The position numbers were made by a program, and so were the translations under genes. From positions 840,857-904,856 of the forward strand of contig OZ244590.1 of the NCBI GenBank assembly GCA_965218205.1: a stretch of DNA of 64,000 bases, in the 5' to 3' direction. Below the pieces are notes generated by a model. The model was not told where the DNA came from. It searched no databases and was given only the letters and a program-made list of their open reading frames with translations. Positions 1 through 64,000 of the stretch are shown piece after piece; positions within the stretch are counted from its first letter, which is position 1; every line of letters begins with the position of its first letter. This DNA is from Spirochaetia bacterium. Lineage in GTDB: Bacteria > Spirochaetota > Spirochaetia > WTKD01 > G963693115.

Positions 1-836
1 GTGAAGATTTTTTTATTAGCTTACGATGGGGATCTAAAGAGAATATAGTATGTCCGCATTGTAATTGTGAGAAAGTGTATGTAATGAAAAGCAAAGTTCC
101 TTTTAAGTGTTCTAAGTGCAGAAAATTGTTTAGTATTAAAACTGGTACTGTGTTAGCAGAGAGTAATGTAAAACTACAAACATGGTTATTAGCTATCTAT
201 TTTCTTACTTCTAGTAAAAAAGGCATGTCAAGTGTAGAATTATCAGAGAAATTAGGATGTACTCAGAAGACGGCATGGTTTCTTGCTCATAGAATAAGAA
301 AAATGTACGAAACTTCTACTGTTATTGGTGGAAATATAGAAATGGATGAAACATTTATAGGCGGAAAAGAAGGCAATAAGCATAGTAGTAAAAAGCAAGG
401 GTATCATGGAACAGAAGGTAAGACTGCAGTCATGGGAGCAATATCAAGAGAAGATAAGCAAGTAGTAGCGTATCCTGTAAAAGAAGTATCTTATAACACT
501 GTAGAAACATTTAGAGAGCATAATATAAAAAAAGACAGCATGCTTTATTCTGATGAATGTAAAGCATATGAAGGGCAATCTCATTTCAAAGTTAATCATA
601 GTATGAAAGAATTTGTCAGAGATGGCCATATTCATACTAATACCATAGAAAGTTTCTGGGCTATCATAAAAAGAGGATATATTGGTATATACCATTGGTG
701 GAGCGGTAAACATCTAAAACGATATATAAATGAGTTTGTGTATCGTTATAATAAAAGAATAGAAGATGACATAATAAGTCAAACAGTACATAATGGTATT
801 GGTAAAAAACTAAGTTATAAAATGCTGATACAATAA
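1..836 (+). CDS. IS1595-family (ISXO2-like) transposase, 5'-partial. The reading frame is open from window position 3, and the ORF-track ATG at 75 is internal.
   Basis: The translation shows an N-terminal zinc ribbon (CPHCNCEKVY...FKCSKCRKLF), then LAIYFLTSSKKGMSSVELSEKLG and a DDE-type C-terminal region typical of the ISXO2-like transposase domain. The frame runs off the 5' edge of the window. Confidence 0.8.
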   Translation, partial: EDFFISLRWGSKENIVCPHCNCEKVYVMKSKVPFKCSKCRKLFSIKTGTVLAESNVKLQTWLLAIYFLTSSKKGMSSVELSEKLGCTQKTAWFLAHRIRKMYETSTVIGGNIEMDETFIGGKEGNKHSSKKQGYHGTEGKTAVMGAISREDKQVVAYPVKEVSYNTVETFREHNIKKDSMLYSDECKAYEGQSHFKVNHSMKEFVRDGHIHTNTIESFWAIIKRGYIGIYHWWSGKHLKRYINEFVYRYNKRIEDDIISQTVHNGIGKKLSYKMLIQ

Positions 837-842
837 TAATAT

Positions 843-1073
843 ATGGCAAGACCTACTAAAAAAATAATAGAGCCTATTCCTGCTAGTTTTCATGCGGTAG
901 CAAAAGCATTAGTAACTCCACAAAAATCTATTGTACTCAATCGATTAGAAAAAAGTAAATCATACCTACAATCATTACAAGAAATACCTAATAAGTATCA
1001 AAAGACTTATAAAGAAATTGAAAGAGTACAAAATCAAATACAAAAAGACACTCAAATATTAGAAACTTTGTAA
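843..1073 (+). CDS. Hypothetical small protein (76 aa) immediately downstream of the IS1595 transposase.
   Basis: Only the ORF is visible; no recognisable motif. It may be an IS passenger or a spurious ORF. Confidence 0.3.
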   Translation: MARPTKKIIEPIPASFHAVAKALVTPQKSIVLNRLEKSKSYLQSLQEIPNKYQKTYKEIERVQNQIQKDTQILETL

Positions 1074-1081
1074 TATAAAAG

Positions 1082-1435
1082 TTATATTCCTAATATTTCA
1101 GTAATAATAGTACCTATAATAAATACTATAATGGATATTATAATTGGTTTAATTACCTTATCCCAGATATAAGAATTTTTTATTTTGTTTGAAAATTTTT
1201 TATTTTCTAACCAATCAATTCCTTCTTTTGTAATACCATTTATTAGTGCAATTCCTGCCCATGTTGTTTTTGCTACAATATACTCAAAATTTATTAGTTC
1301 GTCAACACTATCACTAAAAAATTTCTGTAGTCCTTTAGGCAAAAAATCTGCTGTAAGCTCTGTGGGGCATCCTCTATTATAAATTTCTTGTAAAATTAAA
1401 ATTTTTACTTTATCAATTTTTTTTCTATTTTTCAT
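1082..1435 (-). CDS. Hypothetical protein with a C-terminal transmembrane anchor (117 aa).
   Basis: ORF with a hydrophobic C-terminus (IIISIIVFIIGTIITEILGI); no family recognised. Confidence 0.4.
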   Translation of the reverse strand: MKNRKKIDKVKILILQEIYNRGCPTELTADFLPKGLQKFFSDSVDELINFEYIVAKTTWAGIALINGITKEGIDWLENKKFSNKIKNSYIWDKVIKPIIISIIVFIIGTIITEILGI

Positions 1436-1608
1436 ATTATATTATCTTACATAATAATATCACATTTAAGTTGTAATTTTATCTAGGTTAACATTGTATA
1501 TAGCTCCCAGCTATTCTTTCCTTTCTTTAAATTGCATAAACTGATATTATATGTATGAGTATGTATACTATGCTGTATATATACATAAAAGTTATGAGAG
1601 GTTACGTT

Positions 1609-4521
1609 ATGCAAAAATCTATATCGTTTCATTTTTTTATTTATGTGTGTTTGTTAGTTATAATCAGTACTATTACTTCTGTAATGCCATTACAGGCATA
1701 TGAATATGAAGATAAGAGTATAGTTCCTAAAAACATAGGGTATCCGATTGATTCGGGTTTTATCATAGGGGAATTTAACAATAAATTACGCTATTTTATG
1801 CGTGAAAATGATAATCCGAAAGACACTGTTATAGTGAAACTTATTGTAGAAGCAGGTTCAGCATACGAAGAGGAGAATGAGCAAGGCTTAGCTCACTTTT
1901 TAGAGCATATGGCATTTAATGGCACAAAGAATTTTCCGGGAACAACAGCCATTGATTTTATGCGAGAGAAAGGCATTGGGGAAGGGGGTCATTACAATGC
2001 AAGTACAGGCTTTTATACTACGAGTTATGATTTAGAACTGCCATCACCATCAGAGGATCCAGAAACATTTAGGACAGGGTTGCAAATTATTCGAGATTGG
2101 CTATTTTACATTACTTTTGATAGTGCAGAAATAGAGAAAGAGCGAGGGGTAGTGCTAAGTGAGTTACGTGTAAGACGCGGGTTTAATCAAGATGTATCTG
2201 ATTTATTGGTATCAAATATATACAAAGATACAGTGTTGTCACAGCGTCTTCCTATAGGAAAAGAAGAACATATAGAGGCATTTACTAAAAAGGATTTTGA
2301 GAAATTTTATAAGCGTTGGTATCATCCTCAGAATGCAGCACTGGTGGTAGTCGGAGATATTGACTTAGATGTATATTTTCCCATTATAAAGCAGATGTTT
2401 TCTGTTACAGTAGAAGAAGAATTTTTACCTCCAAGCCCCTCTTTGTTTGAAGTTCCACGTTTTTCTCGTAAAGATATGGCAGATATATTTACTATGCACA
2501 GTGAACAAGCCACTGATTCTGAACTAATTATTGCTTTCAAACTTCCTCCTATCCCTGTTACTTCTTCAATCAAAGATATTGAAAAAACACTACTGTTTTT
2601 TTTATTGTATCAATGTGTGAATGAGCGATTGACTGAGCTAACACAGGAAGAGAATTCTCCTGTACTATCAGCATATATGTCTGATTTTGATTTTAATTTG
2701 AATAATAAGGCAGCTCCTGTTGTTTTATTTTATGCTTACATTGATGCCGAAAGAAAAGAAGAAGGCATTAGTGCTTTTACCGAAGCTCTTGTAAAAATAT
2801 ATGATTATGGTTTTAGTGAAGACGAAATTCAGAGTGCTAAAGATATACTTATCTCACAATTCTATCTTGACGCAGACTCAGAAGATAGCGGATCTTTTGA
2901 GTTTGTATTTGGGGTTGAGGCAGCAGTAGTGAGTAAAAATTTTCTGTATATCGCAGATGATGAGTGGTTGAGTGATTCGGTAAGTGATTTGTTGGAGCCT
3001 TTTAAGAAAGAGCATGTACAGTATGTAGTTTCACAGATATTTGAGAGTGAGGATAGAGTGGTGCTATTTTCTGAAAAGGAGGAAGATATAGAAGCAGATA
3101 CTATAAGAGAGATATTTTTTGAAGGTATTACTGCTCAATATACTCCTCCTGAAGAAAAACAACGGCAGACATCATTACAGTTTAGTCCTGTATTACAAAT
3201 AGAATCTAATGAAGATGCCATTGTAAAAGAGCATTATTATCAAGAACTTGATATGTATAAATGGGAGCTCAAAAATGGGATAACAGTATACAGTAAAGAT
3301 ACAGATATTGAGGACAGTTCTATTTACTTTTCGGCTGAAAAAATAATTGATAGATTTTCTGATCTGGAAGATGCTAAGATAGCTTTGTCTTCTCGTGACA
3401 TTGCAGGTAATTCAGGGCTTGCTAATTTTGATGCAACAGAGTTTAGAAGGTATTCTGATACATTACAGTTAAGCATAAGTCATAGTGTATATTCTGATAA
3501 ATTAAAGATAGATGGTTTTTCTAAAACATTTGATTTTGAAGAAGGGATGAAAATACTATACGAGAGTCTTGTGTACCCTAAATTTGATAAGAAAGCTATT
3601 CGTATATGGCAAAATGAAGTAAATAATGCCTTAAAACAAGAGCAGGACCCGTATTCTGTTTTTTCTGATAGAATAAACAGAATTGTTAATTCGTATGATC
3701 CTCGTTATGAACGTATAAAAGCATCTACCGTAAATTCGGTAACACAAGAAAAATTATTGTCTCTCAATAAAGAAATGTATGGTAGTTTTAAGAATTGGAA
3801 ATTTTTCTTTGTAGGAAATTTAGATAAAGTGGACTTCAAGGATACTATAGTAAAATATATTGCAAACCTTCCTTATGATACAAATGAAATAGAACACAAA
3901 GTGCAACCTACAGGGCTTTCTCTTGAGGGGTTTCGAGACATAGAGCTTGAATTTGAATCTATAGAGGAAAGCTCCACTGTAGCTCAGCTTATAGTGCCAA
4001 TGGACAATGATATGCTCTTATTTGATAAAAAAGTATTAGCAAGAGCATTAGGATTGCTTATAGATGTTCGCACTAATGATCTTATACGGGAAGATTTAGG
4101 ACTTTCTTATTCTCCTTATGCTGGTACATATTATAGTGAAGATGATGATACATTAGTGTTATATGTACGAGTATCACATGAAAAAGAAAATCGTCAAAGA
4201 ATTGAGCAAGCAATATTTAATATTATACAAGATATAAGCGTAGGAAATATATCATTGTCAGAGTTGCAAAACATAAAAAAAGCAATTATAGAAGAAAGAT
4301 ATAGTTTACTTGATAGTAATAAACTGATGATTAGCTATTTGAGTTATGCTCTCAGCAAAAGAGATGCTGATCAATATGTTAAAGATTATGTGTATCCGGG
4401 ATACATCCTTGATATACTCATTGAAGATATTACTGTAGATAAAATTGCTGATTTTGCGAAATATATTTCTGAAGAAGCACAAGGGCTTATTATTGCAACA
4501 CTATCGCCAAGTGAAGATTAA
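1609..4521 (+). CDS. M16-family (insulinase/pitrilysin-like) zinc metallopeptidase, secreted.
   Basis: HxxEH zinc motif (HFLEHMAFNG) in the N-terminal domain, with a tandem M16 inactive domain. There is a signal peptide after the internal Met (MQKSISFHFFIYVCLL...); the ORF track starts at 1555, but 1609 is the more likely start. Confidence 0.8.
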   Translation: MQKSISFHFFIYVCLLVIISTITSVMPLQAYEYEDKSIVPKNIGYPIDSGFIIGEFNNKLRYFMRENDNPKDTVIVKLIVEAGSAYEEENEQGLAHFLEHMAFNGTKNFPGTTAIDFMREKGIGEGGHYNASTGFYTTSYDLELPSPSEDPETFRTGLQIIRDWLFYITFDSAEIEKERGVVLSELRVRRGFNQDVSDLLVSNIYKDTVLSQRLPIGKEEHIEAFTKKDFEKFYKRWYHPQNAALVVVGDIDLDVYFPIIKQMFSVTVEEEFLPPSPSLFEVPRFSRKDMADIFTMHSEQATDSELIIAFKLPPIPVTSSIKDIEKTLLFFLLYQCVNERLTELTQEENSPVLSAYMSDFDFNLNNKAAPVVLFYAYIDAERKEEGISAFTEALVKIYDYGFSEDEIQSAKDILISQFYLDADSEDSGSFEFVFGVEAAVVSKNFLYIADDEWLSDSVSDLLEPFKKEHVQYVVSQIFESEDRVVLFSEKEEDIEADTIREIFFEGITAQYTPPEEKQRQTSLQFSPVLQIESNEDAIVKEHYYQELDMYKWELKNGITVYSKDTDIEDSSIYFSAEKIIDRFSDLEDAKIALSSRDIAGNSGLANFDATEFRRYSDTLQLSISHSVYSDKLKIDGFSKTFDFEEGMKILYESLVYPKFDKKAIRIWQNEVNNALKQEQDPYSVFSDRINRIVNSYDPRYERIKASTVNSVTQEKLLSLNKEMYGSFKNWKFFFVGNLDKVDFKDTIVKYIANLPYDTNEIEHKVQPTGLSLEGFRDIELEFESIEESSTVAQLIVPMDNDMLLFDKKVLARALGLLIDVRTNDLIREDLGLSYSPYAGTYYSEDDDTLVLYVRVSHEKENRQRIEQAIFNIIQDISVGNISLSELQNIKKAIIEERYSLLDSNKLMISYLSYALSKRDADQYVKDYVYPGYILDILIEDITVDKIADFAKYISEEAQGLIIATLSPSED

Positions 4522-4620
4522 TATGGTTTACATATAAGTATAATGCTCTATTGTATGCCTATAGTGTAATTTTTTGAATTTGTTATTTAGAATCATTTCA
4601 ATATACCGAAATTCTAAATA

Positions 4621-7600
4621 ATGAAAACTGTACGTATTTGTTTATCAGCTATCATGTTAATAGCTGGTGCTATTGTTCTCACTTTTTTGGTTGTTAATAC
4701 ACAAGATGTAAAAAATAGTATAGGCAATTTTTTACTGTCTAGCTATTCCTTTATGGGTTACACTGTACCTCTTTTTTTCTTTTGGCTATTCTATATTATC
4801 ATGAGAAAAGATTCTGTATTACGTTCAGTGACATGGCCCTTGTTTGCATTGATTCCTTTCTTTTTCTTTAGCTTATCGTTTCGTACTTTCTTGTGGAGTG
4901 CAGGAGCAACATTGCCTCCTTTTTGGGCAGTAACACAGTTGTTTGGTCAAAGTGGAGCGGGAGTATTTTGGGTAGTGTTAGGAACAAGCACTGTATTAGC
5001 ACTGTCTCTATTGTATTATATATCAAGTGCAAGAGCTATAGTGCAACAAAATTCGTTACAGTACAATGAAAATATCACTCCTTATGCTCGATACCAAAAA
5101 AATCCTATTCTTACACAAAAAATAACTGCTCAGCAGTATAGTCCTACAACAGTATCTTCACAATCTATGTATCATCATGAGAGTGTTCATGATACCGCTC
5201 TTAAGAATGAAGCTCCTGCTGTTGCCTTTACTAAAAGAGAAGTTTCTCCTATAGATGCTTCTCAAGAGAGAGGCAATGAACAAAAGGATATGCATTTACA
5301 ATATGCTTCATATCCAACAGGGCTAGAAACAGAGAGAAATGAAGAAATACCCCTTTCAAGAAATGATTCTCGGTATATTCTTTTCTTTCATAAAGATAAC
5401 TCTGTACGTAAACAGTTATATTATACTGAATACGAACGTGAGCTTTTACAGGATCGTATTCCTATAGGAGTAGAAGGATTTACTAATGTTCCTAAAGATT
5501 CTTCTGTGCAAGAAAAGAAGCATACTATTACTACTGCAAGTGAACCACGCAATAGTATAGCCTCTAACAGTAGTAGACTGTTGTCGAAGCATGACACTGA
5601 CAATAGTAATGCACAAGAGGGAGCAAGAGGAGAGTCAAGGACTGCTGTGCTGGATCGTGTATCTCATGAAAATGAAGTGTTTAGTAATGATGAAGTTGAT
5701 ATTTTTGATATACATACTACAGATACCCTTATAGAAGCAAACAACAATAATGATGAGAATGCTTTTTTACAATTAGATGAAAATGATGAAATGCTTGCTT
5801 ATCAGAAAGAGTTTGAGACTGAAGAGTTAGAGTATGCACTAGATGATACTGATTTTGATGGGTATTTTGATGAATCTATATCTGATGCCGATAATTCTCG
5901 TATGCAACAAGATAAACAAGCACCTGTATTTGTAATAGAGGATAGTCATAAAAAGCAGGATGTATATGAAGATGAAGGAGTGCATACTAAAGAATCTATA
6001 CATAAAGAGTTAGATGAGATAGTGGAAAAAAAGCTAAAGATGCAACAGCAAGAAAATGCTGATGTTTCGAAAGAGCAATCAGTGTCTCCTTCTTTACAGA
6101 AAAATAATACTATAGTGAATGCACAGCAGGCTACGGAAGATGCCCATATATCCCATACACAAAGTGAAGAAAGTAACAAAACAGGAGATAATGATACTTT
6201 TGCTGATATTAGTGCTGATACTATTAACAAGGGAGACATACCAATATCTGAGTCTTTTAGCAGAAAGAGTGGCACTATGCTTACAAAAGAACATATTGTA
6301 GATGCAAGTGAGACTGATTCAAATGCACCTATAGATATGAAAAAAAAAACCACTAAAACAGCCGCTTCCTCTTCACAGTTAAAGAAATGTAAAAAGAAGT
6401 ACTTTATTCCAATATCTGGAGTCTTAAATCCTCCAATACAAGTATCATCTTTAGATACTTCTGCTTTACAAGAAATATCGCAACGACTTGAAGTAACATT
6501 ACAAGAGTTTAGTATTCAAGCAAAAGTTGTATCTGTGTGTAGAGGACCAGTAGTAACATTGTTTGAAATAGTACCTGCATCAGGAGTGAGGGTACGTCGT
6601 ATTGTTGAGCTGAGTGATAATATTGCATTGCGTTTAGCGGCTCCAAGTATACGTATTGTGGCTCCTATTCCTGGGAAAGAAGCGGTAGGTATTGAGGTCC
6701 CAAATAAAAACAGTGATATTGTGAGTTTTTCTGAACTTATATCTCAAAGTGAGTTTCATAATAAAAATTTTGTGTTGCCAATAGCACTTGGTAAAAGTAT
6801 TCTTGCAAAAACAGTTGTTGTTGATCTTGCAAAAACTCCTCATATGCTTATTGCTGGTGCTACTGGGAGCGGTAAATCAGTGTGTGTTAACTCTATTATT
6901 TGTTCGCTCCTGTATAGTTGTGAACCTGAAAATGTCAAACTTATTCTTATTGATCCTAAGATTGTTGAGTTGAGTTTTTATAATGATATTCCTCACTTGC
7001 TTACTCCCGTAATAAGTGATCCTGTTAAGTCAGTAAAAGTATTGCATTGGTGTGTAGAGGAAATGGAACGAAGATATGCTATGCTTGAACAGTATAATGT
7101 AAGAGAAATAGAAAGCTATAACAAGAAAATTTATATGCATAATCCTAATGCACAAAAGATGAGCTATATAGTTATTATCATAGACGAATTTGCTGATTTA
7201 ATGATGACAAGCGGTAAGGAAATAGAAACGCTTGTATCGCGCATTACGGCTAAATCAAGAGCTATAGGGATACATCTTGTTATTGCTACTCAGAGACCAT
7301 CGACTGATGTTATTACTGGACTTATTAAATCTAATGTTCCTACTCGTATATCGTTTATGGTTGCCAGTAAAATAGATTCTCGGATTATACTTGATGTAAA
7401 CGGTGCAGAAAAATTGCTTGGAAAAGGAGATATGCTCTATTCTTCGGCACAACATCCTTTTCCTGATAGATTACAAGGAGCATATCTTGAAGAGGGAGAA
7501 GTAGAGCGGGTGGTAGAACAAGTAAAGCAAATAGGAGGAAGTCCACAATATATGGATGAATCTCTATTTGAACAAGATAAACAAGAAGGAGAAGGCATTG

Positions 7601-7794
7601 GAGGGGTAGATGATTTATTATGGGATCAGGCAATAGAAGAGGTTATACAAAGCAGAAGGGCTTCTGCGTCTCATTTACAACGGAGATTTAAGATAGGGTA
7701 TAATAGAGCAGCAAGGCTTATTGATGATATGGAATACAAGGGGATTATTGGTCCACAACAAGGAGGAAAACAACGAGAAGTACTTATTGCATGA
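4621..7794 (+). CDS. ftsK: DNA translocase FtsK.
   Basis: N-terminal multi-TM domain, a long acidic low-complexity linker, a motor domain with Walker A GATGSGKS and Walker B IIIDEFADL, and a C-terminal gamma winged-helix (SASHLQRRFKIGYNRAARLID). Confidence 0.9.
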   Translation: MKTVRICLSAIMLIAGAIVLTFLVVNTQDVKNSIGNFLLSSYSFMGYTVPLFFFWLFYIIMRKDSVLRSVTWPLFALIPFFFFSLSFRTFLWSAGATLPPFWAVTQLFGQSGAGVFWVVLGTSTVLALSLLYYISSARAIVQQNSLQYNENITPYARYQKNPILTQKITAQQYSPTTVSSQSMYHHESVHDTALKNEAPAVAFTKREVSPIDASQERGNEQKDMHLQYASYPTGLETERNEEIPLSRNDSRYILFFHKDNSVRKQLYYTEYERELLQDRIPIGVEGFTNVPKDSSVQEKKHTITTASEPRNSIASNSSRLLSKHDTDNSNAQEGARGESRTAVLDRVSHENEVFSNDEVDIFDIHTTDTLIEANNNNDENAFLQLDENDEMLAYQKEFETEELEYALDDTDFDGYFDESISDADNSRMQQDKQAPVFVIEDSHKKQDVYEDEGVHTKESIHKELDEIVEKKLKMQQQENADVSKEQSVSPSLQKNNTIVNAQQATEDAHISHTQSEESNKTGDNDTFADISADTINKGDIPISESFSRKSGTMLTKEHIVDASETDSNAPIDMKKKTTKTAASSSQLKKCKKKYFIPISGVLNPPIQVSSLDTSALQEISQRLEVTLQEFSIQAKVVSVCRGPVVTLFEIVPASGVRVRRIVELSDNIALRLAAPSIRIVAPIPGKEAVGIEVPNKNSDIVSFSELISQSEFHNKNFVLPIALGKSILAKTVVVDLAKTPHMLIAGATGSGKSVCVNSIICSLLYSCEPENVKLILIDPKIVELSFYNDIPHLLTPVISDPVKSVKVLHWCVEEMERRYAMLEQYNVREIESYNKKIYMHNPNAQKMSYIVIIIDEFADLMMTSGKEIETLVSRITAKSRAIGIHLVIATQRPSTDVITGLIKSNVPTRISFMVASKIDSRIILDVNGAEKLLGKGDMLYSSAQHPFPDRLQGAYLEEGEVERVVEQVKQIGGSPQYMDESLFEQDKQEGEGIGGVDDLLWDQAIEEVIQSRRASASHLQRRFKIGYNRAARLIDDMEYKGIIGPQQGGKQREVLIA

Positions 7795-7817
7795 TAATAC
7801 TATTGGAGTAAAAAGTA

Positions 7818-8573
7818 CTATGTAATATTACGTTCTTTTCGTATGCTATCCCATGCGTTTTGTATTTCCAAAAAACGTTTCTTTGCCTGTTCTATCATAG
7901 AAGGAGACATTCCTTTGCTTTTTAGCATATCAGGATGATATTCTTTTACTAGCCGCTTGTATGTTTTTTTGATTTCAATATCGCTTGCATCTTTGCTAAC
8001 ACCGAGTATGTGATACGACTGCTCAGTGCTTGCTTGAAATGAATTCATCATATGATGTAATTCACTCATGCTTATTGAAAATATTCTTGCAACACTTTGT
8101 AGTATACTTTCTTCTTCGGATGATATTACTCCATCTGCTGATGCTATGCCTGCAAGCTGATAGAGTAGTTGTCTTTCTACTTGGGGGGCATTATGAAATA
8201 AATTGTGAAATTCATGTGCGAGCTCGTCAATGCTTTTTGTTTCGTTTTTTGCATTATTAAAATAGTGTATTGCTGAACTCTTGTACTCTGTATTAAGATT
8301 TAGTTTATTGATAAGATCAACTACATAGTCTCCTTCCTGTTTTGATATAGTTCCATCTGCTTTTGCTATTTTTCCTAACAGGGTAAAAAAGGTATAGAAG
8401 TATAATTCTTGCATTTCTTGAATTCTACTTCCATTAAATGTACTAAATATACTTGAGTATCCTCGTCTTGCTCTTGCATTTAAGAATAGATTGCCAAGAA
8501 ACATTCCAAGAAAAACACCAAAAATACTGCGAAAAATATAATAGCCAAGTATGGCTCCAATTAGCATGCCCAT
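7818..8573 (-). CDS. djlA: DjlA-like co-chaperone with an N-terminal TM helix, a TerB-like domain and a C-terminal J domain.
   Basis: C-terminal J domain with YHILGVSKDASDIEIKKTYKRLVKEYHPD (HPD motif). The upstream tellurite-resistance TerB-like region and the N-terminal hydrophobic helix match DjlA architecture. Confidence 0.7.
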   Translation of the reverse strand: MGMLIGAILGYYIFRSIFGVFLGMFLGNLFLNARARRGYSSIFSTFNGSRIQEMQELYFYTFFTLLGKIAKADGTISKQEGDYVVDLINKLNLNTEYKSSAIHYFNNAKNETKSIDELAHEFHNLFHNAPQVERQLLYQLAGIASADGVISSEEESILQSVARIFSISMSELHHMMNSFQASTEQSYHILGVSKDASDIEIKKTYKRLVKEYHPDMLKSKGMSPSMIEQAKKRFLEIQNAWDSIRKERNIT

Positions 8574-8575
8574 AT

Positions 8576-10054
8576 TTATAATTCCTTATAACTTTTTTCT
8601 CTTTTTTCTATTAATATATCACGTAACTCTTTTAATGTTTTGTTGATAGATACCTTGTACAGATGAGGGTTTAATAATCGCTTGTAGCTGTGGTCAAGGC
8701 ATATGAAATTGTTTGCTACTTGTTGTTTGATGGAGCTAAGACTAGTATGTAGTTTTTTCTGTCCTTTGTGTAAAACACACGCAAGGAGTGGAAAGGCTTG
8801 TATATTATTGGGAAGTTGAAATTTACGAGTATCAAGATACGGATGATATACTGTCTGTAACGAAAAAGAGGTGTTTGTAGGGACATCTGTAGTATGTTCA
8901 TGTACCACTACATCAGCAACATACGATCGATTAGTATTTGTTTGTTGATAACATCGGTATATTTGTTTGATGCCAGGAAGTGAATTTTTTTCTATATTAT
9001 TGGATAATTTTAATAATGGTTGTATACGCTTGTTACCAGTATCAGAATCTATTGTTTCTTTTGCACTTAGCTTGTATACTCCACTAAGGCTTTCTTCAAT
9101 ACTATTTGCCACAAGTTTTGTTCCTATTCCCCAACTATCGACAGGGCAATTATTTGCGGTAAGATCGGATATGATATACTCGTCTAAGTTATTTGAAGCA
9201 ACAATAAATGCCTCTGTTAATCCTGCTTTGTTAAGTCCTTTGCGTACAGCATGTGAAAGATAGTCTATGTCACCACTATCAAGGCGTACCCCAAAATTTT
9301 TTCCTTGTTTTTGTAACATTTTTCCTACCTGTATAGCTGCAGGTAGTCCACTGCTAATGGTATTGTAGGTATCTAATAGAAATACTGACATATCGGGGTA
9401 CATGCGAGCATAGGTATTAAAGGCTTCTATTTCATTTTCAAAATTCATGATCCAAGAATGCGACATAGTTCCAATATAAGGAATACTAAATTCTTTGCAT
9501 GCAGCTACATTAGATGTAGCACTTGTTCCACCAATATATGCAGCTCTGCTTGCTAACATAGCACCACTTGGTCCAGGTGCTCTACGTAATCCCATCTCAA
9601 ATATTTTTTTTCCTTTTGCTGCATAGGACATACGAGCGGTTTTTGTGGAAATATAACTACTGTAGTTAATGAAGTTTAGAATTAGCCCTTCTATAAGTTG
9701 AGCTTCTGCTACAGGAGCATGTACACGAATAAGCGGTTCGTTAGGGAAACATACAGTTCCTTCTGGTACGGCATATATTGTGCCTCTAAATCGAAAATGA
9801 GAAAGATGATCGAGAAAGCTTTTTGTAAACTGCTTTGTGCTGTGTAAAAAATCTATATCTTCTTTTTTGAAATGCAAATTACTAATAGTATCAAGCAAGG
9901 GATCTAATCCTGAAAAAACAATATAGCCTCCATGCGGAGCACTACGAAAAAACATATCGCATACCACATTATAATCATGCTTAGCATTGTAATACCCTTG
10001 CATCATAGTGAGTGTGTAAAAATCAGTAAATAATCCGCTTAAGTTAAAATCCAC
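8576..10054 (-). CDS. pncB: Nicotinate phosphoribosyltransferase.
   Basis: N-terminal TDFYTLTMMQGYY motif and overall NAPRTase length and domain order. Confidence 0.85.
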   Translation of the reverse strand: MDFNLSGLFTDFYTLTMMQGYYNAKHDYNVVCDMFFRSAPHGGYIVFSGLDPLLDTISNLHFKKEDIDFLHSTKQFTKSFLDHLSHFRFRGTIYAVPEGTVCFPNEPLIRVHAPVAEAQLIEGLILNFINYSSYISTKTARMSYAAKGKKIFEMGLRRAPGPSGAMLASRAAYIGGTSATSNVAACKEFSIPYIGTMSHSWIMNFENEIEAFNTYARMYPDMSVFLLDTYNTISSGLPAAIQVGKMLQKQGKNFGVRLDSGDIDYLSHAVRKGLNKAGLTEAFIVASNNLDEYIISDLTANNCPVDSWGIGTKLVANSIEESLSGVYKLSAKETIDSDTGNKRIQPLLKLSNNIEKNSLPGIKQIYRCYQQTNTNRSYVADVVVHEHTTDVPTNTSFSLQTVYHPYLDTRKFQLPNNIQAFPLLACVLHKGQKKLHTSLSSIKQQVANNFICLDHSYKRLLNPHLYKVSINKTLKELRDILIEKREKSYKEL

Positions 10055-10159
10055 CTATAATAGTATATCAGTAATCAAAAAAATGTGTGTTAAGAAGAGG
10101 AACTTATACAGACTCAAACTTGAAAGATGGTATTATTTGTTACTCTAGTGTAATACTAT

Positions 10160-10981
10160 TTAGTATTCTGTATTAGCTGTATAAGATTGTTGTAGGGTAG
10201 CAGTTATTTCTGTTTCAAACCATTTCACAAGGGCAAACATTCTATATAAAAGGCTTTTTGTTGCTCGTAACCGTATTCCTTCAAAAGGCATACTAATATT
10301 ACTATAGCTAACAGCATATATTGTAAATGTATTTTCTTTTCTTTGAATAAGAATATTGTTCAATAAAGTCTTTGGTGATGCAATAAGAATAAAAATATTA
10401 TAAAAAACATGCTCTAAATTTTTAATTGAAATGAGAAATTCATGTGAGTCTTTATACATAATGTCATAACTAAACAGCCCTTTGCCAAAAGAGCTATCGT
10501 ACTTAAAAATAGTTGTGTTCATTGATGGTTGAAGGGTAGAAGGAACTATGTCTGCTATGGGAGTTTTATCATCCTTTGATACTGCAGTATATATATCCTT
10601 AATAAAAGTGCGATATGTCTGACGACTGTTAGAGTAGTATGTTATATTTTTTTGAGAGCGTATCGAAAGTAAGGTTTTTAATGTGAGTAAATCAATCTCA
10701 GTATCTGTCATTGTTTCAAGATGTTCTTTGGGTATAGTAAAAGAGTAGTGTAGCTCGCTCCCTATGTTAGGGGTTTGCTCTTCTATTGTCTCTTGTACTG
10801 TATCAATGAGTACAGAAGCAGGAGCTAGCTGAATAGAGAAAGGTTGAGTGTATAAAAAATGAGGAAACTCTGGAGCAGGAATTTTTTCTTCTGCATATGC
10901 CAAGATATGAGCAAAAAGTATAAAGCACGTTATCATTCCATAACGTAGGGTACTGCTATGATTATATATAAAAAAATTCAC
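10160..10981 (-). CDS. Hypothetical secreted protein (273 aa).
   Basis: N-terminal signal peptide (MITCFILFAHILAYA); no recognised domain. Confidence 0.5.
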   Translation of the reverse strand: MNFFIYNHSSTLRYGMITCFILFAHILAYAEEKIPAPEFPHFLYTQPFSIQLAPASVLIDTVQETIEEQTPNIGSELHYSFTIPKEHLETMTDTEIDLLTLKTLLSIRSQKNITYYSNSRQTYRTFIKDIYTAVSKDDKTPIADIVPSTLQPSMNTTIFKYDSSFGKGLFSYDIMYKDSHEFLISIKNLEHVFYNIFILIASPKTLLNNILIQRKENTFTIYAVSYSNISMPFEGIRLRATKSLLYRMFALVKWFETEITATLQQSYTANTEY

Positions 10982-11074
10982 TATTACTATCCTTGTACAC
11001 TGTGCTTATATTGATCTTATACATTAGCCTTATAAACTAGTGTAATATGTTGTATTATTAGTATACTAGAATAT

Positions 11075-12238
11075 ATGGATAGCTCTCAATATATTATTTT
11101 TGCAGGAGGAGGAAGTGGAGGCCATGTATTTCCTGGATTAGCAGTATGGGAATCTTTACAGGAACGAGATATATGTAATTGTATATGGATAGGATCTCAC
11201 AAGGGTCCTGAAAAATCACTTGTTACTAAGTACGGAATTCCTTTTTATGCAATAGCAACTGGAAAATTGAGGCGATATATGTCACTGAAAAATGTAAGTG
11301 ATATATATCGTATTATGATGGGTATTGTGCAAGCACGGAGATTACTGAAAAAACATAAAGCACGATATGTTATCTCTACAGGAGGGTTTGCTTCTTTTCC
11401 TGTTGTATTTGCTGCATGGACTTTAGGCATACCTGTAGCAAGTGTTATACTTGATATTAGTCTTAGTTTAGCAAATAAGCTCAATAAAGCGTTTTCTTCT
11501 GTGTTGTTCTTTTCGTATGCTGCAACTATGGATAAGGTAAAAAGCAAAGTTCCAAAAATATATTCTGCGTATCCTGTACGTTCCCAAATATATGCAGCAA
11601 ACCCAGTTCTTATTGAACAATTATACGATATCAATGTATATGATAAAAGAGTACATAACAAGACTTCCTCTGTGTATCAGAAACATAAGAGAATTGTTTT
11701 TTGTGTAGGAGGAAGTCTTGGAGCAAAACAAATAAATGATGTAGTCGTTCATCTACGAAAAGCACTTTCGGATGATGTGCTTATATTTCATCAGACAGGG
11801 AAGCAGCTTGAACAACAGGATTCTCACATACAAAAAGACAATACACAACAAGAAAACATATCTTCCCATAACTATATTCAGAAAGACTTTTTTTCAAAAG
11901 AGTATGCACATATATTGGCAGCTGCAGACCTTGTGCTCAGCCGTGCTGGGACAGGTGCAATTTGGGAATGCATAGTGTTATCACGTCCTACAGTACTGCT
12001 ACCCTTACCTCGCTCTCATTCACGGGGGGATCAAGTAGAAAATGCTGCGTATTTTGCAAAAAAAGGAGCTATGATTGATCTTGGAACAGATATGTCTTCT
12101 CAAGATATAGTGAAATCTATACAGCTATTGCTCTATGACGAAAAGAGACAAAAAGAGTTATCAATGGAATGTCATGCACTGCTCCCTTCTCATAAGAGTG
12201 TGGATATTATTGCAGACTATATTGTATCTTGTGTATAA
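11075..12238 (+). CDS. murG: UDP-N-acetylglucosamine--N-acetylmuramyl-(pentapeptide) pyrophosphoryl-undecaprenol N-acetylglucosamine transferase MurG.
   Basis: N-terminal GGGSGGHVFPGLAV glycine-rich motif and the GT-B C-terminal domain (GGSLGAKQIN). Confidence 0.85.
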   Translation: MDSSQYIIFAGGGSGGHVFPGLAVWESLQERDICNCIWIGSHKGPEKSLVTKYGIPFYAIATGKLRRYMSLKNVSDIYRIMMGIVQARRLLKKHKARYVISTGGFASFPVVFAAWTLGIPVASVILDISLSLANKLNKAFSSVLFFSYAATMDKVKSKVPKIYSAYPVRSQIYAANPVLIEQLYDINVYDKRVHNKTSSVYQKHKRIVFCVGGSLGAKQINDVVVHLRKALSDDVLIFHQTGKQLEQQDSHIQKDNTQQENISSHNYIQKDFFSKEYAHILAAADLVLSRAGTGAIWECIVLSRPTVLLPLPRSHSRGDQVENAAYFAKKGAMIDLGTDMSSQDIVKSIQLLLYDEKRQKELSMECHALLPSHKSVDIIADYIVSCV

Positions 12239-12297
12239 TAAATATATTGGTATGTAGTATAGGTTCGCATACATATAATATATAAAGGCGATATAGA

Positions 12298-12795
12298 ATG
12301 GGTCAAGTTATAAATTTTTTAATTATTGCTATTTGTCTTTATTTTGCTATAAGAGGGCTATTTTTTGGTTTTGTGTCAGGAATATTTTCTTTACTTGCAT
12401 ATGTCATAAGTTATTTTGCTGCAATGATATTTGCTCCTATGTTGATACAACTTGTAAAAGAGAATACTGCTATAAATGAACTTCTTATTCAAATAATTTC
12501 ATATGTCGTAATTTTTTTACTATCTTATATTATCATTAAGATTTTTGAAATGCAGATAGCTCGTATTACAAATACTAGTATATTATCAGGATTAAATAGG
12601 GTGTCAGGGATTATATTGGGATTGTTGCAGGGGATAGTGGTAGTAGTATTTATTGATTTTCTCTTACAGGTGCAACCTGTGTTTGAATTTTCTTCATTTC
12701 TTAATAGTAGTTCTGTCCTTATGTACTTGCGTGATATGTCCACTGTAGTACATCAGTACATACGTACTGTTATTCCTTCTACTCCTAGTATATAG
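12298..12795 (+). CDS. cvpA: CvpA-family (colicin V production) membrane protein.
   Basis: 165-aa protein with four TM segments and a CvpA-like N-terminus (INFLIIAICLYFAIRG). Confidence 0.65.
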   Translation: MGQVINFLIIAICLYFAIRGLFFGFVSGIFSLLAYVISYFAAMIFAPMLIQLVKENTAINELLIQIISYVVIFLLSYIIIKIFEMQIARITNTSILSGLNRVSGIILGLLQGIVVVVFIDFLLQVQPVFEFSSFLNSSSVLMYLRDMSTVVHQYIRTVIPSTPSI

Positions 12796-14045
12796 TGGTA
12801 TCTCCAATGTTTGAATCTATTATAGGGTACAGTGAAATATGTAAACAATGTGCAGAGTTTGTGCATACTAACTCTACCCCTTCTGTATTTCTTATATCAG
12901 GAAATCGTTATGCTGGCAAATGTAGTATTGCTCTTGAATTTTCACGTTTATTGCTTTGTGAAAGAACAACCGAAGAAATATCTTCACAAACACAGTGTAT
13001 GTGTAATAGCTGTATGCTAGCAAGAAAACAGAATCATCCTGATATTAAAGTGTTAGGAAACCGAAATTTTTCTATTGAGCTTGATGCAGTATTTAATGCC
13101 TTTATTGCTAATAAACAGGAGCAGACAAGACAGGCTTTGTTGCAGGTGTTGAGAAAATTGCTTGCAAGAGCAGATTTTATTGTATGGGAAGATACAGAAG
13201 TTTGGTCCTCAGGAATAAAATCTGCAAGTGCAGCTCTGGCTGATAAGTTATACAAATACGAAACAATGGAAAATGATGAATGGCAACGGATCTCTGTGAG
13301 TGTGTTTACTGATATATATAAGGCAGCACTAAAACTTATTCAGTCTTTTCCTGAACAAATGTACACGGTAAAAGGTATTCGCAATATTATTTCTTGGGCT
13401 AAAGTAAGTTCGCGTAGTAATCTAAAAATAGTAATTTTTGAATATGCTGATAAAATGTCAAGTATGGTGGAAAATATGCTCTTAAAAACATTGGAAGAGA
13501 GTCCACAAAATACTATTTTTTTTGTATTAAGTGATAATCCCTATGCATTGTTAGAGACTACACGTTCGCGACTGTTTCATATATCTGTTCCTCAACGATC
13601 TATAGCACAAGAGTTACAGGTAATTGAGCAAATTTTGGGAGTAACACAGGAACAGCTAGCTGCTAAAAAAGTACCTATTAAAACAATACGAGATTTTATG
13701 CAGCATTTTTCACAATCACAAGGAAATCATGATGTATCTATGTATGCTGATAGGTATTTACATGCCCTTCAACAACACAAGCATTTTGATGCTACATTGT
13801 TAGAGTTTCTTCGTGCCACTCATACAAAGCAATCAAAACTAGCTCTGTTTTTTTTGGAAATGATACGTACTAAAATTCATCAGTACCTATTTACCTCGCA
13901 GAAATATGCAACTGCATTGCCATTGATATGGAAAACAGTAGAAGAAACATATATAAGAATAGAAAAGTATCATGTATCACCAAAGTATATTTTAGAATCT
14001 CTTTACTATTCATTGGCTCAGTGGTATGAAAAATTTTCTCTCTAA
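12795..14045 (+). CDS. holB: DNA polymerase III delta' subunit-like AAA+ clamp-loader protein.
   Basis: P-loop-like SGNRYAGKCSIALEF followed by a Cys cluster (CMCNSCM) resembling the delta' zinc module, and an SRC-like region. Confidence 0.6.
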   Translation: MVSPMFESIIGYSEICKQCAEFVHTNSTPSVFLISGNRYAGKCSIALEFSRLLLCERTTEEISSQTQCMCNSCMLARKQNHPDIKVLGNRNFSIELDAVFNAFIANKQEQTRQALLQVLRKLLARADFIVWEDTEVWSSGIKSASAALADKLYKYETMENDEWQRISVSVFTDIYKAALKLIQSFPEQMYTVKGIRNIISWAKVSSRSNLKIVIFEYADKMSSMVENMLLKTLEESPQNTIFFVLSDNPYALLETTRSRLFHISVPQRSIAQELQVIEQILGVTQEQLAAKKVPIKTIRDFMQHFSQSQGNHDVSMYADRYLHALQQHKHFDATLLEFLRATHTKQSKLALFFLEMIRTKIHQYLFTSQKYATALPLIWKTVEETYIRIEKYHVSPKYILESLYYSLAQWYEKFSL

Positions 14046-15219
14046 AGCAAAACGTACTCTTTCAAAATTAGATAATCAACAGATTATAGAACTATACTCT
14101 AATGTGCTGAGTGAACAGAGTAATATTGATAGTTTATTTCAGTCTTTGCCAGAATTATTTATTATCTATGATATAGAGGGCAAGGTACTATTTTATAGTA
14201 ATCATTTATTAGATCGCTACGGGTTTGTAAAACGGATAAAAGGAAAATATATATGGGATGTTCTTATCAATACTCAGTTATCTGATAAAATACAAAAGGC
14301 ACTTAAAAATAATGAAGATGTAGATGAAGTATTACTCGTAAAACATGACTCTAAAAGTGACGAAGTGTATCACACACGGTTTCGTACTTTACCATTTGTA
14401 CAAGAAAAAAAAATTACAGGGACAATACTCATTGTTTCTGATTATACTGCAGAAAAACAGTATATTGAAGACATAGTGCGTTTAGGGAGGATATCTTCAA
14501 TGTCCGATATATCAAGTGGCATTGCCCATGAGATAAGAAACCCTCTTGCTGCTATTGGACTGCATTTACACTTAATACAGAAAGAAATTGATCGCATATC
14601 AAAACAAAATCCTACTATTGAAACAGAAAAACTTACACGATATACAAAAATCATTGAAGAAGAATGTCAATCTATGGATGATGTTGTAAGTTTCTTTTTG
14701 TATAATACAAAGAAAGAGTCCTTTGAGGTGGATATGATAGATATTAATAGTCTTATCCGATCAGTGTTAGAGTTAATAGTCCCTGAATGTGAGCAAAAGA
14801 ATATACATGTTTATACGCAGCTAAGTGATGGAAAAGCATTTGTTCTTATTGCTCCATCGGCAATACGGCATGTATTGCTAAATTTGATAAAAAATGCAAT
14901 GGATGCTATGACACAAGAAGATATAAATGAAAAGACCTCAAAAGATATTACCATAGGGAGCAGAGTAAAAGATAATATAGTACAGGTATGCGTTGCAGAT
15001 ACAGGGAGAGGGATAGACAAAAGCATTAAAGATAAAATTTTTAATGCCTATTTTACTACAAAGGACGATGGTACTGGTATTGGATTAGCTATTGTAGAAA
15101 AAATTATGGAGCTTCATAAAGGAAAGATATATCTTGAAACGCAATATAAAAAAGGAGCTTGTTTTGTATTAGAATTTCCAGCCTATGCAAAATATTTTTT
15201 ACAGAAAGAATCTTTTTAG
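14026..15219 (+). CDS. Sensor histidine kinase (PAS-HisKA-HATPase).
   Basis: H-box SSGIAHEIRNPLAAI; N, G1 and G2 boxes (NLIKNAMDA, DTGRGI, GTGIGLAIV). It overlaps the previous gene by 20 nt. Confidence 0.8.
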   Translation: MKNFLSKAKRTLSKLDNQQIIELYSNVLSEQSNIDSLFQSLPELFIIYDIEGKVLFYSNHLLDRYGFVKRIKGKYIWDVLINTQLSDKIQKALKNNEDVDEVLLVKHDSKSDEVYHTRFRTLPFVQEKKITGTILIVSDYTAEKQYIEDIVRLGRISSMSDISSGIAHEIRNPLAAIGLHLHLIQKEIDRISKQNPTIETEKLTRYTKIIEEECQSMDDVVSFFLYNTKKESFEVDMIDINSLIRSVLELIVPECEQKNIHVYTQLSDGKAFVLIAPSAIRHVLLNLIKNAMDAMTQEDINEKTSKDITIGSRVKDNIVQVCVADTGRGIDKSIKDKIFNAYFTTKDDGTGIGLAIVEKIMELHKGKIYLETQYKKGACFVLEFPAYAKYFLQKESF

Positions 15220-15294
15220 CCTACATTATACACAAAACAGTGCTATAATAAGAGTAGGTGTAAGTAGTATGTGCTACTCCTATGAAACATATGT

Positions 15295-16641
15295 ATGAAA
15301 TTTAGAATTCTTATAGCAGATGATGAAGTGAATCTCAGAGCAGGCCTTATAGAGGTATTGAGTAGTGATTACGAGGTGCAAGGGGTTGCCAATGGAAAAG
15401 AAGCAATACAAAAGCTTTCTGAGGAAGAGTTTGATCTAGTATTATCAGATGTCAAAATGTCTCCAGTATCAGGAGAGGCACTGTTACATCATATTATAAC
15501 AAACTATTCTACTATACCAGTTATTATGTTTACTGGACACGGAACAGTAAAGAATGCAGTAGATGCAATGCACAGGGGAGCTTTTGATTATATTAGTAAG
15601 CCCATCAATATACAGCATTTACAACAGCTTATTCGTCGTGCTTTGCAAAATCGTAATGTATCATTGAAAAATAGAGCGATAGATGAAGAATTAGCACAGT
15701 TAAGTGAACAACTTCATTTTATTACTAAGAATAAAAGAATGCTTCAGTTATTGGATAATATAAAGTTAATTGCACCTACTAATTCTGTTGTCTTACTGAC
15801 AGGAGAAAGTGGAGTAGGGAAAGAGATTCTTTGTAATCGTATTCATAAGTTATCCGATAGGAGTAATAAGCCCATAGTCTCCGTGCATTGTGCAGCATTA
15901 TCCGAATCTTTGCTTGAGAGCGAGCTATTTGGTCATGAAAAAGGAGCATTTACTGGTGCTATTGCACAACGTAAAGGGCGTTTTGAGCTTGCAGACGGAG
16001 GAACTATATTTTTAGATGAGATAGGGGAAATAGATAAAAATCTTCAAGTGAAACTTTTGCGGGTATTGCAAGAAAAAAGTTTTGAGCGTGTAGGAGGAGA
16101 AGAATCTATTAGTGTTGATGTGAGGATTATTGCTGCGACTAATAGAAATTTACGACAGGAAGTTGAAAACGGTAATTTTAGAGAAGATCTATACTATCGT
16201 TTAAGTGTCATTCATATTGAAGTGCCTTCTTTGAGTGACAGGCCTGAAGATGTACTGTTATATGCACAGCATTTTTTGCAGCAATTTTTAGTGTTATACA
16301 ATAAACAGCATATACAAGGATTTTCAAAAAAAGTACTTCTCATTTTTACGAAGTATCACTGGCCAGGCAACATACGTGAATTACGTAATTGTGTAGAACG
16401 AGCTGTTATTATTGCTCGTTCTAAGATAATCAATGTGGAGGATCTTCCTAATGAAATTCATGAAGAAAGAGGAGCTCGTCATATAGAGTTTTCGTTAGGG
16501 ATGCGTCTTGAAGAAGTAGAAAGGCTGTATATACAGCGGATGCTTGATTATTTTGATGGTAATAAAAGTGAAACTGCGAAAGCACTAGGTATTGGACGCA
16601 AGACACTTCATAATAAAATCAATAAGTATCATTTATTGTAG
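15295..16641 (+). CDS. Sigma-54-dependent response regulator, NtrC family (REC, AAA+ and Fis-type HTH domains).
   Basis: Receiver Asp (ADDE...SDVKM), Walker A GESGVGKE, ESELFGHEKGAFTGA (GAFTGA motif), Walker B FLDEIGE, and a C-terminal HTH (ETAKALGIGRKTLHNKI). Confidence 0.9.
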   Translation: MKFRILIADDEVNLRAGLIEVLSSDYEVQGVANGKEAIQKLSEEEFDLVLSDVKMSPVSGEALLHHIITNYSTIPVIMFTGHGTVKNAVDAMHRGAFDYISKPINIQHLQQLIRRALQNRNVSLKNRAIDEELAQLSEQLHFITKNKRMLQLLDNIKLIAPTNSVVLLTGESGVGKEILCNRIHKLSDRSNKPIVSVHCAALSESLLESELFGHEKGAFTGAIAQRKGRFELADGGTIFLDEIGEIDKNLQVKLLRVLQEKSFERVGGEESISVDVRIIAATNRNLRQEVENGNFREDLYYRLSVIHIEVPSLSDRPEDVLLYAQHFLQQFLVLYNKQHIQGFSKKVLLIFTKYHWPGNIRELRNCVERAVIIARSKIINVEDLPNEIHEERGARHIEFSLGMRLEEVERLYIQRMLDYFDGNKSETAKALGIGRKTLHNKINKYHLL

Positions 16642-16671
16642 GAGATACAGTATCTTTTTTGTAAAGAGGAA

Positions 16672-16696
16672 GAGCTGTCTTTATAGAAAACAGCTC
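16672..16696. terminator. Putative bidirectional intrinsic terminator hairpin between convergent genes.
   Basis: GAGCTGT-cttatagaaa-ACAGCTC perfect 7-bp stem between the NtrC-like gene (+) and ssb (-). Confidence 0.4.
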
Positions 16697-16717
16697 TCCA
16701 GCTATTAGAGTCAGTTC

Positions 16718-17137
16718 TTAAAAAGATACTTCCTCAACTTCAGTGTTTCCTTGAACTTGCGACTCAGCTTCAAAGTTTTGATTTTCTTGTTCTTTGCTGT
16801 TATTGCCTTGCTTTTTTTTAGGGAAAAAATCAGCGTGTTCCCCAATGACTTTTATGGTCTGTCGTGCATTATCATTGGCATCTTTCCAACGTTCCTGTTT
16901 CAGCCTGCCAACAATTCTAATGCCATTGCCTTTATGTAAATATTTTGCACAATTTTCAGCAGTTTTTCCCCAGAACTCAATTTGAAAAAATGAAGTCTCT
17001 TGGATATTTACATCATCTTTTTTATAGAATCTATTGCAGCCTATGGAAAAAGTACATAGACTTTTTGATTCAATTTGTTTTAGTGTAGGATCTTGAGTAA
17101 GATGTCCTTCTAATAGTACAGAATTTAAGTTATTCAT
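16718..17137 (-). CDS. ssb: Single-stranded DNA-binding protein.
   Basis: OB-fold N-terminus (MNNLNSVLLEGHLTQDP...) and an acidic C-terminal tail ending EEVSF (D/E-x-x-F type). Confidence 0.85.
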   Translation of the reverse strand: MNNLNSVLLEGHLTQDPTLKQIESKSLCTFSIGCNRFYKKDDVNIQETSFFQIEFWGKTAENCAKYLHKGNGIRIVGRLKQERWKDANDNARQTIKVIGEHADFFPKKKQGNNSKEQENQNFEAESQVQGNTEVEEVSF

Positions 17138-17225
17138 GTAACCTCCTTATATAGAGTAATATATGTATTTCTTGCTTTTGATTGAAAAAATCAGTAAAAA
17201 ATAAGAAAATACAGTACAATGAGGT

Positions 17226-17681
17226 ATGCAAAGAAAAGACAATAGCAATATCCTATTACACTATAGAGTAGCGATGCAAGTACGAGATTACGAATGTGAT
17301 GCACAGGGAGTAGTGAACAATGCAGTGTACCTTAACTATTTAGAACATGCGAGAAATCAGCTTTTTTGGAATAAAGGGCTTTCTTTGACAGATTTACATG
17401 CTATAGGGGAAGATCCTGTTGTTGCAAAAATTGAAGTACAGTATATGCGTTCTTTACATGCACGATCCTATTTTTATGTTGATACTCAAGTGGAAACAAA
17501 AGGGAATTTTAAGCTCCTCTTTCATCAAACGATACTAAAAGGATCATCACAGCAAAGAGAACAGGAGGCTAATGATCTAGAATCAATAGTACATGCAAAA
17601 GCTATTGTTACTGTGGCAGTATTACAGCAGGGGAGTCCAACACGGATAAAGAATACAACATTATACACTGCACTTGTGTAG
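17226..17681 (+). CDS. Acyl-CoA thioesterase, 4HBT/YbgC-like hotdog fold.
   Basis: The DAQGVVNNAVYLNYLEHARNQ pattern is typical of YbgC/4HBT thioesterases. Confidence 0.65.
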   Translation: MQRKDNSNILLHYRVAMQVRDYECDAQGVVNNAVYLNYLEHARNQLFWNKGLSLTDLHAIGEDPVVAKIEVQYMRSLHARSYFYVDTQVETKGNFKLLFHQTILKGSSQQREQEANDLESIVHAKAIVTVAVLQQGSPTRIKNTTLYTALV

Positions 17682-17712
17682 CTGTGTATCTGCTCTATTG
17701 TGTATTGTGTCC

Positions 17713-18216
17713 TTAAGATTTACAGCCACATGAGCCACCACAGCCACATCCTTGATTTTCATCAGGCATGGTAATATTGGTGATAGTGGCAGTAAAAAAT
17801 AACTCTTTTCCTGCTAAAGGATGATTGCCATCTACTGTTACCAGATCATTTTCCACTGCAGTAATAGTCATCTGCGTATTGTTGATAGAGACAGTGTTTC
17901 CTACTGTAATTTGGTAGTCAGCAGGAAAAGAATTGCGAGGAAGCACATGTACTAAACCAGAGTCCTTCTCTCCATATGCTTCGCCTGCAGGAACGCTAAA
18001 GGTACGTGTCTCTCCCACAACTGCCCCTTCAAGATTTTTTTCTAAACCGGGAATTGCATCACCAAAGCCAGCGAGGAATGTGTATTCTCCACTATGCTCA
18101 GAGCTTCCCAATATAGTATTATCTTTATCAGCAAAGGAGTACTCTATACTGATACTGTAGCCTTGTTCTACTTGCAATGTGTTTTGTGATATGTTTTGTT
18201 GCATTTCGTTACTCAT
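17713..18216 (-). CDS. slyD: FKBP-type peptidyl-prolyl cis-trans isomerase SlyD.
   Basis: FKBP domain plus an insert-in-flap and a Cys/Gly-rich metal-binding tail (GCGCGGSCGCKS). Confidence 0.8.
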   Translation of the reverse strand: MSNEMQQNISQNTLQVEQGYSISIEYSFADKDNTILGSSEHSGEYTFLAGFGDAIPGLEKNLEGAVVGETRTFSVPAGEAYGEKDSGLVHVLPRNSFPADYQITVGNTVSINNTQMTITAVENDLVTVDGNHPLAGKELFFTATITNITMPDENQGCGCGGSCGCKS

Positions 18217-18372
18217 AACGATATATATTGTAGTACAAATTGTTTTTTTGTGCTATTGTAAGAAGGGGTATGAAAATTCAAATTAGAAGCCGAACAGAAG
18301 TACCAAAAAACACCTCAAAAGGGATGTATTGTATTGACCATAAGGCTATGCTATGATATAGTAATAGTAAGT

Positions 18373-18444
18373 GCGAGCGTCGTATAGCGGCTATTATATC
18401 AGCCTTCCAAGCTGAGGATGCGGGTTCGATTCCCGCCGCTCGCT
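18373..18444 (+). tRNA. tRNA-Gly (anticodon UCC).
   Basis: Cloverleaf: acceptor GCGAGCG/CGCTCGC, anticodon stem TCAGC/GCTGA with loop CTTCCAA, T-arm GCGGG-TTCGATT-CCCGC. Confidence 0.85.
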
Positions 18445-18486
18445 ATAGTATTGAAATTATTGCAAAAAAATTAAGCAGGGGGAAAT

Positions 18487-18750
18487 ATGAAATTACGGGG
18501 AGAAATTTACTCAGATAAGTATAGTACTTCAAATGGTCGTAGAACATATTTTTTTAATGTCAAAAAAAATAGAGAAGGCGATCTTTTCTTAAATCTTGTC
18601 GAAAGCATGAAGAAATTTGATGGTCGTTTTGATAGACAAGAAATTATTATCTATGAAGAGCATATAGAAGAGTTTAGAGACGCTTTTAATAGGGTTATTG
18701 ACGAATTTATTGTTCTAAAGCAAAAACACAGTAAAGATTCACCTGAATAA
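18487..18750 (+). CDS. PUR-alpha-like nucleic-acid-binding protein (DUF3276 family).
   Basis: YSDKYSTSNGRRTYFFNVKKNREGDLFLNLVES...GRFDRQEIIIYEEHIEEF resembles the bacterial PUR repeat found in Bacteroidetes and spirochetes. Confidence 0.5.
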   Translation: MKLRGEIYSDKYSTSNGRRTYFFNVKKNREGDLFLNLVESMKKFDGRFDRQEIIIYEEHIEEFRDAFNRVIDEFIVLKQKHSKDSPE

Positions 18751-18871
18751 GATTCACCTGAATATTTAGTACAGGTATCTTATTACGATACCTGTATATT
18801 TTCTTTCCATTCTCTTTGTTGTTATAGTATATCGTGAATATGCTTGTTCTATGCAATTTGCAAAGTAATGT

Positions 18872-19771
18872 TTATATACTCACTTTTAGTTGAGATAACA
18901 AGTCCTTTGGTACTTTATTTTGTGGTCTAGAACCTAGTAAATATGCAAGGAACATAGCACGTGGTGCTGAATCTGATCCTGCTATGATATTACTTTGCAT
19001 TAGTTTCATGAAATCAAATTCTTCACGTAATAGTAAAAGAATACAGTAAGGAAGATTACTTCGAATATCACATCCTAATCCAGCATCTTCTATTAACAAA
19101 CGGGTACTTTTGTCTGTTGACGCAAGTGCCTGTCCTTTTTTAATAAGATCAATCAGTTCTGTATCATTTGTGTTACTATTGGCATACTGTATTGTTTGTT
19201 CTATACTGTACTCGTTTGCTACTGCTATGCTAGCATGTATAAGCCATTGTATGCCTGCTCTAATAAGGGCATGATTATGGGTCATATTACTTCTTTTTTG
19301 TATTGATGTAATAATATCTTCTGCACTGTTGTCAGCATGAGATTGTACGATAAGAGATACCCCACACAGTACTCCACAGAAATCGGTACTCGTAGTATAG
19401 TATGGAGTTATATTTTTTTGTAAATTTTGAAGTGTACTCTTTGTGCTACCATCTTTATGTCCATCATAGTTTTCTACAAACTGCTGCCAAGATTTGCTGT
19501 ACTCATCAGTAGAAAAAGAGCTATTGTTTTTTCCATAATGATATAAATGTAAAAGCATGTCACCGTAATGGCTTTGTTGTCCTTTTTCTTTGTTAGCAAA
19601 ATAAGTGTTATATTTTCCTGAATTAAGCATAGAGAGATCAATAGAACCATTTTCAATAAGAGTATCTATGTTTTTAAAATCATAGTTCCAATGCAAAGGC
19701 ATAGTATATGAATCAGCCACGAATATATGTTGTAAAAGATTTTGTATATTTAGGTTTTTAATAGTATCCAT
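18872..19771 (-). CDS. ADP-ribosylglycohydrolase-family-like protein (tentative).
   Basis: Weak resemblance to ARH motifs: N-terminal VADSYTMPLHW, THNHALIRAGIQWL, and C-terminal IIAGSDSAPRAMFLAYLLGS (GGDTDT-like). No strong signature. Confidence 0.4.
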   Translation of the reverse strand: MDTIKNLNIQNLLQHIFVADSYTMPLHWNYDFKNIDTLIENGSIDLSMLNSGKYNTYFANKEKGQQSHYGDMLLHLYHYGKNNSSFSTDEYSKSWQQFVENYDGHKDGSTKSTLQNLQKNITPYYTTSTDFCGVLCGVSLIVQSHADNSAEDIITSIQKRSNMTHNHALIRAGIQWLIHASIAVANEYSIEQTIQYANSNTNDTELIDLIKKGQALASTDKSTRLLIEDAGLGCDIRSNLPYCILLLLREEFDFMKLMQSNIIAGSDSAPRAMFLAYLLGSRPQNKVPKDLLSQLKVSI

Positions 19772-19876
19772 AGTTGTATTATAGTATATTTATTCTGTTT
19801 TTGCTCATTTGTCAATTTAATGCTTGAATTTCCAGATGCTTGAGCTTGTGATTTGAACTTTTGAATTTGAATTTCT

Positions 19877-19893
19877 AAATAAAGCCCTTTTTT
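19877..19893. repeat. 17-bp direct repeat (AAATAAAGCCCTTTTTT) flanking IS copy A on the left; identical copy at 21108-21124.
   Basis: Exact sequence identity at both IS boundaries. Confidence 0.85.
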
Positions 19894-21107
19894 GTAGTTT
19901 TACCGTTTCGTGTGAACCCTTTTGATAAAATCAGTATACTGCAAAATTTCTATTATGCCAAGTGTGTAATGTTCGTTTAGTAAGGAAAGTATCAACAATA
20001 AGAGGGCGCAGAGTAAGTACACAAGGATCCAGAGAAGGACTTTTTTCTTTGAGCAACAAAGCAGGAGAGCCGTGTTTATAAGAGTTATGGCGTTGATGAT
20101 TAAAGCTATATTGATACTCAGCACTTTTGAGTAAAAAAGTACTGAGAGTAGGATTCTGCATTTTTGCATAGCATTCAGTTTCAATAAGTTTATGAGAAGC
20201 CTCGACATCAGAATTGTAAGTAGGAGAAGCATATGGGATAGTAGTATGGTGTGCCTCGTATGCTGCAAGAGAAGCAACAAAAGCAGATTGTTTAGTACTA
20301 AAAGCCCCTGAGATAAACTCAGAGCCATTATCAGTTTGAATAGTAATAGAGGAAGTATCAACGTGAAAAGAAGCAAGATGAGTAAGCAGATATTCAATAA
20401 ACAAAGCGGTATGAGAAGAGCTTTTTTGAGTGGCAAAGCATATCCATAAAGCCCCTGTAGCAACATCGCGTGCGGTAATTTGATACTTTGGGAGGCAAAA
20501 TTTGCGTAATGAGAAGTATAATTCAGGGATATCGGTAAGATATTTAATATCTACTTGTATTTTTTGACAAAACTGCAGCAGTTGCTTCCATAGGCGTGCC
20601 TCTTGTTTCTTTTCTGCTTTTTGCTTTTTATGTGTCTTAAAAAACCCCATCTTTCTCAGATGCTTAATGATAGTCTTTATGGAATAAGGAATGGCATACT
20701 CTCGTTTTATATGAGAGGCAATACATCGTTGATGATAGTGCTGTAATGTTTCGCATATCTCTTTGAGTTTTAACTGATAGTAAGGTATCATGGTATTAGG
20801 ATGTTCTACTGAAGCAGGACGCCTATCATAGAGCATAGCTTTCGGCTTCTCTTTGTATCTTTGCAGCCATTTGCGTACGGTATTAGGAGATATATGAAAG
20901 ATACGAGCAGTACTTTTGATACCGTGTTCTTTTGCAGAAAGTGCTATAGCTAAGCGTACTTTATGCAGTTCTTTTTGATTTCTTGTATTATAAAGTGTAG
21001 AGTATATCATGTACTCACCCCCTTTTTTTTTATTTTTGTTTGTTATTTCCATGATAGTATAATTACTATCATGGATTTTGGGGGGTCACACGAAACGGTA
21101 AAACTAC
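19894..21107 (-). mobile_element. IS481-family-like insertion sequence, copy A (1214 bp), with imperfect ~24-bp terminal inverted repeats (GTAGTTTTACCGTTTCGTGTGA...).
   Basis: Near-identical over 1214 bp to the element at 58515-59728 in opposite orientation. It has terminal inverted repeats and a single DDE/rve transposase gene. Confidence 0.85.
19931..21010 (-). CDS. IS481-family DDE transposase (rve integrase core with an N-terminal HTH), copy A.
   Basis: HTH (GIKSTARIFHISPNTVRKWLQRY), IQVDIKYL, TDNGSEFIS catalytic core. 359 aa from MIYSTLYN; the ORF track extends it to 21052 through an A9 tract. Confidence 0.85.
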   Translation of the reverse strand: MIYSTLYNTRNQKELHKVRLAIALSAKEHGIKSTARIFHISPNTVRKWLQRYKEKPKAMLYDRRPASVEHPNTMIPYYQLKLKEICETLQHYHQRCIASHIKREYAIPYSIKTIIKHLRKMGFFKTHKKQKAEKKQEARLWKQLLQFCQKIQVDIKYLTDIPELYFSLRKFCLPKYQITARDVATGALWICFATQKSSSHTALFIEYLLTHLASFHVDTSSITIQTDNGSEFISGAFSTKQSAFVASLAAYEAHHTTIPYASPTYNSDVEASHKLIETECYAKMQNPTLSTFLLKSAEYQYSFNHQRHNSYKHGSPALLLKEKSPSLDPCVLTLRPLIVDTFLTKRTLHTWHNRNFAVY

Positions 21108-21124
21108 AAATAAAGCCCTTTTTT
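21108..21124. repeat. 17-bp direct repeat (AAATAAAGCCCTTTTTT), right flank of IS copy A.
   Basis: Identical to 19877-19893. Confidence 0.85.
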
Positions 21125-21167
21125 TTATTGACTTTTATTGATTTTTATATTACTATAAAAAAGATAC

Positions 21168-21241
21168 GCCATCTTAGCTCAGCTGGCTAGAGCACGTGAC
21201 TTGTAATCTCGGGGTCGTCAGTTCGAATCTGACAGATGGCT
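21168..21241 (+). tRNA. tRNA-Thr (anticodon UGU).
   Basis: Acceptor GCCATCT/AGATGGC, D-arm GCTC...GAGC, anticodon loop CTTGTAA, T-arm GTCAG-TTCGAAT-CTGAC. Confidence 0.8.
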
Positions 21242-21246
21242 AAACA

Positions 21247-21328
21247 GGGGAGTTTCCCGAGCGGTCAAAGGGGGCAGACTGTAAATCTGTTGGCGTCGCC
21301 TTCGCAGGTTCGAATCCTGCACTCCCCA
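21247..21328 (+). tRNA. tRNA-Tyr (anticodon GUA), class II with a long variable arm.
   Basis: Acceptor GGGGAGT/ACTCCCC, anticodon stem GCAGA/TCTGT with loop CTGTAAA, long variable arm, T-arm GCAGG-TTCGAAT-CCTGC. Confidence 0.85.
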
Positions 21329-21604
21329 AAATGTATTGCAAATATATTGCGTAATGCTTGAATTATTGAAAGGAATGTGTAGATCTATAATAGAGAAGGA
21401 AATAAGTATCGCAGTCGTGTTTTGTATTACGTTAATAGTAAGCTCTTAGTTTTTATCTGTTTTTCTTTTAGTATTTATTGATTTTATATGATTGTAATGA
21501 TAGCATTAAATATGTGTGGTAGTATATATATGAGAGATATGTACTATAGTGTATAATGAAATTATACCAGAGGTATAATAAAATATATTATTTTTGTTAC
21601 AAGT

Positions 21605-22567
21605 ATGAAATTTTGTTGTAGAGGAGTCAGAGGATCTCGCACTGTTATCAATACAGTTGAAGACTATATGCATAATTTTGCACGATTCTTTCTGTCCCTT
21701 GATAAGCATGAGCTTCTTTCTCTTGGTGATGATTTAGAGTCAGTAAAGAAGCATTTCTACTCAGTGTCTTCGCGTGAAAAAATGCATTCAATACTAGGGT
21801 ATGGAAATAATACTCCTTGTGTTGAATTACAGTGTGATGATGAGGATACATCCTTTATTTTTGATCTTGGAAGTGGTGCTAGTAATATTGTTCTTCCTAA
21901 GCACTTAAAGTCGGTCCATATATTTTTTTCACATTTTCATTATGACCATATTATTGGTATTCCTTTTACAAAATTTTTACAAAGAAAAGATATTGATATT
22001 CATTTTTATAGTCCTGTTGAAAATTTTGAAAAAATAGTTCGTGATTATCTACAACCGCCCTTTTTTCCTATTGATTTAGATATAATTACAAGGTACAATA
22101 AAAAAGTATATTTTCATTCATTACATGATAAAAAGAGTATAAACATAGCAGGAAAAGATATAACATGGATGGAGCTTAATCATCCTGGTGTTTCTTATGC
22201 ATATAAAGTGAAAGATGGAAGTAAATCATTTTGTTATTTTACTGATGTAAATATAATAGATGACTATTTTTTTGCATCGGAAGAAAGAACCTTATTTTTA
22301 GATACTATTGATAGTATGATTATTGATGCATCACTTAATTTTGCTGATTCATTGCAGAAAAGATCGTGGGGACACACCAATATTTATGAAGGAGTAAATT
22401 TTGCAACAAAATGGGGAGTAAAAAAAATATATCTTTTTCATTATGATCCAGAAGATAGTGAGCTTGCAATTAATATAGGGTATCAAACTGCTCTTTGGTA
22501 TAAGAAAATGGTATCTTCACAGACAAAAATTTTTCTTTCTCATGAAGGACAGTGGGTTACCGTATAA
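21605..22567 (+). CDS. MBL-fold metallo-hydrolase (RNase Z/ElaC-like or a related phosphodiesterase).
   Basis: HxHxDH motif (FFSHFHYDHIIG) and the downstream His/Asp ligands typical of the metallo-beta-lactamase fold. Confidence 0.55.
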   Translation: MKFCCRGVRGSRTVINTVEDYMHNFARFFLSLDKHELLSLGDDLESVKKHFYSVSSREKMHSILGYGNNTPCVELQCDDEDTSFIFDLGSGASNIVLPKHLKSVHIFFSHFHYDHIIGIPFTKFLQRKDIDIHFYSPVENFEKIVRDYLQPPFFPIDLDIITRYNKKVYFHSLHDKKSINIAGKDITWMELNHPGVSYAYKVKDGSKSFCYFTDVNIIDDYFFASEERTLFLDTIDSMIIDASLNFADSLQKRSWGHTNIYEGVNFATKWGVKKIYLFHYDPEDSELAINIGYQTALWYKKMVSSQTKIFLSHEGQWVTV

Positions 22568-22816
22568 TTGAAAGTATCAGATTCTTCTTTAGAGTCAAAT
22601 ATGTATACTCTCTTATGTGATGAAAAAGAATTGAAGGAAATGTATGCTGTTCTTTGTTCTTTTGAAAATTTACCGAGTAGTTTATGGAATTTGCAAAAAA
22701 GAATAGGAAAGTTACTTACAAAGAAAATAACGGTACACGAATTGCTTACAATGAAGAGTAGGATGAAGCATCTATTCCTTGGGACATTGATTGAAAAAAA
22801 TGAGAAGTTAGATTGA
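22568..22816 (+). CDS. Hypothetical small protein (82 aa).
   Basis: ORF only; abuts dnaG. Confidence 0.3.
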   Translation: MKVSDSSLESNMYTLLCDEKELKEMYAVLCSFENLPSSLWNLQKRIGKLLTKKITVHELLTMKSRMKHLFLGTLIEKNEKLD

Positions 22817-24726
22817 TCATGAATTCATTATTAAACAAAGGCTTTATTTCTAAGCACATTATAGATGAGATTGAAAGAAAAATTGACATAGTATCAGTCA
22901 TTGGGCGTTATGTTGCACTTCATAAACGAGGAGGAAAATATTGGGGATTAAGTCCTTTCAAAGTAGAAAAGACTCCATCGTTTACTGTTGATCCTGTAAA
23001 GAAATTGTATTATTGTTTTAGTACACAGCAAGGAGGAAATGTATTTACTTTCATTAAATCTGTTGAAAATGTCAATTTTGTAAATGCTGTGCATATCCTA
23101 GCAAAAGAAGCAGGGGTTGTTATTCCTGATGTGCAACATGCTTCTACAGGGAAAGCCCAAGATGAAAATAGTGTCTATGAGAGAGTGCTTAAGATACTAT
23201 CGTATATAAGTGAGCAGAGTGTTGCTCTGTTATCTCATGATCCACAGGCTTATACGGTGAGAGAATATCTTCATAGAAGAAACATACATCAGGATAGTAT
23301 ACAACGCTTTCGTTTGGGATATGTTCCACCTAAAAGAGATTGGGCTTATCAGCTTTTGAAGCAAAAAGGGTTTAGTGATCATGAAATGGCATCTTCTGGG
23401 TTATTTAGTAAAAAATCTCCACAATACTGTCTTTTTACACAGCGATTGGTGTTTCCTATTATGAAATTATACGGACAAGTTGTTGCTTTTGGTGGGCGTT
23501 TATTAGAAGGAGAGGGACCTAAGTATCTTAATTCTCCACAAAGTAGCTTTTTTGAGAAGAAACAAATGGTGTATGGTTTGTATGAGGCTACACAAGGAAA
23601 ATATAATTTTGAAAAACTCTATGTAGTTGAGGGATATTTTGACGTTATTGCTATGCATCAAGCTGGTATCACTAATACAGTGGCTCCATTAGGTACTGCA
23701 TTTACTGTTGAGCATGCACGAATACTACGAAGGTTTACGGATACCATCGTACTGGTGTTTGATAACGATGAGGCAGGGAGACAAGCTGCATTGCGTGCAG
23801 CAACTATATGTGAGAGCATAGGGTTTCGAGCTATTCGTACAGTAGAGCTTCCAAAAAAAGATGTGGCTGATATTCTACAAGAGTATGGAGAAGGAGGCGT
23901 AAGAGATGAAGTACTTGAAGATAGGGATTTTTTTGATTATTATATTGATAGGTTACTTTTAGGACAGAACGAAAGTCAAGAGTATAGAGAAAAGGCTTTG
24001 TTAGAGATAAGTTCGTATATTTCTGGTGTGTCACTAGGGTATAGAAAGGAAATGTATCTTGCAAAGGTTACACAGTTATTTGGAGTAACAAAAGCTACAT
24101 TACAGGGGATTATGAAATATATGCCAAAACAAAGGGGGGATGGAAACAGTACTCATTATGAAGAACAGCATGATTCTACTGGGGTAACACAGCAGAAGCC
24201 GAGTAAAAAAGTTTCAAAAACAGCTGAATTATTGTTTGTAGCAGCATTAAGTTATAATCTTACAAATTATGAGGTGATAAGACGAGAGATAGCAGCAGAT
24301 GATTTACTTGATAGTAATGCAAAGCATGTGTATCTGAAAATAGAAGAATTATACAGAACAGATACTCTTAGTTTTACAGAGTTAATGGAACAGATTGACC
24401 AAGATGTGGCTACTACTATTCGTACCTTAGTGTTTAGCGGAGAAGTTTCAAAGTATGCTAATGTGTTAGTAACAGAGTTTATAGATAAGCATAAAATATT
24501 AAAATATCGTCATAGAAGCAATGAAATAAATAGGTTGCTTGCAATAAAAGAGCAACAGCTTGTTCAACAAAATGCTTTGGGTGATGGTAATGTTTTGTTA
24601 ATGAGAAAGGAGATGAAGGAACTTTTAGAAGAGAAAAAGTATATCAATACTATGCTGCTACACCTCAGTAAAAATAAAGGAAATGGCAGTAATAGTGATG
24701 ATGGAAAGACATATTCTGCGGTATAA
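22813..24726 (+). CDS. dnaG: DNA primase DnaG.
   Basis: Zinc-binding domain (GLSPFKVEKTPSFTV...YYCFSTQQGGNVFTF), TOPRIM (LYVVEGYFDVIAMHQAG...VFDNDEAG), and a C-terminal helicase-interaction region. Confidence 0.9.
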   Translation: MIMNSLLNKGFISKHIIDEIERKIDIVSVIGRYVALHKRGGKYWGLSPFKVEKTPSFTVDPVKKLYYCFSTQQGGNVFTFIKSVENVNFVNAVHILAKEAGVVIPDVQHASTGKAQDENSVYERVLKILSYISEQSVALLSHDPQAYTVREYLHRRNIHQDSIQRFRLGYVPPKRDWAYQLLKQKGFSDHEMASSGLFSKKSPQYCLFTQRLVFPIMKLYGQVVAFGGRLLEGEGPKYLNSPQSSFFEKKQMVYGLYEATQGKYNFEKLYVVEGYFDVIAMHQAGITNTVAPLGTAFTVEHARILRRFTDTIVLVFDNDEAGRQAALRAATICESIGFRAIRTVELPKKDVADILQEYGEGGVRDEVLEDRDFFDYYIDRLLLGQNESQEYREKALLEISSYISGVSLGYRKEMYLAKVTQLFGVTKATLQGIMKYMPKQRGDGNSTHYEEQHDSTGVTQQKPSKKVSKTAELLFVAALSYNLTNYEVIRREIAADDLLDSNAKHVYLKIEELYRTDTLSFTELMEQIDQDVATTIRTLVFSGEVSKYANVLVTEFIDKHKILKYRHRSNEINRLLAIKEQQLVQQNALGDGNVLLMRKEMKELLEEKKYINTMLLHLSKNKGNGSNSDDGKTYSAV

Positions 24727-24848
24727 TTTTTATTGTACTGATAGTTAAAAAAATAGCTAAAAAGCTAGTTAAAAAAACAGCAAAAAGATGGATTTACTAT
24801 AATAATATAGGTATATATATGCACTATAAACATAAAAAAGGATAGCGT

Positions 24849-26981
24849 ATGGAAAAAAAAGAGAAAAAAAGTAATATTACAAAGAAGAAGCAAAAAATGG
24901 ATGAAAATAAGAAAATAAAAAGCAGTATTACTGAAAAAAAGAACATTGCAGTGAGTGCTAAAAAGAATGTTCCTAAAAAAGAGGTAAAAAAGAAGAGTAG
25001 TACTACAGAGAAAAAAGGAGTAGATAAGGAAACAAAAATTTCTCGTAGTAGCAAAAAAAATGCTACTACTGTTGGTAAGAAAGCAAAAGTAAGTGTAAAG
25101 CTAAGTAATGTTGATGTACAGAAAGATGTACAGAAAAAGGAAAATGTACCTAAGAGAAAGAAGAAGTCATCTGAGTCTACTGCTGTCAAAAAGAAGGTTG
25201 CAGCTTCGGCAGAGGATATGCTTGGGACTGATATGGATGAGGCGAGTTATAGCGTACAATTACCAAAGGATATTCAAGATAGTGTTGATGAGTTGTTATT
25301 GGACGCTAATGTAAAGACACCAATATCCGTTGATAAGCTCATAGAAGGGGTGAGTAGTGATGAGATGATAAGCGCTAAAAATGTTAAGAATATTTTGAGT
25401 TATGTACAAAAAAGAGGTTTTACGGTAACGGACATTGATTTAGAAGGAAAGGATGGTTTGATAAGTGATGTAGATGAGAATGAGGATACCATTAATGATC
25501 CTGTTCGACTGTATTTGCGAGAAATAGGGAGAAAAAAATTATTAAGTGCAGAGGATGAAATAAATCTTGCACGTGAAATGAGGGAAGGTGAGCAAAAAAT
25601 TGCAAGTATCATAAAAACATCAGGATTATTTTTGTTAGAGCTAAACAATATAATGTTCAATATGAAAAAGACAAAAGATAATGATACCGAATCTGATACC
25701 TTACATAAATCTGAAAATGAAGAGTTCGATTCTAATATAGAAATTAAGCGTTTGTCTCAGCTGTATAGATCTATTATTAGTCAGATTGAAAATCCTTTGA
25801 CACAGTATTTACACTTAAAGAAAAAAGCGTTTATGAATGGGGAAAATTTTTTTGATGATCCTGCTATTCTTAAGCTGAGAGAAGGTATATTTAAGAAGAT
25901 TAAAAAGGTTGTAATTGATGCATCAGAAATACAACGGATAACTGATGTGTTTTTCTCTATCTTAAAGACTATTGAGGGATATAAAAAACGAAAGCAAACT
26001 ATATGTAATTTATTTCAAGTAAGAGACCCTAAGGAAGTACGAAAGTTTGGACGTAATTTAATTACCGCTACGCAGAGAAAAGAAATATATCAAAAGTTGG
26101 GGATTTCTATTTCTGATATAAAAAAGTATATACAAGAATTTAAGGAAGCTGATAAACGCTTGTCTCATGTAGAATACTATTATGATATGACATTACAAGA
26201 GATAAAGGATATGCTGTCTAAAATTGCAAGATTACACCTTCATCTTCAAGAGGTAAAGGAAAATCTTATTGAATCTAATTTGCGATTAGTGGTGAGTATT
26301 GCAAAAAAATATACAAATAGAGGACTTATGTTATTTGATCTTGTACAAGAAGGAAATCTTGGTTTAGTAAGAGCGGTGGAAAAATTTGAATACTTGAAAG
26401 GCTTTAAGTTTTCTACCTATGCAACATGGTGGATTCGACAAGCAATAACGAGAGCTATTTCTGATCAAGCGAGAACTATTCGTGTTCCTGTGCATATGAT
26501 AGAACAGATAAACAAGGTATCACGGGTAGAGAAAAAGCTCATGCAAGGATTAGGAAGGGAAGTGAGTGATGAAGAGATAGCAGAAAATTTAGGATGGGAA
26601 AAAAATAAAGTGAAGAATGTTCGTAATGTGTCGCGTGAGCCTATTTCTTTAGAGACTCCTGTTGGGGAAGAAGATGATTCGTTGTTGAGTGATTTTGTAG
26701 AAGATAAGAGTACTCATTCTCCAAATCAGCTTACATCGTTTTATTTATTGCAAGAACAGTTACGGGAAGTGCTGTCAACATTGCCTCATCGTGAACAACA
26801 GGTCATTCGTTTGCGTTTTGGGTTGGACGATGGATATCCTCTCACTTTGGAAGAGGTTGGGTTGCATTTTAATGTAACGCGTGAGCGTATTCGGCAAATA
26901 GAATCAAAGGCATTGAAACGTCTTCAAAATTCGCGATTTAGACTAAAATTACGTGACTATCTTGAAGAAGATGAGAAATAG
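24849..26981 (+). CDS. rpoD: RNA polymerase primary sigma factor RpoD with a ~230-aa lysine-rich N-terminal extension.
   Basis: Region 1.2 ([12 protein letters not shown]), region 2 ([54 protein letters not shown]), region 3, and region 4 ([28 protein letters not shown]). Confidence 0.9.
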
Positions 26982-26994
26982 TGTATAATAGATT

Positions 26995-27987
26995 ATGAGA
27001 GATACTATAGTGGAGGAAAGAGTGCTAAAAAATACATTAGAACAATTAAGAAAATTTCAGGAGATTCTTAACCAAAAATTTGAAGTTGAAAAACAGCTTC
27101 AGGAACTTCCTAAGGAAATTGAACGAAGAGATGAAATAGTCATTCGTATGAAAGAAAATTTCCTTGAGTTTAATGATAAGCGAAATGCTTTAAAGAAAGA
27201 AATCATTGTTAAGCGAGATGAGCTTGATAAAGTGGTAGAGAAAACGTCTAAACTTGAAAAAGAAGTGGGAAACGTAAGTTCTCAGCGAGATTATGAACAA
27301 ATTGATAGGGCTATTAAGGATAATAATGAGTCTGAGCAAACCTTACGTAGAGAAATACAAGTAGCTGAGAAAAAGATACATGATTTTCAAGAAGAGTTTA
27401 CGAATGCAGAAACATTGTTGCAAGAACAAGAGCTTTCTCTTATGAATATTAAGGATAAAATTGAACAAGATATTATAAAGTATGAAGTGCAGCTGAAAGA
27501 ACTGGAAGCAAAGAAACAAGAAGTGACAATGTATATGGAAGATAATCTAGTGTTTAAGTTTGAGCGCATTCTAAAGTCGAGGGAAGGTGATGGTATTGTT
27601 CCTATTCGGCAGAATGTATGTTATGGGTGTCATATGCTCCTTCCTCTTAAGATAGTAAATGAAGTATGTGAAGAACAGAGGGTAGTCACTTGTCCTTATT
27701 GTTCTAAAATTTTATTTTATGATGGAGATAGCGATAAAGAAGAAGTTGAGAACATAGAGATTGCAGGGTTGAAAGATCTTATTGATACTCAAGATATTTC
27801 TCTTGATGATTTTGATGAAGAGGACTATCATAGTTTTATGCAAAAAGATGATCTAGGATCTGATGAGTATATTCCTGCTCAAAATTTAGAAGAGATGGAA
27901 GATGAGATAGAGGATGATTTAGACGATGATGAGATAGAGGATGAATTAGGTGACGATATAGAGGATGAAGATTTAAGTGATGAGTAA
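26995..27987 (+). CDS. Zinc-ribbon coiled-coil protein (COG1579/DUF164-like) with an acidic C-terminal tail.
   Basis: Long coiled coil, then CYGCHMLLP...CPYCSKILF C4 zinc ribbon, then a D/E-rich tail. Confidence 0.6.
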   Translation: MRDTIVEERVLKNTLEQLRKFQEILNQKFEVEKQLQELPKEIERRDEIVIRMKENFLEFNDKRNALKKEIIVKRDELDKVVEKTSKLEKEVGNVSSQRDYEQIDRAIKDNNESEQTLRREIQVAEKKIHDFQEEFTNAETLLQEQELSLMNIKDKIEQDIIKYEVQLKELEAKKQEVTMYMEDNLVFKFERILKSREGDGIVPIRQNVCYGCHMLLPLKIVNEVCEEQRVVTCPYCSKILFYDGDSDKEEVENIEIAGLKDLIDTQDISLDDFDEEDYHSFMQKDDLGSDEYIPAQNLEEMEDEIEDDLDDDEIEDELGDDIEDEDLSDE

Positions 27988-28041
27988 TACTCTATATACA
28001 TAGCTGGTATTTGTATGTATAATAAGATGAGAACAATTATA

Positions 28042-28357
28042 GGTAGTAAGGGGTACTGCTACAATTATTTGTAGAGGAAAGTCCGGACTCCACAGAGAAA
28101 GTCACTGGGTAATGCCCAGCGAGCGTGAGCTTAGAGAAAGTGCCACAGAAAATATACCGCCAAAAGGTAAGGGTGAAAAGGTAAGGTAAGAGCTTACCGA
28201 TTTTATAGCAATATAAAATGCATGGTAAACCTTGACTGGAGCAAAACTAGAAAGTAAAGGATCTCTCGTCTTTATTTACAGGTAAGTTGCAAGAATACAG
28301 TACAATACTGTATCAAGATAAATGGTGCCCATTACAGAATCCGGCTTATGTACTGCC
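28042..28357 (+). ncRNA. rnpB: RNase P RNA (bacterial type A), compact.
   Basis: Conserved blocks: AGGAAAGTCCGGACTCCACAG (P4 5' strand), GGTAAGGGTGAAAAGGT...GGTAAGAGC, GGTAAACC...GGAGCAA, and ACAGAATCCGGCTTA (P4 3' strand). P1 GGTAGTA pairs with TACTGCC at the 3' end. Confidence 0.8.
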
Positions 28358-28444
28358 TATAGTTGTTTTTACTTTTTAAGATTTTCTTTATAGTGTATAA
28401 TCAATAGTGAGTGTAGATATATACTGTATAATTAGGGAGGGAAT

Positions 28445-29359
28445 GTGAGGAAAACTCATTTATTTCTTATTATTGTATTACTTATAAGCATTCTCTTTAT
28501 TGGATATTTTGTGTTTCGTGGTCTATTTATACAAAGTAGGGAAAGAGAGGTACATTTACATACTATCAATAAGTATTGGAATGCACAGGATTATGAAGGA
28601 CTCATAGAGTTTGTAGATACATATCAAACACAATTTTTAGATGATGATTATGTAATGCTTTTGAAAGGATTCTCTCTTTTTAATGTTATTTTTTTAGAAA
28701 GCATCCATGATTTAACTACCCTTAATCATCAAAAATTATGGGAGGCTATTCGGTATATACGCAGAGTGATTGCTTTACATAGCTCAAATGAGTGGATAGC
28801 TGAAGCATATTATGTGTTAGGAAAAGCGTATTATTTTTTATCAAAAAATAATCTTAATAAATCTATAGCTTATTTTGAGATGGCACAAGCACAAGGGTTT
28901 TATTTAGAAGATATGAATGAATATTTGATAGCTGCTTATAGGGAACTAGGGGATATTGAGATGCTTGAAACGATACTTATACGTTCAATTCAAGAGAATC
29001 CAAAGTTTGAATATTTTGAAATATTACTGGATCTGTATTTAGAAACAAAGCAAGATAATAATATTTCTGATACAATAAAAAAAGCAGAGCAATTTGTAGT
29101 TTCACAAGCTGATACTGAAGCATTAACGATTATAGAAGCAAGACATTTAATGAATAACAATCAGCTTGATAAAGCAGAAGCATTATTGCTCAATATTTTA
29201 GAATCCAATGTACAGTCTGCACAAGCCTATTTTTTTCTAGGAAATGTATATGAAAGAATGGGGAAAATGGTAAAGGCACGCTTTAATTGGAGGCAAGCAT
29301 ATAAATTACGGCCTACATGGGAGGAAGTAATTATAAAACTAAAAGATAATAATAGCTAA
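28445..29359 (+). CDS. TPR-repeat protein with an N-terminal signal anchor.
   Basis: N-terminal TM helix and several TPR-like helical repeats (AYYVLGKAYYF..., AYFFLGNVYERMGK). Confidence 0.55.
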   Translation: MRKTHLFLIIVLLISILFIGYFVFRGLFIQSREREVHLHTINKYWNAQDYEGLIEFVDTYQTQFLDDDYVMLLKGFSLFNVIFLESIHDLTTLNHQKLWEAIRYIRRVIALHSSNEWIAEAYYVLGKAYYFLSKNNLNKSIAYFEMAQAQGFYLEDMNEYLIAAYRELGDIEMLETILIRSIQENPKFEYFEILLDLYLETKQDNNISDTIKKAEQFVVSQADTEALTIIEARHLMNNNQLDKAEALLLNILESNVQSAQAYFFLGNVYERMGKMVKARFNWRQAYKLRPTWEEVIIKLKDNNS

Positions 29360-29381
29360 GTAAAAGCACAAAGAGGGAGCA

Positions 29382-30401
29382 ATGGGTTTTTTTTCTAATT
29401 TTATTCGTTCTGATATTGGGATTGATTTAGGTACTTGTAATACATTGGTTGCAGTATATAATAAAGGCATTGTAATTGATGAGCCTTCGGTGGTGGTAGT
29501 ACATCTTGAGACTAACAAGATTATTGCGGTAGGAAAGGAAGCACAATCAATGTTACACAGGACTCCTGGCTACTATGATGTCATATGTCCATTACGGGAT
29601 GGTGTAATAGCAGATTTGGGGATGACAGAGAGGATGATTCGTCATTTTTTAGGAAAGGTATTACAACATAGGCGTTTCATCAGTCCTCGTATTGCTATTG
29701 GAGTTCCTTCTTGTATTACCGATGTAGAGAAACGAGCAGTAGTCGAATGTGCAGAAAGAGCAGGTGCGCGTCAGATACGGGTAATACATGAATCACTTGC
29801 TGCAGCAATAGGGGCAGATCTTCCTATTTATGAACCTGAAGGGAACATGATTTGTGATATTGGGGGCGGAACTACTGAAATATCTGTGTTGTCTTTAGGG
29901 GGCATGGTAATATCTAATGCAATTCGGGTAGGAGGAGATGAATTTGATGAGGCTATTATACGTAAAATTCGTAATGAACATAACATAACAATAAAACAAC
30001 CGACTGCAGAAAAAATAAAGAAAACTATAGGTACACTTGATCCGCAGGATAATAGCGATGTGATGGAAATTCGAGGAAGAGATGCTTTGACAGGCTTACC
30101 AAAGAAATTAGAAATTAACAGTCGTGAGATAAGCGAAGCTCTTATGGAGCCATTTAATATTATTATTGATGAAGTGAAAAAAACCTTAGCACAAACTCCT
30201 GATGAGCTGGTATCAGATATTATTGAAAGAGGTATTGTGTTAGCAGGTGGTGGGGCTTTGTTAAGAGGTATTGATGCCAAGCTCGCTGAAGGTATTGGGA
30301 TACCAGTAATTATTACAAAAGACCCTCTTCGTTGTGTTGCTGAAGGTGCAGGAAAATATTTTGAGCATGAGAGAAAAATAAAAGCACTGTTTAGACATTA
30401 A
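29382..30401 (+). CDS. mreB: Rod-shape-determining protein MreB.
   Basis: Actin-fold phosphate-1 motif (DIGIDLGTCNTLVAV), DIGGGTTEISV, and LAGGGALLRGID. Confidence 0.9.
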   Translation: MGFFSNFIRSDIGIDLGTCNTLVAVYNKGIVIDEPSVVVVHLETNKIIAVGKEAQSMLHRTPGYYDVICPLRDGVIADLGMTERMIRHFLGKVLQHRRFISPRIAIGVPSCITDVEKRAVVECAERAGARQIRVIHESLAAAIGADLPIYEPEGNMICDIGGGTTEISVLSLGGMVISNAIRVGGDEFDEAIIRKIRNEHNITIKQPTAEKIKKTIGTLDPQDNSDVMEIRGRDALTGLPKKLEINSREISEALMEPFNIIIDEVKKTLAQTPDELVSDIIERGIVLAGGGALLRGIDAKLAEGIGIPVIITKDPLRCVAEGAGKYFEHERKIKALFRH

Positions 30402-30423
30402 TAATGTTGTTATTGTATTAGTA

Positions 30424-31266
30424 TTGTTGTTGAATTATATGTTCCAAATTCTACAAAAGCGTGTATTTTACTTTATTATATTATTAGTAATTTCAATTCT
30501 TTTTATTGTCAATTATAAGATAAACTCGCGTCTTTTATATAATCTTAGTTCCTATGCTCTTAATACATCGGTAGCAATAAAAGAAGGAATAGGGTATATC
30601 GTGTTCAAGCTCAATAATTTTCGAGAATCTATAGCAAGCAATTTTGTGTTGCGTGAACGTATTAAAACATTAGAAAAGGAAATTTTAGAGTACGAACAAA
30701 ATTATCGTTCTACAGTATCGCTTGATTATCAAATATCACGTTTACAGCAGATGCTGGGATTTTCTCTCAATACTGACTATGAGTTGCTTCCTGCATTTCT
30801 TTATTCTCAAGATACTACATTTCCTCACCGATATTTGATAAACAAAGGGCAACAGGATGGAGTCTATGATGATAATCCTGTGCTTGCTATGTATCAAAAT
30901 AAATTAGTATTTTTAGGAAAAATAAAAGAGAGCTATGATGGTTCTTCTCTGTTTGTTTCGGTCAATGATATAGATTTTTTTGTTCCTGTTATTACTGATG
31001 TTACGAATCAAATAGGTATATTGTATGGGAATGGTATGAGGGATAATACTATGACATTAGAGCTAGATGCTATTTCTGGTATAGAACAATTGTTTGTTGA
31101 TGAGGTGGTGTTAGTCAATGAGTTTTCAAAAAATTATCCTCCAGGTATTCCTATAGGGCGAGTAGTAAATGTCAGTTATGGAAAAGAAGATCTTCTTATT
31201 AGAGCAACAGTGAAACCGTATGTGGATATAAAATCTATTGATATAGTGTTTATATATAAGCAATAA
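30424..31266 (+). CDS. mreC: Rod-shape-determining protein MreC.
   Basis: N-terminal TM helix, coiled coil, C-terminal beta domains. Its position between mreB and mreD supports the call. Confidence 0.7.
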   Translation: MLLNYMFQILQKRVFYFIILLVISILFIVNYKINSRLLYNLSSYALNTSVAIKEGIGYIVFKLNNFRESIASNFVLRERIKTLEKEILEYEQNYRSTVSLDYQISRLQQMLGFSLNTDYELLPAFLYSQDTTFPHRYLINKGQQDGVYDDNPVLAMYQNKLVFLGKIKESYDGSSLFVSVNDIDFFVPVITDVTNQIGILYGNGMRDNTMTLELDAISGIEQLFVDEVVLVNEFSKNYPPGIPIGRVVNVSYGKEDLLIRATVKPYVDIKSIDIVFIYKQ

Positions 31267-31276
31267 AGAGAGTAGT

Positions 31277-31783
31277 ATGTTTATTTTTGTGTTATTGTTT
31301 AAGCATATAGTGCCAGGCATACTATTGCTCTCTATTCAACAGGTTTTGTCCTTGCAAGTACATTCTGCATTTTCTCTTCCTGATGTACTGTACATATATG
31401 TATTATTACTGCTTTACTTTAATGAAGAACAGAACCTGTGGATATTTATTGCTGCTTTTGTTCTCTCTCTTATTCAAGAGTATAATTCTGGTCAGATAAT
31501 AGGTATTACTTCTTTATATTTTCTGCTGTTTTCTTATTTTTATTCTAGGATAAGTAATCTTTTTTCTCATAATACTTTTTTTATCGTTATTGCTGTATTG
31601 TCTTATATAGCATGGATCTGTTTTGAAATTCTTATGCATTTTATATTAGGATTTCCGTTACCTGTATATTTTTTTTCCGTTACTATGTTGGTTAAATTTG
31701 GTATAAACATTGTCATTATTATGATATTTTATTTCTTCTTGTCAGTTATTCTTTCTAAAAAGGATTCAAGATATGAAGAGTAA
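31277..31783 (+). CDS. mreD: Rod-shape-determining protein MreD.
   Basis: Small polytopic membrane protein immediately after mreC and overlapping the mrdA start. Confidence 0.55.
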   Translation: MFIFVLLFKHIVPGILLLSIQQVLSLQVHSAFSLPDVLYIYVLLLLYFNEEQNLWIFIAAFVLSLIQEYNSGQIIGITSLYFLLFSYFYSRISNLFSHNTFFIVIAVLSYIAWICFEILMHFILGFPLPVYFFSVTMLVKFGINIVIIMIFYFFLSVILSKKDSRYEE

Positions 31784-33605
31784 GTTTGTTTATTTAGGAA
31801 TTTTTTTTAGTAGTGTAATTCTCTTGTTTTTATCTTTTTTATATCGGTATCAAATTGTAGATAATCAGCAATATCGAGATTATATTGATAAACTTGCTAC
31901 ACGACAAAATCAGCTACGTTCTTTGCGAGGAAATATTTATGATCGTAATAAGGATGTACCTCTTGCAATGAATGTCAGCGCGTATCGTATTATTATGGAT
32001 ACGAAAAAATTTCCAATGAAAGAGAGAGCAAAGTTGGTAGAAGATCTTTCTCTTTTACTAAATGTAAGTGAAAATTTTATATATTCTGTACTGGATGAAA
32101 AAAAGAAAGAGCCTGTGCCTCAGGTTTTATTGGATAATTTACAATATGAAGAAATAATAAATATAGTAGAAAAAATAGGTAATTTTCCGGGCGTAACATG
32201 GCAAAGAGTAATAAACAGATATTATCCTCATAATAGTTCTATGTCACATATTATTGGTTTTATAGGAAAAATAACAGATGCAGAGACACGTTTATTAAAC
32301 TATGAAGGGTACACGGTCTATGATGAAATAGGAAAAGCAGGGATTGAAAAAGAGTATGAAAAGGAATTACGAGGACAAGCGGGGCAAAAAAAAGAGTTAG
32401 TCAATGTCTTTGGTGAAAAAATTGAACAAGAAAAAGAGATTGTAGAAACAGTAAAGCATGGACATAATCTTATATTAAGTATAGATAGAAATATTCAGGA
32501 GATTGTAGAAAAAGCTATTGGTGATAGGGTAGGAGCAGCGGTGATATTGAAACCACATAGTGGAGAAATTCTTTCGATGGTGTCGTATCCTCGTTTTAAC
32601 CCTAATATTCTCTCTCTTAGCTCTGATAAGAAACTTATTTCTGACATTATATCAAATGTAAATTCTCCTTTTTTTAATAGAGCCATTCAAGCAAGCACTT
32701 CTCCTGCATCTACCTTTAAGGTGCTTATGGCACTTGCATTTTTACAAGAGTATCCTCGTCAATGGGATTATTCAATATATGATGAAGGGTATATTACTAT
32801 TGGAGATAGAGTTTTTACTGATTGGTATCGTTTAGGACGTGGCTGGGTTTCTATTTCTGATGCTCTTGCGTATTCTAATAATACATTTTATTACAATATA
32901 GGAGTGGATAAACTAGGCATTTCAAATATAGTGCGATATTCATCGTTTATGGGCTTAGGAAAAAAAACGAACATAGATTTACCAGGAGAAGTGAAAGGAA
33001 CAATACCTAGTCCTCGTTGGAAATTTTTACGGTATAGAAAGCCTTGGCTTGCTGGTGATACGGCAAATATCTCTATAGGGCAGGGGTATCTTTCTACTAC
33101 CCTTATACAGCTTGCAAACCTTACTGCAGGAATTGTGAATGAAGGTACTATTTATACCCCACATCTTCTTAAAGAAGTAAGGGAGCAAATTTCTGGTACA
33201 GTGATTAAAAAAATTGAGCCTAAAGTTCTTTATACTATAGATACTGTAGATAAAAAAGTATTTAAGAGAATGAAAAAGGATATGCGTGGAGTAGTACAAT
33301 ACGGTACTGCAGAGAAAGTTATTACTACTGATGCAGTTGCGATAGCTGCAAAGACTGGTACAGGACAGGTGTATGCAGATGTAAGTGAACCTCATTTTAA
33401 TTCAATGTTTATTTCCTATGCTCCCTATGATGCTCCTGTTGCAGATCAAATAGTGTTAGCTATTTGGATAGATGCAGTAAATGAATGGGAATGGTGGGCT
33501 CCTAAGGCAGCGAATATTATTTATCATGCTATCTTTACTGATAGTACTTATGAGGAAGCTCTAAAATCATTGAAAGATAAAGGGACCTGGTATTTATATG
33601 AATAA
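31773..33605 (+). CDS. mrdA: Penicillin-binding protein 2 (elongasome transpeptidase).
   Basis: N-terminal TM helix and PBP dimerisation domain. The transpeptidase motifs are STFK (SPASTFKVL), SxN (YSNNTFY) and KTGT (AKTGTGQV). Confidence 0.85.
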   Translation: MKSKFVYLGIFFSSVILLFLSFLYRYQIVDNQQYRDYIDKLATRQNQLRSLRGNIYDRNKDVPLAMNVSAYRIIMDTKKFPMKERAKLVEDLSLLLNVSENFIYSVLDEKKKEPVPQVLLDNLQYEEIINIVEKIGNFPGVTWQRVINRYYPHNSSMSHIIGFIGKITDAETRLLNYEGYTVYDEIGKAGIEKEYEKELRGQAGQKKELVNVFGEKIEQEKEIVETVKHGHNLILSIDRNIQEIVEKAIGDRVGAAVILKPHSGEILSMVSYPRFNPNILSLSSDKKLISDIISNVNSPFFNRAIQASTSPASTFKVLMALAFLQEYPRQWDYSIYDEGYITIGDRVFTDWYRLGRGWVSISDALAYSNNTFYYNIGVDKLGISNIVRYSSFMGLGKKTNIDLPGEVKGTIPSPRWKFLRYRKPWLAGDTANISIGQGYLSTTLIQLANLTAGIVNEGTIYTPHLLKEVREQISGTVIKKIEPKVLYTIDTVDKKVFKRMKKDMRGVVQYGTAEKVITTDAVAIAAKTGTGQVYADVSEPHFNSMFISYAPYDAPVADQIVLAIWIDAVNEWEWWAPKAANIIYHAIFTDSTYEEALKSLKDKGTWYLYE

Positions 33606-34935
33606 AAAAATAGATGTTGTTATGCTTCTGTCTGTTGTCATTTTGCTTATTGTAGGGGTGCTGGCAATTTATTCTAGTTCAGTTGATATACATAATGAAA
33701 TTAAATCAAACGAGTATATACGTCAAATTATTTTTATTGTACTTGGTATTGGTTTATTTTTGAGTATACATCTTATTTCGCTAAAAGATATTCAAAAATA
33801 TGCTGTTGTATATTATATAGTGTGTATTCTGTTGCTTATTATAACATTATTTTTTGGACAGATAAGAAATGGAGCGAAATCATGGATTGGTATTTGGAAT
33901 TTTGGAATACAAATTTCTGAATTTTCAAAAATTGCGGTAGTGTTAATGCTGGCTAAGATTGCTGAAGATGGAGGAGAATATAATTTTAATGCAAGGTTTA
34001 TCGTACGTGCTTTGTGTCTTGTTGCTCTTCCTTTTGCACTTATATTATTACAGCCCGATATGGGTACTGCTTTGGTATATATTCCTATACTGCTTTCTAT
34101 TTTTTTTGTGTCTGGGGTACAGTGGCATCGTATTATGTTTGTAGTGTTTGTTGGGATTGTGGGTATTATTACATTGATTTTGTTGTTTTTCTTTTATTCT
34201 TCTGATATTGCCTCTATCAGTCCTGAAGATATTATTCGTCAATCAACTTCTATGATAACTATTTATATCATAATACTGCTCTCCTTAGTTCTTTTGAGTT
34301 TGGTAGGTGTCAACCTTTCCCATTTTAAGAAATTTTTTCATGTTTCATTATATATATCGTCAATGCTGAGTGTAGGGACTGTTTTGGCAGTAGCTGCTTT
34401 ACGCATACTGAAACCGTATCAGTTACAACGGCTGCTTATTTTTATAAACCCTAACTCCGATCCTCTTAATACTGGATGGCATATTTTACAATCGAAAAAT
34501 GCTATTGGAACTGGAGGTGTGTGGGGACTAGGCTTTCTTGAAGGTAATCAGTCAAAATTACAATATCTTCCAATGGCACAAACTGATTTTATTTTTTCGG
34601 TTATAGGAGAAGAGTTTGGATTTATAGGAGCATCGTTTGTATTGTTGTTGTATTTTGCTATTATGTGGAGAATACTCATTATTGGCTATAAATCTTCTAG
34701 TATTTTTAGTGCTATCTGCTGTGCTGGTATATTTGCTATTTTCTTTACTCATTTTACGGTGAATGTTGGCATGACATTGGGGTTAATGCCAGTAACAGGC
34801 ATTCCTCTGATGTTGCTTTCGTATGGAGGCTCTTCTTTATGGACAGCTCTTATGTGTGTAGGAATAGTCCATACTATTTTTTTTCAAGAAACGAAGTATA
34901 AAGCTGGGGCTGTTGCGTTACTTGTAGTAAAGTAA
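33598..34935 (+). CDS. rodA: Peptidoglycan glycosyltransferase RodA (SEDS family).
   Basis: FtsW/RodA/SpoVE polytopic membrane protein (PDMGTALVY, GGSSLW) immediately after mrdA. Confidence 0.85.
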   Translation: MNKKIDVVMLLSVVILLIVGVLAIYSSSVDIHNEIKSNEYIRQIIFIVLGIGLFLSIHLISLKDIQKYAVVYYIVCILLLIITLFFGQIRNGAKSWIGIWNFGIQISEFSKIAVVLMLAKIAEDGGEYNFNARFIVRALCLVALPFALILLQPDMGTALVYIPILLSIFFVSGVQWHRIMFVVFVGIVGIITLILLFFFYSSDIASISPEDIIRQSTSMITIYIIILLSLVLLSLVGVNLSHFKKFFHVSLYISSMLSVGTVLAVAALRILKPYQLQRLLIFINPNSDPLNTGWHILQSKNAIGTGGVWGLGFLEGNQSKLQYLPMAQTDFIFSVIGEEFGFIGASFVLLLYFAIMWRILIIGYKSSSIFSAICCAGIFAIFFTHFTVNVGMTLGLMPVTGIPLMLLSYGGSSLWTALMCVGIVHTIFFQETKYKAGAVALLVVK

Positions 34936-35120
34936 TAGTAACATATCCAATAGGTAGATCATATTTAGGGATGCAGTAGTGTATTGAAAAAATATGCACA
35001 AAGATTAAATTAGATAATAAAGTATGAGAAAATATATAAATGTACATAAAAAATAAGATATTTTTATGTATTATACTATCATTATTAGATAAAATACTAT
35101 ATACTTAAAACAGAGGCTGA

Positions 35121-35579
35121 GTGAGAATGCAAAGAGGACTTTATGATGTCATTGATTTTTCAAAAAGGGTATTGGTAGATATTCCTTTTGGTATCACAAA
35201 TCTAAAATTACAAAAATTAATGTACTTTATCTATGGGACCTATTATTGCGAAACAGATAAGGAATTATTTAATGAAAGACCACAAGCATGGGATTATGGT
35301 CCTGTATTTCCTAAAGTCTTTTATAAATACAGAAGCAGTGCTGGTGGAGATATAGATAATACTCACATTTTTTCTGAACTAGAAATTGACGATAAGAAAG
35401 TAAGAAATATAAAAGAGGCAGTGCTAAACCAATTAGCCGATAAATCTGATTCTAAGTTAATTGGTATGACACATATAGATAATGCTGCTTGGAGTCGTGT
35501 CTATAAACCTGGGGTAAGAGGCATACTTTTAGATCTAAAGGATATTAAGAAGGATTTTGCTAAATATGTCAGAAAATGA
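35121..35579 (+). CDS. Panacea-domain (DUF4065) protein, a putative PanA-type antitoxin.
   Basis: KLQKLMYFIYGTYY...FNERPQAWDYGPVFPKVFYKY closely matches the Panacea/DUF4065 core (KLQKLLYF...F.AW.YGPV.P.VY). Confidence 0.7.
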   Translation: MRMQRGLYDVIDFSKRVLVDIPFGITNLKLQKLMYFIYGTYYCETDKELFNERPQAWDYGPVFPKVFYKYRSSAGGDIDNTHIFSELEIDDKKVRNIKEAVLNQLADKSDSKLIGMTHIDNAAWSRVYKPGVRGILLDLKDIKKDFAKYVRK

Positions 35580-35928
35580 ATCAGAAGATACATTAGAATA
35601 TGATTACAATGATCCACAAGTTCAAGAAAAAAATAAAGACGATAATAGAGAACAAGAGTTAGAGAAATTAAGAGAAAAAGTAAATCAACTAGAAGCTGAA
35701 AGACAAAAATTAGCTGCATTAAGTTCAACATATATAAGTATTATTGTGATTGGAAGTGCTTTGCTTTTTAATATCTATATATTTCATAATTTTAATTTCA
35801 ATATAGTGGGATCTATTATTATAGGGTTAATTGAGGTGATAGCACTGCTTATAATAGCAAAAATGTATAAGATAAGCGTCATCAATAATCTGTGGGAAGA
35901 AATTACATCGCTTTTTAAGAAACGATAA
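35566..35928 (+). CDS. Small membrane protein (acidic N-terminus, coiled coil, two TM helices), a putative PanT-like toxin.
   Basis: The ATG at 35566 overlaps the 3' end of the upstream Panacea gene by 14 nt; the ORF track uses TTG at 35557. C-terminal hydrophobic helices: YISIIVIGSALLFNIYIF...IVGSIIIGLIEVIALLIIA. Confidence 0.5.
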   Translation: MSENESEDTLEYDYNDPQVQEKNKDDNREQELEKLREKVNQLEAERQKLAALSSTYISIIVIGSALLFNIYIFHNFNFNIVGSIIIGLIEVIALLIIAKMYKISVINNLWEEITSLFKKR

Positions 35929-36027
35929 AAAATAACAATACTTACATCAGCGTTCTCCTTTTTTGCATGTAATGTTTGAATTTACATGTATGTAAGCCTT
36001 AAAAGTGCAAAAAATTCTCATTTTTAC

Positions 36028-36059
36028 TTGATTTTTTTTTTTTTTTTTTCTTTTACAAT
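36028..36059 (+). promoter_or_regulatory. Candidate sigma-70-type promoter (TTGATT, 20-nt spacer, TACAAT) whose spacer is a T18 homopolymer.
   Basis: TTGATT at 36028-36033 and TACAAT at 36054-36059, about 40 nt upstream of the first dynamin-like gene start. Confidence 0.3.
36032..36049. repeat. Homopolymeric T18 tract.
   Basis: 18 consecutive T residues read directly from the sequence. Confidence 0.95.
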
Positions 36060-36099
36060 AAAGTAAGTTATAGAAACAAATATAAAGAGGCATAATAAT

Positions 36100-37797
36100 A
36101 TGAGAAAAACATATCTCCATTTTTTACAAGAAATGGAAAAAGAATTACAAACGATTGATTATGATACCCAAAAGGTACGTGATTTACAACAGTCCATAGA
36201 ATCGAAAGAGCTATTGCTGCCAGTGATAGGGCAGTTTAGCTCTGGGAAAAGTACGCTCCTCAACTCGTTTATGGGGAGAGATATACTGCCAGTGGGCATT
36301 ACGCCTGAGACAGCACTGGCATCAGAGCTGAGATATGCAAGTGATGAAAGAATAGAGGCTATCAAAAAAGATGGGGGAGTCACAACATTTTCAATAGACG
36401 AAATAGAAAAGATAAAGGAAAGAGCAAAAGAGTTTTTGTATCTTACGTTTTTTATCAATAGTAATGTTGTACGTGATATTGCTCCGTTAATCCTTGTTGA
36501 TATGCCAGGCTTTAGTGCAGCCAATGAGTTTCACCAACAGGCTATTATGGAATATCTCAACAAAGGAGTGCATTATATCTGTCTTATCAGTGTTGAAGAG
36601 GGAACTATTCAAAAATCTATGGAAATACAGCTGAGGGATGTTAAAGAGTTTGAAAGAAAATTTTCAGTATTTTTAAGCAAGTGTAATCTCCGTTCTCCAG
36701 AGGAATCAAAGGAAATAGCCACTAATATACAAGAACAGCTCGAAGATAATTTTGACGAACATATCTCTGTTGTGCCAATAGATGACAATGGAGGCGAAAG
36801 TCTTGGTACAGTCATGCAAGAGATACATATTTCTGAGCTTGAGAAGCAAGTATTTTTCTCAGGAGTCGAAGCATTATATAGAGATACTTTAGGGAGCATC
36901 AATACAGAAATAGCATCTCTCACAAAAAGCAAAGAACAGAACGATGATGCCATTACAGCACTCAAAGAAAGTGTAGCAAAGATTGAACAAAAACGTGACC
37001 AGCTTATGAATGATGCTCGCAATGCCTACACAGAGCAACATGCCCGTCAGATTATTGAAGCAGTAGGCTCTGATCTTTCAAGCAGTGTAGAGCAGTTTGT
37101 ATCTATTGCAATGTCAGGAAACTCTGATGAGATGTCACGACAAATATCGGAGGTAGCACGTTCCTCCTTAATTTCAAAAGTGAAAGAAGTTATGACTACC
37201 ATAAGCAATAGTGTTATTGATACATTTCAACTTAGCATACGGGGTATTGAGACGAATGTATCGGGCTATACTTCTAATGTTTCATTGCTTGAGAATCTTA
37301 CAGATACAGTAAAAGGGAGAATGTCAGGTATTGAACAGGGCATGACGAATATGGTAGCTAAACGTCAAGAACAAGAAGCTAAAGGTAGAATGTATAGATC
37401 TATTACAACTGTTCTAGGACTTACAACTAAATTTGTTGTTCCAGCAGTAGAAATTTTAATTATATTTTTGCCAGATATATTGAATAGTCTTTTTAAGAAA
37501 TCGCGAGAAGAAAAACAAAGAGAACAAATCAGATCTACATTGCTCACACAGACATTTCCATCAATAAAAAGAGAAATAGCAACTAAAGTAGAATCGTTAT
37601 TGGAAGAGCAAACAAAAAATGTAATACAAGGCATTGGTACTCAGTATCAGGAATTGTTGGAACAAAAAAGCAAAGAGATTGAAAAAGCAGAGGAAGAAAA
37701 AAATAAAAAAATACAGGATATTGAACAGGTAATAGCTACAAAAAAAGAATGTGTGGCACATATTACCTCTCTTGCAAACGAGAAATTATACGGATAA
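36100..37797 (+). CDS. Bacterial dynamin-like GTPase (LeoA/BDLP-like), paralogue 1.
   Basis: G1 GQFSSGKSTLLNS, G2 region GITPET, G3 DMPGF. A long helical stalk contains a hydrophobic paddle-like segment (ITTVLGLTTKFVVPAVEILIIFLP). Confidence 0.7.
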   Translation: MRKTYLHFLQEMEKELQTIDYDTQKVRDLQQSIESKELLLPVIGQFSSGKSTLLNSFMGRDILPVGITPETALASELRYASDERIEAIKKDGGVTTFSIDEIEKIKERAKEFLYLTFFINSNVVRDIAPLILVDMPGFSAANEFHQQAIMEYLNKGVHYICLISVEEGTIQKSMEIQLRDVKEFERKFSVFLSKCNLRSPEESKEIATNIQEQLEDNFDEHISVVPIDDNGGESLGTVMQEIHISELEKQVFFSGVEALYRDTLGSINTEIASLTKSKEQNDDAITALKESVAKIEQKRDQLMNDARNAYTEQHARQIIEAVGSDLSSSVEQFVSIAMSGNSDEMSRQISEVARSSLISKVKEVMTTISNSVIDTFQLSIRGIETNVSGYTSNVSLLENLTDTVKGRMSGIEQGMTNMVAKRQEQEAKGRMYRSITTVLGLTTKFVVPAVEILIIFLPDILNSLFKKSREEKQREQIRSTLLTQTFPSIKREIATKVESLLEEQTKNVIQGIGTQYQELLEQKSKEIEKAEEEKNKKIQDIEQVIATKKECVAHITSLANEKLYG

Positions 37798-37839
37798 CAA
37801 GAAGAAAAAACAATACTAACTATTAAAAGAGGTATATAT

Positions 37840-40026
37840 ATGAATAAAGAAGAATTATTGACAAAGCTAAAAGGTATTGAAGCTATTGTTAATAGCAATC
37901 ATACTGTTATTGGAAAGGATGCAGAATATCTAGCAGATGACTGTGGCATAGAAGAATCATCGAAAATACAAGATGCTATGAAAGATACTGAATACAAAGG
38001 GCGTCTATTAAAAATTGGTATCATAGGCAGGGTAAAGGCAGGAAAATCTTCATTATTAAATTCACTTATCTTTGAAGGAAAGGATATTCTCCCAAAGGCA
38101 GCCACTCCCATGACTGCCAATCTCACTGTGCTGTCCTATGGTGAGAGGAATGCAGCAGAAATAGAATATTTTAGTTCTGAGGATAGAGAAGATATTAAAA
38201 AGAAACATGACATATACGAAAAAAGAATGAATGATTTAATAGAACAATACCAACAGGAACATAAAGAAAAGCAAAAAGAAGAGCCAGCTGACAAAGAAAG
38301 GATAGAACGCAGAGCAAAGCGAGAATTAAAAGGCAGTATTGAAGAAGCCTCGTATGATCAGTACAAGCGTATGCAGAAGTCAGGGGTAGATCCAACTCGC
38401 CTTGAAGAGAAAACAACGCTAGAATCAAATACAATGAAGGAGCTAGCCAATGAGCTAATAGACTATGTCTCGGCTGAAGGAACATACATGCCATTTACAA
38501 GAAGTATCCGTGTGGCATTGCCGAATGAATTTCTCAAAGACATAGAAATTGTTGATACGCCTGGATTGAATGATCCCGTAGTATCAAGAGAAGAAAGAAC
38601 AAGGGAGCTATTACGGTACTGTGATGTTATTTTTATTGTGAGTCCTTCGGGGCAGTTTATGACCGAACAAGACATAGAATTATTACAGCGTATATCGACA
38701 AAAGAGGGACTGAGAGAGCTGTATGTGGTAGCAAGTCAGGTTGACACACAGCTATTTGGGAGCGAAAAAAAAGCTACAGTCATTGATGCTATTGATGGAC
38801 TTAGCAACATACTTGCTACAAGATTGCAGGAGGTAATTTCAAAACTAAAAGAACATTCCCCTGAGGTAGGAGATAAATTGAATAAGCTCATTGAAGATAA
38901 TCGTGAGCGTATTATATGCTGTTCGGGGATAGCACAATCCATTCTTTTGCGTATGTATGACTCTGGCACAATAACGGATGAAGGACAAACAACAGTATGG
39001 AATAATCTCAAACATCATTATCCAAATAATTTTTCTGATGGAGACAAAACTACATCGGAAGAAAGTCTAAAAGTACTTGCAAACATTACAAAAGTGGAAG
39101 AAAAAATACGATATGTACGCTCTCAAAAAGATAAGATTTTTGAAGACAAGCAGAAAGATTATATACATACAAAATCACAAGCACTGAGTAGCTATCAACA
39201 AGCACTCCTTGATGCAGTAGAGAAAAAAATACAAGAACTTCAAGAAGCTGATATAGATGAGCTGAAAAAGAAAAAAGAAAAACTACAAAAAATCAAAAGT
39301 ACAGGGGAAGGACAGCTTAGTGATACATTTAATAGTTCGGTACGCGATCTATATGTGTGTATGAAGAAGAAACTCAGTGATGGAATAGAAGTGCTATTTG
39401 GAGACACATCAAAAAGAGTAGGAGATGCTGAAGGATCTGTTACTGAAACATATACTACGGGATGGTGGTTGTGGAAAAAAGATCATCATAGAGATGTGAC
39501 AACAGTACGAGCAGGAGATATACGAGATAAGCTGGAAACTATAACATCAAAGATAAAATTAAAGATAGAAGATATAGCAAATGAGAAAATAAAAGCATGG
39601 AAGAGTAAAATACGAAAGGATATTTTATATTCTATTAGGGATGTAGTGGATGATAAATACTTGAATGATTTGACAATTAAAAGTAGTTTTCATGTTATTT
39701 TCTCAAAAATTGTAGACCCTAATATATCTTTTGAAGATAATAGTCTTAATTCTACTCTACAACAATCAGAGATACTTAAAGGATATGAAGCAAAGGAGTA
39801 TATGAAGGAAGCTAGCAACTATATAAATACATTTAAGAGTTCTGTCATTAAAAGAATAGAACAATATACAGAGCAACTAAAAAATACACTTTCCAAATAT
39901 GAAATTGGAACAGAAATATTTGCAAACATTGATGAGACTATCACTGCTTTTGAAAAAGATATAGAAAATAAAAAGGCGATATTAGCGCAATATGACACAA
40001 TAGAAAAAAATTTAAAGGAATTATAA
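37840..40026 (+). CDS. Bacterial dynamin-like GTPase, paralogue 2 (728 aa).
   Basis: G1 GRVKAGKSSLLNSLIF, G2 TPMTANLTVL, G3 DTPGLND; long coiled-coil stalk. Confidence 0.7.
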   Translation: MNKEELLTKLKGIEAIVNSNHTVIGKDAEYLADDCGIEESSKIQDAMKDTEYKGRLLKIGIIGRVKAGKSSLLNSLIFEGKDILPKAATPMTANLTVLSYGERNAAEIEYFSSEDREDIKKKHDIYEKRMNDLIEQYQQEHKEKQKEEPADKERIERRAKRELKGSIEEASYDQYKRMQKSGVDPTRLEEKTTLESNTMKELANELIDYVSAEGTYMPFTRSIRVALPNEFLKDIEIVDTPGLNDPVVSREERTRELLRYCDVIFIVSPSGQFMTEQDIELLQRISTKEGLRELYVVASQVDTQLFGSEKKATVIDAIDGLSNILATRLQEVISKLKEHSPEVGDKLNKLIEDNRERIICCSGIAQSILLRMYDSGTITDEGQTTVWNNLKHHYPNNFSDGDKTTSEESLKVLANITKVEEKIRYVRSQKDKIFEDKQKDYIHTKSQALSSYQQALLDAVEKKIQELQEADIDELKKKKEKLQKIKSTGEGQLSDTFNSSVRDLYVCMKKKLSDGIEVLFGDTSKRVGDAEGSVTETYTTGWWLWKKDHHRDVTTVRAGDIRDKLETITSKIKLKIEDIANEKIKAWKSKIRKDILYSIRDVVDDKYLNDLTIKSSFHVIFSKIVDPNISFEDNSLNSTLQQSEILKGYEAKEYMKEASNYINTFKSSVIKRIEQYTEQLKNTLSKYEIGTEIFANIDETITAFEKDIENKKAILAQYDTIEKNLKEL

Positions 40027-40029
40027 AAC

Positions 40030-41814
40030 ATGGACAATAAGAAACTACAAGGACTAGAAGAGAAATATACACAAGCAAAGGATAAACTAGACTTAGTAAG
40101 TGCTATTCTTAGTGCAGAACTCCCTAGCAATGCTGGATTGATTGAATTTAAGCGGTTATTACGTGAAGATTTTTTTAACTTTGCTAATGAAGAATCTTCT
40201 GTAGCAGAAGAGGCTGCATGTGTGTTAAGATTACAGAACATTGAAAAAGAGCTAGAACTTATGAGCAATTATTCTGCCATTATAGGAAAAACACGTATTG
40301 CTGTTGCAGGGGGCTTTAGCAGTGGAAAATCTAGTTTCTTAAATGGAATTATCCCTGATACAAACATTAAGCTCCCTACGGGAGTAAATCCTGTAACGGC
40401 AATTCCTACCTATATCATATCTCAACAATCAAAGAGTGCTGATACTACTATTACTGCTTTTTCCACAAAGGGAGGAAATACGCCTATCTCTAGTGAAATA
40501 TATAATAAATTATCCCATGATTTTATCAATTCACTAGGGTTTAATCTAAAAGATATTCTTGCGTTTATGGCAATAACCATTTCAGAAAAAAGATATGAGC
40601 ATATTTGCTTTATTGATACCCCTGGAATTTCAAATGATGAGTCTGATAAAAAAACAGCATCTGAGTTTGTGGAGCAATCTGATATAGTACTGTGGTGTAT
40701 TGATATTGAAAGAGGTACTGTGCCAAAAACAGATCTTGAATTTATAAGGGAACATTTAAAAGAAAAAACAATCTATGTAGTGATGAGCAAGGCTGATATA
40801 AAATCCTCTGAGGAAATTGAAGATATACTTGATGAGGTGGAAGAAATGCTCCACGATGAAGATATTGCCATAGAGGGAATCTCAGCCTGTAGTTTTCTTA
40901 ATGGCAAAGAGAAGACAACATCAAGAAAAATGAGTATATACGATTTTCTCACATTGTATAACAAAAACAGTACAAAGCATGAAAAAGAAACACTCATTGC
41001 TCGCGTAGAGGAGGTTTGTGATATATACGATAAGGCTATCAATGAAAGTATCAAATTTAGCAAAGAGCATAAGGAAGAATTACGCTCTATTGGGCTTGAT
41101 GTACTAGCATTAGGAGAGGAGGATGAGGAGGAATTAGCTAGAAAGAGGTTAAAGGCATTCAAGATGAAATTCGGAGAGGCAAGTAAGGCATTCAAGGTAT
41201 ACCAAGTGAAATTAAGAGAGACATTTGAGGCATTCAAGGTGAAAGTTGGAGAGGCATCAGGGGTGAAAGTTGGAGAGGTATTAGAATCAGCATTCAAGAT
41301 GAAATGGGGAGAGGCATTCGGACATGGGTTAGAGGCATTCGGAGAGGTGGTATCTGAGATAAAATTAAAAGAGGCATTTGAAGTATTAATAGGGGCATCT
41401 GAGGCATTAGGAGAGGCATTAGATGTATTTGAAGAGGTGGCATCTGACGCGAAATTAGAAGAGGCATCTGAGGCATTCGGAAAGGCATTTCAGGTATTTA
41501 AAGGAGCATTAGAGGCATTCGGAGATGCATCTGAGGCATTCGGAGAGGTGGTATCTGAGACGAAATTAGAAGATGCATTTGAAGAGGTGGCATTAGAGGC
41601 ATTAGGAGATGCATTAGAGAGATTTGGTGTGAAATTAAGCGAGATAGAAAAAAGCGGCAGTAACATCAGCATAAGCGATAAACTAAGAGAGATGCAGCAA
41701 AAATTTGATTATAAGAAACATCAAGGGCAATTAAAGAAATTAGCTACTATCAGAACACAAATGATAGGTGCTATACACGATACATTTAAGGCGAGTAATA
41801 GCAAAAAAAGATAA
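40030..41814 (+). CDS. Bacterial dynamin-like GTPase, paralogue 3, with a C-terminal EAFG/EALG tandem-repeat region.
   Basis: G1 GGFSSGKSSFLNGII, G3 DTPGISND, G4 VMSKAD. The start is 4 nt after the previous gene's stop. Confidence 0.7.
   Translation: MDNKKLQGLEEKYTQAKDKLDLVSAILSAELPSNAGLIEFKRLLREDFFNFANEESSVAEEAACVLRLQNIEKELELMSNYSAIIGKTRIAVAGGFSSGKSSFLNGIIPDTNIKLPTGVNPVTAIPTYIISQQSKSADTTITAFSTKGGNTPISSEIYNKLSHDFINSLGFNLKDILAFMAITISEKRYEHICFIDTPGISNDESDKKTASEFVEQSDIVLWCIDIERGTVPKTDLEFIREHLKEKTIYVVMSKADIKSSEEIEDILDEVEEMLHDEDIAIEGISACSFLNGKEKTTSRKMSIYDFLTLYNKNSTKHEKETLIARVEEVCDIYDKAINESIKFSKEHKEELRSIGLDVLALGEEDEEELARKRLKAFKMKFGEASKAFKVYQVKLRETFEAFKVKVGEASGVKVGEVLESAFKMKWGEAFGHGLEAFGEVVSEIKLKEAFEVLIGASEALGEALDVFEEVASDAKLEEASEAFGKAFQVFKGALEAFGDASEAFGEVVSETKLEDAFEEVALEALGDALERFGVKLSEIEKSGSNISISDKLREMQQKFDYKKHQGQLKKLATIRTQMIGAIHDTFKASNSKKR
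41150..41640 (+). repeat. Degenerate in-frame tandem repeat array (GAGGCATTCGGAGA-like units) inside the dynamin-like paralogue 3 CDS.
   Basis: Repeated DNA units encode repeated peptides such as EAFGEVVSE(I/T)KL(K/E)(E/D)AFE, EASEAFG and EALGDAL. Spurious minus-strand ORFs in the same interval are by-products. Confidence 0.75.
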
Positions 41815-41828
41815 ATATTATAATGTAT

Positions 41829-42251
41829 CTACATACACAACTCTTCGTATTCTAGCTGTTGTGGTGAATGTGTTGCTGCAGTTGCGGTGGGAGTTTTGAA
41901 TATAGTGTGTGTAAACACCTGTTGCCAGTGCAGTATTTTTGCTGTTTCTTTTGTTTTTTGTCTAAACAATGTGAGTGTTGCTTCGTATGTATCGCTAAGT
42001 TCATATATGAAGTATAAGTATATTTCGTATAGTTTTGATTGAGAGAAGTATGTATTGTTATATGCGGTATGTACTGCATCAATAGTATATAACAGACTGA
42101 GAAGATGCTGTACATGGTAGTCTATTTCTGACATATGTATAGTCTCTGTGTCGGTATGTGTTAAGTGTGTTTGTATGTGTGTACATAATTCAATAGCGGT
42201 ATGTACAGAGTCAATTTGTTTTTTAATACTATAGGCCTTAGTTTCTTGCAT
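41829..42251 (-). CDS. Hypothetical protein downstream of fliS (possible flagellar-associated protein).
   Basis: ORF only; the call rests on its position next to fliS. Confidence 0.3.
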   Translation of the reverse strand: MQETKAYSIKKQIDSVHTAIELCTHIQTHLTHTDTETIHMSEIDYHVQHLLSLLYTIDAVHTAYNNTYFSQSKLYEIYLYFIYELSDTYEATLTLFRQKTKETAKILHWQQVFTHTIFKTPTATAATHSPQQLEYEELCM

Positions 42252-42265
42252 ATCTTCTTGTATAT

Positions 42266-42706
42266 CTATAGTGAAATATTAAGTCCTTTTCTTGTATTTG
42301 GCATAGTCTTGCTGGTAGTCCGTACTACTTCTTTCCATGCTTCTAGTAGTTCTTTTAAGCAGTGAATAATAGGAATGATTCTTTTGCTATCTTTAGTAAA
42401 GTTTGCTTCTCGTAGCTCTTGATTAAAATAAAGATATAAATTATATAGGTTATCATACAATGAGCTACTTGCATTTTTGTTGAGAGAGAGCATAAGCTCG
42501 GTAATAAGTGCTTGAGATTTAGTGAGGAGATTGTTTACTGTATCAAACGATCTATGTTTTTCTTTTTCTAGTAATGCTACTGCTTGTTCTAAAAAAGTTA
42601 TAGTTTCTTCATACATGGTAATGATTAAAGTGCCACTATCCGCAGTTTTTAAATCTATTTCTTTATACATTTTTGCTAATTCGTATTGTTCTTGGTTCTG
42701 ATTCAT
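42266..42706 (-). CDS. fliS: Flagellar export chaperone FliS.
   Basis: Length (146 aa) and pattern TADSGTLIITMYEETITFLEQAVALL...LLTKSQALITEL...LYDNLYNLYLYFNQEL...LLEAWKEV match the FliS four-helix bundle. Confidence 0.65.
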   Translation of the reverse strand: MNQNQEQYELAKMYKEIDLKTADSGTLIITMYEETITFLEQAVALLEKEKHRSFDTVNNLLTKSQALITELMLSLNKNASSSLYDNLYNLYLYFNQELREANFTKDSKRIIPIIHCLKELLEAWKEVVRTTSKTMPNTRKGLNISL

Positions 42707-42796
42707 ATGCTATGTCCTGTACTAATTATGCTTGTAAGTAGTAATATATATAGTATCGGCTTTCATACACAAAAGTTTATATGTTTTGCATTGCTT

Positions 42797-44476
42797 CTAT
42801 GTACCCGTTTTGTTGTTTTTGTCTATTTGCTGTAAAAATAAATAGGCCTGCTCTTTTGCTTGTGCGCTAAACATAGCGCTCCCATTCATAGTAGAACAAC
42901 CGTGTTGTTTTGCTTCTCGGAGAAATTTTGTTTCTGGGGGAGTATAGATAATATCATAGACAGTTTCTTTGCCCGAAAAATGATATGCAGGCAGAGGGGA
43001 TATATCTTCTGTCATGCCAACACTCGTAGTTTGTATAATAATATCTGCGTTCCATTGTTTCATTGTTGCATACTCTTGTAATAAACAATAAGAGATAGGA
43101 TAGGGAGAGAAGTGCTGTGCTATTGTTTTTGCGTTATCAATGCTTCTGTTGGCTATGAGGATATTTGCTCCACAGAGCTGTAACGCATAGGCTACTGATT
43201 TTGCTGATCCTCCTGCTCCTATAATGAGGCAGGATATATCTTTAAGTACATTATGGTAATTGTCAATACTGAGAGGCGATGTGTGTTCTTTATAGGGAAT
43301 ATGGAGTGTTTCCAGTAATGGATGTAAAAACCCAAATACATCAGTATTGTATCCTTTCCACTCTTTTGTTGTGCAGAGTACTGTGTTGCAAGATGCACAT
43401 GCTTGCACTACTTGGTTGCTATATTTTAAGGTACTGATAATAGTACTTTTATGAGGTACTGTTACCGATAAGCCTTGTATGTTCATATATTCTGCTATGC
43501 TCTGTATGTGTGTGATAGCATCGCTGTGGAGATGAATATACACTGCTTTTTTATTTCTTTCTTGAAATAAGGCATTAAAATACTGGGGGGATTTTGAATG
43601 GAGTACAGGGTTGCCTATGACTGCAAATACAGGAATATTGTTATTGGTGTTCAGTTGTAGTTCGTGATAACGATACATGGTATCAAGCTGATATGCTGAG
43701 ATTTGTCCTAGTGTTTGTGTAAGTGCTGAGGATGAGTCTGTAGTGTCAGGGAGATCTGGACTACAGTAGGTCCACAGTGATGAACTAAGATAACTGAGAA
43801 TACGAGCAGCTTGCCCAAAACTTCCCATAGGGATGAGAATATACTCGTGTGCGTCTTTTTGTAATTCATTACTCGCTATGAGGTATTGGTGAAAATCTGC
43901 ACTACTGTTACAGTGTATTGCGTATTTGATAATAGCAAAAGGGTATTTGTTTGCGTAATATCGTAGAGTGTGTATAAGCTCTTCGGCAAAAAAGGTAGGA
44001 GAAGCATTGTCTTTTTTATGATGCGTTTGCTTTTTTGTAGAGTGAGGGGTAAATACATGCTGTGAAAGAATAATACGGCAAGTGCTGTTATGTGCTATTG
44101 ATGTTTTATGTGCAGCAAGTATAAATGAGGTATTTTCTTGCTTGGTGCTGTCTTGTAATTCTATATCAACATATTCAAATAAGGATGCTTGTATTATCTT
44201 TATGAGTATATCTTGTTTGTGTAATGGGCTATTGTTGTTATTACTATCGTTATTACTGTCGCTATTACTCCAATGTCCGCCATCGTAGTGTTCACGAATG
44301 GTACATATGCCAGGCAATGAGAGCTGTTGTTTCCATTGTTCTATATTGTTCCAATGGAGCTCATTTTTATCAAGAAAATCGACTCGTAACTCAAATAAAT
44401 CAGCATAATTTTGATTTATTTGCAATAAATGATTATTTTTTTCAAAAGTAGTAGCATTTAAGCAGACACATATCAT
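42797..44476 (-). CDS. aroDE: Bifunctional 3-dehydroquinate dehydratase (type I) / shikimate 5-dehydrogenase (AroD-AroE fusion).
   Basis: N-terminal DHQase-I-like domain (ADLFELRVDFL). C-terminal shikimate dehydrogenase motifs (VIGNPVLHSKSPQYFNALF; GAGGSAKSVAYAL). An internal Ser/Asn/Asp low-complexity insert is present. Confidence 0.8.
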   Translation of the reverse strand: MICVCLNATTFEKNNHLLQINQNYADLFELRVDFLDKNELHWNNIEQWKQQLSLPGICTIREHYDGGHWSNSDSNNDSNNNNSPLHKQDILIKIIQASLFEYVDIELQDSTKQENTSFILAAHKTSIAHNSTCRIILSQHVFTPHSTKKQTHHKKDNASPTFFAEELIHTLRYYANKYPFAIIKYAIHCNSSADFHQYLIASNELQKDAHEYILIPMGSFGQAARILSYLSSSLWTYCSPDLPDTTDSSSALTQTLGQISAYQLDTMYRYHELQLNTNNNIPVFAVIGNPVLHSKSPQYFNALFQERNKKAVYIHLHSDAITHIQSIAEYMNIQGLSVTVPHKSTIISTLKYSNQVVQACASCNTVLCTTKEWKGYNTDVFGFLHPLLETLHIPYKEHTSPLSIDNYHNVLKDISCLIIGAGGSAKSVAYALQLCGANILIANRSIDNAKTIAQHFSPYPISYCLLQEYATMKQWNADIIIQTTSVGMTEDISPLPAYHFSGKETVYDIIYTPPETKFLREAKQHGCSTMNGSAMFSAQAKEQAYLFLQQIDKNNKTGT

Positions 44477-44501
44477 ATTATCATTGTAGAATATAAAAAG
44501 A

Positions 44502-45776
44502 ATGAATGAAAGAGTATATTGTAATGAATTATATAAGTATGTAGGTACACAGGTATGTATTGAAGGATGGGTACATAAGGTACGTGATTTAGGAGCAATA
44601 AGCTTTATTATTGTCCGCGATAGAACGGGCTTTGTGCAGGTTGTGAGTGATACTGTTGCTTGTAAGGTGGAAAGTGTAGTGCGTATGACGGGGACTGTGT
44701 TAGAAAATGAGAAAGCTCCAGAAGGGGTAGAACTGCAGTTACAGGATATGAAACTGTTCTCAGAGCCTGCTGATGAGCTTCCTATTTCTGTGTCTTTAGA
44801 GTATGAAAAATACGGCCTTGAGGTATTGCTAAATCAACGGCATCTGTCTCTGCGAAACCCAAAGTTGCGTTCGGTTTTTGAAGTGCAATCGGAGATTATC
44901 TATGCATTTTCGCAGTGTTTACGTGAAAAAGGATTTTATGAGATAAAGACAAGCAAAATTATCAATAGTGGCACAGAAGGTGGTACGGGATTATTTGAAG
45001 TACAGTATTTTAATACCACTGTGTTTCTTTCTCAGTCCCCACAGTTTTATAAGCAAGCGGCAGTAGCTACAGGCTTAGAGAAAGTGTTTGAGGTAGGTGC
45101 TGCATATAGGGCAGAAAAACATGAGACAAACAGGCATCTCAATGAGTATGTTTCTCTTGATTTAGAAATTGGGTTTATAGAAAGTCTTGATATATTGTTT
45201 TCAATAGAGAGAGACATTATGAGTTTCATAGCAGAACGCCTTTTAAGTACCTGTGCTACTCAGATACAATTATGGGATGTTACTATTCCGAGTCCTGAGA
45301 GTTTTCAAAAAGCTCCTGCCTTGTCCTATGATGAAGTAAAAGAGATAGCATCGAAGCAGGTAGGGAAAAAGCTTATGGAAATTGATGGGACAGCAGAAAA
45401 AGCTATTTCGGATTGGGCAAAGAAAGAACATGGTATTGCTGCAGTATTTATTTACGGGTATCCTAGAAGAAAGCGTCCTTTTTATACTATGCCCGATGAT
45501 GCAAAAACAAAGAGTTTTGATTTTATCTTTAATGGAGTAGAACTTACCTCAGGGGGATTACGTATTCATGATTATGCTATGTTATTAGAAAATGTAAAGC
45601 GTTTTGGAATGGATGCAAATACATTGCAAGATTATCTTTCCATTTTTAAGTATGGATGTCCTCCTCATGGAGGCTTGGCTATTGGCTTAGAACGATTGAC
45701 ACAGAAATTTCTTAATATAGACACAGTAAAACTTGCATCAATGTTTCCTCGCGATAGAAATAGAGTAAGTCCATAG
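44502..45776 (+). CDS. aspS: Aspartate--tRNA ligase, archaeal/type-2 (probably non-discriminating).
   Basis: Class IIb motifs: QSPQFYKQ, motif 2 YRAEKHETNRHLNEY, motif 3 GGLAIGLERL. The short ~424-aa architecture is typical of archaeal-type AspRS. Confidence 0.8.
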   Translation: MNERVYCNELYKYVGTQVCIEGWVHKVRDLGAISFIIVRDRTGFVQVVSDTVACKVESVVRMTGTVLENEKAPEGVELQLQDMKLFSEPADELPISVSLEYEKYGLEVLLNQRHLSLRNPKLRSVFEVQSEIIYAFSQCLREKGFYEIKTSKIINSGTEGGTGLFEVQYFNTTVFLSQSPQFYKQAAVATGLEKVFEVGAAYRAEKHETNRHLNEYVSLDLEIGFIESLDILFSIERDIMSFIAERLLSTCATQIQLWDVTIPSPESFQKAPALSYDEVKEIASKQVGKKLMEIDGTAEKAISDWAKKEHGIAAVFIYGYPRRKRPFYTMPDDAKTKSFDFIFNGVELTSGGLRIHDYAMLLENVKRFGMDANTLQDYLSIFKYGCPPHGGLAIGLERLTQKFLNIDTVKLASMFPRDRNRVSP

Positions 45777-45799
45777 TGTAAGGGCTGGATTATAAGCAT

Positions 45800-46927
45800 A
45801 TGCAATCACAGAAAAATATTGAACTTATGTTAGGGCATAGCCCTTCCTCTATTTGTTTTGTATCATCGTTGCAAGAGCTATTTTCTATGCTTGTGTCTAC
45901 TGATATGGTGGTACTTGATAGGGCAATACAGGATAATTTTTCTTTTCAATCGTTATTGGATGCTTCCTCTCATCTTGTGATGAATGGAGGTGAGCTAGTA
46001 AAAACACAGTCATCAGTACGAGAGATAACAGACGCTTTTTTTCAATACACTCTGTTACGCACAAGTACTGTCACTGCAGTAGGAGGAGGAGCAATTTGTG
46101 ATAGCGTTGCTTTTGCAGCTTCTCTGTACATGAGGGGGGTGGACTGTGTGCTAGTACCAACGACCTTGCTTGCTATGGTAGATGCATCCATTGGAGGAAA
46201 GACTGCAATAAATGCCTATCATCGTAAAAATATTATTGGGAGTTTTTATCCTCCTAAACAAGTTATTGTCTGTCCTGAATTTTTGTCTGCTTTGCCACAG
46301 CGTCATTATATAAGTGGTATTGCAGAAATTATAAAAGCAGGGATGTTGTATGATCCTGTTATTCTGAGTATGTTTGAAACACTGGTATCTCAAAGTGAAC
46401 TTTCTGATGATAACAAAGAACATACACATACCAAAGATGTTTGCTCTTTGTTACGACAAGAATCTCATAGTGCAGTGTTGCTTGAGCTTATTGAACGAGC
46501 TGTTTTAGTCAAAAAAATGGTAGTAGAAACTGACTTTAAGGAACAGAATATTCGTTCTTTTCTTAACTTAGGCCATACCTTTGCTCATGCTATTGAGAGT
46601 AATGCACAAAAGAAAGGCTTGGATATGTTACACGGAGAAGCAGTAGGACTAGGGATACGAAGTGCTTTGAAACTAGGGGAACGCCTAGCAATGACAGAGA
46701 GTGCCTATGCAAGCAGAATATATGCCCTGCTTGATGCTATAGGGTTTCTGAAAGAGTATACTGTATTTAGTATGGACGATATTCTCTCTGCCATGAAACA
46801 CGATAAGAAAGTAGATGAAAAAGGATTGCGTTTTATACTACAAAAACAGCAAGGTGAGACCGAAATAGTATATGTAGAGGAAACTATAGTGAAAGAGGTA
46901 CTTCTTTCTATGAATATCTCTTCTTAA
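45800..46927 (+). CDS. aroB: 3-Dehydroquinate synthase.
   Basis: GGGAICD nucleotide-binding motif, KNIIGSFYPP, and metal-binding His residues (HTFAHAIE...HGEAV). Confidence 0.85.
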   Translation: MQSQKNIELMLGHSPSSICFVSSLQELFSMLVSTDMVVLDRAIQDNFSFQSLLDASSHLVMNGGELVKTQSSVREITDAFFQYTLLRTSTVTAVGGGAICDSVAFAASLYMRGVDCVLVPTTLLAMVDASIGGKTAINAYHRKNIIGSFYPPKQVIVCPEFLSALPQRHYISGIAEIIKAGMLYDPVILSMFETLVSQSELSDDNKEHTHTKDVCSLLRQESHSAVLLELIERAVLVKKMVVETDFKEQNIRSFLNLGHTFAHAIESNAQKKGLDMLHGEAVGLGIRSALKLGERLAMTESAYASRIYALLDAIGFLKEYTVFSMDDILSAMKHDKKVDEKGLRFILQKQQGETEIVYVEETIVKEVLLSMNISS

Positions 46928-46984
46928 AAATAGAGCCGTATATGAGTATTTATTGTAAAAACAAATAGGCATAAAACTAACAGT

Positions 46985-48139
46985 ATGAAAATATCAAACA
47001 TAGCATTTATATCCCTGTATCTTGTATGCACAGTGTTTTACAGCGTTGTAGGACAACAAGCATCGCAAAATCAAGATACAGCAGTAATTTCGGAACAAGC
47101 AAGAGAGGACATATCATCGTATGATGAAGCAGTACCAGTGGATGCTACGGGTACTCCTGTTGCGTATAGCCAGTTTCTTTTTAGTAGCAGTGGAGTTATA
47201 AACTCTCTTTCACAAACGGTAAATACAGTACTCTTAAAAGGAAGTACTGTTTCGTGGGATGTCGTTGCTAAAAAACGCTATGCGGCAGTAGTACAATCTT
47301 CAACATTAGATACTGCCATTCGTTTGAATGTAGATGGCATAACAGTATACCGCGATCTGTATCTTGGGGAACAAGCTGGGATTGTTTTTAGTCCCGTGCA
47401 AGACTCTACTGTACAATTAACAGCGTTTGCTAACACAACGTTTTTTTCTTATGATGAAGAAACATTTGATGGATCGTATGTTATGAAAGTATACGAGGTG
47501 CAAGCAGAACCTGATGTGATAGAGCAGTTTCCTTACAATAGTAGTTCTCGTATAGATGAACACCATTCTCTTGCATTACGCAAAGCAAGAGAGTATACTA
47601 TTGCTTTACAACAGGATGTACGGGTATACATCCGTTTGTTTAGTGATGTGTTTGATCCTTTGCTTGAACTGTCTGATACGTATGGAAGGAGCATTATATC
47701 AGATGACTGGCAAGGGGATGAATCAATCATTACATTGCTCTCTCCTAAAACAGATGATTATTTTATCACTGTAAGTTCTTTTGATGGAAGTCAAAGTGGT
47801 GCATATACATTGTTTGCTGCTACCAGTAATAATGAGATTGTCCTTGAAGAGAGTAGTACTATTTCACAGTCGGATACGCAATTACTATCGCAATATTACA
47901 AGGAGTACAGCATTACTATGGGCGAAAAAGATTTTCGAGCTCTTGATATACATGCTCTTGATGGGGATATTACCATTGCTTTTACCACTAAAGAAAAACA
48001 GACTATTGTACAGTATGATGTCGCAAAGAAACAGCGTTTATCTCTGCCGTTATTTGTCAGTAAAAGAGGAGAATATTTAATTATACTGTTATCTTCCACT
48101 CCTGCCATTGTAAACTATACTCTGACAATATATAAGTGA
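46985..48139 (+). CDS. Hypothetical secreted protein or lipoprotein (384 aa).
   Basis: Signal peptide (MKISNIAFISLYLVCTVFYS); no recognised domain. Confidence 0.5.
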   Translation: MKISNIAFISLYLVCTVFYSVVGQQASQNQDTAVISEQAREDISSYDEAVPVDATGTPVAYSQFLFSSSGVINSLSQTVNTVLLKGSTVSWDVVAKKRYAAVVQSSTLDTAIRLNVDGITVYRDLYLGEQAGIVFSPVQDSTVQLTAFANTTFFSYDEETFDGSYVMKVYEVQAEPDVIEQFPYNSSSRIDEHHSLALRKAREYTIALQQDVRVYIRLFSDVFDPLLELSDTYGRSIISDDWQGDESIITLLSPKTDDYFITVSSFDGSQSGAYTLFAATSNNEIVLEESSTISQSDTQLLSQYYKEYSITMGEKDFRALDIHALDGDITIAFTTKEKQTIVQYDVAKKQRLSLPLFVSKRGEYLIILLSSTPAIVNYTLTIYK

Positions 48140-48224
48140 TGCATAATACATACATGGTATAGAGGGAATGTATGCGTTGCTATTGTAGTTTGTAGTGTTG
48201 TATATAGGGAGTTATATATAATGC

Positions 48225-49721
48225 TTATTTATAGTTTCGTGGGTTTATAGCATATTTATTGATACGCAATCCTAGTTGGCGTTCTGTTAATTGTAAAAGC
48301 AAGGCTGCTTGCTTTATGTTTCCTCGTGAGCTTTTTAAGGCATCAATAATTAAATCGGTTTCTACTTGGGAAATTTTTATATGAAAACTTTCTGTAGTAT
48401 TGGTATTGGAGCTTTCTGCACTTTGTAAGCTAGGAGGAAGGAGGTGAGCATGGATGACTCCGCTTTCACAGGATCTGTAGGCATAGTTGATGACTTGTTG
48501 TAGCTCGCTTACATTTCCAGGCCAATGGTACGAAGTCAATAAATTGATAGCAGGGGTAGAGATACGTTTGATATTTTTTTTGAATCGTTTGTTTTCATTG
48601 TTTAAGAAATGGTTCATAAAAATTACAATATCATTTTTTCGTTTTCTCAGTGGAGGCACAGTAACCTTGTTTTGAATAAGCAAAGCATATAATTGTTCAT
48701 CAATCAAAGCATTGTCTTTAAGGACAGAGATAGTATCGGAGCTAGTAAAAACACAGCGAGTTTTTAGCGGTTCTATTGAATTATGAATAGCATATTCTTT
48801 ATTGAACAAAATTTGTATAATATGTTTTTGTAATACTAGGGGAAGTAATGTAAATTCTTCTATGATAAGGGTTGAATTTTGTGCTTGATGTAACGCTGTA
48901 TTAAATTCCTTCTCTAGTTCTTTAGGAGGCTTGTTATCGGACTTATAACAGTAATAGCTGATAGGAGCGAGTGTTTTTCGATTACTTGCGTAATGGATAG
49001 CATGTGCAAAAAAAGTCTTGCCACTGCCTTCTTCTCCGTATATCAGAATATGAGTATCAAGTTTGCTTATTTTGTATATTTCCATCTTAAAGTCTTTTAT
49101 TATGCCTGAATTGCCTAGTAAATTTTCTATTCTTAATTGAGAGTTTTCATGGGTAAGAAAGGGAGTTTCGTCTATTGATTGTAATTTTGTAAGGCGTCTC
49201 ACTACTGCTGGAGCAATAAGGAAAGAGAGTACTTTTAGCTTATTAGCAATGCCAAGCAATTTTGTCATACTTTGTTTTGGGGGAGTAATGCTAATAGTGC
49301 CAAGAATTTTTTGTTGATACAATATAGGGATACAGATAAATGCAAGTTGAGATAGCCGATTTCCGCGTTGCTTTGTTTTTTCTAAAAAGCGTTTCTCTTG
49401 GGATATGTCAGGGATAATCATTACTTGTTTTGATTGTACTACCTGTCCAATAATACCTTCTCCTGTTTTGTATTGTCCTTTCATTTTTTCTTCTGCTGAG
49501 AGCCCATAGGAAGAATCGATATAAATTTCTTCTTTTTGTTGATCATATATGGTGATAGCACCATCTTCAATCTCAAAGTAATCTGCGACAATCATAAAAA
49601 TAGGATTGAGTGTATCTTCAAGATTAATGTTGCTTTCCAATAAGTAACATATATCCATAAAGAGATTTAATTCTGTATTGTTGTCATCTGTTAAGGTTTC
49701 TTGAAAATTGTGTATTGTCAT
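48225..49721 (-). CDS. AAA+ enhancer-binding-protein-like transcriptional regulator (sigma-54-activator fold) that lacks the GAFTGA loop.
   Basis: GAF-like N-terminus, Walker A GEEGSGKTF, Walker-B-like IIEEF, and a C-terminal Fis-type HTH (GNIKQAALLLQLTERQLGLRINKY). The ESELFGH...GAFTGA segment is absent. Confidence 0.65.
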   Translation of the reverse strand: MTIHNFQETLTDDNNTELNLFMDICYLLESNINLEDTLNPIFMIVADYFEIEDGAITIYDQQKEEIYIDSSYGLSAEEKMKGQYKTGEGIIGQVVQSKQVMIIPDISQEKRFLEKTKQRGNRLSQLAFICIPILYQQKILGTISITPPKQSMTKLLGIANKLKVLSFLIAPAVVRRLTKLQSIDETPFLTHENSQLRIENLLGNSGIIKDFKMEIYKISKLDTHILIYGEEGSGKTFFAHAIHYASNRKTLAPISYYCYKSDNKPPKELEKEFNTALHQAQNSTLIIEEFTLLPLVLQKHIIQILFNKEYAIHNSIEPLKTRCVFTSSDTISVLKDNALIDEQLYALLIQNKVTVPPLRKRKNDIVIFMNHFLNNENKRFKKNIKRISTPAINLLTSYHWPGNVSELQQVINYAYRSCESGVIHAHLLPPSLQSAESSNTNTTESFHIKISQVETDLIIDALKSSRGNIKQAALLLQLTERQLGLRINKYAINPRNYK

Positions 49722-51493
49722 GGTTCATATGCATATAGTTCTTTGCCCGATATAATAATTTCTTTGCCATCAGGAATATCAGTAAATATTAATTTATTAG
49801 TTTGTACTAATATAGCAGTATTAGGAGCATACTTTTGTAATGTCTCTATGGGAACTTCTACTGGCATTTCTATCACTATCCCTGCAATTTCTGATAGTAC
49901 TGTAATTATTTGAAAATTCAATTTTTTAATGAAGTAGATATATTTTTCATTTTTGTTGCTATTTTCATCTTTGTGTTGAATGAGCTGCTGAGGGGTTTGT
50001 ACATGTACTATTTTTCCATGTATGGCTGGTCCTATACCAAATCTAGCACGTAGTATTATTTTTCCTTCAAAATGTATTTGTACTGTATTAAGCTGAAATG
50101 GTTTATTCATGGGAAAGCCACCAATAATAACGATTTTTTCATTTTTCTTGATGAGCTTTTTGGCGCGTATTTGTTCGATAACATCTTCGGGAGTATTGTT
50201 TGCGACATGTTTACTAATTAAAATTGGCTTTACTCCCCATAACAGATTGAGTTTTTTATAAATACGATGACTTGTAGTGGGGGCGATAATGGGCTGTTTT
50301 GGTCGTGTACATGCCATAATTCTAGGGGTGTTTCCTGAAGATGTTGGACATGCAAACATAGTAGCGTTTGATTTATCTGCCACCACCTGTGCAGCAGAAA
50401 CAAAGGTTTCGCTTGCAGAATCTCCAGTGCTTGTGTGTGTTTCTGTAAATTTTTGGCGAATATGAGTACTGAATAAACTGGATTTTTCTACTGCTAAGGC
50501 TACATTGTTCATTACCGTAATGGCTTCTACAGGATACTTTCCTTTTGCTGTTTCTCCCGAAAGCATAATGGCATCAGTTCCATCAAAAATAGCATTTGCT
50601 ACATCAGTAAGCTCTGCCCGTGTAGGAGCATTTGAATTTTCCATAGACTGTAGCATCTGCGTAGCAGTGATAACAATTTTTCTGAGTGCGTTGCATTGCG
50701 ATATAATATCTTTTTGTATCAGAGGGATAGTCTCTGCAGGCACTTGTTCTGCAAGATCCCCTCGTGCTATCATAATGCCATCAGCTACTTGGATAATGCT
50801 TTTTAAGTTATCAAGGCCTTCTTGGTTTTCTATTTTTGCAATGATGTGTATATCACTGCCATACTCTAGCAGTATTTCTCGTATTTCTTGAATATCTTCG
50901 GAGCTTCTAATAAAAGATGCTGCAATGTAATCAAAGTCATGCTGTACCGCAAACTTTATGTCTTCAATATCTTTTGCTGAAATGCTTGGTAATTGAAGAT
51001 GTGCTTCGGGAATATTGACATTTTTTTTGCTGCCGAGCAAGCCTCCATCGATGATGTCTGCTGTAATAATTTCTTCTTGTATATCTTTTATTCTAAGATG
51101 TATAGAGCCATCTGCAATTTTTATATTCATCCCTTTTTTTACTTCATTGTGTATACGAGCATACGAAAGGGCAATACATTTTGCGGTGCTTATGGTTTGT
51201 TTTCCTGACAGCATGATTGTCTTTCCTGTTTTAAGCTCTATAGGTTCGCCCTCTACAATACCAGTACGTACTTCGGGACCTTTTGTGTCAAGTAAATATA
51301 CTGAATCAATACCAGTTTTCTTTTCGGCTTCTTGCAGTAATGTAAGTCGCTCCAAGTGTTCTTTGTGATCACCGTGGCTGAAATTGAAACGTGCACAATT
51401 CATTCCTGCTTTTAGCATGTTCATGATAGTGTTGGTATCATGACATCCAGGTCCTAATGTTGCAATAATTTTTGTTCTTTTATAAGATTCCAT
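49718..51493 (-). CDS. pyk: Pyruvate kinase with a C-terminal PEP-utilising-enzyme mobile domain.
   Basis: N-terminus MESYKRTKIIATLGPG; the ORF track starts 29 codons upstream at 51580. Also K+/Mg2+ site motifs and a C-terminal PEP-utilisers domain (ISEIAGIVIEMP...). Confidence 0.85.
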   Translation of the reverse strand: MESYKRTKIIATLGPGCHDTNTIMNMLKAGMNCARFNFSHGDHKEHLERLTLLQEAEKKTGIDSVYLLDTKGPEVRTGIVEGEPIELKTGKTIMLSGKQTISTAKCIALSYARIHNEVKKGMNIKIADGSIHLRIKDIQEEIITADIIDGGLLGSKKNVNIPEAHLQLPSISAKDIEDIKFAVQHDFDYIAASFIRSSEDIQEIREILLEYGSDIHIIAKIENQEGLDNLKSIIQVADGIMIARGDLAEQVPAETIPLIQKDIISQCNALRKIVITATQMLQSMENSNAPTRAELTDVANAIFDGTDAIMLSGETAKGKYPVEAITVMNNVALAVEKSSLFSTHIRQKFTETHTSTGDSASETFVSAAQVVADKSNATMFACPTSSGNTPRIMACTRPKQPIIAPTTSHRIYKKLNLLWGVKPILISKHVANNTPEDVIEQIRAKKLIKKNEKIVIIGGFPMNKPFQLNTVQIHFEGKIILRARFGIGPAIHGKIVHVQTPQQLIQHKDENSNKNEKYIYFIKKLNFQIITVLSEIAGIVIEMPVEVPIETLQKYAPNTAILVQTNKLIFTDIPDGKEIIISGKELYAYEP

Positions 51494-51615
51494 ATTTCTA
51501 TTATAGAGCATTTTTGAATTATAGAAAAATAAAGGACTGGCATAGCAGAACCCGTGATTAATTTGAAATGCTATTTTCATAATTCCAAAAATAGAATAAA
51601 TGGTATAATAAGGCT

Positions 51616-51891
51616 ATGTCATATCAAGAAGAATTGAAAAAGGTAATAGAAGAATATCACAGTGCAAAGGAAGTATTTGAACGATTGCACAACAAAAAAT
51701 ATGAAGGCATATACAATCAAGAAGAATACGAAAAAGCAAGAGCAAAGGCATATGAAATGGCACAAAAAGCATATGACATAGGAAAAAAAGCATATGATGA
51801 AGGATATTATATGCATAAACAAGAATTTCAAGAAGTATTATCAGCATTAAAATCAGAATTAGATTATTATAATAATAGAAATAAGAAATAA
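51616..51891 (+). CDS. Hypothetical small coiled-coil protein (91 aa).
   Basis: ORF with a K/E/Y-rich helical repeat (KAYEMAQKAYDIGKKAYDEGYY); it heads the AT-rich cassette. Confidence 0.4.
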   Translation: MSYQEELKKVIEEYHSAKEVFERLHNKKYEGIYNQEEYEKARAKAYEMAQKAYDIGKKAYDEGYYMHKQEFQEVLSALKSELDYYNNRNKK

Positions 51892-51937
51892 TGTTTATAC
51901 TAATGCTAAAATATAAGAAATTATTTTAGGAGATTTA

Positions 51938-52954
51938 ATGAGTGAAATTAAAACACAAATTATAAAAGTAAATATTAAAAAATTATTTCTGGATGCAAAA
52001 AATCCACGTTTTCCTATTTCTTTTGAGACTAAATCTCAAGATGAAATATGGGAATGTATGAGTAGAGCTTTTAGGCTTGAAGAATTAGCTCTTTCAATGG
52101 TTGAGAATGGATATTTTGAAATTGAACCTATGGCAGTAATTCCAAAAAAAGAAATTTCCACTCAGAAAGAATATGATACATATAAAGTATCTGATAATGA
52201 GTTTATTGTTGTTGATGGTAATAGAAGGTTATCTGCTATAAGAGGGCTTATTGATAAAAAATTTCCTGATATAAAGATAACAGAGGATTTACAGAAACAA
52301 TTTGAAGATGGTGTTCCTGTACTATTTTATGCTAAGAGAGATGATATTTTGTCATTCTTAGGAGTGCATCATCTTGCTGGAGTAAGAAGTTGGGATATAT
52401 ATGATCGTGCAAGGTATATAGTGCATTTAAAAAGAGAAAAAGGTAAAACATTATCACAAATTCAAGATATGATAGGAAATGATACGAACTTACCAATAAA
52501 ATTGTATGTATCTTATCGACTGATTGAAATATTGAAAGAACATGATGATAATTTTGATGATAAGAGTGCCAAAGACAATTTCTCTTTTTTGACATTAGCA
52601 CTAAGTAAGCCAGAAATAAGAGCATATATCGGTTTACAAGCATGGCAAAAATTATCTGATAGTGAAGTTGAAAATCCCATTGCCTCTGAAAATCGAGAAA
52701 AATTAAGTAATTTATTCAGATACATATTTGACTATAATAGCGATACAAAACGTATAATAAGGGAATCTCGTGATATTGATACATTGTCTACAATTTTTTC
52801 TTCTGATGAAGGGATAAATCGTTTACTAGAACATAAAGATATTGATGAGGCATATGAAATAAGTATAGATGAAACTTGGCCTCTAAAAAATATAATGAAT
52901 AGTCTTTCTCTACTATATTTTTATAGTTCAGGAGGAAATAAAAAAATTATATGA
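51938..52954 (+). CDS. ParB/Srx-fold (DUF262-like) domain protein.
   Basis: NIKKLFLDAKNPRF and FIVVDGNRRLSAIRGL resemble the ParB N-terminal domain and the DGQQR motif of DUF262 (the GmrSD N-domain). The coding DNA is very AT-rich. Confidence 0.55.
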   Translation: MSEIKTQIIKVNIKKLFLDAKNPRFPISFETKSQDEIWECMSRAFRLEELALSMVENGYFEIEPMAVIPKKEISTQKEYDTYKVSDNEFIVVDGNRRLSAIRGLIDKKFPDIKITEDLQKQFEDGVPVLFYAKRDDILSFLGVHHLAGVRSWDIYDRARYIVHLKREKGKTLSQIQDMIGNDTNLPIKLYVSYRLIEILKEHDDNFDDKSAKDNFSFLTLALSKPEIRAYIGLQAWQKLSDSEVENPIASENREKLSNLFRYIFDYNSDTKRIIRESRDIDTLSTIFSSDEGINRLLEHKDIDEAYEISIDETWPLKNIMNSLSLLYFYSSGGNKKII

Positions 52955-52958
52955 ATGG

Positions 52959-53768
52959 ATGAACATGAAAAACAATGCAAAAGCAAAAGCAAAACTAGAA
53001 AAAGAATTATTACAGAAAAAGAGAATATCTAAGCAAGATATAGTAGCTTATTGGAGAGATTTAGGAAATGAAGATGATAGTATTGATAGTGAGGTTGATG
53101 ATGATATTAATAGATATAAGGAATTGTTTGATATTTACGGAGAAACTGTTTTTACATGGGATGATGAAACAAAGGCTATATCTCTCCATAAAGATTTTAA
53201 AGCAATAGAAGAATATCTATATTGCTTAGCATGTCATTTATTAACAGAAGAAGAAAAGGAGAAGGCTATAGGGAAAAATAAATTTTGTTTTGAAAAAATT
53301 GTTGGAGAGGTATTAAAAGTATTATTCGGAAAAGATTCACATTATGAGATTACTGATGCTCATAATACCCCCTCAATTAAAGATATAGCAGAAAAAATGA
53401 ATGAAGAATTTGTACAAGAAATCGAAAAAGGAAAAGATGCTGCTTGTGATATTGTATTTTGGAAATGTATTGAAAAATCTTTAGGGAGTAATATAATAGT
53501 ATTGGCTCAATGTAAGACAGGAAATAATTGGAAAGACGGTAAAAGTGTATATGTTGATTTTTGGAGAACTTTGATAATTTTTTCTATACCTCCAATAAAA
53601 GCATTTGCTATTACTGATTTAGTAGTAGACAGAAAAGATATAAGAAGATGTACAAAACAAAGAGGTTTATTTTTGGATAGGGCAAGTATTATAAAGATTC
53701 TCTCAAATCAGGATAATGAGGGATTACAGAATATTCGGGCAGATATATCTCAATTAGAGTTAGGATAA
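52959..53768 (+). CDS. Putative PD-(D/E)xK restriction-endonuclease-like protein (Mrr-cat-like C-terminal domain).
   Basis: The C-terminal AACDIVFWK...NIIVLAQCKTGNNW matches the D...(Q/E)xK catalytic arrangement of Mrr_cat (DGGIDii...vQcK). The start is 4 nt after the upstream stop. Confidence 0.5.
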   Translation: MNMKNNAKAKAKLEKELLQKKRISKQDIVAYWRDLGNEDDSIDSEVDDDINRYKELFDIYGETVFTWDDETKAISLHKDFKAIEEYLYCLACHLLTEEEKEKAIGKNKFCFEKIVGEVLKVLFGKDSHYEITDAHNTPSIKDIAEKMNEEFVQEIEKGKDAACDIVFWKCIEKSLGSNIIVLAQCKTGNNWKDGKSVYVDFWRTLIIFSIPPIKAFAITDLVVDRKDIRRCTKQRGLFLDRASIIKILSNQDNEGLQNIRADISQLELG

Positions 53769-53832
53769 AGATTGAAAAAAGAAATGTAAATACATTGAGC
53801 CTGCACTCTCTAGTAACTATCTATACGGATAT

Positions 53833-54111
53833 TTATGACTCAATAGCTTCATCTAAGCGAGAGATGAGTTTAGATGCAGAATAGGCAGTATCATTGCTCA
53901 GTTCTACATTGAATTTTTTCTCATCAAGCAATTCATGGGAGAGGAGCAGAGATACCATAATAGATAATTTAAGAGGATCAGAACAATCAATTTCGCTTTG
54001 TATGCTCTGCATTCTTGCTTCAATTATTTCACATAATTGCTGTATGTAAGCACTGCTTTCGTCACTATGTAAGATAAAGGAAGTTCCAAATAAATTAACT
54101 CTTGTTTTCAT
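53833..54111 (-). CDS. zapA: Cell-division protein ZapA.
   Basis: A 92-aa protein with the ZapA pattern (VNLFGTSFIL...YIQQLCEIIEARMQ...LSIMVSLLLSHEL). Confidence 0.55.
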   Translation of the reverse strand: MKTRVNLFGTSFILHSDESSAYIQQLCEIIEARMQSIQSEIDCSDPLKLSIMVSLLLSHELLDEKKFNVELSNDTAYSASKLISRLDEAIES

Positions 54112-54130
54112 GCTTGTTCCAGTGAAATTG

Positions 54131-54841
54131 CTAGAGAATTTCTAGTTTAGTATGTTCTTCCTCTTTTCTGTCTGAGAGAGGATCAAAGTCGCTTGCAAAA
54201 TCAATTTCATCAATGTTTATATCATTATCATTGTGAAACATATTATCTTCATCATGAAAAGAATCACCAATATCTAGCGAGGTATCGCCCATAGATGAAT
54301 TAAGTGAATCATTCATAGTATCATCTGATACAAAAATTGTGTCACCTTCATCGTGTGATGAGCCTGAAGCAACAGCACTGTTTGTAGAAGTATGCTCTGC
54401 ACTCTGTGTAGGAGTATTCGTATCCGTATTGCTACGAGATGTTGGCACTGTGTTATCGGTAGGGGTATGACTTTCTTTCGCTTTTGTACTGGAATTGTTA
54501 CTGTTGTCTACGGTAGCAGAGGGCTGTGTTTGTGTGCCTGTAAAATCTACGCCATTTTGAAGCTCTTCAATAGTTTCAAAGTTGCTTATGGCATTTACGA
54601 CACTTTTTTCGAGATTAGATTGCTCTTTTTGGGCAGAATCTACTAGCTTTTCTAATTCTAGTACACGTTCTTCGTATTCGTCAAGTTGTCCCTGAATCGT
54701 TTCTTCATACTCTTGAAACTTTTTCTGCATTTGTTCTTTCTCTAAGGATATTTGTGTTATTCTTTGTTTTAGTTGTTGAATAAGATCAATAGCAGCTTCC
54801 ACTTTTGTTTCTAGCTTAAAGATAATTTGCTTAGGACTCAT
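54131..54841 (-). CDS. Coiled-coil protein with a Ser/Thr/Asn-rich linker and an acidic C-terminus (hypothetical, possibly division-associated).
   Basis: N-terminal coiled coil (QLKQRITQISLEKEQMQKKFQEYEETIQGQLDEYEERVLELEK) immediately upstream of zapA on the same strand. Confidence 0.4.
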   Translation of the reverse strand: MSPKQIIFKLETKVEAAIDLIQQLKQRITQISLEKEQMQKKFQEYEETIQGQLDEYEERVLELEKLVDSAQKEQSNLEKSVVNAISNFETIEELQNGVDFTGTQTQPSATVDNSNNSSTKAKESHTPTDNTVPTSRSNTDTNTPTQSAEHTSTNSAVASGSSHDEGDTIFVSDDTMNDSLNSSMGDTSLDIGDSFHDEDNMFHNDNDINIDEIDFASDFDPLSDRKEEEHTKLEIL

Positions 54842-54873
54842 AATTCCCCCTTAATTTTCCTATAAAAATATTG

Positions 54874-55218
54874 TTAGGCTATGAGTTCAATAATTTTGTT
54901 GAACTCACTACTATTTGTAACGGCAAGATTAGAGAGTACTTTACGATTTATTTGTATATTTTTTTGGGCTAGCCTATGTATAAAGTCTGAATAACGAAGT
55001 CCTTTTGCACGAACGGCTGCTGAAATTCTTGCTATCCATAGCCGTCTGAACTCTCGTTTTTTGTTTTTTCTATCTCGATATGCGTATAATAACGCCTTAG
55101 ACACAGCGTCTTTGGTACTACGATAGAGGTTTTTACGTCTTCCCCAATATCCCTTTGCTAATTTCTGTAATTTTTTACGATGAGTTTTTCGAATACTTCC
55201 GTTTGTTGCTCGTGGCAT
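54874..55218 (-). CDS. rplT: 50S ribosomal protein L20.
   Basis: MPRATNGSIRKTHRKKLQKLAKGYWGRRKNLYR... is a canonical L20 sequence. Confidence 0.9.
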   Translation of the reverse strand: MPRATNGSIRKTHRKKLQKLAKGYWGRRKNLYRSTKDAVSKALLYAYRDRKNKKREFRRLWIARISAAVRAKGLRYSDFIHRLAQKNIQINRKVLSNLAVTNSSEFNKIIELIA

Positions 55219-55263
55219 GTACTTCCTCCGATACTAAATAAGTTTGGTTATGTTGGTAGCTTT

Positions 55264-55458
55264 TTAATTATTAAGCATCAATGAAACTCGCTTTGTTTCA
55301 CTTGATGATAAAATACTAGGCTTACGTAAATTTCTTTTTCTTTTCGTACTTTTCTTTGTCAATATATGTCGTAATCCCTGTCTTTTGTACTTAATTTTAC
55401 CAGACGCAGTCTTTGAGAATCGTTTAGCTACACTTTTAACTGTTTTTTGTTTTGGCAT
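55264..55458 (-). CDS. rpmI: 50S ribosomal protein L35.
   Basis: [36 protein letters not shown] is a canonical L35 sequence. Confidence 0.9.
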
Positions 55459-55629
55459 ATTACTCCTAATGTATATTAGTTTATATAACTTTTTATAGTA
55501 TACTAACTTTTGAAAAATTAAGTCAACTGTAGAATACAGATTTTTGTATTATTGTTATATTGTAAAGAAATTTAGTATATCTATAGTGGATGTGATACAA
55601 TAGTAATAGTATAAATAGGAGGAAAACAT

Positions 55630-58044
55630 ATGGCAGAAAGTAAAAGCATAGGACAATTACAAAAAGACGCAGAGCAATTTTTTAAGGATAAAAAATATGA
55701 TAAATGTATAGAGGTTTGTACAAAGATTATTAGTAGGGATGATGCAACAGAAGCTGATAAAGCAAGTGCGTATTTTAACAGAGGAAAAGCGAAAGATAGA
55801 CAAGGAAAGTATGAAGAAGCGATAGCTGATTATGATAAAGCGATAAAGTTATATCATTTTTTTGTTCCATATAAAACTCCTTATACTCTAGCTGATTACG
55901 ACAAAGTGATAAAGTTATATCCAAAATATGTAAATGCATACATCAACAGAGGAAACACAAAAGATAGGCAAGGAAAATATGAAGAAGCAATAAAAGATTA
56001 TGACAAAGCAATAGAGCTAGATCCACAAAATGCAATAGCATACAGTAATAGAGGACTTATGGAAGATAGGCAAAGAAGGTATAGAAAAGCGATAGCTTAT
56101 TACACTACAGCGATAGAGAAAGATCCAAAATATGTAAATGCATACATCAACAGAGGAATTACGAAACGGAAACGAAAAAAATATAAAGAAGCGATAGCTG
56201 ATTACACTACAGCGATAGAGCTAGATCCAAAATATGTAAATGCATACATCAACAGAGGAAATGCAAAATATAGTCAAGGAAAATATGAAGAAGCAATAAA
56301 AGATTATAACAAAGCAATAAAGCTAGATGAACAAAATGAAACAGCATACAACAACAGAGGCAATGCAAAATATAGTCAAAAAAATTATAAAGAAGCGATA
56401 AAAGATTATGATAAAGCGATAGATTTAGATTCAAAATATACAACAGCATATATAAACGGAGGAAATGCACAATATAGGCAAGAAGATTATAAGAAGGCGG
56501 AGGATTACTACACTAGAGCGATAAATACAAATAAAAAAAATGCAACATTATACAACAGCAGAGGAAATGCGAAATATAAACAAAAAAATTATAAAAAAGC
56601 GATAAAAGAATATGACAAAGCGATAAAGAAAAATCCAAAATATGTAGAAGCATATTACAATAAAGGTTATACAAATTTTATGCTAGGAAATTATGAGGAG
56701 GCGATAAAAGATTACGATGAAGCGATAGGTATAGATGGAAAAAAAGCAGAAGCACACTATTATAAAGGAACTGCGAATTTTATGTTAGGAAATTATGAGG
56801 AAGCGATAGATGATTATGATAAAGCGAAAAAGTGTAAAGAAGATTTTGCATCAGCAAAAGCCGATTATTCCATATTAAAATATTTATTATATACTAAAAG
56901 TGATGATTCAAAAGTATCAAAGGTATCAAAGTTTATTGAGAACTTGAATAAGGCCTTACGAATAGGTATAGCTGAAAAGTATAAGGAATCTAATATTAGT
57001 GATAATAAAAAATATTGTAATAAAAAATATATATTTTGTATATTTCAAAATGTAGTAAAGATATTAGATGAGTTAAAAGTAAAAGTAAATAAGAAGAGCA
57101 ATAAAGAAGAGTATCTTTCGCATACTACTCGTTTATCTGTATTGAAACAGCTTTTACCCATACCACCCACTCAAAAAGAAGATCTGTCCTCCCAAAGTGT
57201 AGCTTCAATATTTCGATTGTACCATATTGTGTATTCAAATGATCCGACTGAAGGAAAGATTCTCTTTAAGAAATTAAGTATTGACGATGAAACAGAAATC
57301 CCTTTCTATGTAATGATAGCGAGCTTTTCTAAAGGTGTCATCTCAGGTGATGACTTCTCAGAATTAGATACTATTCCTATATGGCACATGTATGGAGATG
57401 ATGCAAAAGGGATATCTCTATTATTTAAGACAACAGATATAGCCTCTGATGAAACAAGACATATTGGTAACCCTGTACAGAATTTGAATATATTAGAACA
57501 AGATCATACACAGGATATTGATGGTTCTGAAGTTAAGAGAGTATTGGAAAATATACACCAGATACAAAATATAGATGACAATCCTCTTTTGAAGCCAATA
57601 CTCTATAAGGTTCATTATACTGATGTAAAAAAACCTCTAAAGGATAGCGACAAAGGAAAAATAGTTGGTTATCTCAGAGATATACAAAATAGGCTTAAAG
57701 AGATAGAAAAAAAGGAAGACGAGAAGATATACAAAAAAACTTTAGAATTATTATCTGGATTGAGGTATCTTATTAAGGATAAGAGATATGAATATGAAAA
57801 TGAATATCGCTTAGTGTGTTTTCTTACACTTGATAGTATACAATATGATGAAAAAGATCCTGAAAACGATGCAATAAACCGTATGTATGTAGAAGAGGAT
57901 ATCATAGCAAAATTGGATAGCATAATAGTAGGAGCTAAAGTTCCTCCAGCAAAAGTGCTTGAAATAAAATATTTACTAAGAAAGTGTGATAAGACTAAAG
58001 ACAGAAAAATTAAAGTAATTCCAAGCAGTATTCCCTACCGCTAA
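55630..58044 (+). CDS. TPR-repeat protein fused to a DUF2971-like C-terminal domain.
   Basis: About 12 tandem 34-aa TPR units (AYINRGNAKYSQGKYEEAIKDYDKAIELDPKYVNA), then a C-terminal domain with YSNDPTEG and IWHMYGDDAKG resembling the DUF2971 N-D-P-x-E and M-W-s-h-Y motifs. Confidence 0.55.
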   Translation: MAESKSIGQLQKDAEQFFKDKKYDKCIEVCTKIISRDDATEADKASAYFNRGKAKDRQGKYEEAIADYDKAIKLYHFFVPYKTPYTLADYDKVIKLYPKYVNAYINRGNTKDRQGKYEEAIKDYDKAIELDPQNAIAYSNRGLMEDRQRRYRKAIAYYTTAIEKDPKYVNAYINRGITKRKRKKYKEAIADYTTAIELDPKYVNAYINRGNAKYSQGKYEEAIKDYNKAIKLDEQNETAYNNRGNAKYSQKNYKEAIKDYDKAIDLDSKYTTAYINGGNAQYRQEDYKKAEDYYTRAINTNKKNATLYNSRGNAKYKQKNYKKAIKEYDKAIKKNPKYVEAYYNKGYTNFMLGNYEEAIKDYDEAIGIDGKKAEAHYYKGTANFMLGNYEEAIDDYDKAKKCKEDFASAKADYSILKYLLYTKSDDSKVSKVSKFIENLNKALRIGIAEKYKESNISDNKKYCNKKYIFCIFQNVVKILDELKVKVNKKSNKEEYLSHTTRLSVLKQLLPIPPTQKEDLSSQSVASIFRLYHIVYSNDPTEGKILFKKLSIDDETEIPFYVMIASFSKGVISGDDFSELDTIPIWHMYGDDAKGISLLFKTTDIASDETRHIGNPVQNLNILEQDHTQDIDGSEVKRVLENIHQIQNIDDNPLLKPILYKVHYTDVKKPLKDSDKGKIVGYLRDIQNRLKEIEKKEDEKIYKKTLELLSGLRYLIKDKRYEYENEYRLVCFLTLDSIQYDEKDPENDAINRMYVEEDIIAKLDSIIVGAKVPPAKVLEIKYLLRKCDKTKDRKIKVIPSSIPYR
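55690..56860 (+). repeat. Near-identical tandem ~102-bp DNA repeats (TPR units) within the CDS.
   Basis: Blocks such as CCAAAATATGTAAATGCATACATCAACAGAGGAAA recur at ~55921, ~56121 and ~56221 with very few mismatches. Confidence 0.8.
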
Positions 58045-58498
58045 ACAGTAGAGAGTACGCAGTATATATACTAATCAAGCTGGTATTTTCATAGCATATC
58101 TCTACTGAAGTCTTTGTTTTTTTTGTTTATTTATACATTTGCATAAGACAGGCACAAGACGAAAAAACAAAATATGAACAACTATAGGTGCAAGTATTAT
58201 TAGTAAAAACCACCAGTTAAAGTCAGATAAGAAAGAAGAAATCAATAAGGACAGAAAAAAACCAATAAAAAGTTCAGCAGTAAAATATTCTCTCTTTTTT
58301 ATTACTGTTTGGTATACTTTATAGGTTTTTAGTTTTTCATATTCTTCTTTAAAGCATTTAAAATGGCAGAAGCCATAGAATAGTTGTTCTTTTTCTATCT
58401 TTTTTATAACTGCAAATTTTGCATCATTTAAACGCTTATATGAATGTACATTGCAAAGCCATAGTATAGAAACACATAATCCAAGAATACTTACGAAA

Positions 58499-58514
58499 AT
58501 AATAGATAGAGTTG
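58499..58514. repeat. 16-bp direct repeat (ATAATAGATAGAGTTG), left flank of IS copy B; identical copy at 59729-59744.
   Basis: Exact sequence identity at both IS boundaries. The repeat lies inside the disrupted ORF, consistent with a target-site duplication. Confidence 0.85.
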
Positions 58515-59728
58515 TGTACTTTTACCATCTCGTATGAACCCCCAAAATCCATGACAGTAATTATACTATCATGGAAATAACAAACAAAAATAAAAAAAAG
58601 GGGGTGAGTACATGATATACTCTACACTTTATAATACAAGAAATCAAAAAGAATTGCATAAAGTACGCTTAGCTATAGCACTTTCTGCAAAAGAACACGG
58701 CATCAAAAGTACTGCTCGTATCTTTCATATATCTCCTAATACCGTACGCAAATGGCTGCAAAGATACAAAGAGAAGCCGAAAGCTATGCTCTATGATAGG
58801 CGTCCTGCTTCAGTAGAACATCCTAATACCATGATACCTTACTATCAGTTAAAACTCAAAGAGATATGCGAAACATTACAGCACTATCATCAACGATGTA
58901 TTGCCTCTCATATACAACGAGAGTATGCCATTCCTTATTCCATAAAGACTATCATTAAGCATCTGAGAAAGATGGGGTTTTTTAAGACACATAAAAAGCG
59001 AAAAGCAGAAAAGAAACAAGAGGCTCGCCTATGGAAACAACTGCTGCAGTTTTGTCAAAAAATACAAGTAGATATTAAATATCTTACCGATATCCCTGAA
59101 TTATACTTCTCATTACGCAAGTTTTGCCTCCCAAAGTATCAAATTACCGCACGCGATGTCGCAACAGGGGCTTTATGGATATGCTTTGCTACTCAAAAAA
59201 GCTCTTCTCATACCGCTTTGTTTATTGAATATCTGCTTACTCATCTTGCTTCTTTTCACGTTGATACTTCCTCTATTACTATTCAAACTGATAATGGCTC
59301 TGAGTTTATCTCAGGGGCTTTTAGTACTAAACAGTCTGCTTTTGTTGCTTCTCTTGCAGCATACGAGGCACACCATACTACTATCCCATATGCTTCTCCT
59401 ACTTACAATTCTGATGTCGAGGCTTCTCATAAACTTATTGAAACTGAATGCTATGCAAAAATGCAGAATCCTACTCTCAGTACTTTTTTACTCAAAAGTG
59501 CTGAGTATCAATATAGCTTTAATCATCAACGCCATAACTCTTATAAACACGGCTCTCCTGCTTTGTTGCTCAAAGAAAAAAGTCCTTCTCTGGATCCTTG
59601 TGTACTTACTCTGCGACCTCTTATTGTTGATACTTTCCTTACTAAACGAACATTACACACTTGGCATAATAGAAATTTTGCAGTATACTGATTTTATCAA
59701 AAGGGTTCACACGAAACGGTAAAACTCC
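58515..59728 (+). mobile_element. IS481-family-like insertion sequence, copy B (1214 bp), inverted relative to copy A.
   Basis: Same length as copy A and near-identical to it, differing by a few SNPs and an A8 versus A9 tract. Terminal inverted repeats GTACTTTTACCATCTCGTATGAACCCCC / GGGTTCACACGAAACGGTAAAACTCC. Confidence 0.9.
58612..59691 (+). CDS. IS481-family DDE transposase, copy B (359 aa).
   Basis: Identical to the copy A transposase from MIYSTLYN onward, except for two substitutions (IQREY versus IKREY; KKRKAEKK versus KKQKAEKK). Confidence 0.9.
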   Translation: MIYSTLYNTRNQKELHKVRLAIALSAKEHGIKSTARIFHISPNTVRKWLQRYKEKPKAMLYDRRPASVEHPNTMIPYYQLKLKEICETLQHYHQRCIASHIQREYAIPYSIKTIIKHLRKMGFFKTHKKRKAEKKQEARLWKQLLQFCQKIQVDIKYLTDIPELYFSLRKFCLPKYQITARDVATGALWICFATQKSSSHTALFIEYLLTHLASFHVDTSSITIQTDNGSEFISGAFSTKQSAFVASLAAYEAHHTTIPYASPTYNSDVEASHKLIETECYAKMQNPTLSTFLLKSAEYQYSFNHQRHNSYKHGSPALLLKEKSPSLDPCVLTLRPLIVDTFLTKRTLHTWHNRNFAVY

Positions 59729-59744
59729 ATAATAGATAGAGTTG
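59729..59744. repeat. 16-bp direct repeat (ATAATAGATAGAGTTG), right flank of IS copy B.
   Basis: Identical to 58499-58514. Confidence 0.85.
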
Positions 59745-60113
59745 CTAATTGTTCCCATGTAGGAGTATTATTAGAATTAGATAGAAGTTCAAATATGCAT
59801 TGAAATGTTAATTTTTTTGTAAAACTACCTTTGTTTTTCAATACATAAATAACAATCCCTCCAATAGAAGTAAGTATAAGGGAGCAAATAGAAAAATAAA
59901 AGTTATTACTTCGCAGTCTTCTATCGCTAGTATCCTCTGCTGTTTTTAAGTATATTTTGTATATTTCTAGTAAATGTTTTTGATATTTATCATTATCCAT
60001 ACCATAATTATATATCGTTTAGCAGTTTCCGTTACATTTTTGTTACAACATGCTTTACATATTTTTTATTCTATGGTATTATCTTATTATGGGAATAATA
60101 AAGGGGGACAGTA

Positions 60114-61724
60114 ATGATTATTCGCGGTATAGAATCTATTGGTGAGCAGGAAGGCACGCCGTCAGCACATGAGCAACATAGTCGAGAAGTAAATACAAGC
60201 CATACCCATGGAGCTTTTTCAGGAAACATGTCTGAAAGAGAAAATGGTGTCTCAGGCACATCACAAGGAGCAACTGCTCCTGCTAATACCATTGTAAATA
60301 ATAGCACTATTGATACCTCTGTGTCAAACTCCGAGTTATTTTATAAGAAACGCGTTATTGGGGGAATAGAGAGTGCATTTAGTCCCACAAAGATAGCCGT
60401 TATTGGTGTTGGTGGAGGCGGGGTAAATGCAGTAAGCAGTATGGTAGACTTAGAATTAGATGGCATAGACCTGTGGGCTGCAAATACCGATGCCCAAACC
60501 TTAAGCGACTGTCCCGTGAGTAATGTCATATTGCTTGGTTCTAAATCCTGTAATGGTCTCGGAGTAGGAGGAGATCCACAACGGGGAGCCGAAGCTGTGT
60601 ATGAGATGCAAGAGGATATTAGTGGCGTATTAAAAAACTATGACATGATATTTCTTGCCACAGGCTTAGGAGGAGGAACAGGCTCTGGAGCTATTCCTGT
60701 ACTTGCAAAAATAGCACGGGATAGTGGCGTACTTGTTGTCTCTATTGTTACTATGCCATTTCTCTACGAAGGACAGAAAAGACAAAGCAATGCCGAAAAC
60801 AGCTTGGAAGAACTAGAAGAATTTACAGACGCACTGATAATAGTGCCTAATAACAGCCTTATCACTACCAGTGCTTCTCGCTCTGATGTGTTTGTGGAAG
60901 ATAGCTTTCATACTGCCAATAAGATTTTATCAGATACCGTCAGCTCCATTACTAATATTCTCACAACAAGAGGACGTGTCAATATTGATTTTGCAGATAT
61001 TAAAAGCTGTATTCAAAATTCTGGTCTTATTTCGGTTGGCATTGGAGAATCGAATATTGAAGAAAGTCATGGAGGCAATGCTCACAGAGCCACTGAAATA
61101 GCCCTTACAAATAAATTGCTGTCCGAAGAGAACGCACAGGTACTCTCGTATGCGGACAATATTATTGTAAATGTTGTACTAGGAAAGAGCTGTCCTATGC
61201 ATGATTATGCCGCTATCACAGATATGATTATTTCACGTACCTCTGTTAAGCCAAGCAATATAAAAACAGGACATCGTTTTGAATCTACCTGGGACCATAA
61301 AGTGCAAGTTACCATCATTGCAGCATCCAGCTTAAAAAGTCATGGAAAAAAAATAGTCAATCCTAACAGAAGCATGAGCGATGCAAGGAGCATGTCCGTA
61401 CATGATACAAGTAGACATGCCACTGTCAATCATGTGCCTACCTCTGTAGCTCCAGCACATGATACTGTGTACTCACACGCGTACACTGAAGAACAAGCAG
61501 CACATAACAATAGTCCTCCATATCCCTACGATAGAGAAAAAAGAGACATCAGTTTACAAGGCATGTACGAAACCTCTGACTCAGATCAAAAATACATAGA
61601 CAGCGATGTGTTTCGTTCGTTGATAAATCAGCCCATGAGAGATGTCAATGAAATTTTACAGGAAGAACTTGACACAATGAAAAAGACAACACCAGTACAA
61701 CAGTATTCTGATATCATTCCATAA
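60114..61724 (+). CDS. ftsZ: Cell-division GTPase FtsZ with a ~95-aa N-terminal extension and a long C-terminal linker.
   Basis: Tubulin/FtsZ core: IAVIGVGGGGVNAV, NTDAQTL, the GGGTGSG signature, and T7-loop-like NIDFADIK. Confidence 0.9.
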   Translation: MIIRGIESIGEQEGTPSAHEQHSREVNTSHTHGAFSGNMSERENGVSGTSQGATAPANTIVNNSTIDTSVSNSELFYKKRVIGGIESAFSPTKIAVIGVGGGGVNAVSSMVDLELDGIDLWAANTDAQTLSDCPVSNVILLGSKSCNGLGVGGDPQRGAEAVYEMQEDISGVLKNYDMIFLATGLGGGTGSGAIPVLAKIARDSGVLVVSIVTMPFLYEGQKRQSNAENSLEELEEFTDALIIVPNNSLITTSASRSDVFVEDSFHTANKILSDTVSSITNILTTRGRVNIDFADIKSCIQNSGLISVGIGESNIEESHGGNAHRATEIALTNKLLSEENAQVLSYADNIIVNVVLGKSCPMHDYAAITDMIISRTSVKPSNIKTGHRFESTWDHKVQVTIIAASSLKSHGKKIVNPNRSMSDARSMSVHDTSRHATVNHVPTSVAPAHDTVYSHAYTEEQAAHNNSPPYPYDREKRDISLQGMYETSDSDQKYIDSDVFRSLINQPMRDVNEILQEELDTMKKTTPVQQYSDIIP

Positions 61725-61727
61725 TCA

Positions 61728-62627
61728 TTGACTGCCCCCATTCCTGTTTACGATATATTTGATATGTATGTTGATTTTCTCGTAATAGAAAAGCAGCATC
61801 TTCCTTTGACAATAGAAACATATAAACAAGAGATTCGTTTTTTTTGTGATTTTCTTGAACAACATGCTCTGCATGTACAAAATGTATCGCTTGATGTTAT
61901 TCAATCTTACATTATTGAAAGAAACACTAAAAAAGAATTATCAGGAAAAACAATAAATAAAATAGTGTCTACTCTAAACAGCTTTTTTCTTTTTTGTATA
62001 AAAGAACAACATGTGCATCACAATCCATTACAATTTTTATCAAAAGCAAAAACTACCATAACATACCCAAATGCTATGACAGAACAACAAGTACAGACCG
62101 TGTTAGAAAGCATTGATACTTCTACGGTACTAGGGCTACGCGACAAAGCCATTTTTGAGTTGATCTATGCATGCGGATTACGAATACATGAAGTGGTGAA
62201 TTTACAATTATCTTCCTTGTTTCTTGATGATGAGTATATTGTGGTGCATGGCAAAGGAGATAAAATTCGTATTGTTCCTGTGGGAGAACAAGCAAACGAT
62301 GTATTACAGTCGTATCTACAAAGAGGACGCCCAAAGCTCATACGAGTTGGAACACAATATTCCAGTGTGTTCTTAAATTATCGTGGAGAACCCATATCTC
62401 GTAAAGGCATTTGGAAAAAATTTAAGGCATTGCTAGGTCCAGAGCTAAAGCATTTTAAGGTGCATAGTCTACGGCATTCTTTTGCGACGCATCTGTTACA
62501 ATCAGGCATGAATCTTCGGGCGGTGCAAGAGCTACTGGGACATGCTGATATTAGCACTACGAGTATTTATACAAATATTTCTGATACTTCTCTTAAAAAA
62601 TCGCATTCAAAATATCATCCTAAGTAG
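61728..62627 (+). CDS. xerD: Tyrosine site-specific recombinase, XerD-like.
   Basis: N-terminal core-binding domain (FLVIEKQHLPLTIETYKQEI). Catalytic region with ACGLRIHEV, HSLRHSFATHLL, and the C-terminal Tyr (TSIYTNI). Confidence 0.75.
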   Translation: MTAPIPVYDIFDMYVDFLVIEKQHLPLTIETYKQEIRFFCDFLEQHALHVQNVSLDVIQSYIIERNTKKELSGKTINKIVSTLNSFFLFCIKEQHVHHNPLQFLSKAKTTITYPNAMTEQQVQTVLESIDTSTVLGLRDKAIFELIYACGLRIHEVVNLQLSSLFLDDEYIVVHGKGDKIRIVPVGEQANDVLQSYLQRGRPKLIRVGTQYSSVFLNYRGEPISRKGIWKKFKALLGPELKHFKVHSLRHSFATHLLQSGMNLRAVQELLGHADISTTSIYTNISDTSLKKSHSKYHPK

Positions 62628-62688
62628 TATATAGTATATATGCCACTTTCTGTTTCTATAAGAAACATAGATATAAGCAGATGATGAA

Positions 62689-63579
62689 ATGAGAGAAATA
62701 CAAATAGCACTCTTTTTACAACATATACCGTTTCTCAAGCCTATTGAGAAGCTACGCATGTATCACACAAAACATACACTGCAAACTATGGCAACATGGG
62801 AAAAATACGATTGGGAACTACAGATAGGAAGAGCAATACGAAGTAGTAAAGCGACATCTTCTTTCTTTTCTCAATCTATCTTAAAAAGAGTTAATTTTGA
62901 TCTATGGTGGGCAAATAGTGGAAGAGGATGGCTATGCTGTATAAGCGATACCGATTACCCTGAATTATTACGGCATATCCCTGATCCTCCGTTGCTGTTG
63001 TATGGAAAAGGAAATAAAACTGCATTATCAAATACTTGTATTTCAATAGTAGGAACACGCAGTCCCGATGCTTTTGGTACATGGGCATCGCAACAGCTAG
63101 CTCATCATTGTGTAGAAAAAGGAATGACCATTGTCTCTGGGCTTGCCTATGGTATTGATGTTGCATCTCATAAAGCAGCACTGGAAAAACACGGATCATG
63201 CATAGCAGTGTTAGGAACAAGCATAGATTATGTGTATCCTAAAGCACATAAAAGTATAGCTATAGATATTCTTAACAATAAAGGAGCAATCATTAGCGAA
63301 ATAGCTCCAAGAAAGCAGACAGCAAAATATCGTTTTATTGGCAGAAATAGAATTATAAGTGGAATGTCAATGAATACTATCATTGTGCAAGCTCCCCACT
63401 CATCGGGAGCTTTAGCAACAGCAGATTTTGCGTTAGAGCAAAATAGAACAGTACTAGTACATCGTGCAGGAATTCAAGATGCATTTATGGGAAGTGTTAG
63501 ATTATGGCAAGATGGAGCTACCGTATGTTCGTGGGAAGATGAGTTTTCGCTTGTCAATGTTGAAGACTACAGTTGCTAA
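62689..63579 (+). CDS. dprA: DNA processing protein DprA (Smf).
   Basis: Rossmann-like DprA core: ISIVGTRSPDAFG, GLAYGIDVASHKAAL, GSCIAVLGTSIDYVYPKAH. Confidence 0.75.
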   Translation: MREIQIALFLQHIPFLKPIEKLRMYHTKHTLQTMATWEKYDWELQIGRAIRSSKATSSFFSQSILKRVNFDLWWANSGRGWLCCISDTDYPELLRHIPDPPLLLYGKGNKTALSNTCISIVGTRSPDAFGTWASQQLAHHCVEKGMTIVSGLAYGIDVASHKAALEKHGSCIAVLGTSIDYVYPKAHKSIAIDILNNKGAIISEIAPRKQTAKYRFIGRNRIISGMSMNTIIVQAPHSSGALATADFALEQNRTVLVHRAGIQDAFMGSVRLWQDGATVCSWEDEFSLVNVEDYSC

Positions 63580-63648
63580 CGTAACTATAGTGTCATGCAA
63601 GATATGTTTTATTATAGGCAAGCATTATGTCGATACTACTATAGTAAG

Positions 63649-64000
63649 ATGAGTAAGATGCCCCAGCCATTAGAACAGCATAATAGTCCTATACCATCTC
63701 ATATAGAAGCGTTACTGAGAACATATATAAGCGAACTCTATACCATTAGAAAATTAAGCAAGCATACCTTAGTAGCATATAAAACAGATGTTCTTCAGCA
63801 TCTTGTATGGCTTATTGACAAAAAGCAAGACATACTTAGCGTGGATAGCACAATCTTACGAAGCTACTTACGATTTTTATCAGATAAAAAAATAGCCAAG
63901 AGCAGTATCAACAGAAAAATGGCTGCGTTAAGAGGGTTTTACTCACTGTTACAGCGGGATGGGTATTGTACGCATAATCCTTTTTTGCAGTTTCATTCTC
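63649..64000 (+). CDS. xerC: Tyrosine recombinase XerC-like, 3'-truncated by the window end.
   Basis: N-terminal core-binding domain (LLRTYISELYTIRKLSKHTLVAYKTDV...INRKMAALRGFYSLLQRDGY); the ORF runs off the window. Confidence 0.65.
   Translation, partial: MSKMPQPLEQHNSPIPSHIEALLRTYISELYTIRKLSKHTLVAYKTDVLQHLVWLIDKKQDILSVDSTILRSYLRFLSDKKIAKSSINRKMAALRGFYSLLQRDGYCTHNPFLQFHS

Follow-up and report, generated by a model that had tools for sequence, protein, structure and literature searches.

We conclude that the two insertion sequence (IS) copies lying in inverted orientation in the window (the whole 64,000-nucleotide stretch of DNA analyzed) are very probably two simple insertions, recent and independent of each other, of a single DDE insertion sequence present in multiple copies, and that the segment between them is ancestral, neither inverted nor delivered by the IS. 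We draw this conclusion because each copy has its own target-site duplication (TSD) and because excision recreates the empty sites seen in relatives. The copies, A and B, and their parts are as follows.

19893..21108, minus strand: IS copy A, 1216 bp with TGT...ACA termini, found by repeat search and alignment; absent at the orthologous site of the related MAG
58515..59729, plus strand: IS copy B, 1215 bp with TGT...CCA termini; absent at the orthologous site in both the MAG (L010) and contig L012
21083..21108, minus strand: left inverted repeat (IRL) of A, TGTAGTTTTACCGTTTCGTGTGACCC, matching A's own right repeat at 25 of 26 positions
19893..19918, minus strand: right inverted repeat (IRR) of A
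19931..21010, minus strand: transposase gene of A, 359 aa, intact, starting at an ATG preceded by the RBS GGGGGTGA
58612..59691, plus strand: transposase gene of B, 359 aa, intact, two residues from A (K102Q and Q130R)

In the window, the repeat search returned inverted arms at 19887-21036 and 58586-59735 (1150 nt, 99% identity) and a second inverted pair at 21019-21108 and 58515-58604 (90 nt, 92%). Alignment of the copies gave bounds of 19894-21107 for A and 58515-59728 for B, identical to those of the first-pass annotation, or 19893-21108 and 58515-59729 when the terminal T and A of TGT...ACA are counted as part of the IS. The annotation had described two near-identical inverted copies separated by a few SNPs and one homopolymer length. 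Repeat search and alignment both bear out the near identity, at 98.36% (98.4%) over 1216 alignment columns, and the homopolymer difference is real (A9 versus A8 at 21031/58591), but the few SNPs prove to be 19 substitutions. The longest perfect blocks shared by A and B measure 281, 213, 143 and 110 bp. Six of the substitutions lie in the left end of the IS, and the first 24 bp of its left inverted repeat account for five of these. Decay of copy B was considered as their cause and rejected because the left repeat of B fits the consensus of the MAG copies; it is the left repeat of A that is derived, and it now resembles A's own right repeat. Elsewhere in the window, a search for solo IS ends and miniature derivatives gave none.

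Both transposase reading frames are intact because the homopolymer indel precedes both the RBS and the ATG, within the 5' UTR; a longer 373-aa frame that opens at 21052 in copy A is a product of the A9 run in this UTR. Within the ORF, the copies differ by 10 synonymous and two non-synonymous changes, which indicates that the copies diverged while selection acted on the transposase, rather than through decay where they now sit. The protein of copy A is identical to entry P0122 of a public collection and that of copy B to P0121, both from a contig of 2,360,799 bp. This host contig carries at least nine distinct full-length variants of the transposase, 1-5 aa apart, together with disrupted copies, and among these variants the nearest to A is not B, nor is the nearest to B A. 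The pair is part of a within-genome burst of the IS on the host contig.

Each copy is flanked by a perfect direct repeat of its own.

19878..19892, strand not applicable: TSD of A, outer, AAATAAAGCCCTTTTTT; 19877-19893 with the ambiguous terminal bases
21109..21123, strand not applicable: TSD of A, inner; 21108-21124 with the ambiguous bases
58500..58514, strand not applicable: TSD of B, inner, ATAATAGATAGAGTTG; perfect repeat over 58499-58514
59730..59744, strand not applicable: TSD of B, outer; 59729-59744 with the ambiguous base

The exact direct repeats span 17 bp at A and 16 bp at B, or 15 bp at each when the IS is taken to end in TGT/ACA. Five more copies of the IS in the related MAG each have their own duplication of 14-16 bp at the same termini, which in those copies read TGT...CCA as in copy B, bringing the independent insertions to seven, with duplications of 14-17 bp. 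The element is thus about 1215 bp long, encodes a single 359-aa transposase with a helix-turn-helix (HTH) and an RNase-H fold, ends in TGT...ACA with 26-bp inverted repeats, and inserts through staggered cuts made about 15 bp apart.

For the empty sites, we compared the window with three related metagenome assemblies. The main relative is a Spirochaetia MAG, close to the window at 95-97% nucleotide identity overall and represented by contig ERZ25073769:ctg130872 (217 kb), which aligns to window positions 18,316-64,000 as one monotonic, co-oriented series at 92-97% nucleotide identity over contig positions 150,984-194,209; the comparison left out about 1.1 kb of the contig (162,458-163,583, within mreC-mrdA). 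The exceptions are two hypervariable regions of 72-87% identity, namely the second dynamin-like gene and window positions 52.9-58.5 kb. The IS is absent from the MAG at both site A and site B. When IS A and one copy of its TSD are removed from the window, the remaining sequence aligns to the MAG base for base, and the target occurs there once. A second relative, represented by a 34-kb contig (L012/L014), is colinear with the window over 36.2-64 kb and lacks IS B. A conserved 25-mer beside site A had no match in the JGI metagenome contigs scanned. Across the three related assemblies, the orientation is constant and the IS is missing from a site, the finding that the first-pass annotation had itself named as telling against its proposal.

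This agreement also bears on the possibility that assembly from long metagenomic reads misjoined sequence at a repeat and so produced either one copy of the IS or the block's present orientation. The source seems to be a single-contig, metagenome-derived genome of 2.36 Mb, and IS repeats are classic points of misassembly. Nevertheless, we regard such an artefact as highly improbable: the copies differ at 20 positions and were therefore resolved separately, each has a precise TSD, excision gives back the sequence of the relative exactly, and order and orientation agree with relatives assembled independently from other samples.

The segment enclosed by the copies is the following.

21109..58514, plus strand: segment between the copies, 37.4 kb, colinear and co-oriented with MAG contig positions 152,533-~190,000

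It encodes tRNA-Thr/Tyr, dnaG, rpoD, rnpB, mreBC(D), mrdA, rodA, a Panacea-domain gene, three dynamin-like GTPases, fliS, aroDE, aspS, aroB, a sigma-54 activator, pyk, zapA, rplT (L20), rpmI (L35) and a TPR-DUF2971 gene. The gene content previously listed for the segment (dnaG, rpoD, rnpB, the mre/mrd/rodA genes, aroDE, aspS, aroB, pyk and rplT-rpmI) is thus verified, with mreD a weak match (Pfam E 0.0015, below the cut-off). The genes that might be called defence-like, dynamin/Leo-like GTPases and a PD-Lambda-5_A-like protein, have weak matches in the defence library and occupy the same place in the IS-free relative.

Such genes, between two copies of one IS whose outer ends are both of the IRR type with good terminal repeats, could suggest a composite transposon that brought in the 37-kb block with its defence-like cargo, and the first-pass annotation had described a composite-transposon-like structure carrying the defence-like loci. 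As in Tn5/Tn10-type composite transposons, a segment is flanked by two inverted copies of one IS. Unlike in those elements, the outer ends share no TSD: the flanks are not duplicates of each other (AAATAAAGCCC... at A, TAATAGATAGAGTTG at B), and a separate duplication flanks each IS. Between the copies lies core chromosome (dnaG, rpoD, rnpB, mre/mrd and rplT); a relative with no IS at either end has it at the same place, beside the same neighbors and with the defence-like genes likewise present. We therefore reject the composite transposon as the origin of the block, the chance of which we consider negligible. By the preferred reading of two independent insertions, the segment is ordinary chromosome that was ancestrally present and has kept its original orientation.

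The pair could alternatively act, or have acted, as the ends of a RecA-dependent invertible 37-kb segment that flips in the population or marks an inverted lineage. Inverted repeats of 1.2 kb at 98.4% identity are an adequate substrate, with a longest perfect block of 281 bp making A and B a possible target for homologous recombination that appears unrealised, and inversions flanked by inverted IS481 copies are well documented in Bordetella pertussis (PMC4888882); none is seen here. An odd number of exchanges would split the matched TSDs, whereas both are intact, and the IS-free relative has the segment in the same orientation. Neither GC skew nor gene-strand bias breaks at either IS boundary, with plus-strand skew positive through both and, in the MAG, downstream as well. 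None of the signs expected of a realised inversion (swapped TSD halves, an orientation opposite to that of relatives, a break in skew or strand bias) was found. Those inversions that persist in B. pertussis are mostly centered on the origin or terminus (PMC4888882), whereas both copies here lie in one replichore, and the pair is only one of many that could be formed from at least nine copies. Genes on the plus strand account for 79% of the coding base pairs of the segment. An inversion product would remain within one replichore and would probably place about 79% of this coding DNA head-on to replication; with most of its genes head-on, inversion should be counter-selected. We thus retain the earlier suggestion of a RecA substrate in principle only, and judge it very unlikely that this segment inverts or has done so.

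An even number of inversions leaves the arrangement unchanged. Separately, a fall in GC skew after 58 kb was examined as an origin or terminus beside copy B. We rejected this because the dip is local and coincides with IS B on the plus strand and with ftsZ-like and xerC genes, and because skew in the MAG is positive again downstream. As a worked example, the locus illustrates that matched TSDs and an IS-free relative can exclude an IS-mediated inversion or a composite transposon without recourse to reads.

With regard to family, the transposase finds its best NCBIfam match in IS481 (NF033577; E 7.6e-31), scoring 107.7 bits, which does not reach the cut-off of 224; the IS3 (49 bits) and IS630 (47 bits) models lie far below. 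The Pfam HTH_23/HTH_28 models match above their cut-offs, and rve matches below its own (E 2.8e-5). No relative with a solved structure was found for the transposase by sequence. Among 114 homologs, the conserved catalytic residues are D154, D227 and E270, and the residue at E+7 is Glu277 in the motif NSDVEASHKLIE, conserved in 99%. The interval from D154 to D227 contains two further conserved aspartates, D160 (99%) and D182 (≥80%). At 43 aa, the stretch from D227 to E270 is longer than the D-E spacing of roughly 35 aa in IS3 and IS481 transposases.

The element shares with the IS481 family a single-ORF DDE transposase that joins an N-terminal HTH to an rve-type core without a programmed frameshift, TGT...ACA termini, and an IS length near 1.0-1.3 kb. 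Its 15-bp TSD falls inside the 2-15 bp reported for the family (PMC10045372), as in the minority of members that duplicate about 15 bp. It differs in scoring below the curated cut-off and in having Glu at E+7, where the family has Lys/Arg. With the ISTde1 subgroup of IS1202, whose type is from Treponema denticola, it shares a spirochaete host, a short transposase without a C-terminal domain, the two extra aspartates, ends in TGT with inverted repeats of about 26 bp, and TSDs of 15-17 bp. Its D-E spacing of 43 aa may reflect the 5-10 aa insertion that sets this subgroup apart from the others between the second Asp and the Glu. However, the Gln at E+7 that defines that family is Glu here, in a comparison made by description, and at 1215 bp and 359 aa the element is shorter than any listed member of the subgroup (IS of 1327-1747 bp, transposases of 394-507 aa; PMC10132070, Table 7). 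On these sequence features, we place the element in the IS481/IS1202 supergroup. The earlier label "IS481-like" agrees with the best HMM, but formal membership does not follow (107.7 against 224 bits, and Glu at E+7), and the term is acceptable only loosely.

To IS taxonomy it contributes a clade of short elements that duplicate 15 bp and match neither the signature of IS481 nor that of IS1202 in full. The Glu at E+7, the two extra aspartates, the 15-bp TSDs and the minimal 359-aa protein have led us to speculate, tentatively and with the balance against it, that the clade of more than 100 homologs could be a distinct unnamed lineage linking IS481 with the ISTde1 branch of IS1202; as a separate speculation of the same standing, recombination between A and B might occasionally flip the segment, at low frequency, in the natural population. 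The locus is otherwise a case of ordinary recent transposition, of little importance beyond annotation. It shows that the IS has been active recently in an uncultured spirochaete lineage, where two sister genomes have each had a burst of their own and one gene has been knocked out.

The two insertions differ in what they struck, and the features beside them are the following.

21128..21156, plus strand: promoter-like site TTGACT-17-TACTAT upstream of tRNA-Thr (21168), by consensus match only
58102..58514, minus strand: C-terminal part of the gene split by copy B
59745..60000, minus strand: N-terminal part of the split gene; the listed ORF at 59707-60000 runs from this part into the IS

Site A is intergenic, with an ADP-ribosylglycohydrolase gene on one side and the tRNA-Thr/Tyr promoter on the other. 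The promoter-like site at 21128 begins 4 bp past the TSD and is spared by IS A, and its sequence is conserved in the MAG. Site B lies inside a small membrane-protein gene, which is split by the IS. Deleting IS B and one copy of its TSD in silico recovers an intact 222-aa ORF, the product of which is 70% identical to a 231-aa PF24838 (8xMP) protein of the second relative (L012) and 52% identical to that of a 184-aa MAG gene.

A repeat search of the 64-kb window, which has a GC content of 34%, returned one long inverted repeat pair, with 37.4 kb between the two IS copies. Alignment reproduced exactly the coordinates proposed for them in the first-pass annotation, and a further T and A complete the TGT...ACA termini.

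19894-21107 (19893-21108 with the completed termini), minus strand, IS copy A
58515-59728 (58515-59729 with the completed termini), plus strand, IS copy B

The copies are nearly identical, as that annotation had it, at 98.36% over 1216 columns, but they are separated by more than the "few SNPs" it described: we count 19 substitutions, six of them in the left end of the IS, plus a single homopolymer indel (A9/A8). Uninterrupted identity extends over at most 281 bp, the next longest blocks being 213, 143 and 110 bp. Because the homopolymer lies upstream of a strong ribosome-binding site (GGGGGTGA) and the ATG, both copies encode an intact 359-aa transposase. The two proteins differ at 2 residues, with 10 synonymous and 2 non-synonymous differences in the ORF.

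Perfect direct repeats flank each copy separately, AAATAAAGCCCTTTTTT (17 bp) at copy A and ATAATAGATAGAGTTG (16 bp) at copy B; each is 15 bp once the TGT/ACA termini are assigned to the IS. In a scan of one genome per species, a 94%-identical IS turned up in five copies in the Spirochaetia metagenome genome CBDDCA01 (hereafter the MAG), a close relative with 96% nucleotide identity to window 1509-4399 at one locus. All five have the same termini as the window copies and their own 14-16-bp duplications, so a target-site duplication of ~15 bp is a property of the element. Exchange between inverted IS copies would pair a flank of one site with a flank of the other at both copies, and the repeats there would be mismatched. 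Since the repeats at each copy still match, the second insertion has been followed by no net inversion in the present arrangement. No relation exists between the two outer flanks of the pair, and therefore the pair and the DNA inside it did not arrive as a single insertion. This is positive evidence against both a past inversion and a composite transposon.

Comparison with relatives bears on the same question. Using cluster look-up of orthologous proteins and exact-protein retrieval, we recovered 141.6-201.9 kb of MAG contig ERZ25073769:ctg130872, and the comparison covers all but ~1.1 kb. By BLAST, window 18,316-64,000 maps to 150,984-194,209 of this contig as a single monotonic, co-oriented series at 92-97% identity, with hypervariable stretches at 39,496-40,015 (second dynamin-like gene, 82%) and 52.9-58.5 kb (from a 269-aa ORF through the TPR gene to the insertion site of copy B, 72-87%). 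No IS is present at either insertion site in this contig. With IS A and one duplication copy removed, the window aligns base for base to the MAG, where the target occurs once. The same removal at IS B gives alignment across the junction with both the MAG and a 34-kb contig of a second relative (L012/L014), itself colinear with window 36.2-64 kb, and brings back an unbroken 222-aa ORF, a homolog of the small membrane-protein gene of the relatives (PF24838 8xMP in the L012 annotation). The pair remains a potential recombination substrate as first proposed, but its matched duplications and the co-oriented MAG region, empty of IS at both sites, argue against inversion itself; the composite-transposon-like structure is contradicted by the unrelated outer flanks and separate duplications. 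Copies A and B are two recent IS insertions of an ordinary kind, in a core part of the chromosome.

With a more distant relative, L011, the window has in common only a DUF3276 and ADP-ribosylglycohydrolase pair, whose neighbours differ on either side. At L011 10001-12747, compared with window 18487-21604, patatin, SMC-like and other genes come after this pair in place of tRNA-Thr/Tyr and dnaG, so synteny between lineages also breaks at the intergenic target of IS A. L011 10001-12747 showed no IS remnant.

The terminal repeats of copy A (19893-19918 and 21083-21108) are nearly perfect (25/26). Compared with the ends of copy B (58515-58540 and 59704-59729) and of the five MAG loci (L001-L005; 2904-2930 and 4092-4118), the left repeat of A has right-repeat-type bases at three positions (5, 13 and 15), and its right tip is ACA as opposed to CCA in copy B and all MAG copies. 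From sequence, each end of copy A appears homogenised with the other; copy B retains the asymmetric ends of the MAG copies. Five of the seven 15-bp targets (window 19878-19892 and 58500-58514; L001-L005 around 2889-2903 and 4119-4133) are A-rich in the 5' half and T-rich in the 3' half, with G/C at the centre (e.g., AATAAAGTGCTTTTA and AAAATAGCTTTTAT); in a window of 34% GC, this may reflect a preferred target that is AT-rich and quasi-palindromic.

Both window transposases are present in a public protein collection, on a 2,360,799-bp contig. Their 90% cluster holds at least nine distinct full-length variants from that contig, 1-5 aa apart, plus disrupted ORFs, two or three in number; variants from the MAG group separately, at a distance of 21-25 aa. 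These close variants, together with the 10:2 synonymous excess, indicate that the element is active and has recently undergone a burst in the host genome. The nearest variant of A is not B, nor vice versa; the two derive from slightly different source copies. Many other pairs of copies could recombine as well, and nothing singles this one out. One MAG copy of this 1.2-kb IS adjoins the homolog of window 1509, a position without the IS in the window itself; the MAG sequence beyond that copy has no match to the window. At the window's left edge is another IS, of unrelated type (75-836, plus strand; IS1595-family transposase, Pfam E 4.7e-34), with a 78%-nucleotide-identical copy in the 34-kb contig (L012 2987-3810).

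In Pfam, the transposase matches HTH domains, with the rve core sub-threshold. Its best NCBIfam model is IS481, with a score of 107.7 bits where the cut-off is 224. The residue seven after the catalytic Glu (E+7; residues 270-277, 59419-59442 in copy B) is Glu in 99% of 114 homologs (motif NSDVEASHKLIE), in contrast to Lys/Arg in IS3/IS481 and the family-defining Gln in IS1202. The element resembles the ISTde1 subgroup of the IS1202 family in its 15-bp duplications, TGT ends, spirochaete host, two additional conserved Asp residues (D160 and D182) and 43-aa D-E spacing, but element and protein are both shorter than those of all listed members. Because a minority of IS481 members share ~15-bp duplications and IS1202 is phylogenetically nested within IS481 (PMC10045372), we place the element no more precisely than in the IS481/IS1202 supergroup. 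"IS481-like" thus holds as a loose label; the evidence falls short of formal membership of either family.

The housekeeping genes reported between the copies are present, mreD weakly.

Features of the 37.4-kb segment
In the segment: tRNA-Thr, tRNA-Tyr, class A RNase P RNA
In the segment: dnaG, rpoD, mreB, mreC, mrdA, rodA
In the segment: mreD (weak match)
In the segment: aroD-aroE fusion, non-discriminating aspS, aroB, pyk
In the segment: L20, L35
Within 35121-35928: SocA/Panacea antitoxin-domain protein, 152 aa (Pfam E 6e-13)
36100-41814: three tandem dynamin-like GTPase genes (565, 728 and 594 aa)
51938-52954: PDC-M38A / PD-Lambda-5_A-like protein (E 8e-20 and 2e-14), with a 269-aa partner
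55630-58044: TPR-DUF2971 protein with 102-nt TPR units

The defence-like content is thin, made up of the dynamin-like GTPases, the PDC-M38A / PD-Lambda-5_A-like protein and the antitoxin-like Panacea-domain protein. The first and third dynamin-like GTPases have weak LeoA/LeoBC matches (E 1e-6 to 2e-8), and a defence-library search of the TPR-DUF2971 protein gave no match. The Panacea-domain gene overlaps a 123-aa ORF without assigned function, both kept in the MAG, and the two may form a toxin-antitoxin pair. The middle dynamin-like gene has ~82% identity to the MAG over part of its length; the third contains 21-nt (7-aa) tandem repeats (41310-41629), and its protein measures 594, 499 and 441 aa across relatives. 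The TPR unit number likewise differs (804, 696 and 666 aa), and 51938-58044 as a whole is far more diverged from the MAG (72-87%) than its surroundings (95-97%).

Plus-strand GC skew is positive over 1-58 kb, with no change of sign at copy A; the dip after 58 kb is local, as skew in the MAG is positive again downstream. On the plus strand lie 26 of the 34 segment genes (79% of coding bp). Given this continuous skew and strand bias, both copies lie in one replichore. After an inversion, replication would meet rpoD, dnaG, rnpB, the tRNAs and the cell-shape operon head-on. In B. pertussis, the IS481-flanked inversions that survive mostly have the origin or terminus as their axis of symmetry (PMC4888882); from this record and general gene-strand bias, inversion of the segment is expected to be disfavoured. 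Beyond copy B, a 536-aa tubulin/FtsZ-family protein (60114-61724) has a GTPase domain that begins only at residue 93. Skew falls locally to about 0 and GC rises to 37-39% across its gene and the xerC/D-like and dprA genes that come next.

Follow-up and report, generated by a model that had tools for sequence, protein, structure and literature searches.

Panacea-domain proteins are the antitoxins of PanAT toxin-antitoxin pairs, 25 predicted examples of which have been assayed in E. coli: nine were validated, eight proved non-toxic, and five were toxic but not rescued by their partner (Kurata et al., PMC8832971). The validated membrane PanTs combine a charged or coiled N-terminus with C-terminal TM helices, and their genes lie antitoxin first with a short overlap (PMC8832971). 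Three TM-bearing PanTs depolarise E. coli, with HokB as the reference phenotype, and each of them is neutralised by its PanA and binds it (PMC8832971). The PanA-PanT pair of Bartonella apis (= B. choladocola), which belongs to toxin cluster T12 and NetFlax node D11 (Kurata 2022, Ernits 2023), has a stand-alone Panacea antitoxin encoded first and a membrane-depolarising toxin in which an unstructured or charged N-terminus and a short helix precede the predicted TM helices. Neutralisation in this system is direct: the antitoxin contacts the N-terminal region of the toxin and the short helix before the TM region, and the substitutions Y56A and H120E, which replace the Tyr beside beta2 and the His that closes alpha5, abolish it (Ernits et al. 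2023, PMC10440598). The pair of Helicobacter sp. 13S00482-2 (cluster T4) has a toxin with an N-terminal coiled coil and C-terminal TM helices, encoded after its antitoxin with an 11-nt overlap (Kurata 2022); this toxin was validated as depolarising without forming large pores, and its cluster also holds a pair from Treponema lecithinolyticum (PMC8832971). A third system, from E. coli STEC O31 (cluster T3), has a copy in Escherichia phage PhiR47_1 (XSB42803/XSB42804) and a toxin validated as pore-forming and depolarising (PMC8832971). The Kurata accession tables give validated PanTs as WP_095295403 (T4) and WP_077993242 (T12) and the Treponema protein (T4) as WP_021686238 (PMC8832971).

Here we analysed a 64,000-nucleotide stretch of the genome of an uncultured Spirochaetia bacterium (the window), in which two overlapping genes resemble these systems (Table 1). 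The two genes probably form a PanAT-type toxin-antitoxin module, antitoxin first, in which the toxicity of the second product is putative. A sequence-only reading of the window had proposed a PanA/PanT-like candidate, and the architecture, which matches that of validated membrane PanTs (Kurata et al. 2022, PMC8832971), supports that proposal in silico. As a PanAT pair the locus is well supported yet ordinary, membrane PanTs neutralised by stand-alone Panacea proteins being already established. The traits by which Kurata et al. 2022 delimit such pairs can be compared with the locus directly. The genes are adjacent on the same strand and overlap, where a separation of up to 100 nt is allowed; one of them carries the Panacea domain (DUF4065, PF13274); the pair recurs in other genomes and contigs (L002, L004, L005, L008, L014, L017, L024, and L025); the flanking genes differ in every lineage, so that there is no conserved operon of more than three genes; and, reciprocally, homologues of the partner lie beside Panacea genes in all the loci described below.

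Table 1. Features of the panA-panT locus, in positions of the window.
Feature	Coordinates	Strand	Description
AT-rich intergenic region 5′ of panA	34936..35120	+	Presumed promoter region
panA (ORF1)	35121..35579	+	GTG start at 35121 gives 152 aa; alternative ATG at 35127 gives 150 aa; putative antitoxin
panA/panT overlap ATGTCAGAAAATGA	35566..35579	+	Exactly 14 nt, from panT start to panA stop, read from the sequence
panT candidate (ORF2)	35566..35928	+	ATG start; 120 aa; putative membrane-depolarising toxin
PanT residues 1-52	35566..35721	+	Acidic cytoplasmic N-terminal region ending in a heptad-like amphipathic helix; putative PanA-binding region
PanT residues 53-76 (TM1)	35722..35793	+	First hydrophobic helix, from hydropathy; LLFNIxIF motif
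PanT residues 80-100 (TM2)	35803..35865	+	Second hydrophobic helix; mid-membrane Glu90, then A-K-M motif
PanT residues 104-118	35875..35919	+	Short C-terminal amphipathic helix, then basic tail (KKR)

The layout of the locus was described correctly by the sequence-only reading, both in the length of the gene overlap, which was read again from the letters, and in its position between rodA and a dynamin-like operon. The upstream neighbour is rodA (FTSW_RODA_SPOVE, 302 bits), with the mreBCD-pbp2-rodA genes on that side, and the downstream neighbours are three Dynamin_N genes (36100-41814) on the same strand as the pair, separated from ORF2 by 171 nt; the fliS region adjoins the locus beyond the dynamin block. 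The overlap is also kept in L003, a 98%-identical Spirochaetia MAG, and in L001, a related species, and is compatible with translational coupling of panA and panT. A sigma-70-like match 5′ of panA (34984-35011, TTGAAA-16-TAAATT) agrees at 9 of 12 positions, and the number of promoter-like matches in this AT-rich region does not exceed the shuffled expectation. A promoter and terminator scan, uninformative in this AT-rich DNA, gave nothing above chance, and read-through into the dynamin operon is therefore possible. Nothing at the flanks of the pair, whether direct or inverted repeats, an integrase gene, or a tRNA gene, identifies it as a discrete mobile element. An exact-sequence contig look-up with the window's own two proteins returned nothing on record, and a look-up by cluster yielded neither names nor accessions.

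PanA is a stand-alone Panacea domain, without an extra N-terminal domain, and contains KLQKLMYF...AWDYGPVFPKVFYKY. The PF13274 search, which had been set beforehand as a test of the claimed Panacea-domain gene, bore the claim out: PanA matches SocA_Panacea with 50.0 bits (E = 6.4e-13; gathering cutoff, 25.7) over profile positions 1-112 of 113. Its PHROGs match is phrog_1281 (E = 3.5e-29). The AlphaFold2 model (pLDDT 91.7, pTM 0.89) has seven helices and a beta hairpin, in agreement with the alpha1-alpha7 plus beta1-beta2 architecture of Panacea (PMC10440598). Neither a sequence-profile search nor Foldseek recovered a PDB relative of the domain. Tyr59 and His118 are nearly invariant in an alignment of 39 sequences, and the model places Y59 directly ahead of beta2 and H118 where alpha5 ends. 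On this model, PanA keeps Tyr and His at the positions needed for neutralisation in the Bartonella PanA, the equivalence of Y59/H118 with Y56/H120 being one of structural position and not of alignment with the Bartonella protein. The two retained residues are targets for studying neutralisation.

A hydrophobic hairpin of two helices is predicted in the small product of the second gene. Kyte-Doolittle analysis of ORF2 gave two segments above 1.6, at about 49-76 and 75-109, and AlphaFold2 predicted helices at 17-76, 80-100, and 104-118, with a modest mean pLDDT of 68 from an alignment of three sequences. Together with the heptad-like character of the helix preceding the hairpin, these results uphold the earlier description of a 120-aa protein with an acidic N-terminus, a coiled coil, and two TM helices. 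The N-terminal region contains 16 acidic and 8 basic residues, with L32, L35, V39, L42, and L49 at a/d heptad positions, and would be the part that binds PanA, as we infer from Ernits et al. 2023. In the first hydrophobic helix, the motif residues L66, L67, F68, N69, I70, I72, and F73 are invariant across ORF2, its homologues P0042 and P0043, and the frame-repaired L001 copy. Hydropathy in the second helix peaks at 2.86 over residues 80-98; E90 and A98 do not vary within the ORF2 family, and in the wider family the E90 column holds E or Q in six of seven sequences and A98 is invariant in seven of seven. Residues 101-120 include 4 basic and 2 acidic residues, with L109, W110, E112, and I113 invariant in the ORF2 family, and the C-terminal amphipathic helix and basic tail fit an N-in/C-in hairpin. 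ORF2 matched no family in Pfam, NCBIfam, PADLOC, or PHROGs, giving only sub-threshold coiled-coil and TM noise, and PADLOC-DB 2.0 contained no family matching PanA or ORF2 at E values up to 1.

Close relatives of ORF2 are few. An exhaustive HMMER scan of 1.84e9 representatives of about 15 billion proteins, together with a profile search of a 5.8-billion-cluster collection, recovered only P0042 and P0043. Loci with close homologues are two Treponema-like loci (L002 and L004), where the pair proteins are 27-31% identical to those of the window, and one from a genome of the same species (L003). The P0042 and P0043 genes each lie 3 nt downstream of a gene for a 152-aa Panacea protein 27% identical to the window PanA, and the L004 pair has different surroundings, lying between a xanthine permease gene and NusG_II. 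A word-indexed search of 5.8e9 proteins returned only ORF2 itself, the spirochaete ORF2 profile found no relative in JGI metagenome contigs or IMG/VR, tblastn of ORF2 against phages gave no match, and the proteobacterial and phage partners likewise had no tblastn match among PLSDB plasmids. These results add to the PanAT systems a spirochaete branch that is very rare, with three distinct sequences detected in the HMMER scan and profile search.

More distant relatives were reached through PanA. The closest non-spirochaete PanAs, 33-38% identical, come from Gluconobacter sp. Dm-74 (L005), a prophage-like JGI contig, a Logan contig, and Bordetella avium phages vB_BaM-IFTN (L017), with L008 and L014 as the metagenome contigs; their overlapping downstream partners are 119-128 aa long and have the same layout as ORF2. 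Comparison by hhalign of the ORF2 family with these partners gave a probability of 97.3% (E = 1.7e-11, 89 columns), and BLASTP of ORF2 with the Bordetella phage partner gave 27% identity over 75 aa (E = 7e-7). Composition can inflate profile scores between hydrophobic hairpins, but negative controls of the same architecture, the E. coli PanT and the P0016 partner, scored about 1% or less, which argues against inflation here. In this way, profile comparison ties the spirochaete branch to partners from Proteobacteria and Bordetella avium phages that have no annotation and are now labelled “hypothetical protein” beside “SocA family protein”. A Panacea ORF lies immediately upstream on the same strand in all nine non-redundant loci with the toxin family, a count that includes two viral contigs (L024 and L025) left out of profile building, and also in the decayed syntenic copy L001. 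The sequence-only reading had named a lack of pair conservation as grounds for abandoning its proposal; conservation was instead found in every one of these loci. They cover spirochaetes, Proteobacteria, and phages in unrelated genomic contexts. In their inheritance and their movement across phyla and phages, panA and panT have stayed together as one unit.

Among the described systems, the window pair is like that of B. apis in its gene order, its stand-alone antitoxin, and the structural positions of Y59 and H118. The T12 cluster is proteobacterial, and the genes of its members overlap by 29, 26, 14, and 4 nt; the Gluconobacter, JGI-contig, and Bordetella-phage partners, which are homologous to ORF2, have this layout and these overlap lengths, a resemblance to T12 that is indirect for ORF2. 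The window toxin differs in its spirochaete origin, in its longer acidic coiled N-terminus, and in having no (E/D)RF motif, with which the pre-TM helix ends in the proteobacterial relatives. The Helicobacter pair resembles that of the window in its antitoxin-first order, its short overlap, and the coiled N-terminus and C-terminal TM helices of its toxin. As for its cluster, phmmer with ORF2 over the 1.84e9 representatives returned only P0042 and no T4 member among its matches, which argues against close membership of ORF2 in T4, as far as sequence matching can tell. PanA neighbours in Helicobacter cinaedi and H. pullorum prophages were tried as T4 proxies and set aside, their partners being unrelated and without TM segments; the partners from Salmonella phage Emek and from Pseudomonas phage were likewise non-membrane proteins. 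The PanA of the E. coli T3 pair is 31% identical to that of the window, and its toxin, like ORF2, has an acidic N-terminus and a coiled helix followed at the C-terminal end by two TM helices with a basic tail. However, that toxin has 182 aa rather than 120, its gene is separated from panA by a 22-nt gap instead of overlapping it, and hhalign detected no homology between XSB42804.1 and the ORF2 family (1.0%) or the wider family (0.6%).

Comparison with L003 indicates that both genes are maintained as proteins. Two non-synonymous and eight synonymous differences were found in panA (pN/pS 0.06), and two and five, respectively, in ORF2 (pN/pS 0.095); judged by these small counts, both genes are under purifying selection. 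Both are 98% identical to L003, whereas the flanking intergenic regions are 87% (5′ of panA) and 77% identical. Because of the low pN/pS and this difference between genes and flanks, ORF2 and panA are not chance ORFs. In L001, panA and panT are both disrupted and about 11 kb of flanking genes are intact; the chance of all four L001 lesions clustering in the pair is about 2e-5.

Based on these features and on the characterised systems, a mechanism can be proposed. The two genes would be co-transcribed and translationally coupled through their overlap. PanT would insert in the cytoplasmic membrane by its C-terminal hairpin, N-in/C-in, with the polar residues Asn69 and Glu90 inside the bilayer, and could oligomerise via the amphipathic helix preceding the hairpin and collapse the membrane potential, a collapse that would stop transcription, translation, and replication together. 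PanA would neutralise PanT by direct protein-protein binding, as in type II systems, probably contacting its acidic N-terminal region and the helix preceding TM1 through a surface that includes Tyr59 and His118. If PanA were lost or released, for example during phage infection or upon loss of the locus, PanT would arrest or kill the cell. The conserved intramembrane polar residues of PanT are concrete mutagenesis targets in a small putative depolarising toxin.

Other explanations for the pair were considered. It could be a conserved two-gene module that is not a toxin-antitoxin system, with ORF2 as a non-toxic membrane anchor or effector and the Panacea protein as a sensor or regulator, for instance in phage exclusion or signalling. 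DUF4065 proteins lie outside toxin-antitoxin-like loci in about half of cases, the PanTs of eight of the 25 assayed pairs were non-toxic in E. coli, Ernits et al. favoured a sensory role for Panacea (PMC10440598), and ORF2 has no match to a toxin-family or PADLOC model. Nevertheless, we consider this explanation unlikely: the antitoxin-first adjacency is strict, with overlaps of 4 to 29 nt across phyla and phage accessory regions, the architecture is the same as that of three validated depolarising PanTs, and the decay of both genes in L001 is what would be expected of a selfish module that the cell can dispense with. A membrane hairpin encoded next to a Panacea gene could also be a holin-like lysis protein (class II, two TM helices) left by a prophage, with the Panacea gene as an unrelated phage-associated neighbour. 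In favour of this are the small size of ORF2, its two-TM topology (N-in/C-in) and charged C-terminus, the frequent presence of Panacea genes in phages, and the position of the Bordetella phage copy near a lysozyme gene. That lysozyme is, however, on the opposite strand; no PHROG holin or membrane family matches significantly (best E = 0.57); no phage genes flank the pair in the window, its neighbours being the mreBCD-pbp2-rodA genes and the fliS region; and the obligate Panacea pairing would be left unexplained, so that a holin origin appears extremely improbable. Small size, hydrophobicity, and the depolarisation or permeabilisation of the inner membrane are common to class II holins and the type I toxins Hok and TisB, but these proteins are controlled by lysis timing or antisense RNA and not by a protein antitoxin; they have no sequence similarity to ORF2, which has an extra 50-residue cytoplasmic domain.

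Two further explanations were weighed. The antitoxin of the Caulobacter SocAB type VI system shares the Panacea/SocA domain; in that system SocA serves as an adaptor for ClpXP, and the target of SocB is the replication clamp. By analogy, PanA would be a proteolytic adaptor that delivers the toxin to ClpXP, with no sequestration. The domain was first characterised in SocA, and NCBIfam SocA_antitoxin (NF047745) does align with PanA, but at 71.5 bits, far under the equivalog cutoff of 190, PanA is not a SocA equivalog. The partner here is not SocB-like but a membrane hairpin with no Pfam or NCBIfam match. In addition, all assayed PanATs formed stable complexes, in agreement with type II neutralisation (PMC8832971), and a TM toxin is neutralised directly by a stand-alone Panacea protein (PMC10440598); a SocAB-like mode is thus very unlikely. 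The pair may instead have no independent function and form, ahead of the three dynamin-like GTPase genes, the first two genes of a membrane-directed defence operon. The five genes share one strand, the gap between ORF2 and the first dynamin gene has no terminator-like site, the dynamin proteins give weak PADLOC matches to LeoA/LeoBC of Eleos (E = 1e-6 to 1e-8), and the five-gene arrangement is identical in L003. However, the pair occurs without any dynamin gene in L001, which has the same synteny, and in L004, L005, L008, L014, and the Bordetella phages, and between the window and L001 the dynamin block is a clean presence/absence indel separating ORF2 from the fliS-proximal gene. Because the pair lacks dynamins in every other lineage, we judge such an operon to be highly improbable.

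A PanAT module remains the preferred reading, and it allows a more speculative extension in which the PanT family is a proton- or ion-conducting helical hairpin, not a generic pore, and acts here together with the Eleos-like operon of three dynamins in a single anti-phage island centred on the membrane. On infection, PanT would depolarise the cell, and the damage to the membrane would be sensed or remodelled by the dynamin-like GTPases. We give this extension little credence. Members of this family have a charged helix and then a two-helix hairpin, within which a conserved mid-membrane acidic or amide residue is followed by A-[RK]-x-x-G. The pair and the dynamin operon share one variable hotspot between rodA and the fliS region. 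For annotation of this genome, PanAT and the dynamin operon mark a small accessory hotspot inside an otherwise core cell-shape and flagellar region.

The first gene of the pair, panA, encodes a Panacea protein, as the sequence-only reading had proposed. Its 152-aa product matches nearly the whole PF13274 (SocA_Panacea) model in Pfam with 50.0 bits (E 6.4e-13; gathering cutoff 25.7) and phrog_1281 in PHROGs with E 3.5e-29, and it consists of the Panacea domain alone, without any additional domain. The raw sequence offers an in-frame ATG at 35127 as an alternative to the GTG start. In its AlphaFold2 (AF2) model (pLDDT 91.7, pTM 0.89), PanA folds into seven helices plus a beta hairpin. A Foldseek search of the PDB with this model (m54fffbae7eb7) returned no match (best E 2.8), and neither did the Panacea family profile against PDB sequences; a solved structure representing this fold appears to be absent from the PDB copy searched, which holds entries released up to April 2026.

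The start of the 120-aa putative panT frame (ORF2) shares exactly 14 nt with the end of panA in the raw sequence (35566-35579, ATGTCAGAAAATGA), the overlap originally reported. No significant family was found for ORF2 in Pfam, NCBIfam, PADLOC or PHROGs. The acidic N-terminus, coiled coil and two C-terminal TM helices described at the outset were all recovered: residues 1-52 include 16 acidic and 8 basic residues, L32, L35, V39, L42 and L49 occupy a/d heptad positions, and two hydrophobic segments (~53-76 and 80-100) precede a net basic stretch formed by the last 20 residues. AlphaFold2, run on a three-sequence alignment (mean pLDDT 68), places helices at 17-76, 80-100 and 104-118; in this model, the cytoplasmic coil and TM1 form a single long helix, a turn of three residues leads to TM2, and a short amphipathic helix follows. 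For the putative panT product, a small protein, an N-in/C-in hairpin is predicted.

By sequence searches, ORF2 is almost an orphan. A word-indexed search of 5.8e9 proteins returned only ORF2 itself, exhaustive phmmer on 1.84e9 cluster representatives added one protein (P0042, 31% identity, E 7e-6), and a profile search gained another (P0043); both come from assembly GCA_014845345.1. The genes for P0042 and P0043 each lie 3 nt 3′ of a 152-aa gene. At locus L002, the product of this gene matches PF13274 with 56 bits and shares 27% identity with the PanA of the window; at L004, the 21.7-kb contig bearing P0043, PF13274 is assigned by precomputed annotation. The L004 contig has spirochaete-type neighbours, including a TP_0983-family gene, and its pair is flanked by xanthine/uracil permease and NusG_II genes, a context unlike that of the window.

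The region of the window is also present at ~98% identity in L003, a GTDB representative genome titled “MAG: Spirochaetia bacterium”. Between the two, 8 synonymous changes and 2 non-synonymous ones separate the panA copies (pN/pS 0.06), 5 and 2 separate the ORF2 copies (pN/pS 0.095), and identity is 98% in both genes but only 87% and 77% in the flanking intergenic regions. Judged from these small counts, both genes behave as constrained coding sequence. Outside the species, the nearest relative of PanA (P0003, 72% identity) lies in L001, a syntenic locus of a related organism with the order mreB-mreC-mreD-pbp2-rodA, panA, ORF2 and a fliS-proximal gene. Both genes of the pair are disrupted there (L001 6001-6885): panA carries a 2-nt deletion and a GGG-to-TGA change, and panT two 1-nt deletions in TM1. 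After frame repair, the L001 ORF2 homologue is 56% identical to ORF2. Low-coverage assembly error is an unlikely source of these lesions, because all four fall within 0.83 kb of the 12-kb locus (chance ~2e-5) and all 11 flanking genes are full length. The two genes have probably decayed together, as a dispensable module.

The next-nearest PanAs, 33-38% identical to that of the window, also overlap a downstream gene. The best phage matches are in Bordetella avium phages vB_BaM-IFTN (36% identity, E 1e-12). The four partners listed in the table share the layout of ORF2, with an N-terminus that is hydrophilic, a charged helix that has (E/D)RF at its end, TM1, a short loop, TM2 with a Glu or Gln at mid-membrane (in three of the four), and then A-[RKE]-x-x-G. 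Comparison of the ORF2 family with these partners by hhalign gave a probability of 97.3% (E 1.7e-11) over 89 columns, from the helix through the two TM segments to the C-terminal helix, and 95.2% when three partners were used. BLASTP aligned ORF2 with the Bordetella phage partner at 27% identity over 75 residues (E 7e-7). Two controls of similar architecture did not match the ORF2 family in profile comparison: the 272-aa partner of the database protein P0016 (0.3%) and the E. coli PanT (~1%), a negative outcome also for membership of ORF2 in toxin cluster T3. These results support homology of ORF2 to the four partners. Asn69 in the spirochaete branch and Glu/Gln90 in most of the toxin family are conserved polar residues within the hairpin and candidates for oligomerisation or ion conduction.

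Scanning viral contigs with the profile of the four partners added two independent members (L024 and L025). According to HMMs built for PanA and for the toxin family, a Panacea ORF lies directly upstream, on the same strand, of the toxin-family ORF in 9/9 non-redundant loci, in line with the conserved pairing expected earlier. PanAs less similar to that of the window have partners unrelated to ORF2, which matches the partner swapping described for Panacea. The comparisons indicate that the panA-panT module travels as a unit in spirochaetes, Proteobacteria and phages, and that the putative window toxin belongs to a small two-TM family present, unannotated, in Proteobacteria and Bordetella phages. 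In phage vB_BaM-IFTN6 (OM293955.1; same in IFTN2/4/5/7), the homologous PanAT-like pair is annotated as “SocA family protein” and an overlapping “hypothetical protein” (UOK17363.1), without toxin-antitoxin annotation, near a phage lysozyme gene; in the hydropathy profile of UOK17363.1, one segment exceeds the threshold and a second is weaker.

Kurata et al. 2022 (PMC8832971) defined PanAT systems by a DUF4065 gene within 100 nt of its partner, conservation across two or more species, absence of any conserved operon exceeding three genes and a reciprocity filter. The window pair has every one of these properties, and in silico the PanA/PanT-like interpretation is supported. In that study, the antitoxin-first order was the commoner (943 vs 325 loci), and depolarising toxicity was validated for three PanTs with TM segments, those of E. 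coli (T3), B. apis (T12) and Helicobacter sp. (T4). The PanT of Helicobacter combines an N-terminal coiled coil, C-terminal TM helices and an 11-nt overlap, and SYTOX does not enter the cells that it depolarises; a Treponema lecithinolyticum pair is also listed in T4. A stand-alone Panacea directly neutralises a B. choladocola TM toxin by contacting its N-terminal region and short pre-TM helix, and Y56A (next to beta2) or H120E (end of alpha5) abolishes neutralisation (Ernits et al. 2023, PMC10440598). In the window PanA model, Y59 directly precedes beta2 (residues 60-62) and H118 ends helix 110-117; both are nearly invariant in a 39-sequence alignment. By analogy with the validated relatives, PanT would insert into the cytoplasmic membrane and dissipate the membrane potential, PanA would bind its cytoplasmic N-terminal helix and block depolarisation (type II neutralisation), and loss or triggering of PanA would free the toxin.

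We consider it likely that the window pair is a genuine toxin-antitoxin pair. Our confidence is held down by the success rate of published tests, in which 9 of 25 pairs were validated; of the others, 3 were uncloneable, 8 proved non-toxic and 5 showed toxicity without rescue (PMC8832971). A non-toxic sensor-anchor module is the foremost alternative, although an unlikely one. It is improbable that the pair forms a five-gene operon with the neighbouring dynamin genes, as all its other occurrences lack dynamins and, in comparison with L001, the dynamin block stands out as a clean indel. Just as improbable is a ClpXP-adaptor mechanism like that of SocA: the NCBIfam SocA equivalog has a cutoff of 190 bits and PanA scores 71.5, and complex formation is published. 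A holin remnant is the least credible reading, since it leaves the obligate Panacea pairing unexplained. For the favoured toxin-antitoxin pair, a function in defence against phages or in addiction would be plausible; related copies are situated in phage accessory regions and the window copy adjoins a dynamin operon. The pair is a rare spirochaete addition to known PanAT systems and conceptually not new. Its interest is modest: it can serve annotation and offers experimenters a clean candidate.

Features of the window and of the compared loci
Feature	Source	Position	Strand	Details
panA (ORF1)	window	35121-35579	+	152 aa; GTG start; ORF list and raw sequence
panT candidate (ORF2)	window	35566-35928	+	120 aa; first ATG; ORF list and raw sequence
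T run	window	36032-36049		18 T; intergenic, upstream of first dynamin gene
Dynamin-like GTPase genes	window	36100-41814	+	three consecutive; 565, 728, 594 aa; PF00350 in each
Tandem repeat array	window	41140-41630	+	degenerate 21-nt (7-codon) unit; 3′ part of third dynamin-like gene
140-aa gene	window	41829-42251	-	between dynamin block and fliS
RNase P RNA, bacterial class A	window	28039-28364	+	271 bits; just upstream of TPR/mreB-mreC-mreD-pbp2-rodA cluster
tRNA-Gly(tcc)	window	18373-18444	+	
tRNA-Thr(tgt)	window	21168-21241	+	
tRNA-Tyr(gta)	window	21247-21328	+	
Partner gene	L005, Gluconobacter sp. Dm-74			128 aa; overlap 20 nt
Partner gene	L008, JGI contig			122 aa; overlap 29 nt; adjoins phage capsid and primase genes
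Partner gene	L014, Logan contig			119 aa; overlap 4 nt
PanAT-like pair	L017, Bordetella avium phage vB_BaM-IFTN6	1144-1964		partner 122 aa; overlap 4 nt

The location given initially, between rodA and a dynamin-like operon, is correct: RodA (PF01098, 302 bits) is encoded upstream of panA and three Dynamin_N proteins downstream of panT. The whole dynamin block is missing in L001 and present in L003; the stretch from ORF2 to the fliS-proximal gene therefore bears a presence/absence indel. The dynamin-like proteins have weak PADLOC matches to LeoA/LeoBC (Eleos; E 1e-6 to 1e-8). The T run is 16 T in L003, with a 22-nt indel just upstream, and may be a tract of variable length that influences how the dynamin operon is expressed. 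Motifs in the repeat array (for example GAGGCATT(C/T)GGAGA) encode heptad-like EAFGE repeats. The 140-aa gene matches nothing in Pfam or PADLOC and is kept in L001 as a 135-aa gene, whose 3′ end abuts the decayed panT. The RNase P RNA and the three tRNAs are ordinary housekeeping features.

What the first reader, a model, noticed from the sequence alone, without database searches (positions are those of the whole stretch)
36028..36059. T18 homopolymer forms the spacer of a putative promoter upstream of the dynamin-like operon (possible slipped-strand phase variation)
Eighteen consecutive T residues sit between a TTGATT -35-like hexamer and a TACAAT -10-like hexamer, giving a 20-nt spacer. Loss of about 3 T would give the optimal 17 nt. 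Homopolymer-length-dependent promoter spacing is a classical phase-variation mechanism, and here it would switch a putative defence/membrane-remodelling operon.
Basis: partly seen in the sequence, partly recalled or inferred. Interest (0 to 1): 0.55.

Follow-up and report, generated by a model that had tools for sequence, protein, structure and literature searches.

The report
Variable poly-T tract in dynamin-operon promoter
An 18-T run sits inside the likely promoter of an accessory three-gene dynamin-like operon in an uncultured spirochete, is 2 T shorter in the only sister genome, and probably tunes or switches the operon by slippage, a known kind of switch on an unusual target.

Summary
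T18 lies at 36032-36049, and its first two T complete the TTGATT hexamer. TTGATT and TACAAT are 20 nt apart. The run is the longest homopolymer in the window by far (next A10, T9).

It lies in the 171-nt gap before three dynamin-like genes. These form a roughly 6-kb accessory segment that a congeneric genome lacks.

The only other genome of the species is 94-98% identical. It keeps both hexamers but has T16, giving an 18-nt spacer. This is the only homopolymer indel in 14 kb of alignment.

No terminator hairpin, Rfam family or conserved minus-strand ORF explains the run.

The gene-for-gene orthologous cassette in Campylobacter rectus sits behind a poly-G of 9, 10, 11 or 13 G in contigs encoding the identical first protein. 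Another Campylobacter has T14 abutting a TATAAT.

Best reading (about 0.5): a slippage-prone promoter-spacer tract that sets operon output.

Not shown: the transcription start, heterogeneity within a population, or any effect on expression. Both genomes appear, from their contig names, to be long-read metagenome assemblies, so a 2-nt difference in such a run may be error. The 'defence' label is not supported by curated thresholds.

New member of a known kind; moderate interest.

The parts
36009..36027 (+). A6/T5-rich stretch (AAAAAATTCTCATTTTTAC) directly upstream of the -35-like hexamer; possible UP-like element
   Evidence: Sequence. Largely conserved in L001 (AAAAAACTCTCATTTTCAC). Function is inferred only.
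36028..36033 (+). -35-like hexamer TTGATT (4 of 6 matches to TTGACA; its last two T are the start of the run)
   Evidence: Identical in the sister genome L001 at 5930-5935.
36032..36049 (+). T18 homopolymer, the proposed slippage-prone tract
   Evidence: Longest homopolymer in the window. About 0.008 such runs are expected. It is T16 at the same place in L001/L036.
36034..36053 (+). 20-nt spacer (T16 + CTTT) between the two hexamers
   Evidence: The spacer is 18 nt in L001. It would be 17 nt with T15.
36054..36059 (+). -10-like hexamer TACAAT (5 of 6 matches; A2 and T6 present)
   Evidence: It reads TAAAAT in L001, also 5 of 6.
36065..36068 (+). Predicted transcription start, purines 6-9 nt after the -10 (inferred, not mapped)
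   Evidence: Inference from sigma-70 promoter geometry. It would give a 5' UTR of about 33-35 nt containing the ribosome-binding site.
36085..36091 (+). Shine-Dalgarno sequence AAAGAGG
   Evidence: Conserved in L001.
36100..37797 (+). DLP1, dynamin-like GTPase, 565 aa
   Evidence: Pfam Dynamin_N 66.6 bits against a cut-off of 27. P-loop GQFSSGKST. Similar to 5owv chain C at E = 8e-12.
37840..40026 (+). DLP2, dynamin-like GTPase, 728 aa
   Evidence: Pfam Dynamin_N 84.5 bits. Similar to 5owv chain A at E = 5e-14. 36% identical over its full length to C. rectus DLP2.
40030..41814 (+). DLP3, dynamin-like GTPase, 594 aa, with a 21-nt-repeat C-terminal region
   Evidence: Pfam Dynamin_N 62.8 bits. 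36% identical to C. coli DLP3 over residues 19-372. Tandem repeats at about 41140-41630.
35905..41893 (+). Accessory segment (promoter region with the T tract plus the three DLP genes), absent from the congeneric genome L082
   Evidence: blastn: window 35032-35904 matches L082 9336-10226 and window 41894-42400 matches L082 10283-10765. Only 56 nt lie between these in L082.
35987..36008 (+). 22-nt stretch present in the window but absent from L001, just upstream of the UP-like stretch
   Evidence: Pairwise alignment.
35121..35928 (+). Upstream neighbours: SocA/Panacea-domain antitoxin-like gene (35121-35579) overlapping a 123-aa hydrophobic ORF (35557-35928). No terminator follows, so this is a possible source of read-through transcription.
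   Evidence: Pfam SocA_Panacea 50 bits. NCBIfam SocA_antitoxin 71 bits, below its cut-off. No terminator-like site between 35928 and 36100.

Best explanation
The T run is a slippage-prone homopolymer that makes up most of the spacer of the sigma-70-type promoter of an accessory three-gene dynamin-like (DLP) cassette.

Proposed mechanism: slipped-strand mispairing during replication adds or removes T residues. Each change alters the distance between the -35-like TTGATT and the -10-like TA(C/A)AAT, and also their rotational phasing. The spacer is 20 nt with T18 (this genome, expected weak), 18 nt with T16 (sister genome, expected intermediate) and 17 nt with T15 (expected optimal). Different lineages or cells would therefore transcribe the cassette at different levels, as a graded or ON/OFF heritable and reversible switch.

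Shown here:
- The tract, its outlier length and its position.
- Conservation of the flanking hexamers and of the ribosome-binding site.
- A length difference between the two genomes of the species.
- The accessory nature of the cassette.
- The absence of terminator, RNA-family or ORF explanations.
- A length-polymorphic homopolymer in front of the orthologous cassette in Campylobacter rectus.

Inferred, not shown: that these hexamers are the promoter, the transcription start, slippage in vivo, and any effect of length on expression.
For: 1. T18 is the only homopolymer longer than 10 nt in 64 kb, where about 0.008 are expected.

2. It lies 50-68 nt upstream of the DLP1 ATG, in the only gap (171 nt) ahead of the operon. 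It has TTGATT on one side and TACAAT on the other, followed by AAAGAGG and the ATG. Random flanks give such bracketing in about 0.9% of trials.

3. The sister genome L001/L036 is 94-98% identical in flanking genes. It keeps TTGATT, has TAAAAT and T16, giving an 18-nt spacer. Flanking coding blocks align without gaps. Forty-two of 51 other runs in well-aligned context have the same length, and the other nine sit in ungapped alignment, so I infer they differ by substitution. The tract is therefore the only homopolymer indel in about 14 kb.

4. The congeneric L082 lacks window 35905-41893 altogether, so the cassette arrived, or was lost, together with this upstream region.

5. No GC-rich hairpin precedes the run. 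Fold z-scores are -0.48 and -0.19. There is no Rfam hit. The minus-strand ORF is broken in L001.

6. Independent parallels at orthologous cassettes (36% identity for each of the three genes):
- C. rectus contigs encoding the identical DLP1 carry G9, G10, G11 or G13 about 120 nt upstream. One scaffold has a gap exactly at the tract, and the flanks are otherwise nearly identical.
- Campylobacter sp. RUI582 has T14 abutting GAT-TATAAT.
- Runs of 11 or more occur upstream of 2 of 75 DLP1 homologues against 0 of 522 other genes in the same loci.

7. Precedents for the mechanism:
- T. pallidum tp0126 has a poly-G between -35 and -10 with an optimum at a 17-nt spacing, and N. meningitidis porA is similar (both described in PMC7864442).
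- The H. pylori sabA T tract ranges from T5 to T28 (PMC4081817).
Against: - No transcription start, read-level or expression data exist.
- Only two genomes carry the tract. Their contig names suggest long-read metagenome assemblies (my inference), in which runs of 16-18 are miscalled more often than the 6-10-nt runs I could check, so T18 against T16 could be error.
- The hexamer pair matches only 9 of 12 positions. Such matches are common in 34% G+C DNA.
- Because the spacer is all T, a TTTTTT pseudo -35 always sits 17 nt from the -10. Length changes might therefore matter less than the spacing model predicts.
- No terminator separates the operon from the upstream genes, so read-through could supply transcripts independently of this promoter.
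- The purity of the tract in both genomes is not informative at this divergence. About 1 substitution would be expected, by my own arithmetic.
- Excluding the query's own species, the enrichment of long runs upstream of DLP1 homologues is not significant (1 of 74 against 0 of 522, p = 0.12).
- C. coli and C. lari cassettes have no tract.
Confidence: 0.5

Rival explanations
1. The tract is a static T-rich promoter element. It would act as a rigid or curved poly(dA:dT) stretch, or as a -35-less T-rich upstream region, that raises promoter activity, like the T-rich regions and poly-T tracks of Borrelia lipoprotein promoters. Length differences between strains would be tolerated noise with no switching role.
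For: Spirochete precedent: T-rich regions (16-18 T in 20 positions) are needed for full activity of the Borrelia ospAB and vmp promoters, and poly-T tracks of 46 and 174 nt lie in the vlp expression-site promoter (PMC5565969, PMC2525819). In an all-T spacer a T-rich pseudo -35 always lies 17 nt from the -10. T14 abuts a perfect TATAAT in Campylobacter sp. RUI582.
Against: In Borrelia the T-rich region lies upstream of the -35. Here no well-spaced -35/-10 pair exists downstream of the run. TTTACA at 36052-36057 has its nearest acceptable -10 at 11 or 23 nt (my reading). The conserved TTGA immediately 5' of the run fits a -35 better. Runs of this length slip whatever their role, so some effect of length on output is hard to avoid.
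Confidence: 0.2
2. The tract has no function. It would be a run that grew by slippage in AT-rich intergenic DNA, with the operon transcribed by read-through from the upstream toxin-antitoxin or mre-rodA genes or from another start. The T18/T16 difference would be neutral drift or a homopolymer-calling error in long-read assemblies.
For: No terminator is predicted between 34935 and 36100. The hexamers match only 9 of 12 positions. Only two genomes carry the tract, both metagenome assemblies. L002, from the same species, shows frameshift errors at 2x coverage.
Against: No other run longer than 10 nt exists in 64 kb plus about 30 kb of relatives. Neutral growth therefore happened only here, exactly between promoter-like hexamers (about 1% by chance). 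Coding regions of both assemblies are free of frameshifts. A polymorphic homopolymer recurs upstream of the orthologous C. rectus cassette.
Confidence: 0.17
3. The U run is the tail of an intrinsic terminator, or a pause site, that ends transcription of the upstream SocA-like/123-aa gene pair.
For: The run lies 104 nt after the stop codon of the upstream ORF, on the same strand. A weak A-U-rich hairpin (about 36000-36029) precedes it in the window.
Against: The terminator scan finds nothing here. The fold is no better than shuffles (z = -0.48). The hairpin depends on the 22 nt that are absent from L001, whose fold has z = -0.19. There is no G+C-rich stem.
Confidence: 0.05
4. The tract acts in the RNA. 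In a read-through transcript a U18 stretch 36-53 nt upstream of the Shine-Dalgarno sequence would serve as a U-rich binding site for ribosomal protein S1 and enhance translation of DLP1.
For: Same strand and near the ribosome-binding site. No terminator lies upstream. U-rich enhancers are known (general knowledge).
Against: It requires a start upstream of the tract, for which there is no evidence. It does not explain the conserved flanking hexamers. This is speculation.
Confidence: 0.03

Closest known systems
Treponema pallidum tp0126 (OmpW homologue) and Neisseria meningitidis porA: homopolymer between -35 and -10
   Same: An uninterrupted homopolymer forms the promoter spacer, and output is best when the -35/-10 distance is 17 nt (PMC7864442). 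tp0126 is also in a spirochete.
   Different: Those tracts are poly-G of about 8-12 and control outer-membrane proteins of host-restricted pathogens. Variation and effect were measured there. Here the tract is poly-T of 16-18, in an uncultured organism known only from metagenome assemblies, ahead of cytoplasmic or membrane dynamin-like GTPases, and nothing has been measured.
Mycoplasma hyorhinis vlp promoters: poly-A tract in the spacer (my own knowledge of Citti and Wise 1995; not read here)
   Same: An A:T homopolymer of about 17-20 nt lies between -35 and -10, and one length is ON while others are OFF. This is the closest match in base type and length.
   Different: The vlp genes encode surface lipoproteins of a mollicute. 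Switching rates were measured there and not here.
Helicobacter pylori sabA T-tract rheostat
   Same: A poly-T tract of similar length (T5-T28, commonly T13-T19) in a promoter region gives graded, multiphasic output through slipped-strand mispairing. A-rich UP-like elements lie upstream (PMC4081817).
   Different: The sabA tract lies upstream of and adjacent to the -35, and works by re-phasing the UP-like elements relative to the core promoter. Here the tract lies downstream of the TTGA, inside the spacer, under the best hexamer assignment.
Borrelia T-rich extended promoters (ospAB, vmp) and the poly-T track of the vlp expression site
   Same: Spirochete promoters with very T-rich stretches or long poly-T runs that are needed for full activity (PMC5565969, PMC2525819).
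   Different: These lie upstream of the -35 and are described as enhancers, not as length switches. They control lipoprotein genes.
Poly-G tract upstream of the orthologous triple-DLP operon of Campylobacter rectus
   Same: The three-gene cassette is the same (567/745/617 aa; 36% identity to window DLP1 and DLP2). A homopolymer about 120 nt upstream of DLP1 varies in length (G9-G13) among contigs with the identical DLP1.
   Different: The tract is poly-G, preceded by an ATG (ATG-Gn-TAG). It probably lies in the 5' UTR or a tiny upstream ORF, downstream of TAAAAT boxes, and not in a promoter spacer. I found no paper that links dynamin-like genes to phase variation.

Membership tests
Transcriptional phase variation by a repeat in the promoter spacer (porA / tp0126 / vlp type) | A long uninterrupted simple repeat, well above the genome background | tested here: met
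   T18 against a maximum of 10 elsewhere in 64 kb. About 0.008 such runs are expected.
Transcriptional phase variation by a repeat in the promoter spacer (porA / tp0126 / vlp type) | The repeat lies between the -35 and -10 elements of the functional promoter of the regulated gene | tested here: inconclusive
   TTGATT-N20-TACAAT brackets the run and is kept as TTGATT-N18-TAAAAT in L001. The match is consensus-level only (9 of 12) and no transcription start has been mapped.
Transcriptional phase variation by a repeat in the promoter spacer (porA / tp0126 / vlp type) | Repeat number differs between strains while the flanks are conserved | tested here: met
   T18 against T16, the only homopolymer indel in about 14 kb of 94-98% identical sequence. 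Caveats: only two genomes, both metagenome assemblies, and calling error in a 16-18-nt run is not excluded.
Transcriptional phase variation by a repeat in the promoter spacer (porA / tp0126 / vlp type) | High-frequency, reversible length changes within a clonal population | not testable with these tools
   No reads or isolates are available. The window's own genome could not be looked up.
Transcriptional phase variation by a repeat in the promoter spacer (porA / tp0126 / vlp type) | Expression of the downstream gene changes with repeat number | not testable with these tools
   This needs reporter fusions or RNA measurements.
H. pylori-type T-tract rheostat | [quoted passage not shown] | tested here: not met
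   Under the best assignment the tract is 3' of TTGA, inside the spacer. An A6/T5 stretch lies upstream of the -35, not beyond the tract.
Borrelia T-rich extended promoter | A T-rich region upstream of a canonical -35/-10 pair | tested here: not met
   No -35/-10 pair with a 15-21-nt spacer exists downstream of the run. TTTACA at 36052 has candidate -10 hexamers only at 11 or 23 nt.
Intrinsic (Rho-independent) terminator | A G+C-rich hairpin immediately 5' of the U run | tested here: not met
   No terminator-like site. Only a weak A-U hairpin that is not conserved, with fold z-scores of -0.48 and -0.19.
Dynamin superfamily (bacterial dynamin-like proteins) | A Dynamin_N GTPase domain above the Pfam gathering score, with an intact P-loop | tested here: met
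   66.6, 84.5 and 62.8 bits against a cut-off of 27. GxxxxGKS motifs are seen in all three proteins.
Eleos / LeoABC anti-phage system; LeoA/HP0731, DynA and CrfC families | Match to the family profiles at curated thresholds | tested here: not met
   PADLOC LeoA/LeoBC hits are partial, E = 5e-4 to 2e-8, and DLP2 has none. NCBIfam LeoA scores 23 bits against a cut-off of 325, DynA 24 against 1600 and CrfC 17 against 1146.
Campylobacter jejuni DLP1/DLP2 pair (PDB 5owv) | Full-length sequence similarity to both chains | tested here: inconclusive
   Only the GTPase regions match. DLP2 matches chain A at 5e-14 and DLP1 matches chain C at 8e-12. DLP3 has no PDB match.

The most novel reading that the evidence does not exclude
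The horizontally spread three-gene dynamin-like cassette may be a contingency locus in several phyla. On this reading, unrelated hosts have independently placed it behind hypermutable homopolymers. The cases found here are T16-18 in the promoter spacer of this Spirochaetia species, T14 abutting the -10 in a Campylobacter sp., and G8-G13 in the leader of C. rectus and its relatives. That pattern would imply strong fluctuating selection on whether the cassette is expressed, for example a costly membrane-repair or anti-phage function that is bet-hedged in the way phase-variable restriction-modification systems are. It would also extend repeat-driven phase variation to an uncultured spirochete known only from metagenome assemblies and to a cytoplasmic or membrane machine instead of a surface antigen.
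Probability: 0.25. Interest if true: 0.65.

Novelty: new member of a known kind. Interest (0 to 1): 0.42.

Why it matters
Homopolymer-length switches in promoters are textbook biology for the surface antigens of host-adapted pathogens.

A poly-T spacer switch on a dynamin-like GTPase operon in an uncultured spirochete would widen both the hosts and the targets of phase variation. The polymorphic poly-G in front of the orthologous operon of Campylobacter rectus adds to this.

The function of multi-gene bacterial dynamin cassettes is largely unknown. Stochastic control would suggest that expression is beneficial only some of the time, as for anti-phage or envelope-stress systems.

C. rectus is cultivable, so it offers a direct experimental route to test this idea.

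Tried and rejected
1. Exact-protein look-ups of window DLP1, MreB, the 123-aa ORF, P0121 and P0242 found nothing retrievable. The window's own genome is a 2.36-Mb contig that carries the identical DLP1, but it could not be fetched, so there is no independent copy of the tract.

2. L002 is a third genome of the species at 2x coverage. It starts inside DLP1 and lacks the upstream region.

3. Two metagenome scans returned nothing: a codon-degenerate pattern for the 5' end of DLP1, and a pattern bracketing the tract. The protein searches show only three genomes of this species in the collections.

4. The T14-bearing Campylobacter sp. RUI582 DLP1 has no relative above 46% identity, so tract polymorphism could not be tested there.

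5. In C. coli and C. lari the 289-aa and 492-aa VWA genes upstream of the cassette looked like a frameshift switch. The DNA is identical and the difference is only in gene calling. These loci have no tracts.

6. Terminator reading rejected.

7. Known RNA family rejected. The only hit is a chance-level one, WsnRNA59 at E = 0.29.

8. The minus-strand 57-aa ORF running through the tract (a poly-Lys stretch) is rejected because it has stops in all frames in L001.

9. A mobile-element signature was sought. No meaningful direct or inverted repeats flank 35905-41893, and G+C content does not differ from the surroundings.

10. A survey of promoter-like hexamers upstream of other genes in the window gave no clear organism-specific spacer preference.

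Full report
**1. The observation**

Window 36028-36059 reads TTGATTTTTTTTTTTTTTTTTTCTTTTACAAT.
- The uninterrupted T run spans 36032-36049, 18 T. Its first two T are also the last two bases of the -35-like TTGATT (36028-36033).
- The -10-like TACAAT is at 36054-36059, so the spacer is 20 nt (T16 + CTTT).
- AAAGAGG (36085-36091) and the ATG at 36100 follow.

The run is a clear outlier.
- Every other homopolymer in the 64 kb is 10 nt or shorter.
- The window's own run-length decay, about 0.45 per added T, predicts about 0.008 runs of 18 or more.

The hexamers by themselves are unremarkable for 34% G+C DNA.
- They match 9 of 12 consensus positions.
- The consensus scan finds no excess of promoter-like sites here.
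- Bracketing of a T18 by a TTG-type hexamer and a 5-of-6 -10 hexamer arises in about 0.9% of random-flank trials. This test was designed after the fact.

**2. Context**

The window is chromosomal DNA. It carries dnaG, rpoD, mreB-mreC-(mreD)-PBP2-rodA, fliS, aroD/E and asnS/aspS-like genes.

Its closest relatives are MAGs labelled Spirochaetia.

Directly upstream of the tract lie a SocA/Panacea-domain gene and an overlapping 123-aa hydrophobic ORF, which may be a toxin-antitoxin pair.

Downstream lie three tightly packed genes of 565, 728 and 594 aa.
- Each has a Dynamin_N domain above the Pfam threshold and an intact P-loop.
- They resemble the C. jejuni DLP1/DLP2 pair (PDB 5owv) only in the GTPase region.
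- They fail the curated thresholds of the LeoA/HP0731, DynA and CrfC families. PADLOC gives only weak, partial LeoA/LeoBC hits.
- 'Dynamin-like' is therefore confirmed. 'Defence' is a possibility suggested by the literature (PMC8844932; bioRxiv 10.1101/2022.05.11.491447) and was not demonstrated here.

**3. Relatives**

The protein collections hold only three genomes of this species.
- The window's own 2.36-Mb contig has the identical DLP1, but it could not be retrieved.
- L001, which is the same record as L036 (CBDDCA010000004.1), is the sister genome.
- L002 is a 2x-coverage contig that starts inside DLP1.

L001 is 94-98% identical to the window across mreC-rodA and fliS-aroDE, and flanking coding blocks align without gaps. 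In the intergenic region:
- TTGATT is identical.
- The -10 reads TAAAAT.
- The ribosome-binding site is kept.
- The run is T16, giving an 18-nt spacer.
- A 22-nt stretch (window 35987-36008) is missing.

Of 51 other homopolymer runs in well-aligned context, 42 have the same length. The other nine sit in ungapped alignment, so I infer they differ by substitution. The tract is therefore the only homopolymer indel in about 14 kb.

A congeneric genome, L082 (RodA 80% identical), has the same gene order but lacks window 35905-41893. That segment comprises the tract region plus all three DLP genes, and only 56 nt stand in its place.

The cassette is therefore accessory. It is transcribed either from a promoter within 35929-36099 or by read-through from upstream.

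**4. Alternatives tested**

- Terminator: no terminator-like site. The RNA folds upstream of the run are no better than shuffles (z = -0.48 in the window, -0.19 in L001). The only hairpin near the run depends on the 22 nt that L001 lacks.
- Known RNA: no Rfam family.
- Minus-strand ORF: the 57-aa ORF through the tract is interrupted in every frame in L001.
- Mobile element: no repeats mark ends around the cassette, and its G+C content matches the flanks.
- T-rich region upstream of a downstream core promoter, as in Borrelia: this fits poorly, because no -35/-10 pair with a workable spacer lies 3' of the run.

**5. Parallels elsewhere**

The first gene belongs to a widely and patchily distributed family. 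After the two same-species relatives (90% and 95% identical), the next-best relatives are only about 43% identical. They come from Campylobacterota, Latescibacterota, Pseudomonas, Treponema and others.

In C. coli, C. lari and C. rectus the same three-gene architecture recurs (566-567, 735-745 and 617-621 aa). DLP2 and DLP3 are each about 36% identical to the window's proteins.

In 75 loci with enough upstream sequence, a run of 11 or more within 200 nt upstream of the DLP1 homologue occurs twice. One is T16 in the sister genome. The other is T14 in Campylobacter sp. RUI582, directly abutting GAT-TATAAT. The same measure gives 0 of 522 other upstream regions in those loci.
- Fisher p = 0.016 overall.
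- p = 0.12 once the query's own species is left out.

C. rectus is more telling. Nine contigs that encode the identical DLP1 (L087-L095) include the complete genome CP085962.1.
- They carry a poly-G about 120 nt upstream of the ATG, of length G13, G13, G11, G10, G10, G10, G11 and G9.
- The ninth scaffold is broken by Ns exactly at the tract.
- The surrounding 400 nt are almost invariant.
- Related uncultured Campylobacter genomes have G8 at the same site, and one lacks the tract.
- C. coli and C. lari have no tract.

I found no paper that links dynamin-like genes with phase variation.

**6. Mechanism**

The best-supported reading is that the T run is the spacer of the cassette's sigma-70-type promoter and changes length by replication slippage.
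- T18 gives a 20-nt spacer, T16 gives 18 nt, and T15 would give the optimal 17 nt.
- Each step also rotates the -35 relative to the -10 by about 35 degrees.
- Output should therefore differ between length variants. The window genome would be in a low state and the sister genome in a higher one.

This is how the poly-G tracts of T. pallidum tp0126 and N. meningitidis porA work (PMC7864442). It is also how, from my own knowledge, the poly-A tracts of M. hyorhinis vlp promoters work. The H. pylori sabA T tract shows that T runs of this size vary widely between strains and act as a rheostat (PMC4081817).

Steps shown: the anatomy, the conservation, the between-genome length difference, accessory status, exclusion of several rivals, and a polymorphic homopolymer at an orthologous operon.

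Steps inferred: promoter identity, the transcription start, slippage in vivo, and the dependence of expression on length.

**7. Caveats**

- Both tract-bearing genomes are metagenome assemblies. Their contig names (coverage plus an '_l' suffix) suggest long reads, which is my inference. Runs of 6-10 nt are evidently called well, since there are no frameshifts, but 16-18-nt runs are harder, so a 2-nt difference is weak evidence.
- Because the spacer is all T, RNA polymerase could use a T-rich pseudo -35 at 17 nt whatever the tract length. That would make the effect graded or small.
- Read-through from upstream genes is not excluded.

**8. Verdict**

- I put about 0.5 on a length-dependent promoter switch or rheostat, about 0.2 on a static T-rich promoter element, about 0.17 on no function or artefact, and less than 0.1 on terminator or RNA-level roles.
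- It is a new member of a known kind of switch.
- Its interest lies in the unusual target and host, and in the apparently recurrent coupling of this dynamin-like cassette to hypermutable homopolymers.

Noticed in passing
L087-L095 (Campylobacter rectus; e.g. L089 about 2381-2391, = CP085962.1), L029/L034 5910-5917: A poly-G tract lies about 120 nt upstream of the orthologous triple-DLP operon, in the context CCGATG-Gn-TAGCTC. It is G9, G10, G11 or G13 in contigs that encode the identical DLP1, and one scaffold is broken by Ns at the tract. Related uncultured Campylobacter genomes have G8, and L025 has none. The ATG in front of the tract opens a tiny upstream ORF whose length depends on n (my reading of the sequence). 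I found no report of this.
   Followed up: partly
L067 3072-3094 (Campylobacter sp. RUI582 MAG): T14 is directly followed by GAT-TATAAT, 75 nt upstream of the ATG of a DLP1 homologue. No close relatives exist in the protein collection, so length polymorphism could not be checked.
   Followed up: partly
L038 35-60 (Acinetobacter sp. MAG): TTG-T10-AACCAATT-TATAAT lies upstream of a DLP1 homologue. This is a shorter T run inside a promoter-like spacer of about 15 nt.
   Followed up: no
window 37199-37498, 39299-40225, 41108-41866: The DLP operon is mosaic between the two genomes of the species. These segments drop to 36-77% identity while the flanks are 94-98% identical. They correspond to a segment of DLP1, the distal part of DLP2 (about aa 480-700), and the N- and C-termini of DLP3. 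In L001, DLP3 is 499 aa with a different C-terminus, followed by small ORFs.
   Followed up: partly
window 41140-41630: The C-terminal part of DLP3 is built of degenerate 21-nt (7-aa) tandem repeats rich in G-E-A-F/L. This region is the most divergent from the sister genome.
   Followed up: no
window 35121-35928; L082 9372-10226: A SocA/Panacea-domain gene overlaps a 123-aa hydrophobic ORF, which may be a PanA-type toxin-antitoxin pair. It sits next to the DLP cassette. In the congeneric genome that lacks the cassette it appears broken into 122-, 40- and 68-aa ORFs.
   Followed up: partly
window 6340-6349: An A10 run lies inside the 1057-aa ORF 4621-7794, where it encodes KKK. It is the second-longest homopolymer in the window and a potential frameshift-prone site.
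   Followed up: no
window 35987-36008: A 22-nt insertion relative to the sister genome lies just upstream of the promoter-like region. It creates an inverted repeat (CTTACAT...ATGTAAG) that L001 lacks.
   Followed up: partly
L002 1-300: The third genome of the species (ERZ26696836, 1.98x coverage) ends about 150 nt downstream of the tract. It shows homopolymer frameshifts in DLP1 (A8 for A7), which illustrates the error mode that could also affect the tract-length calls.
   Followed up: partly
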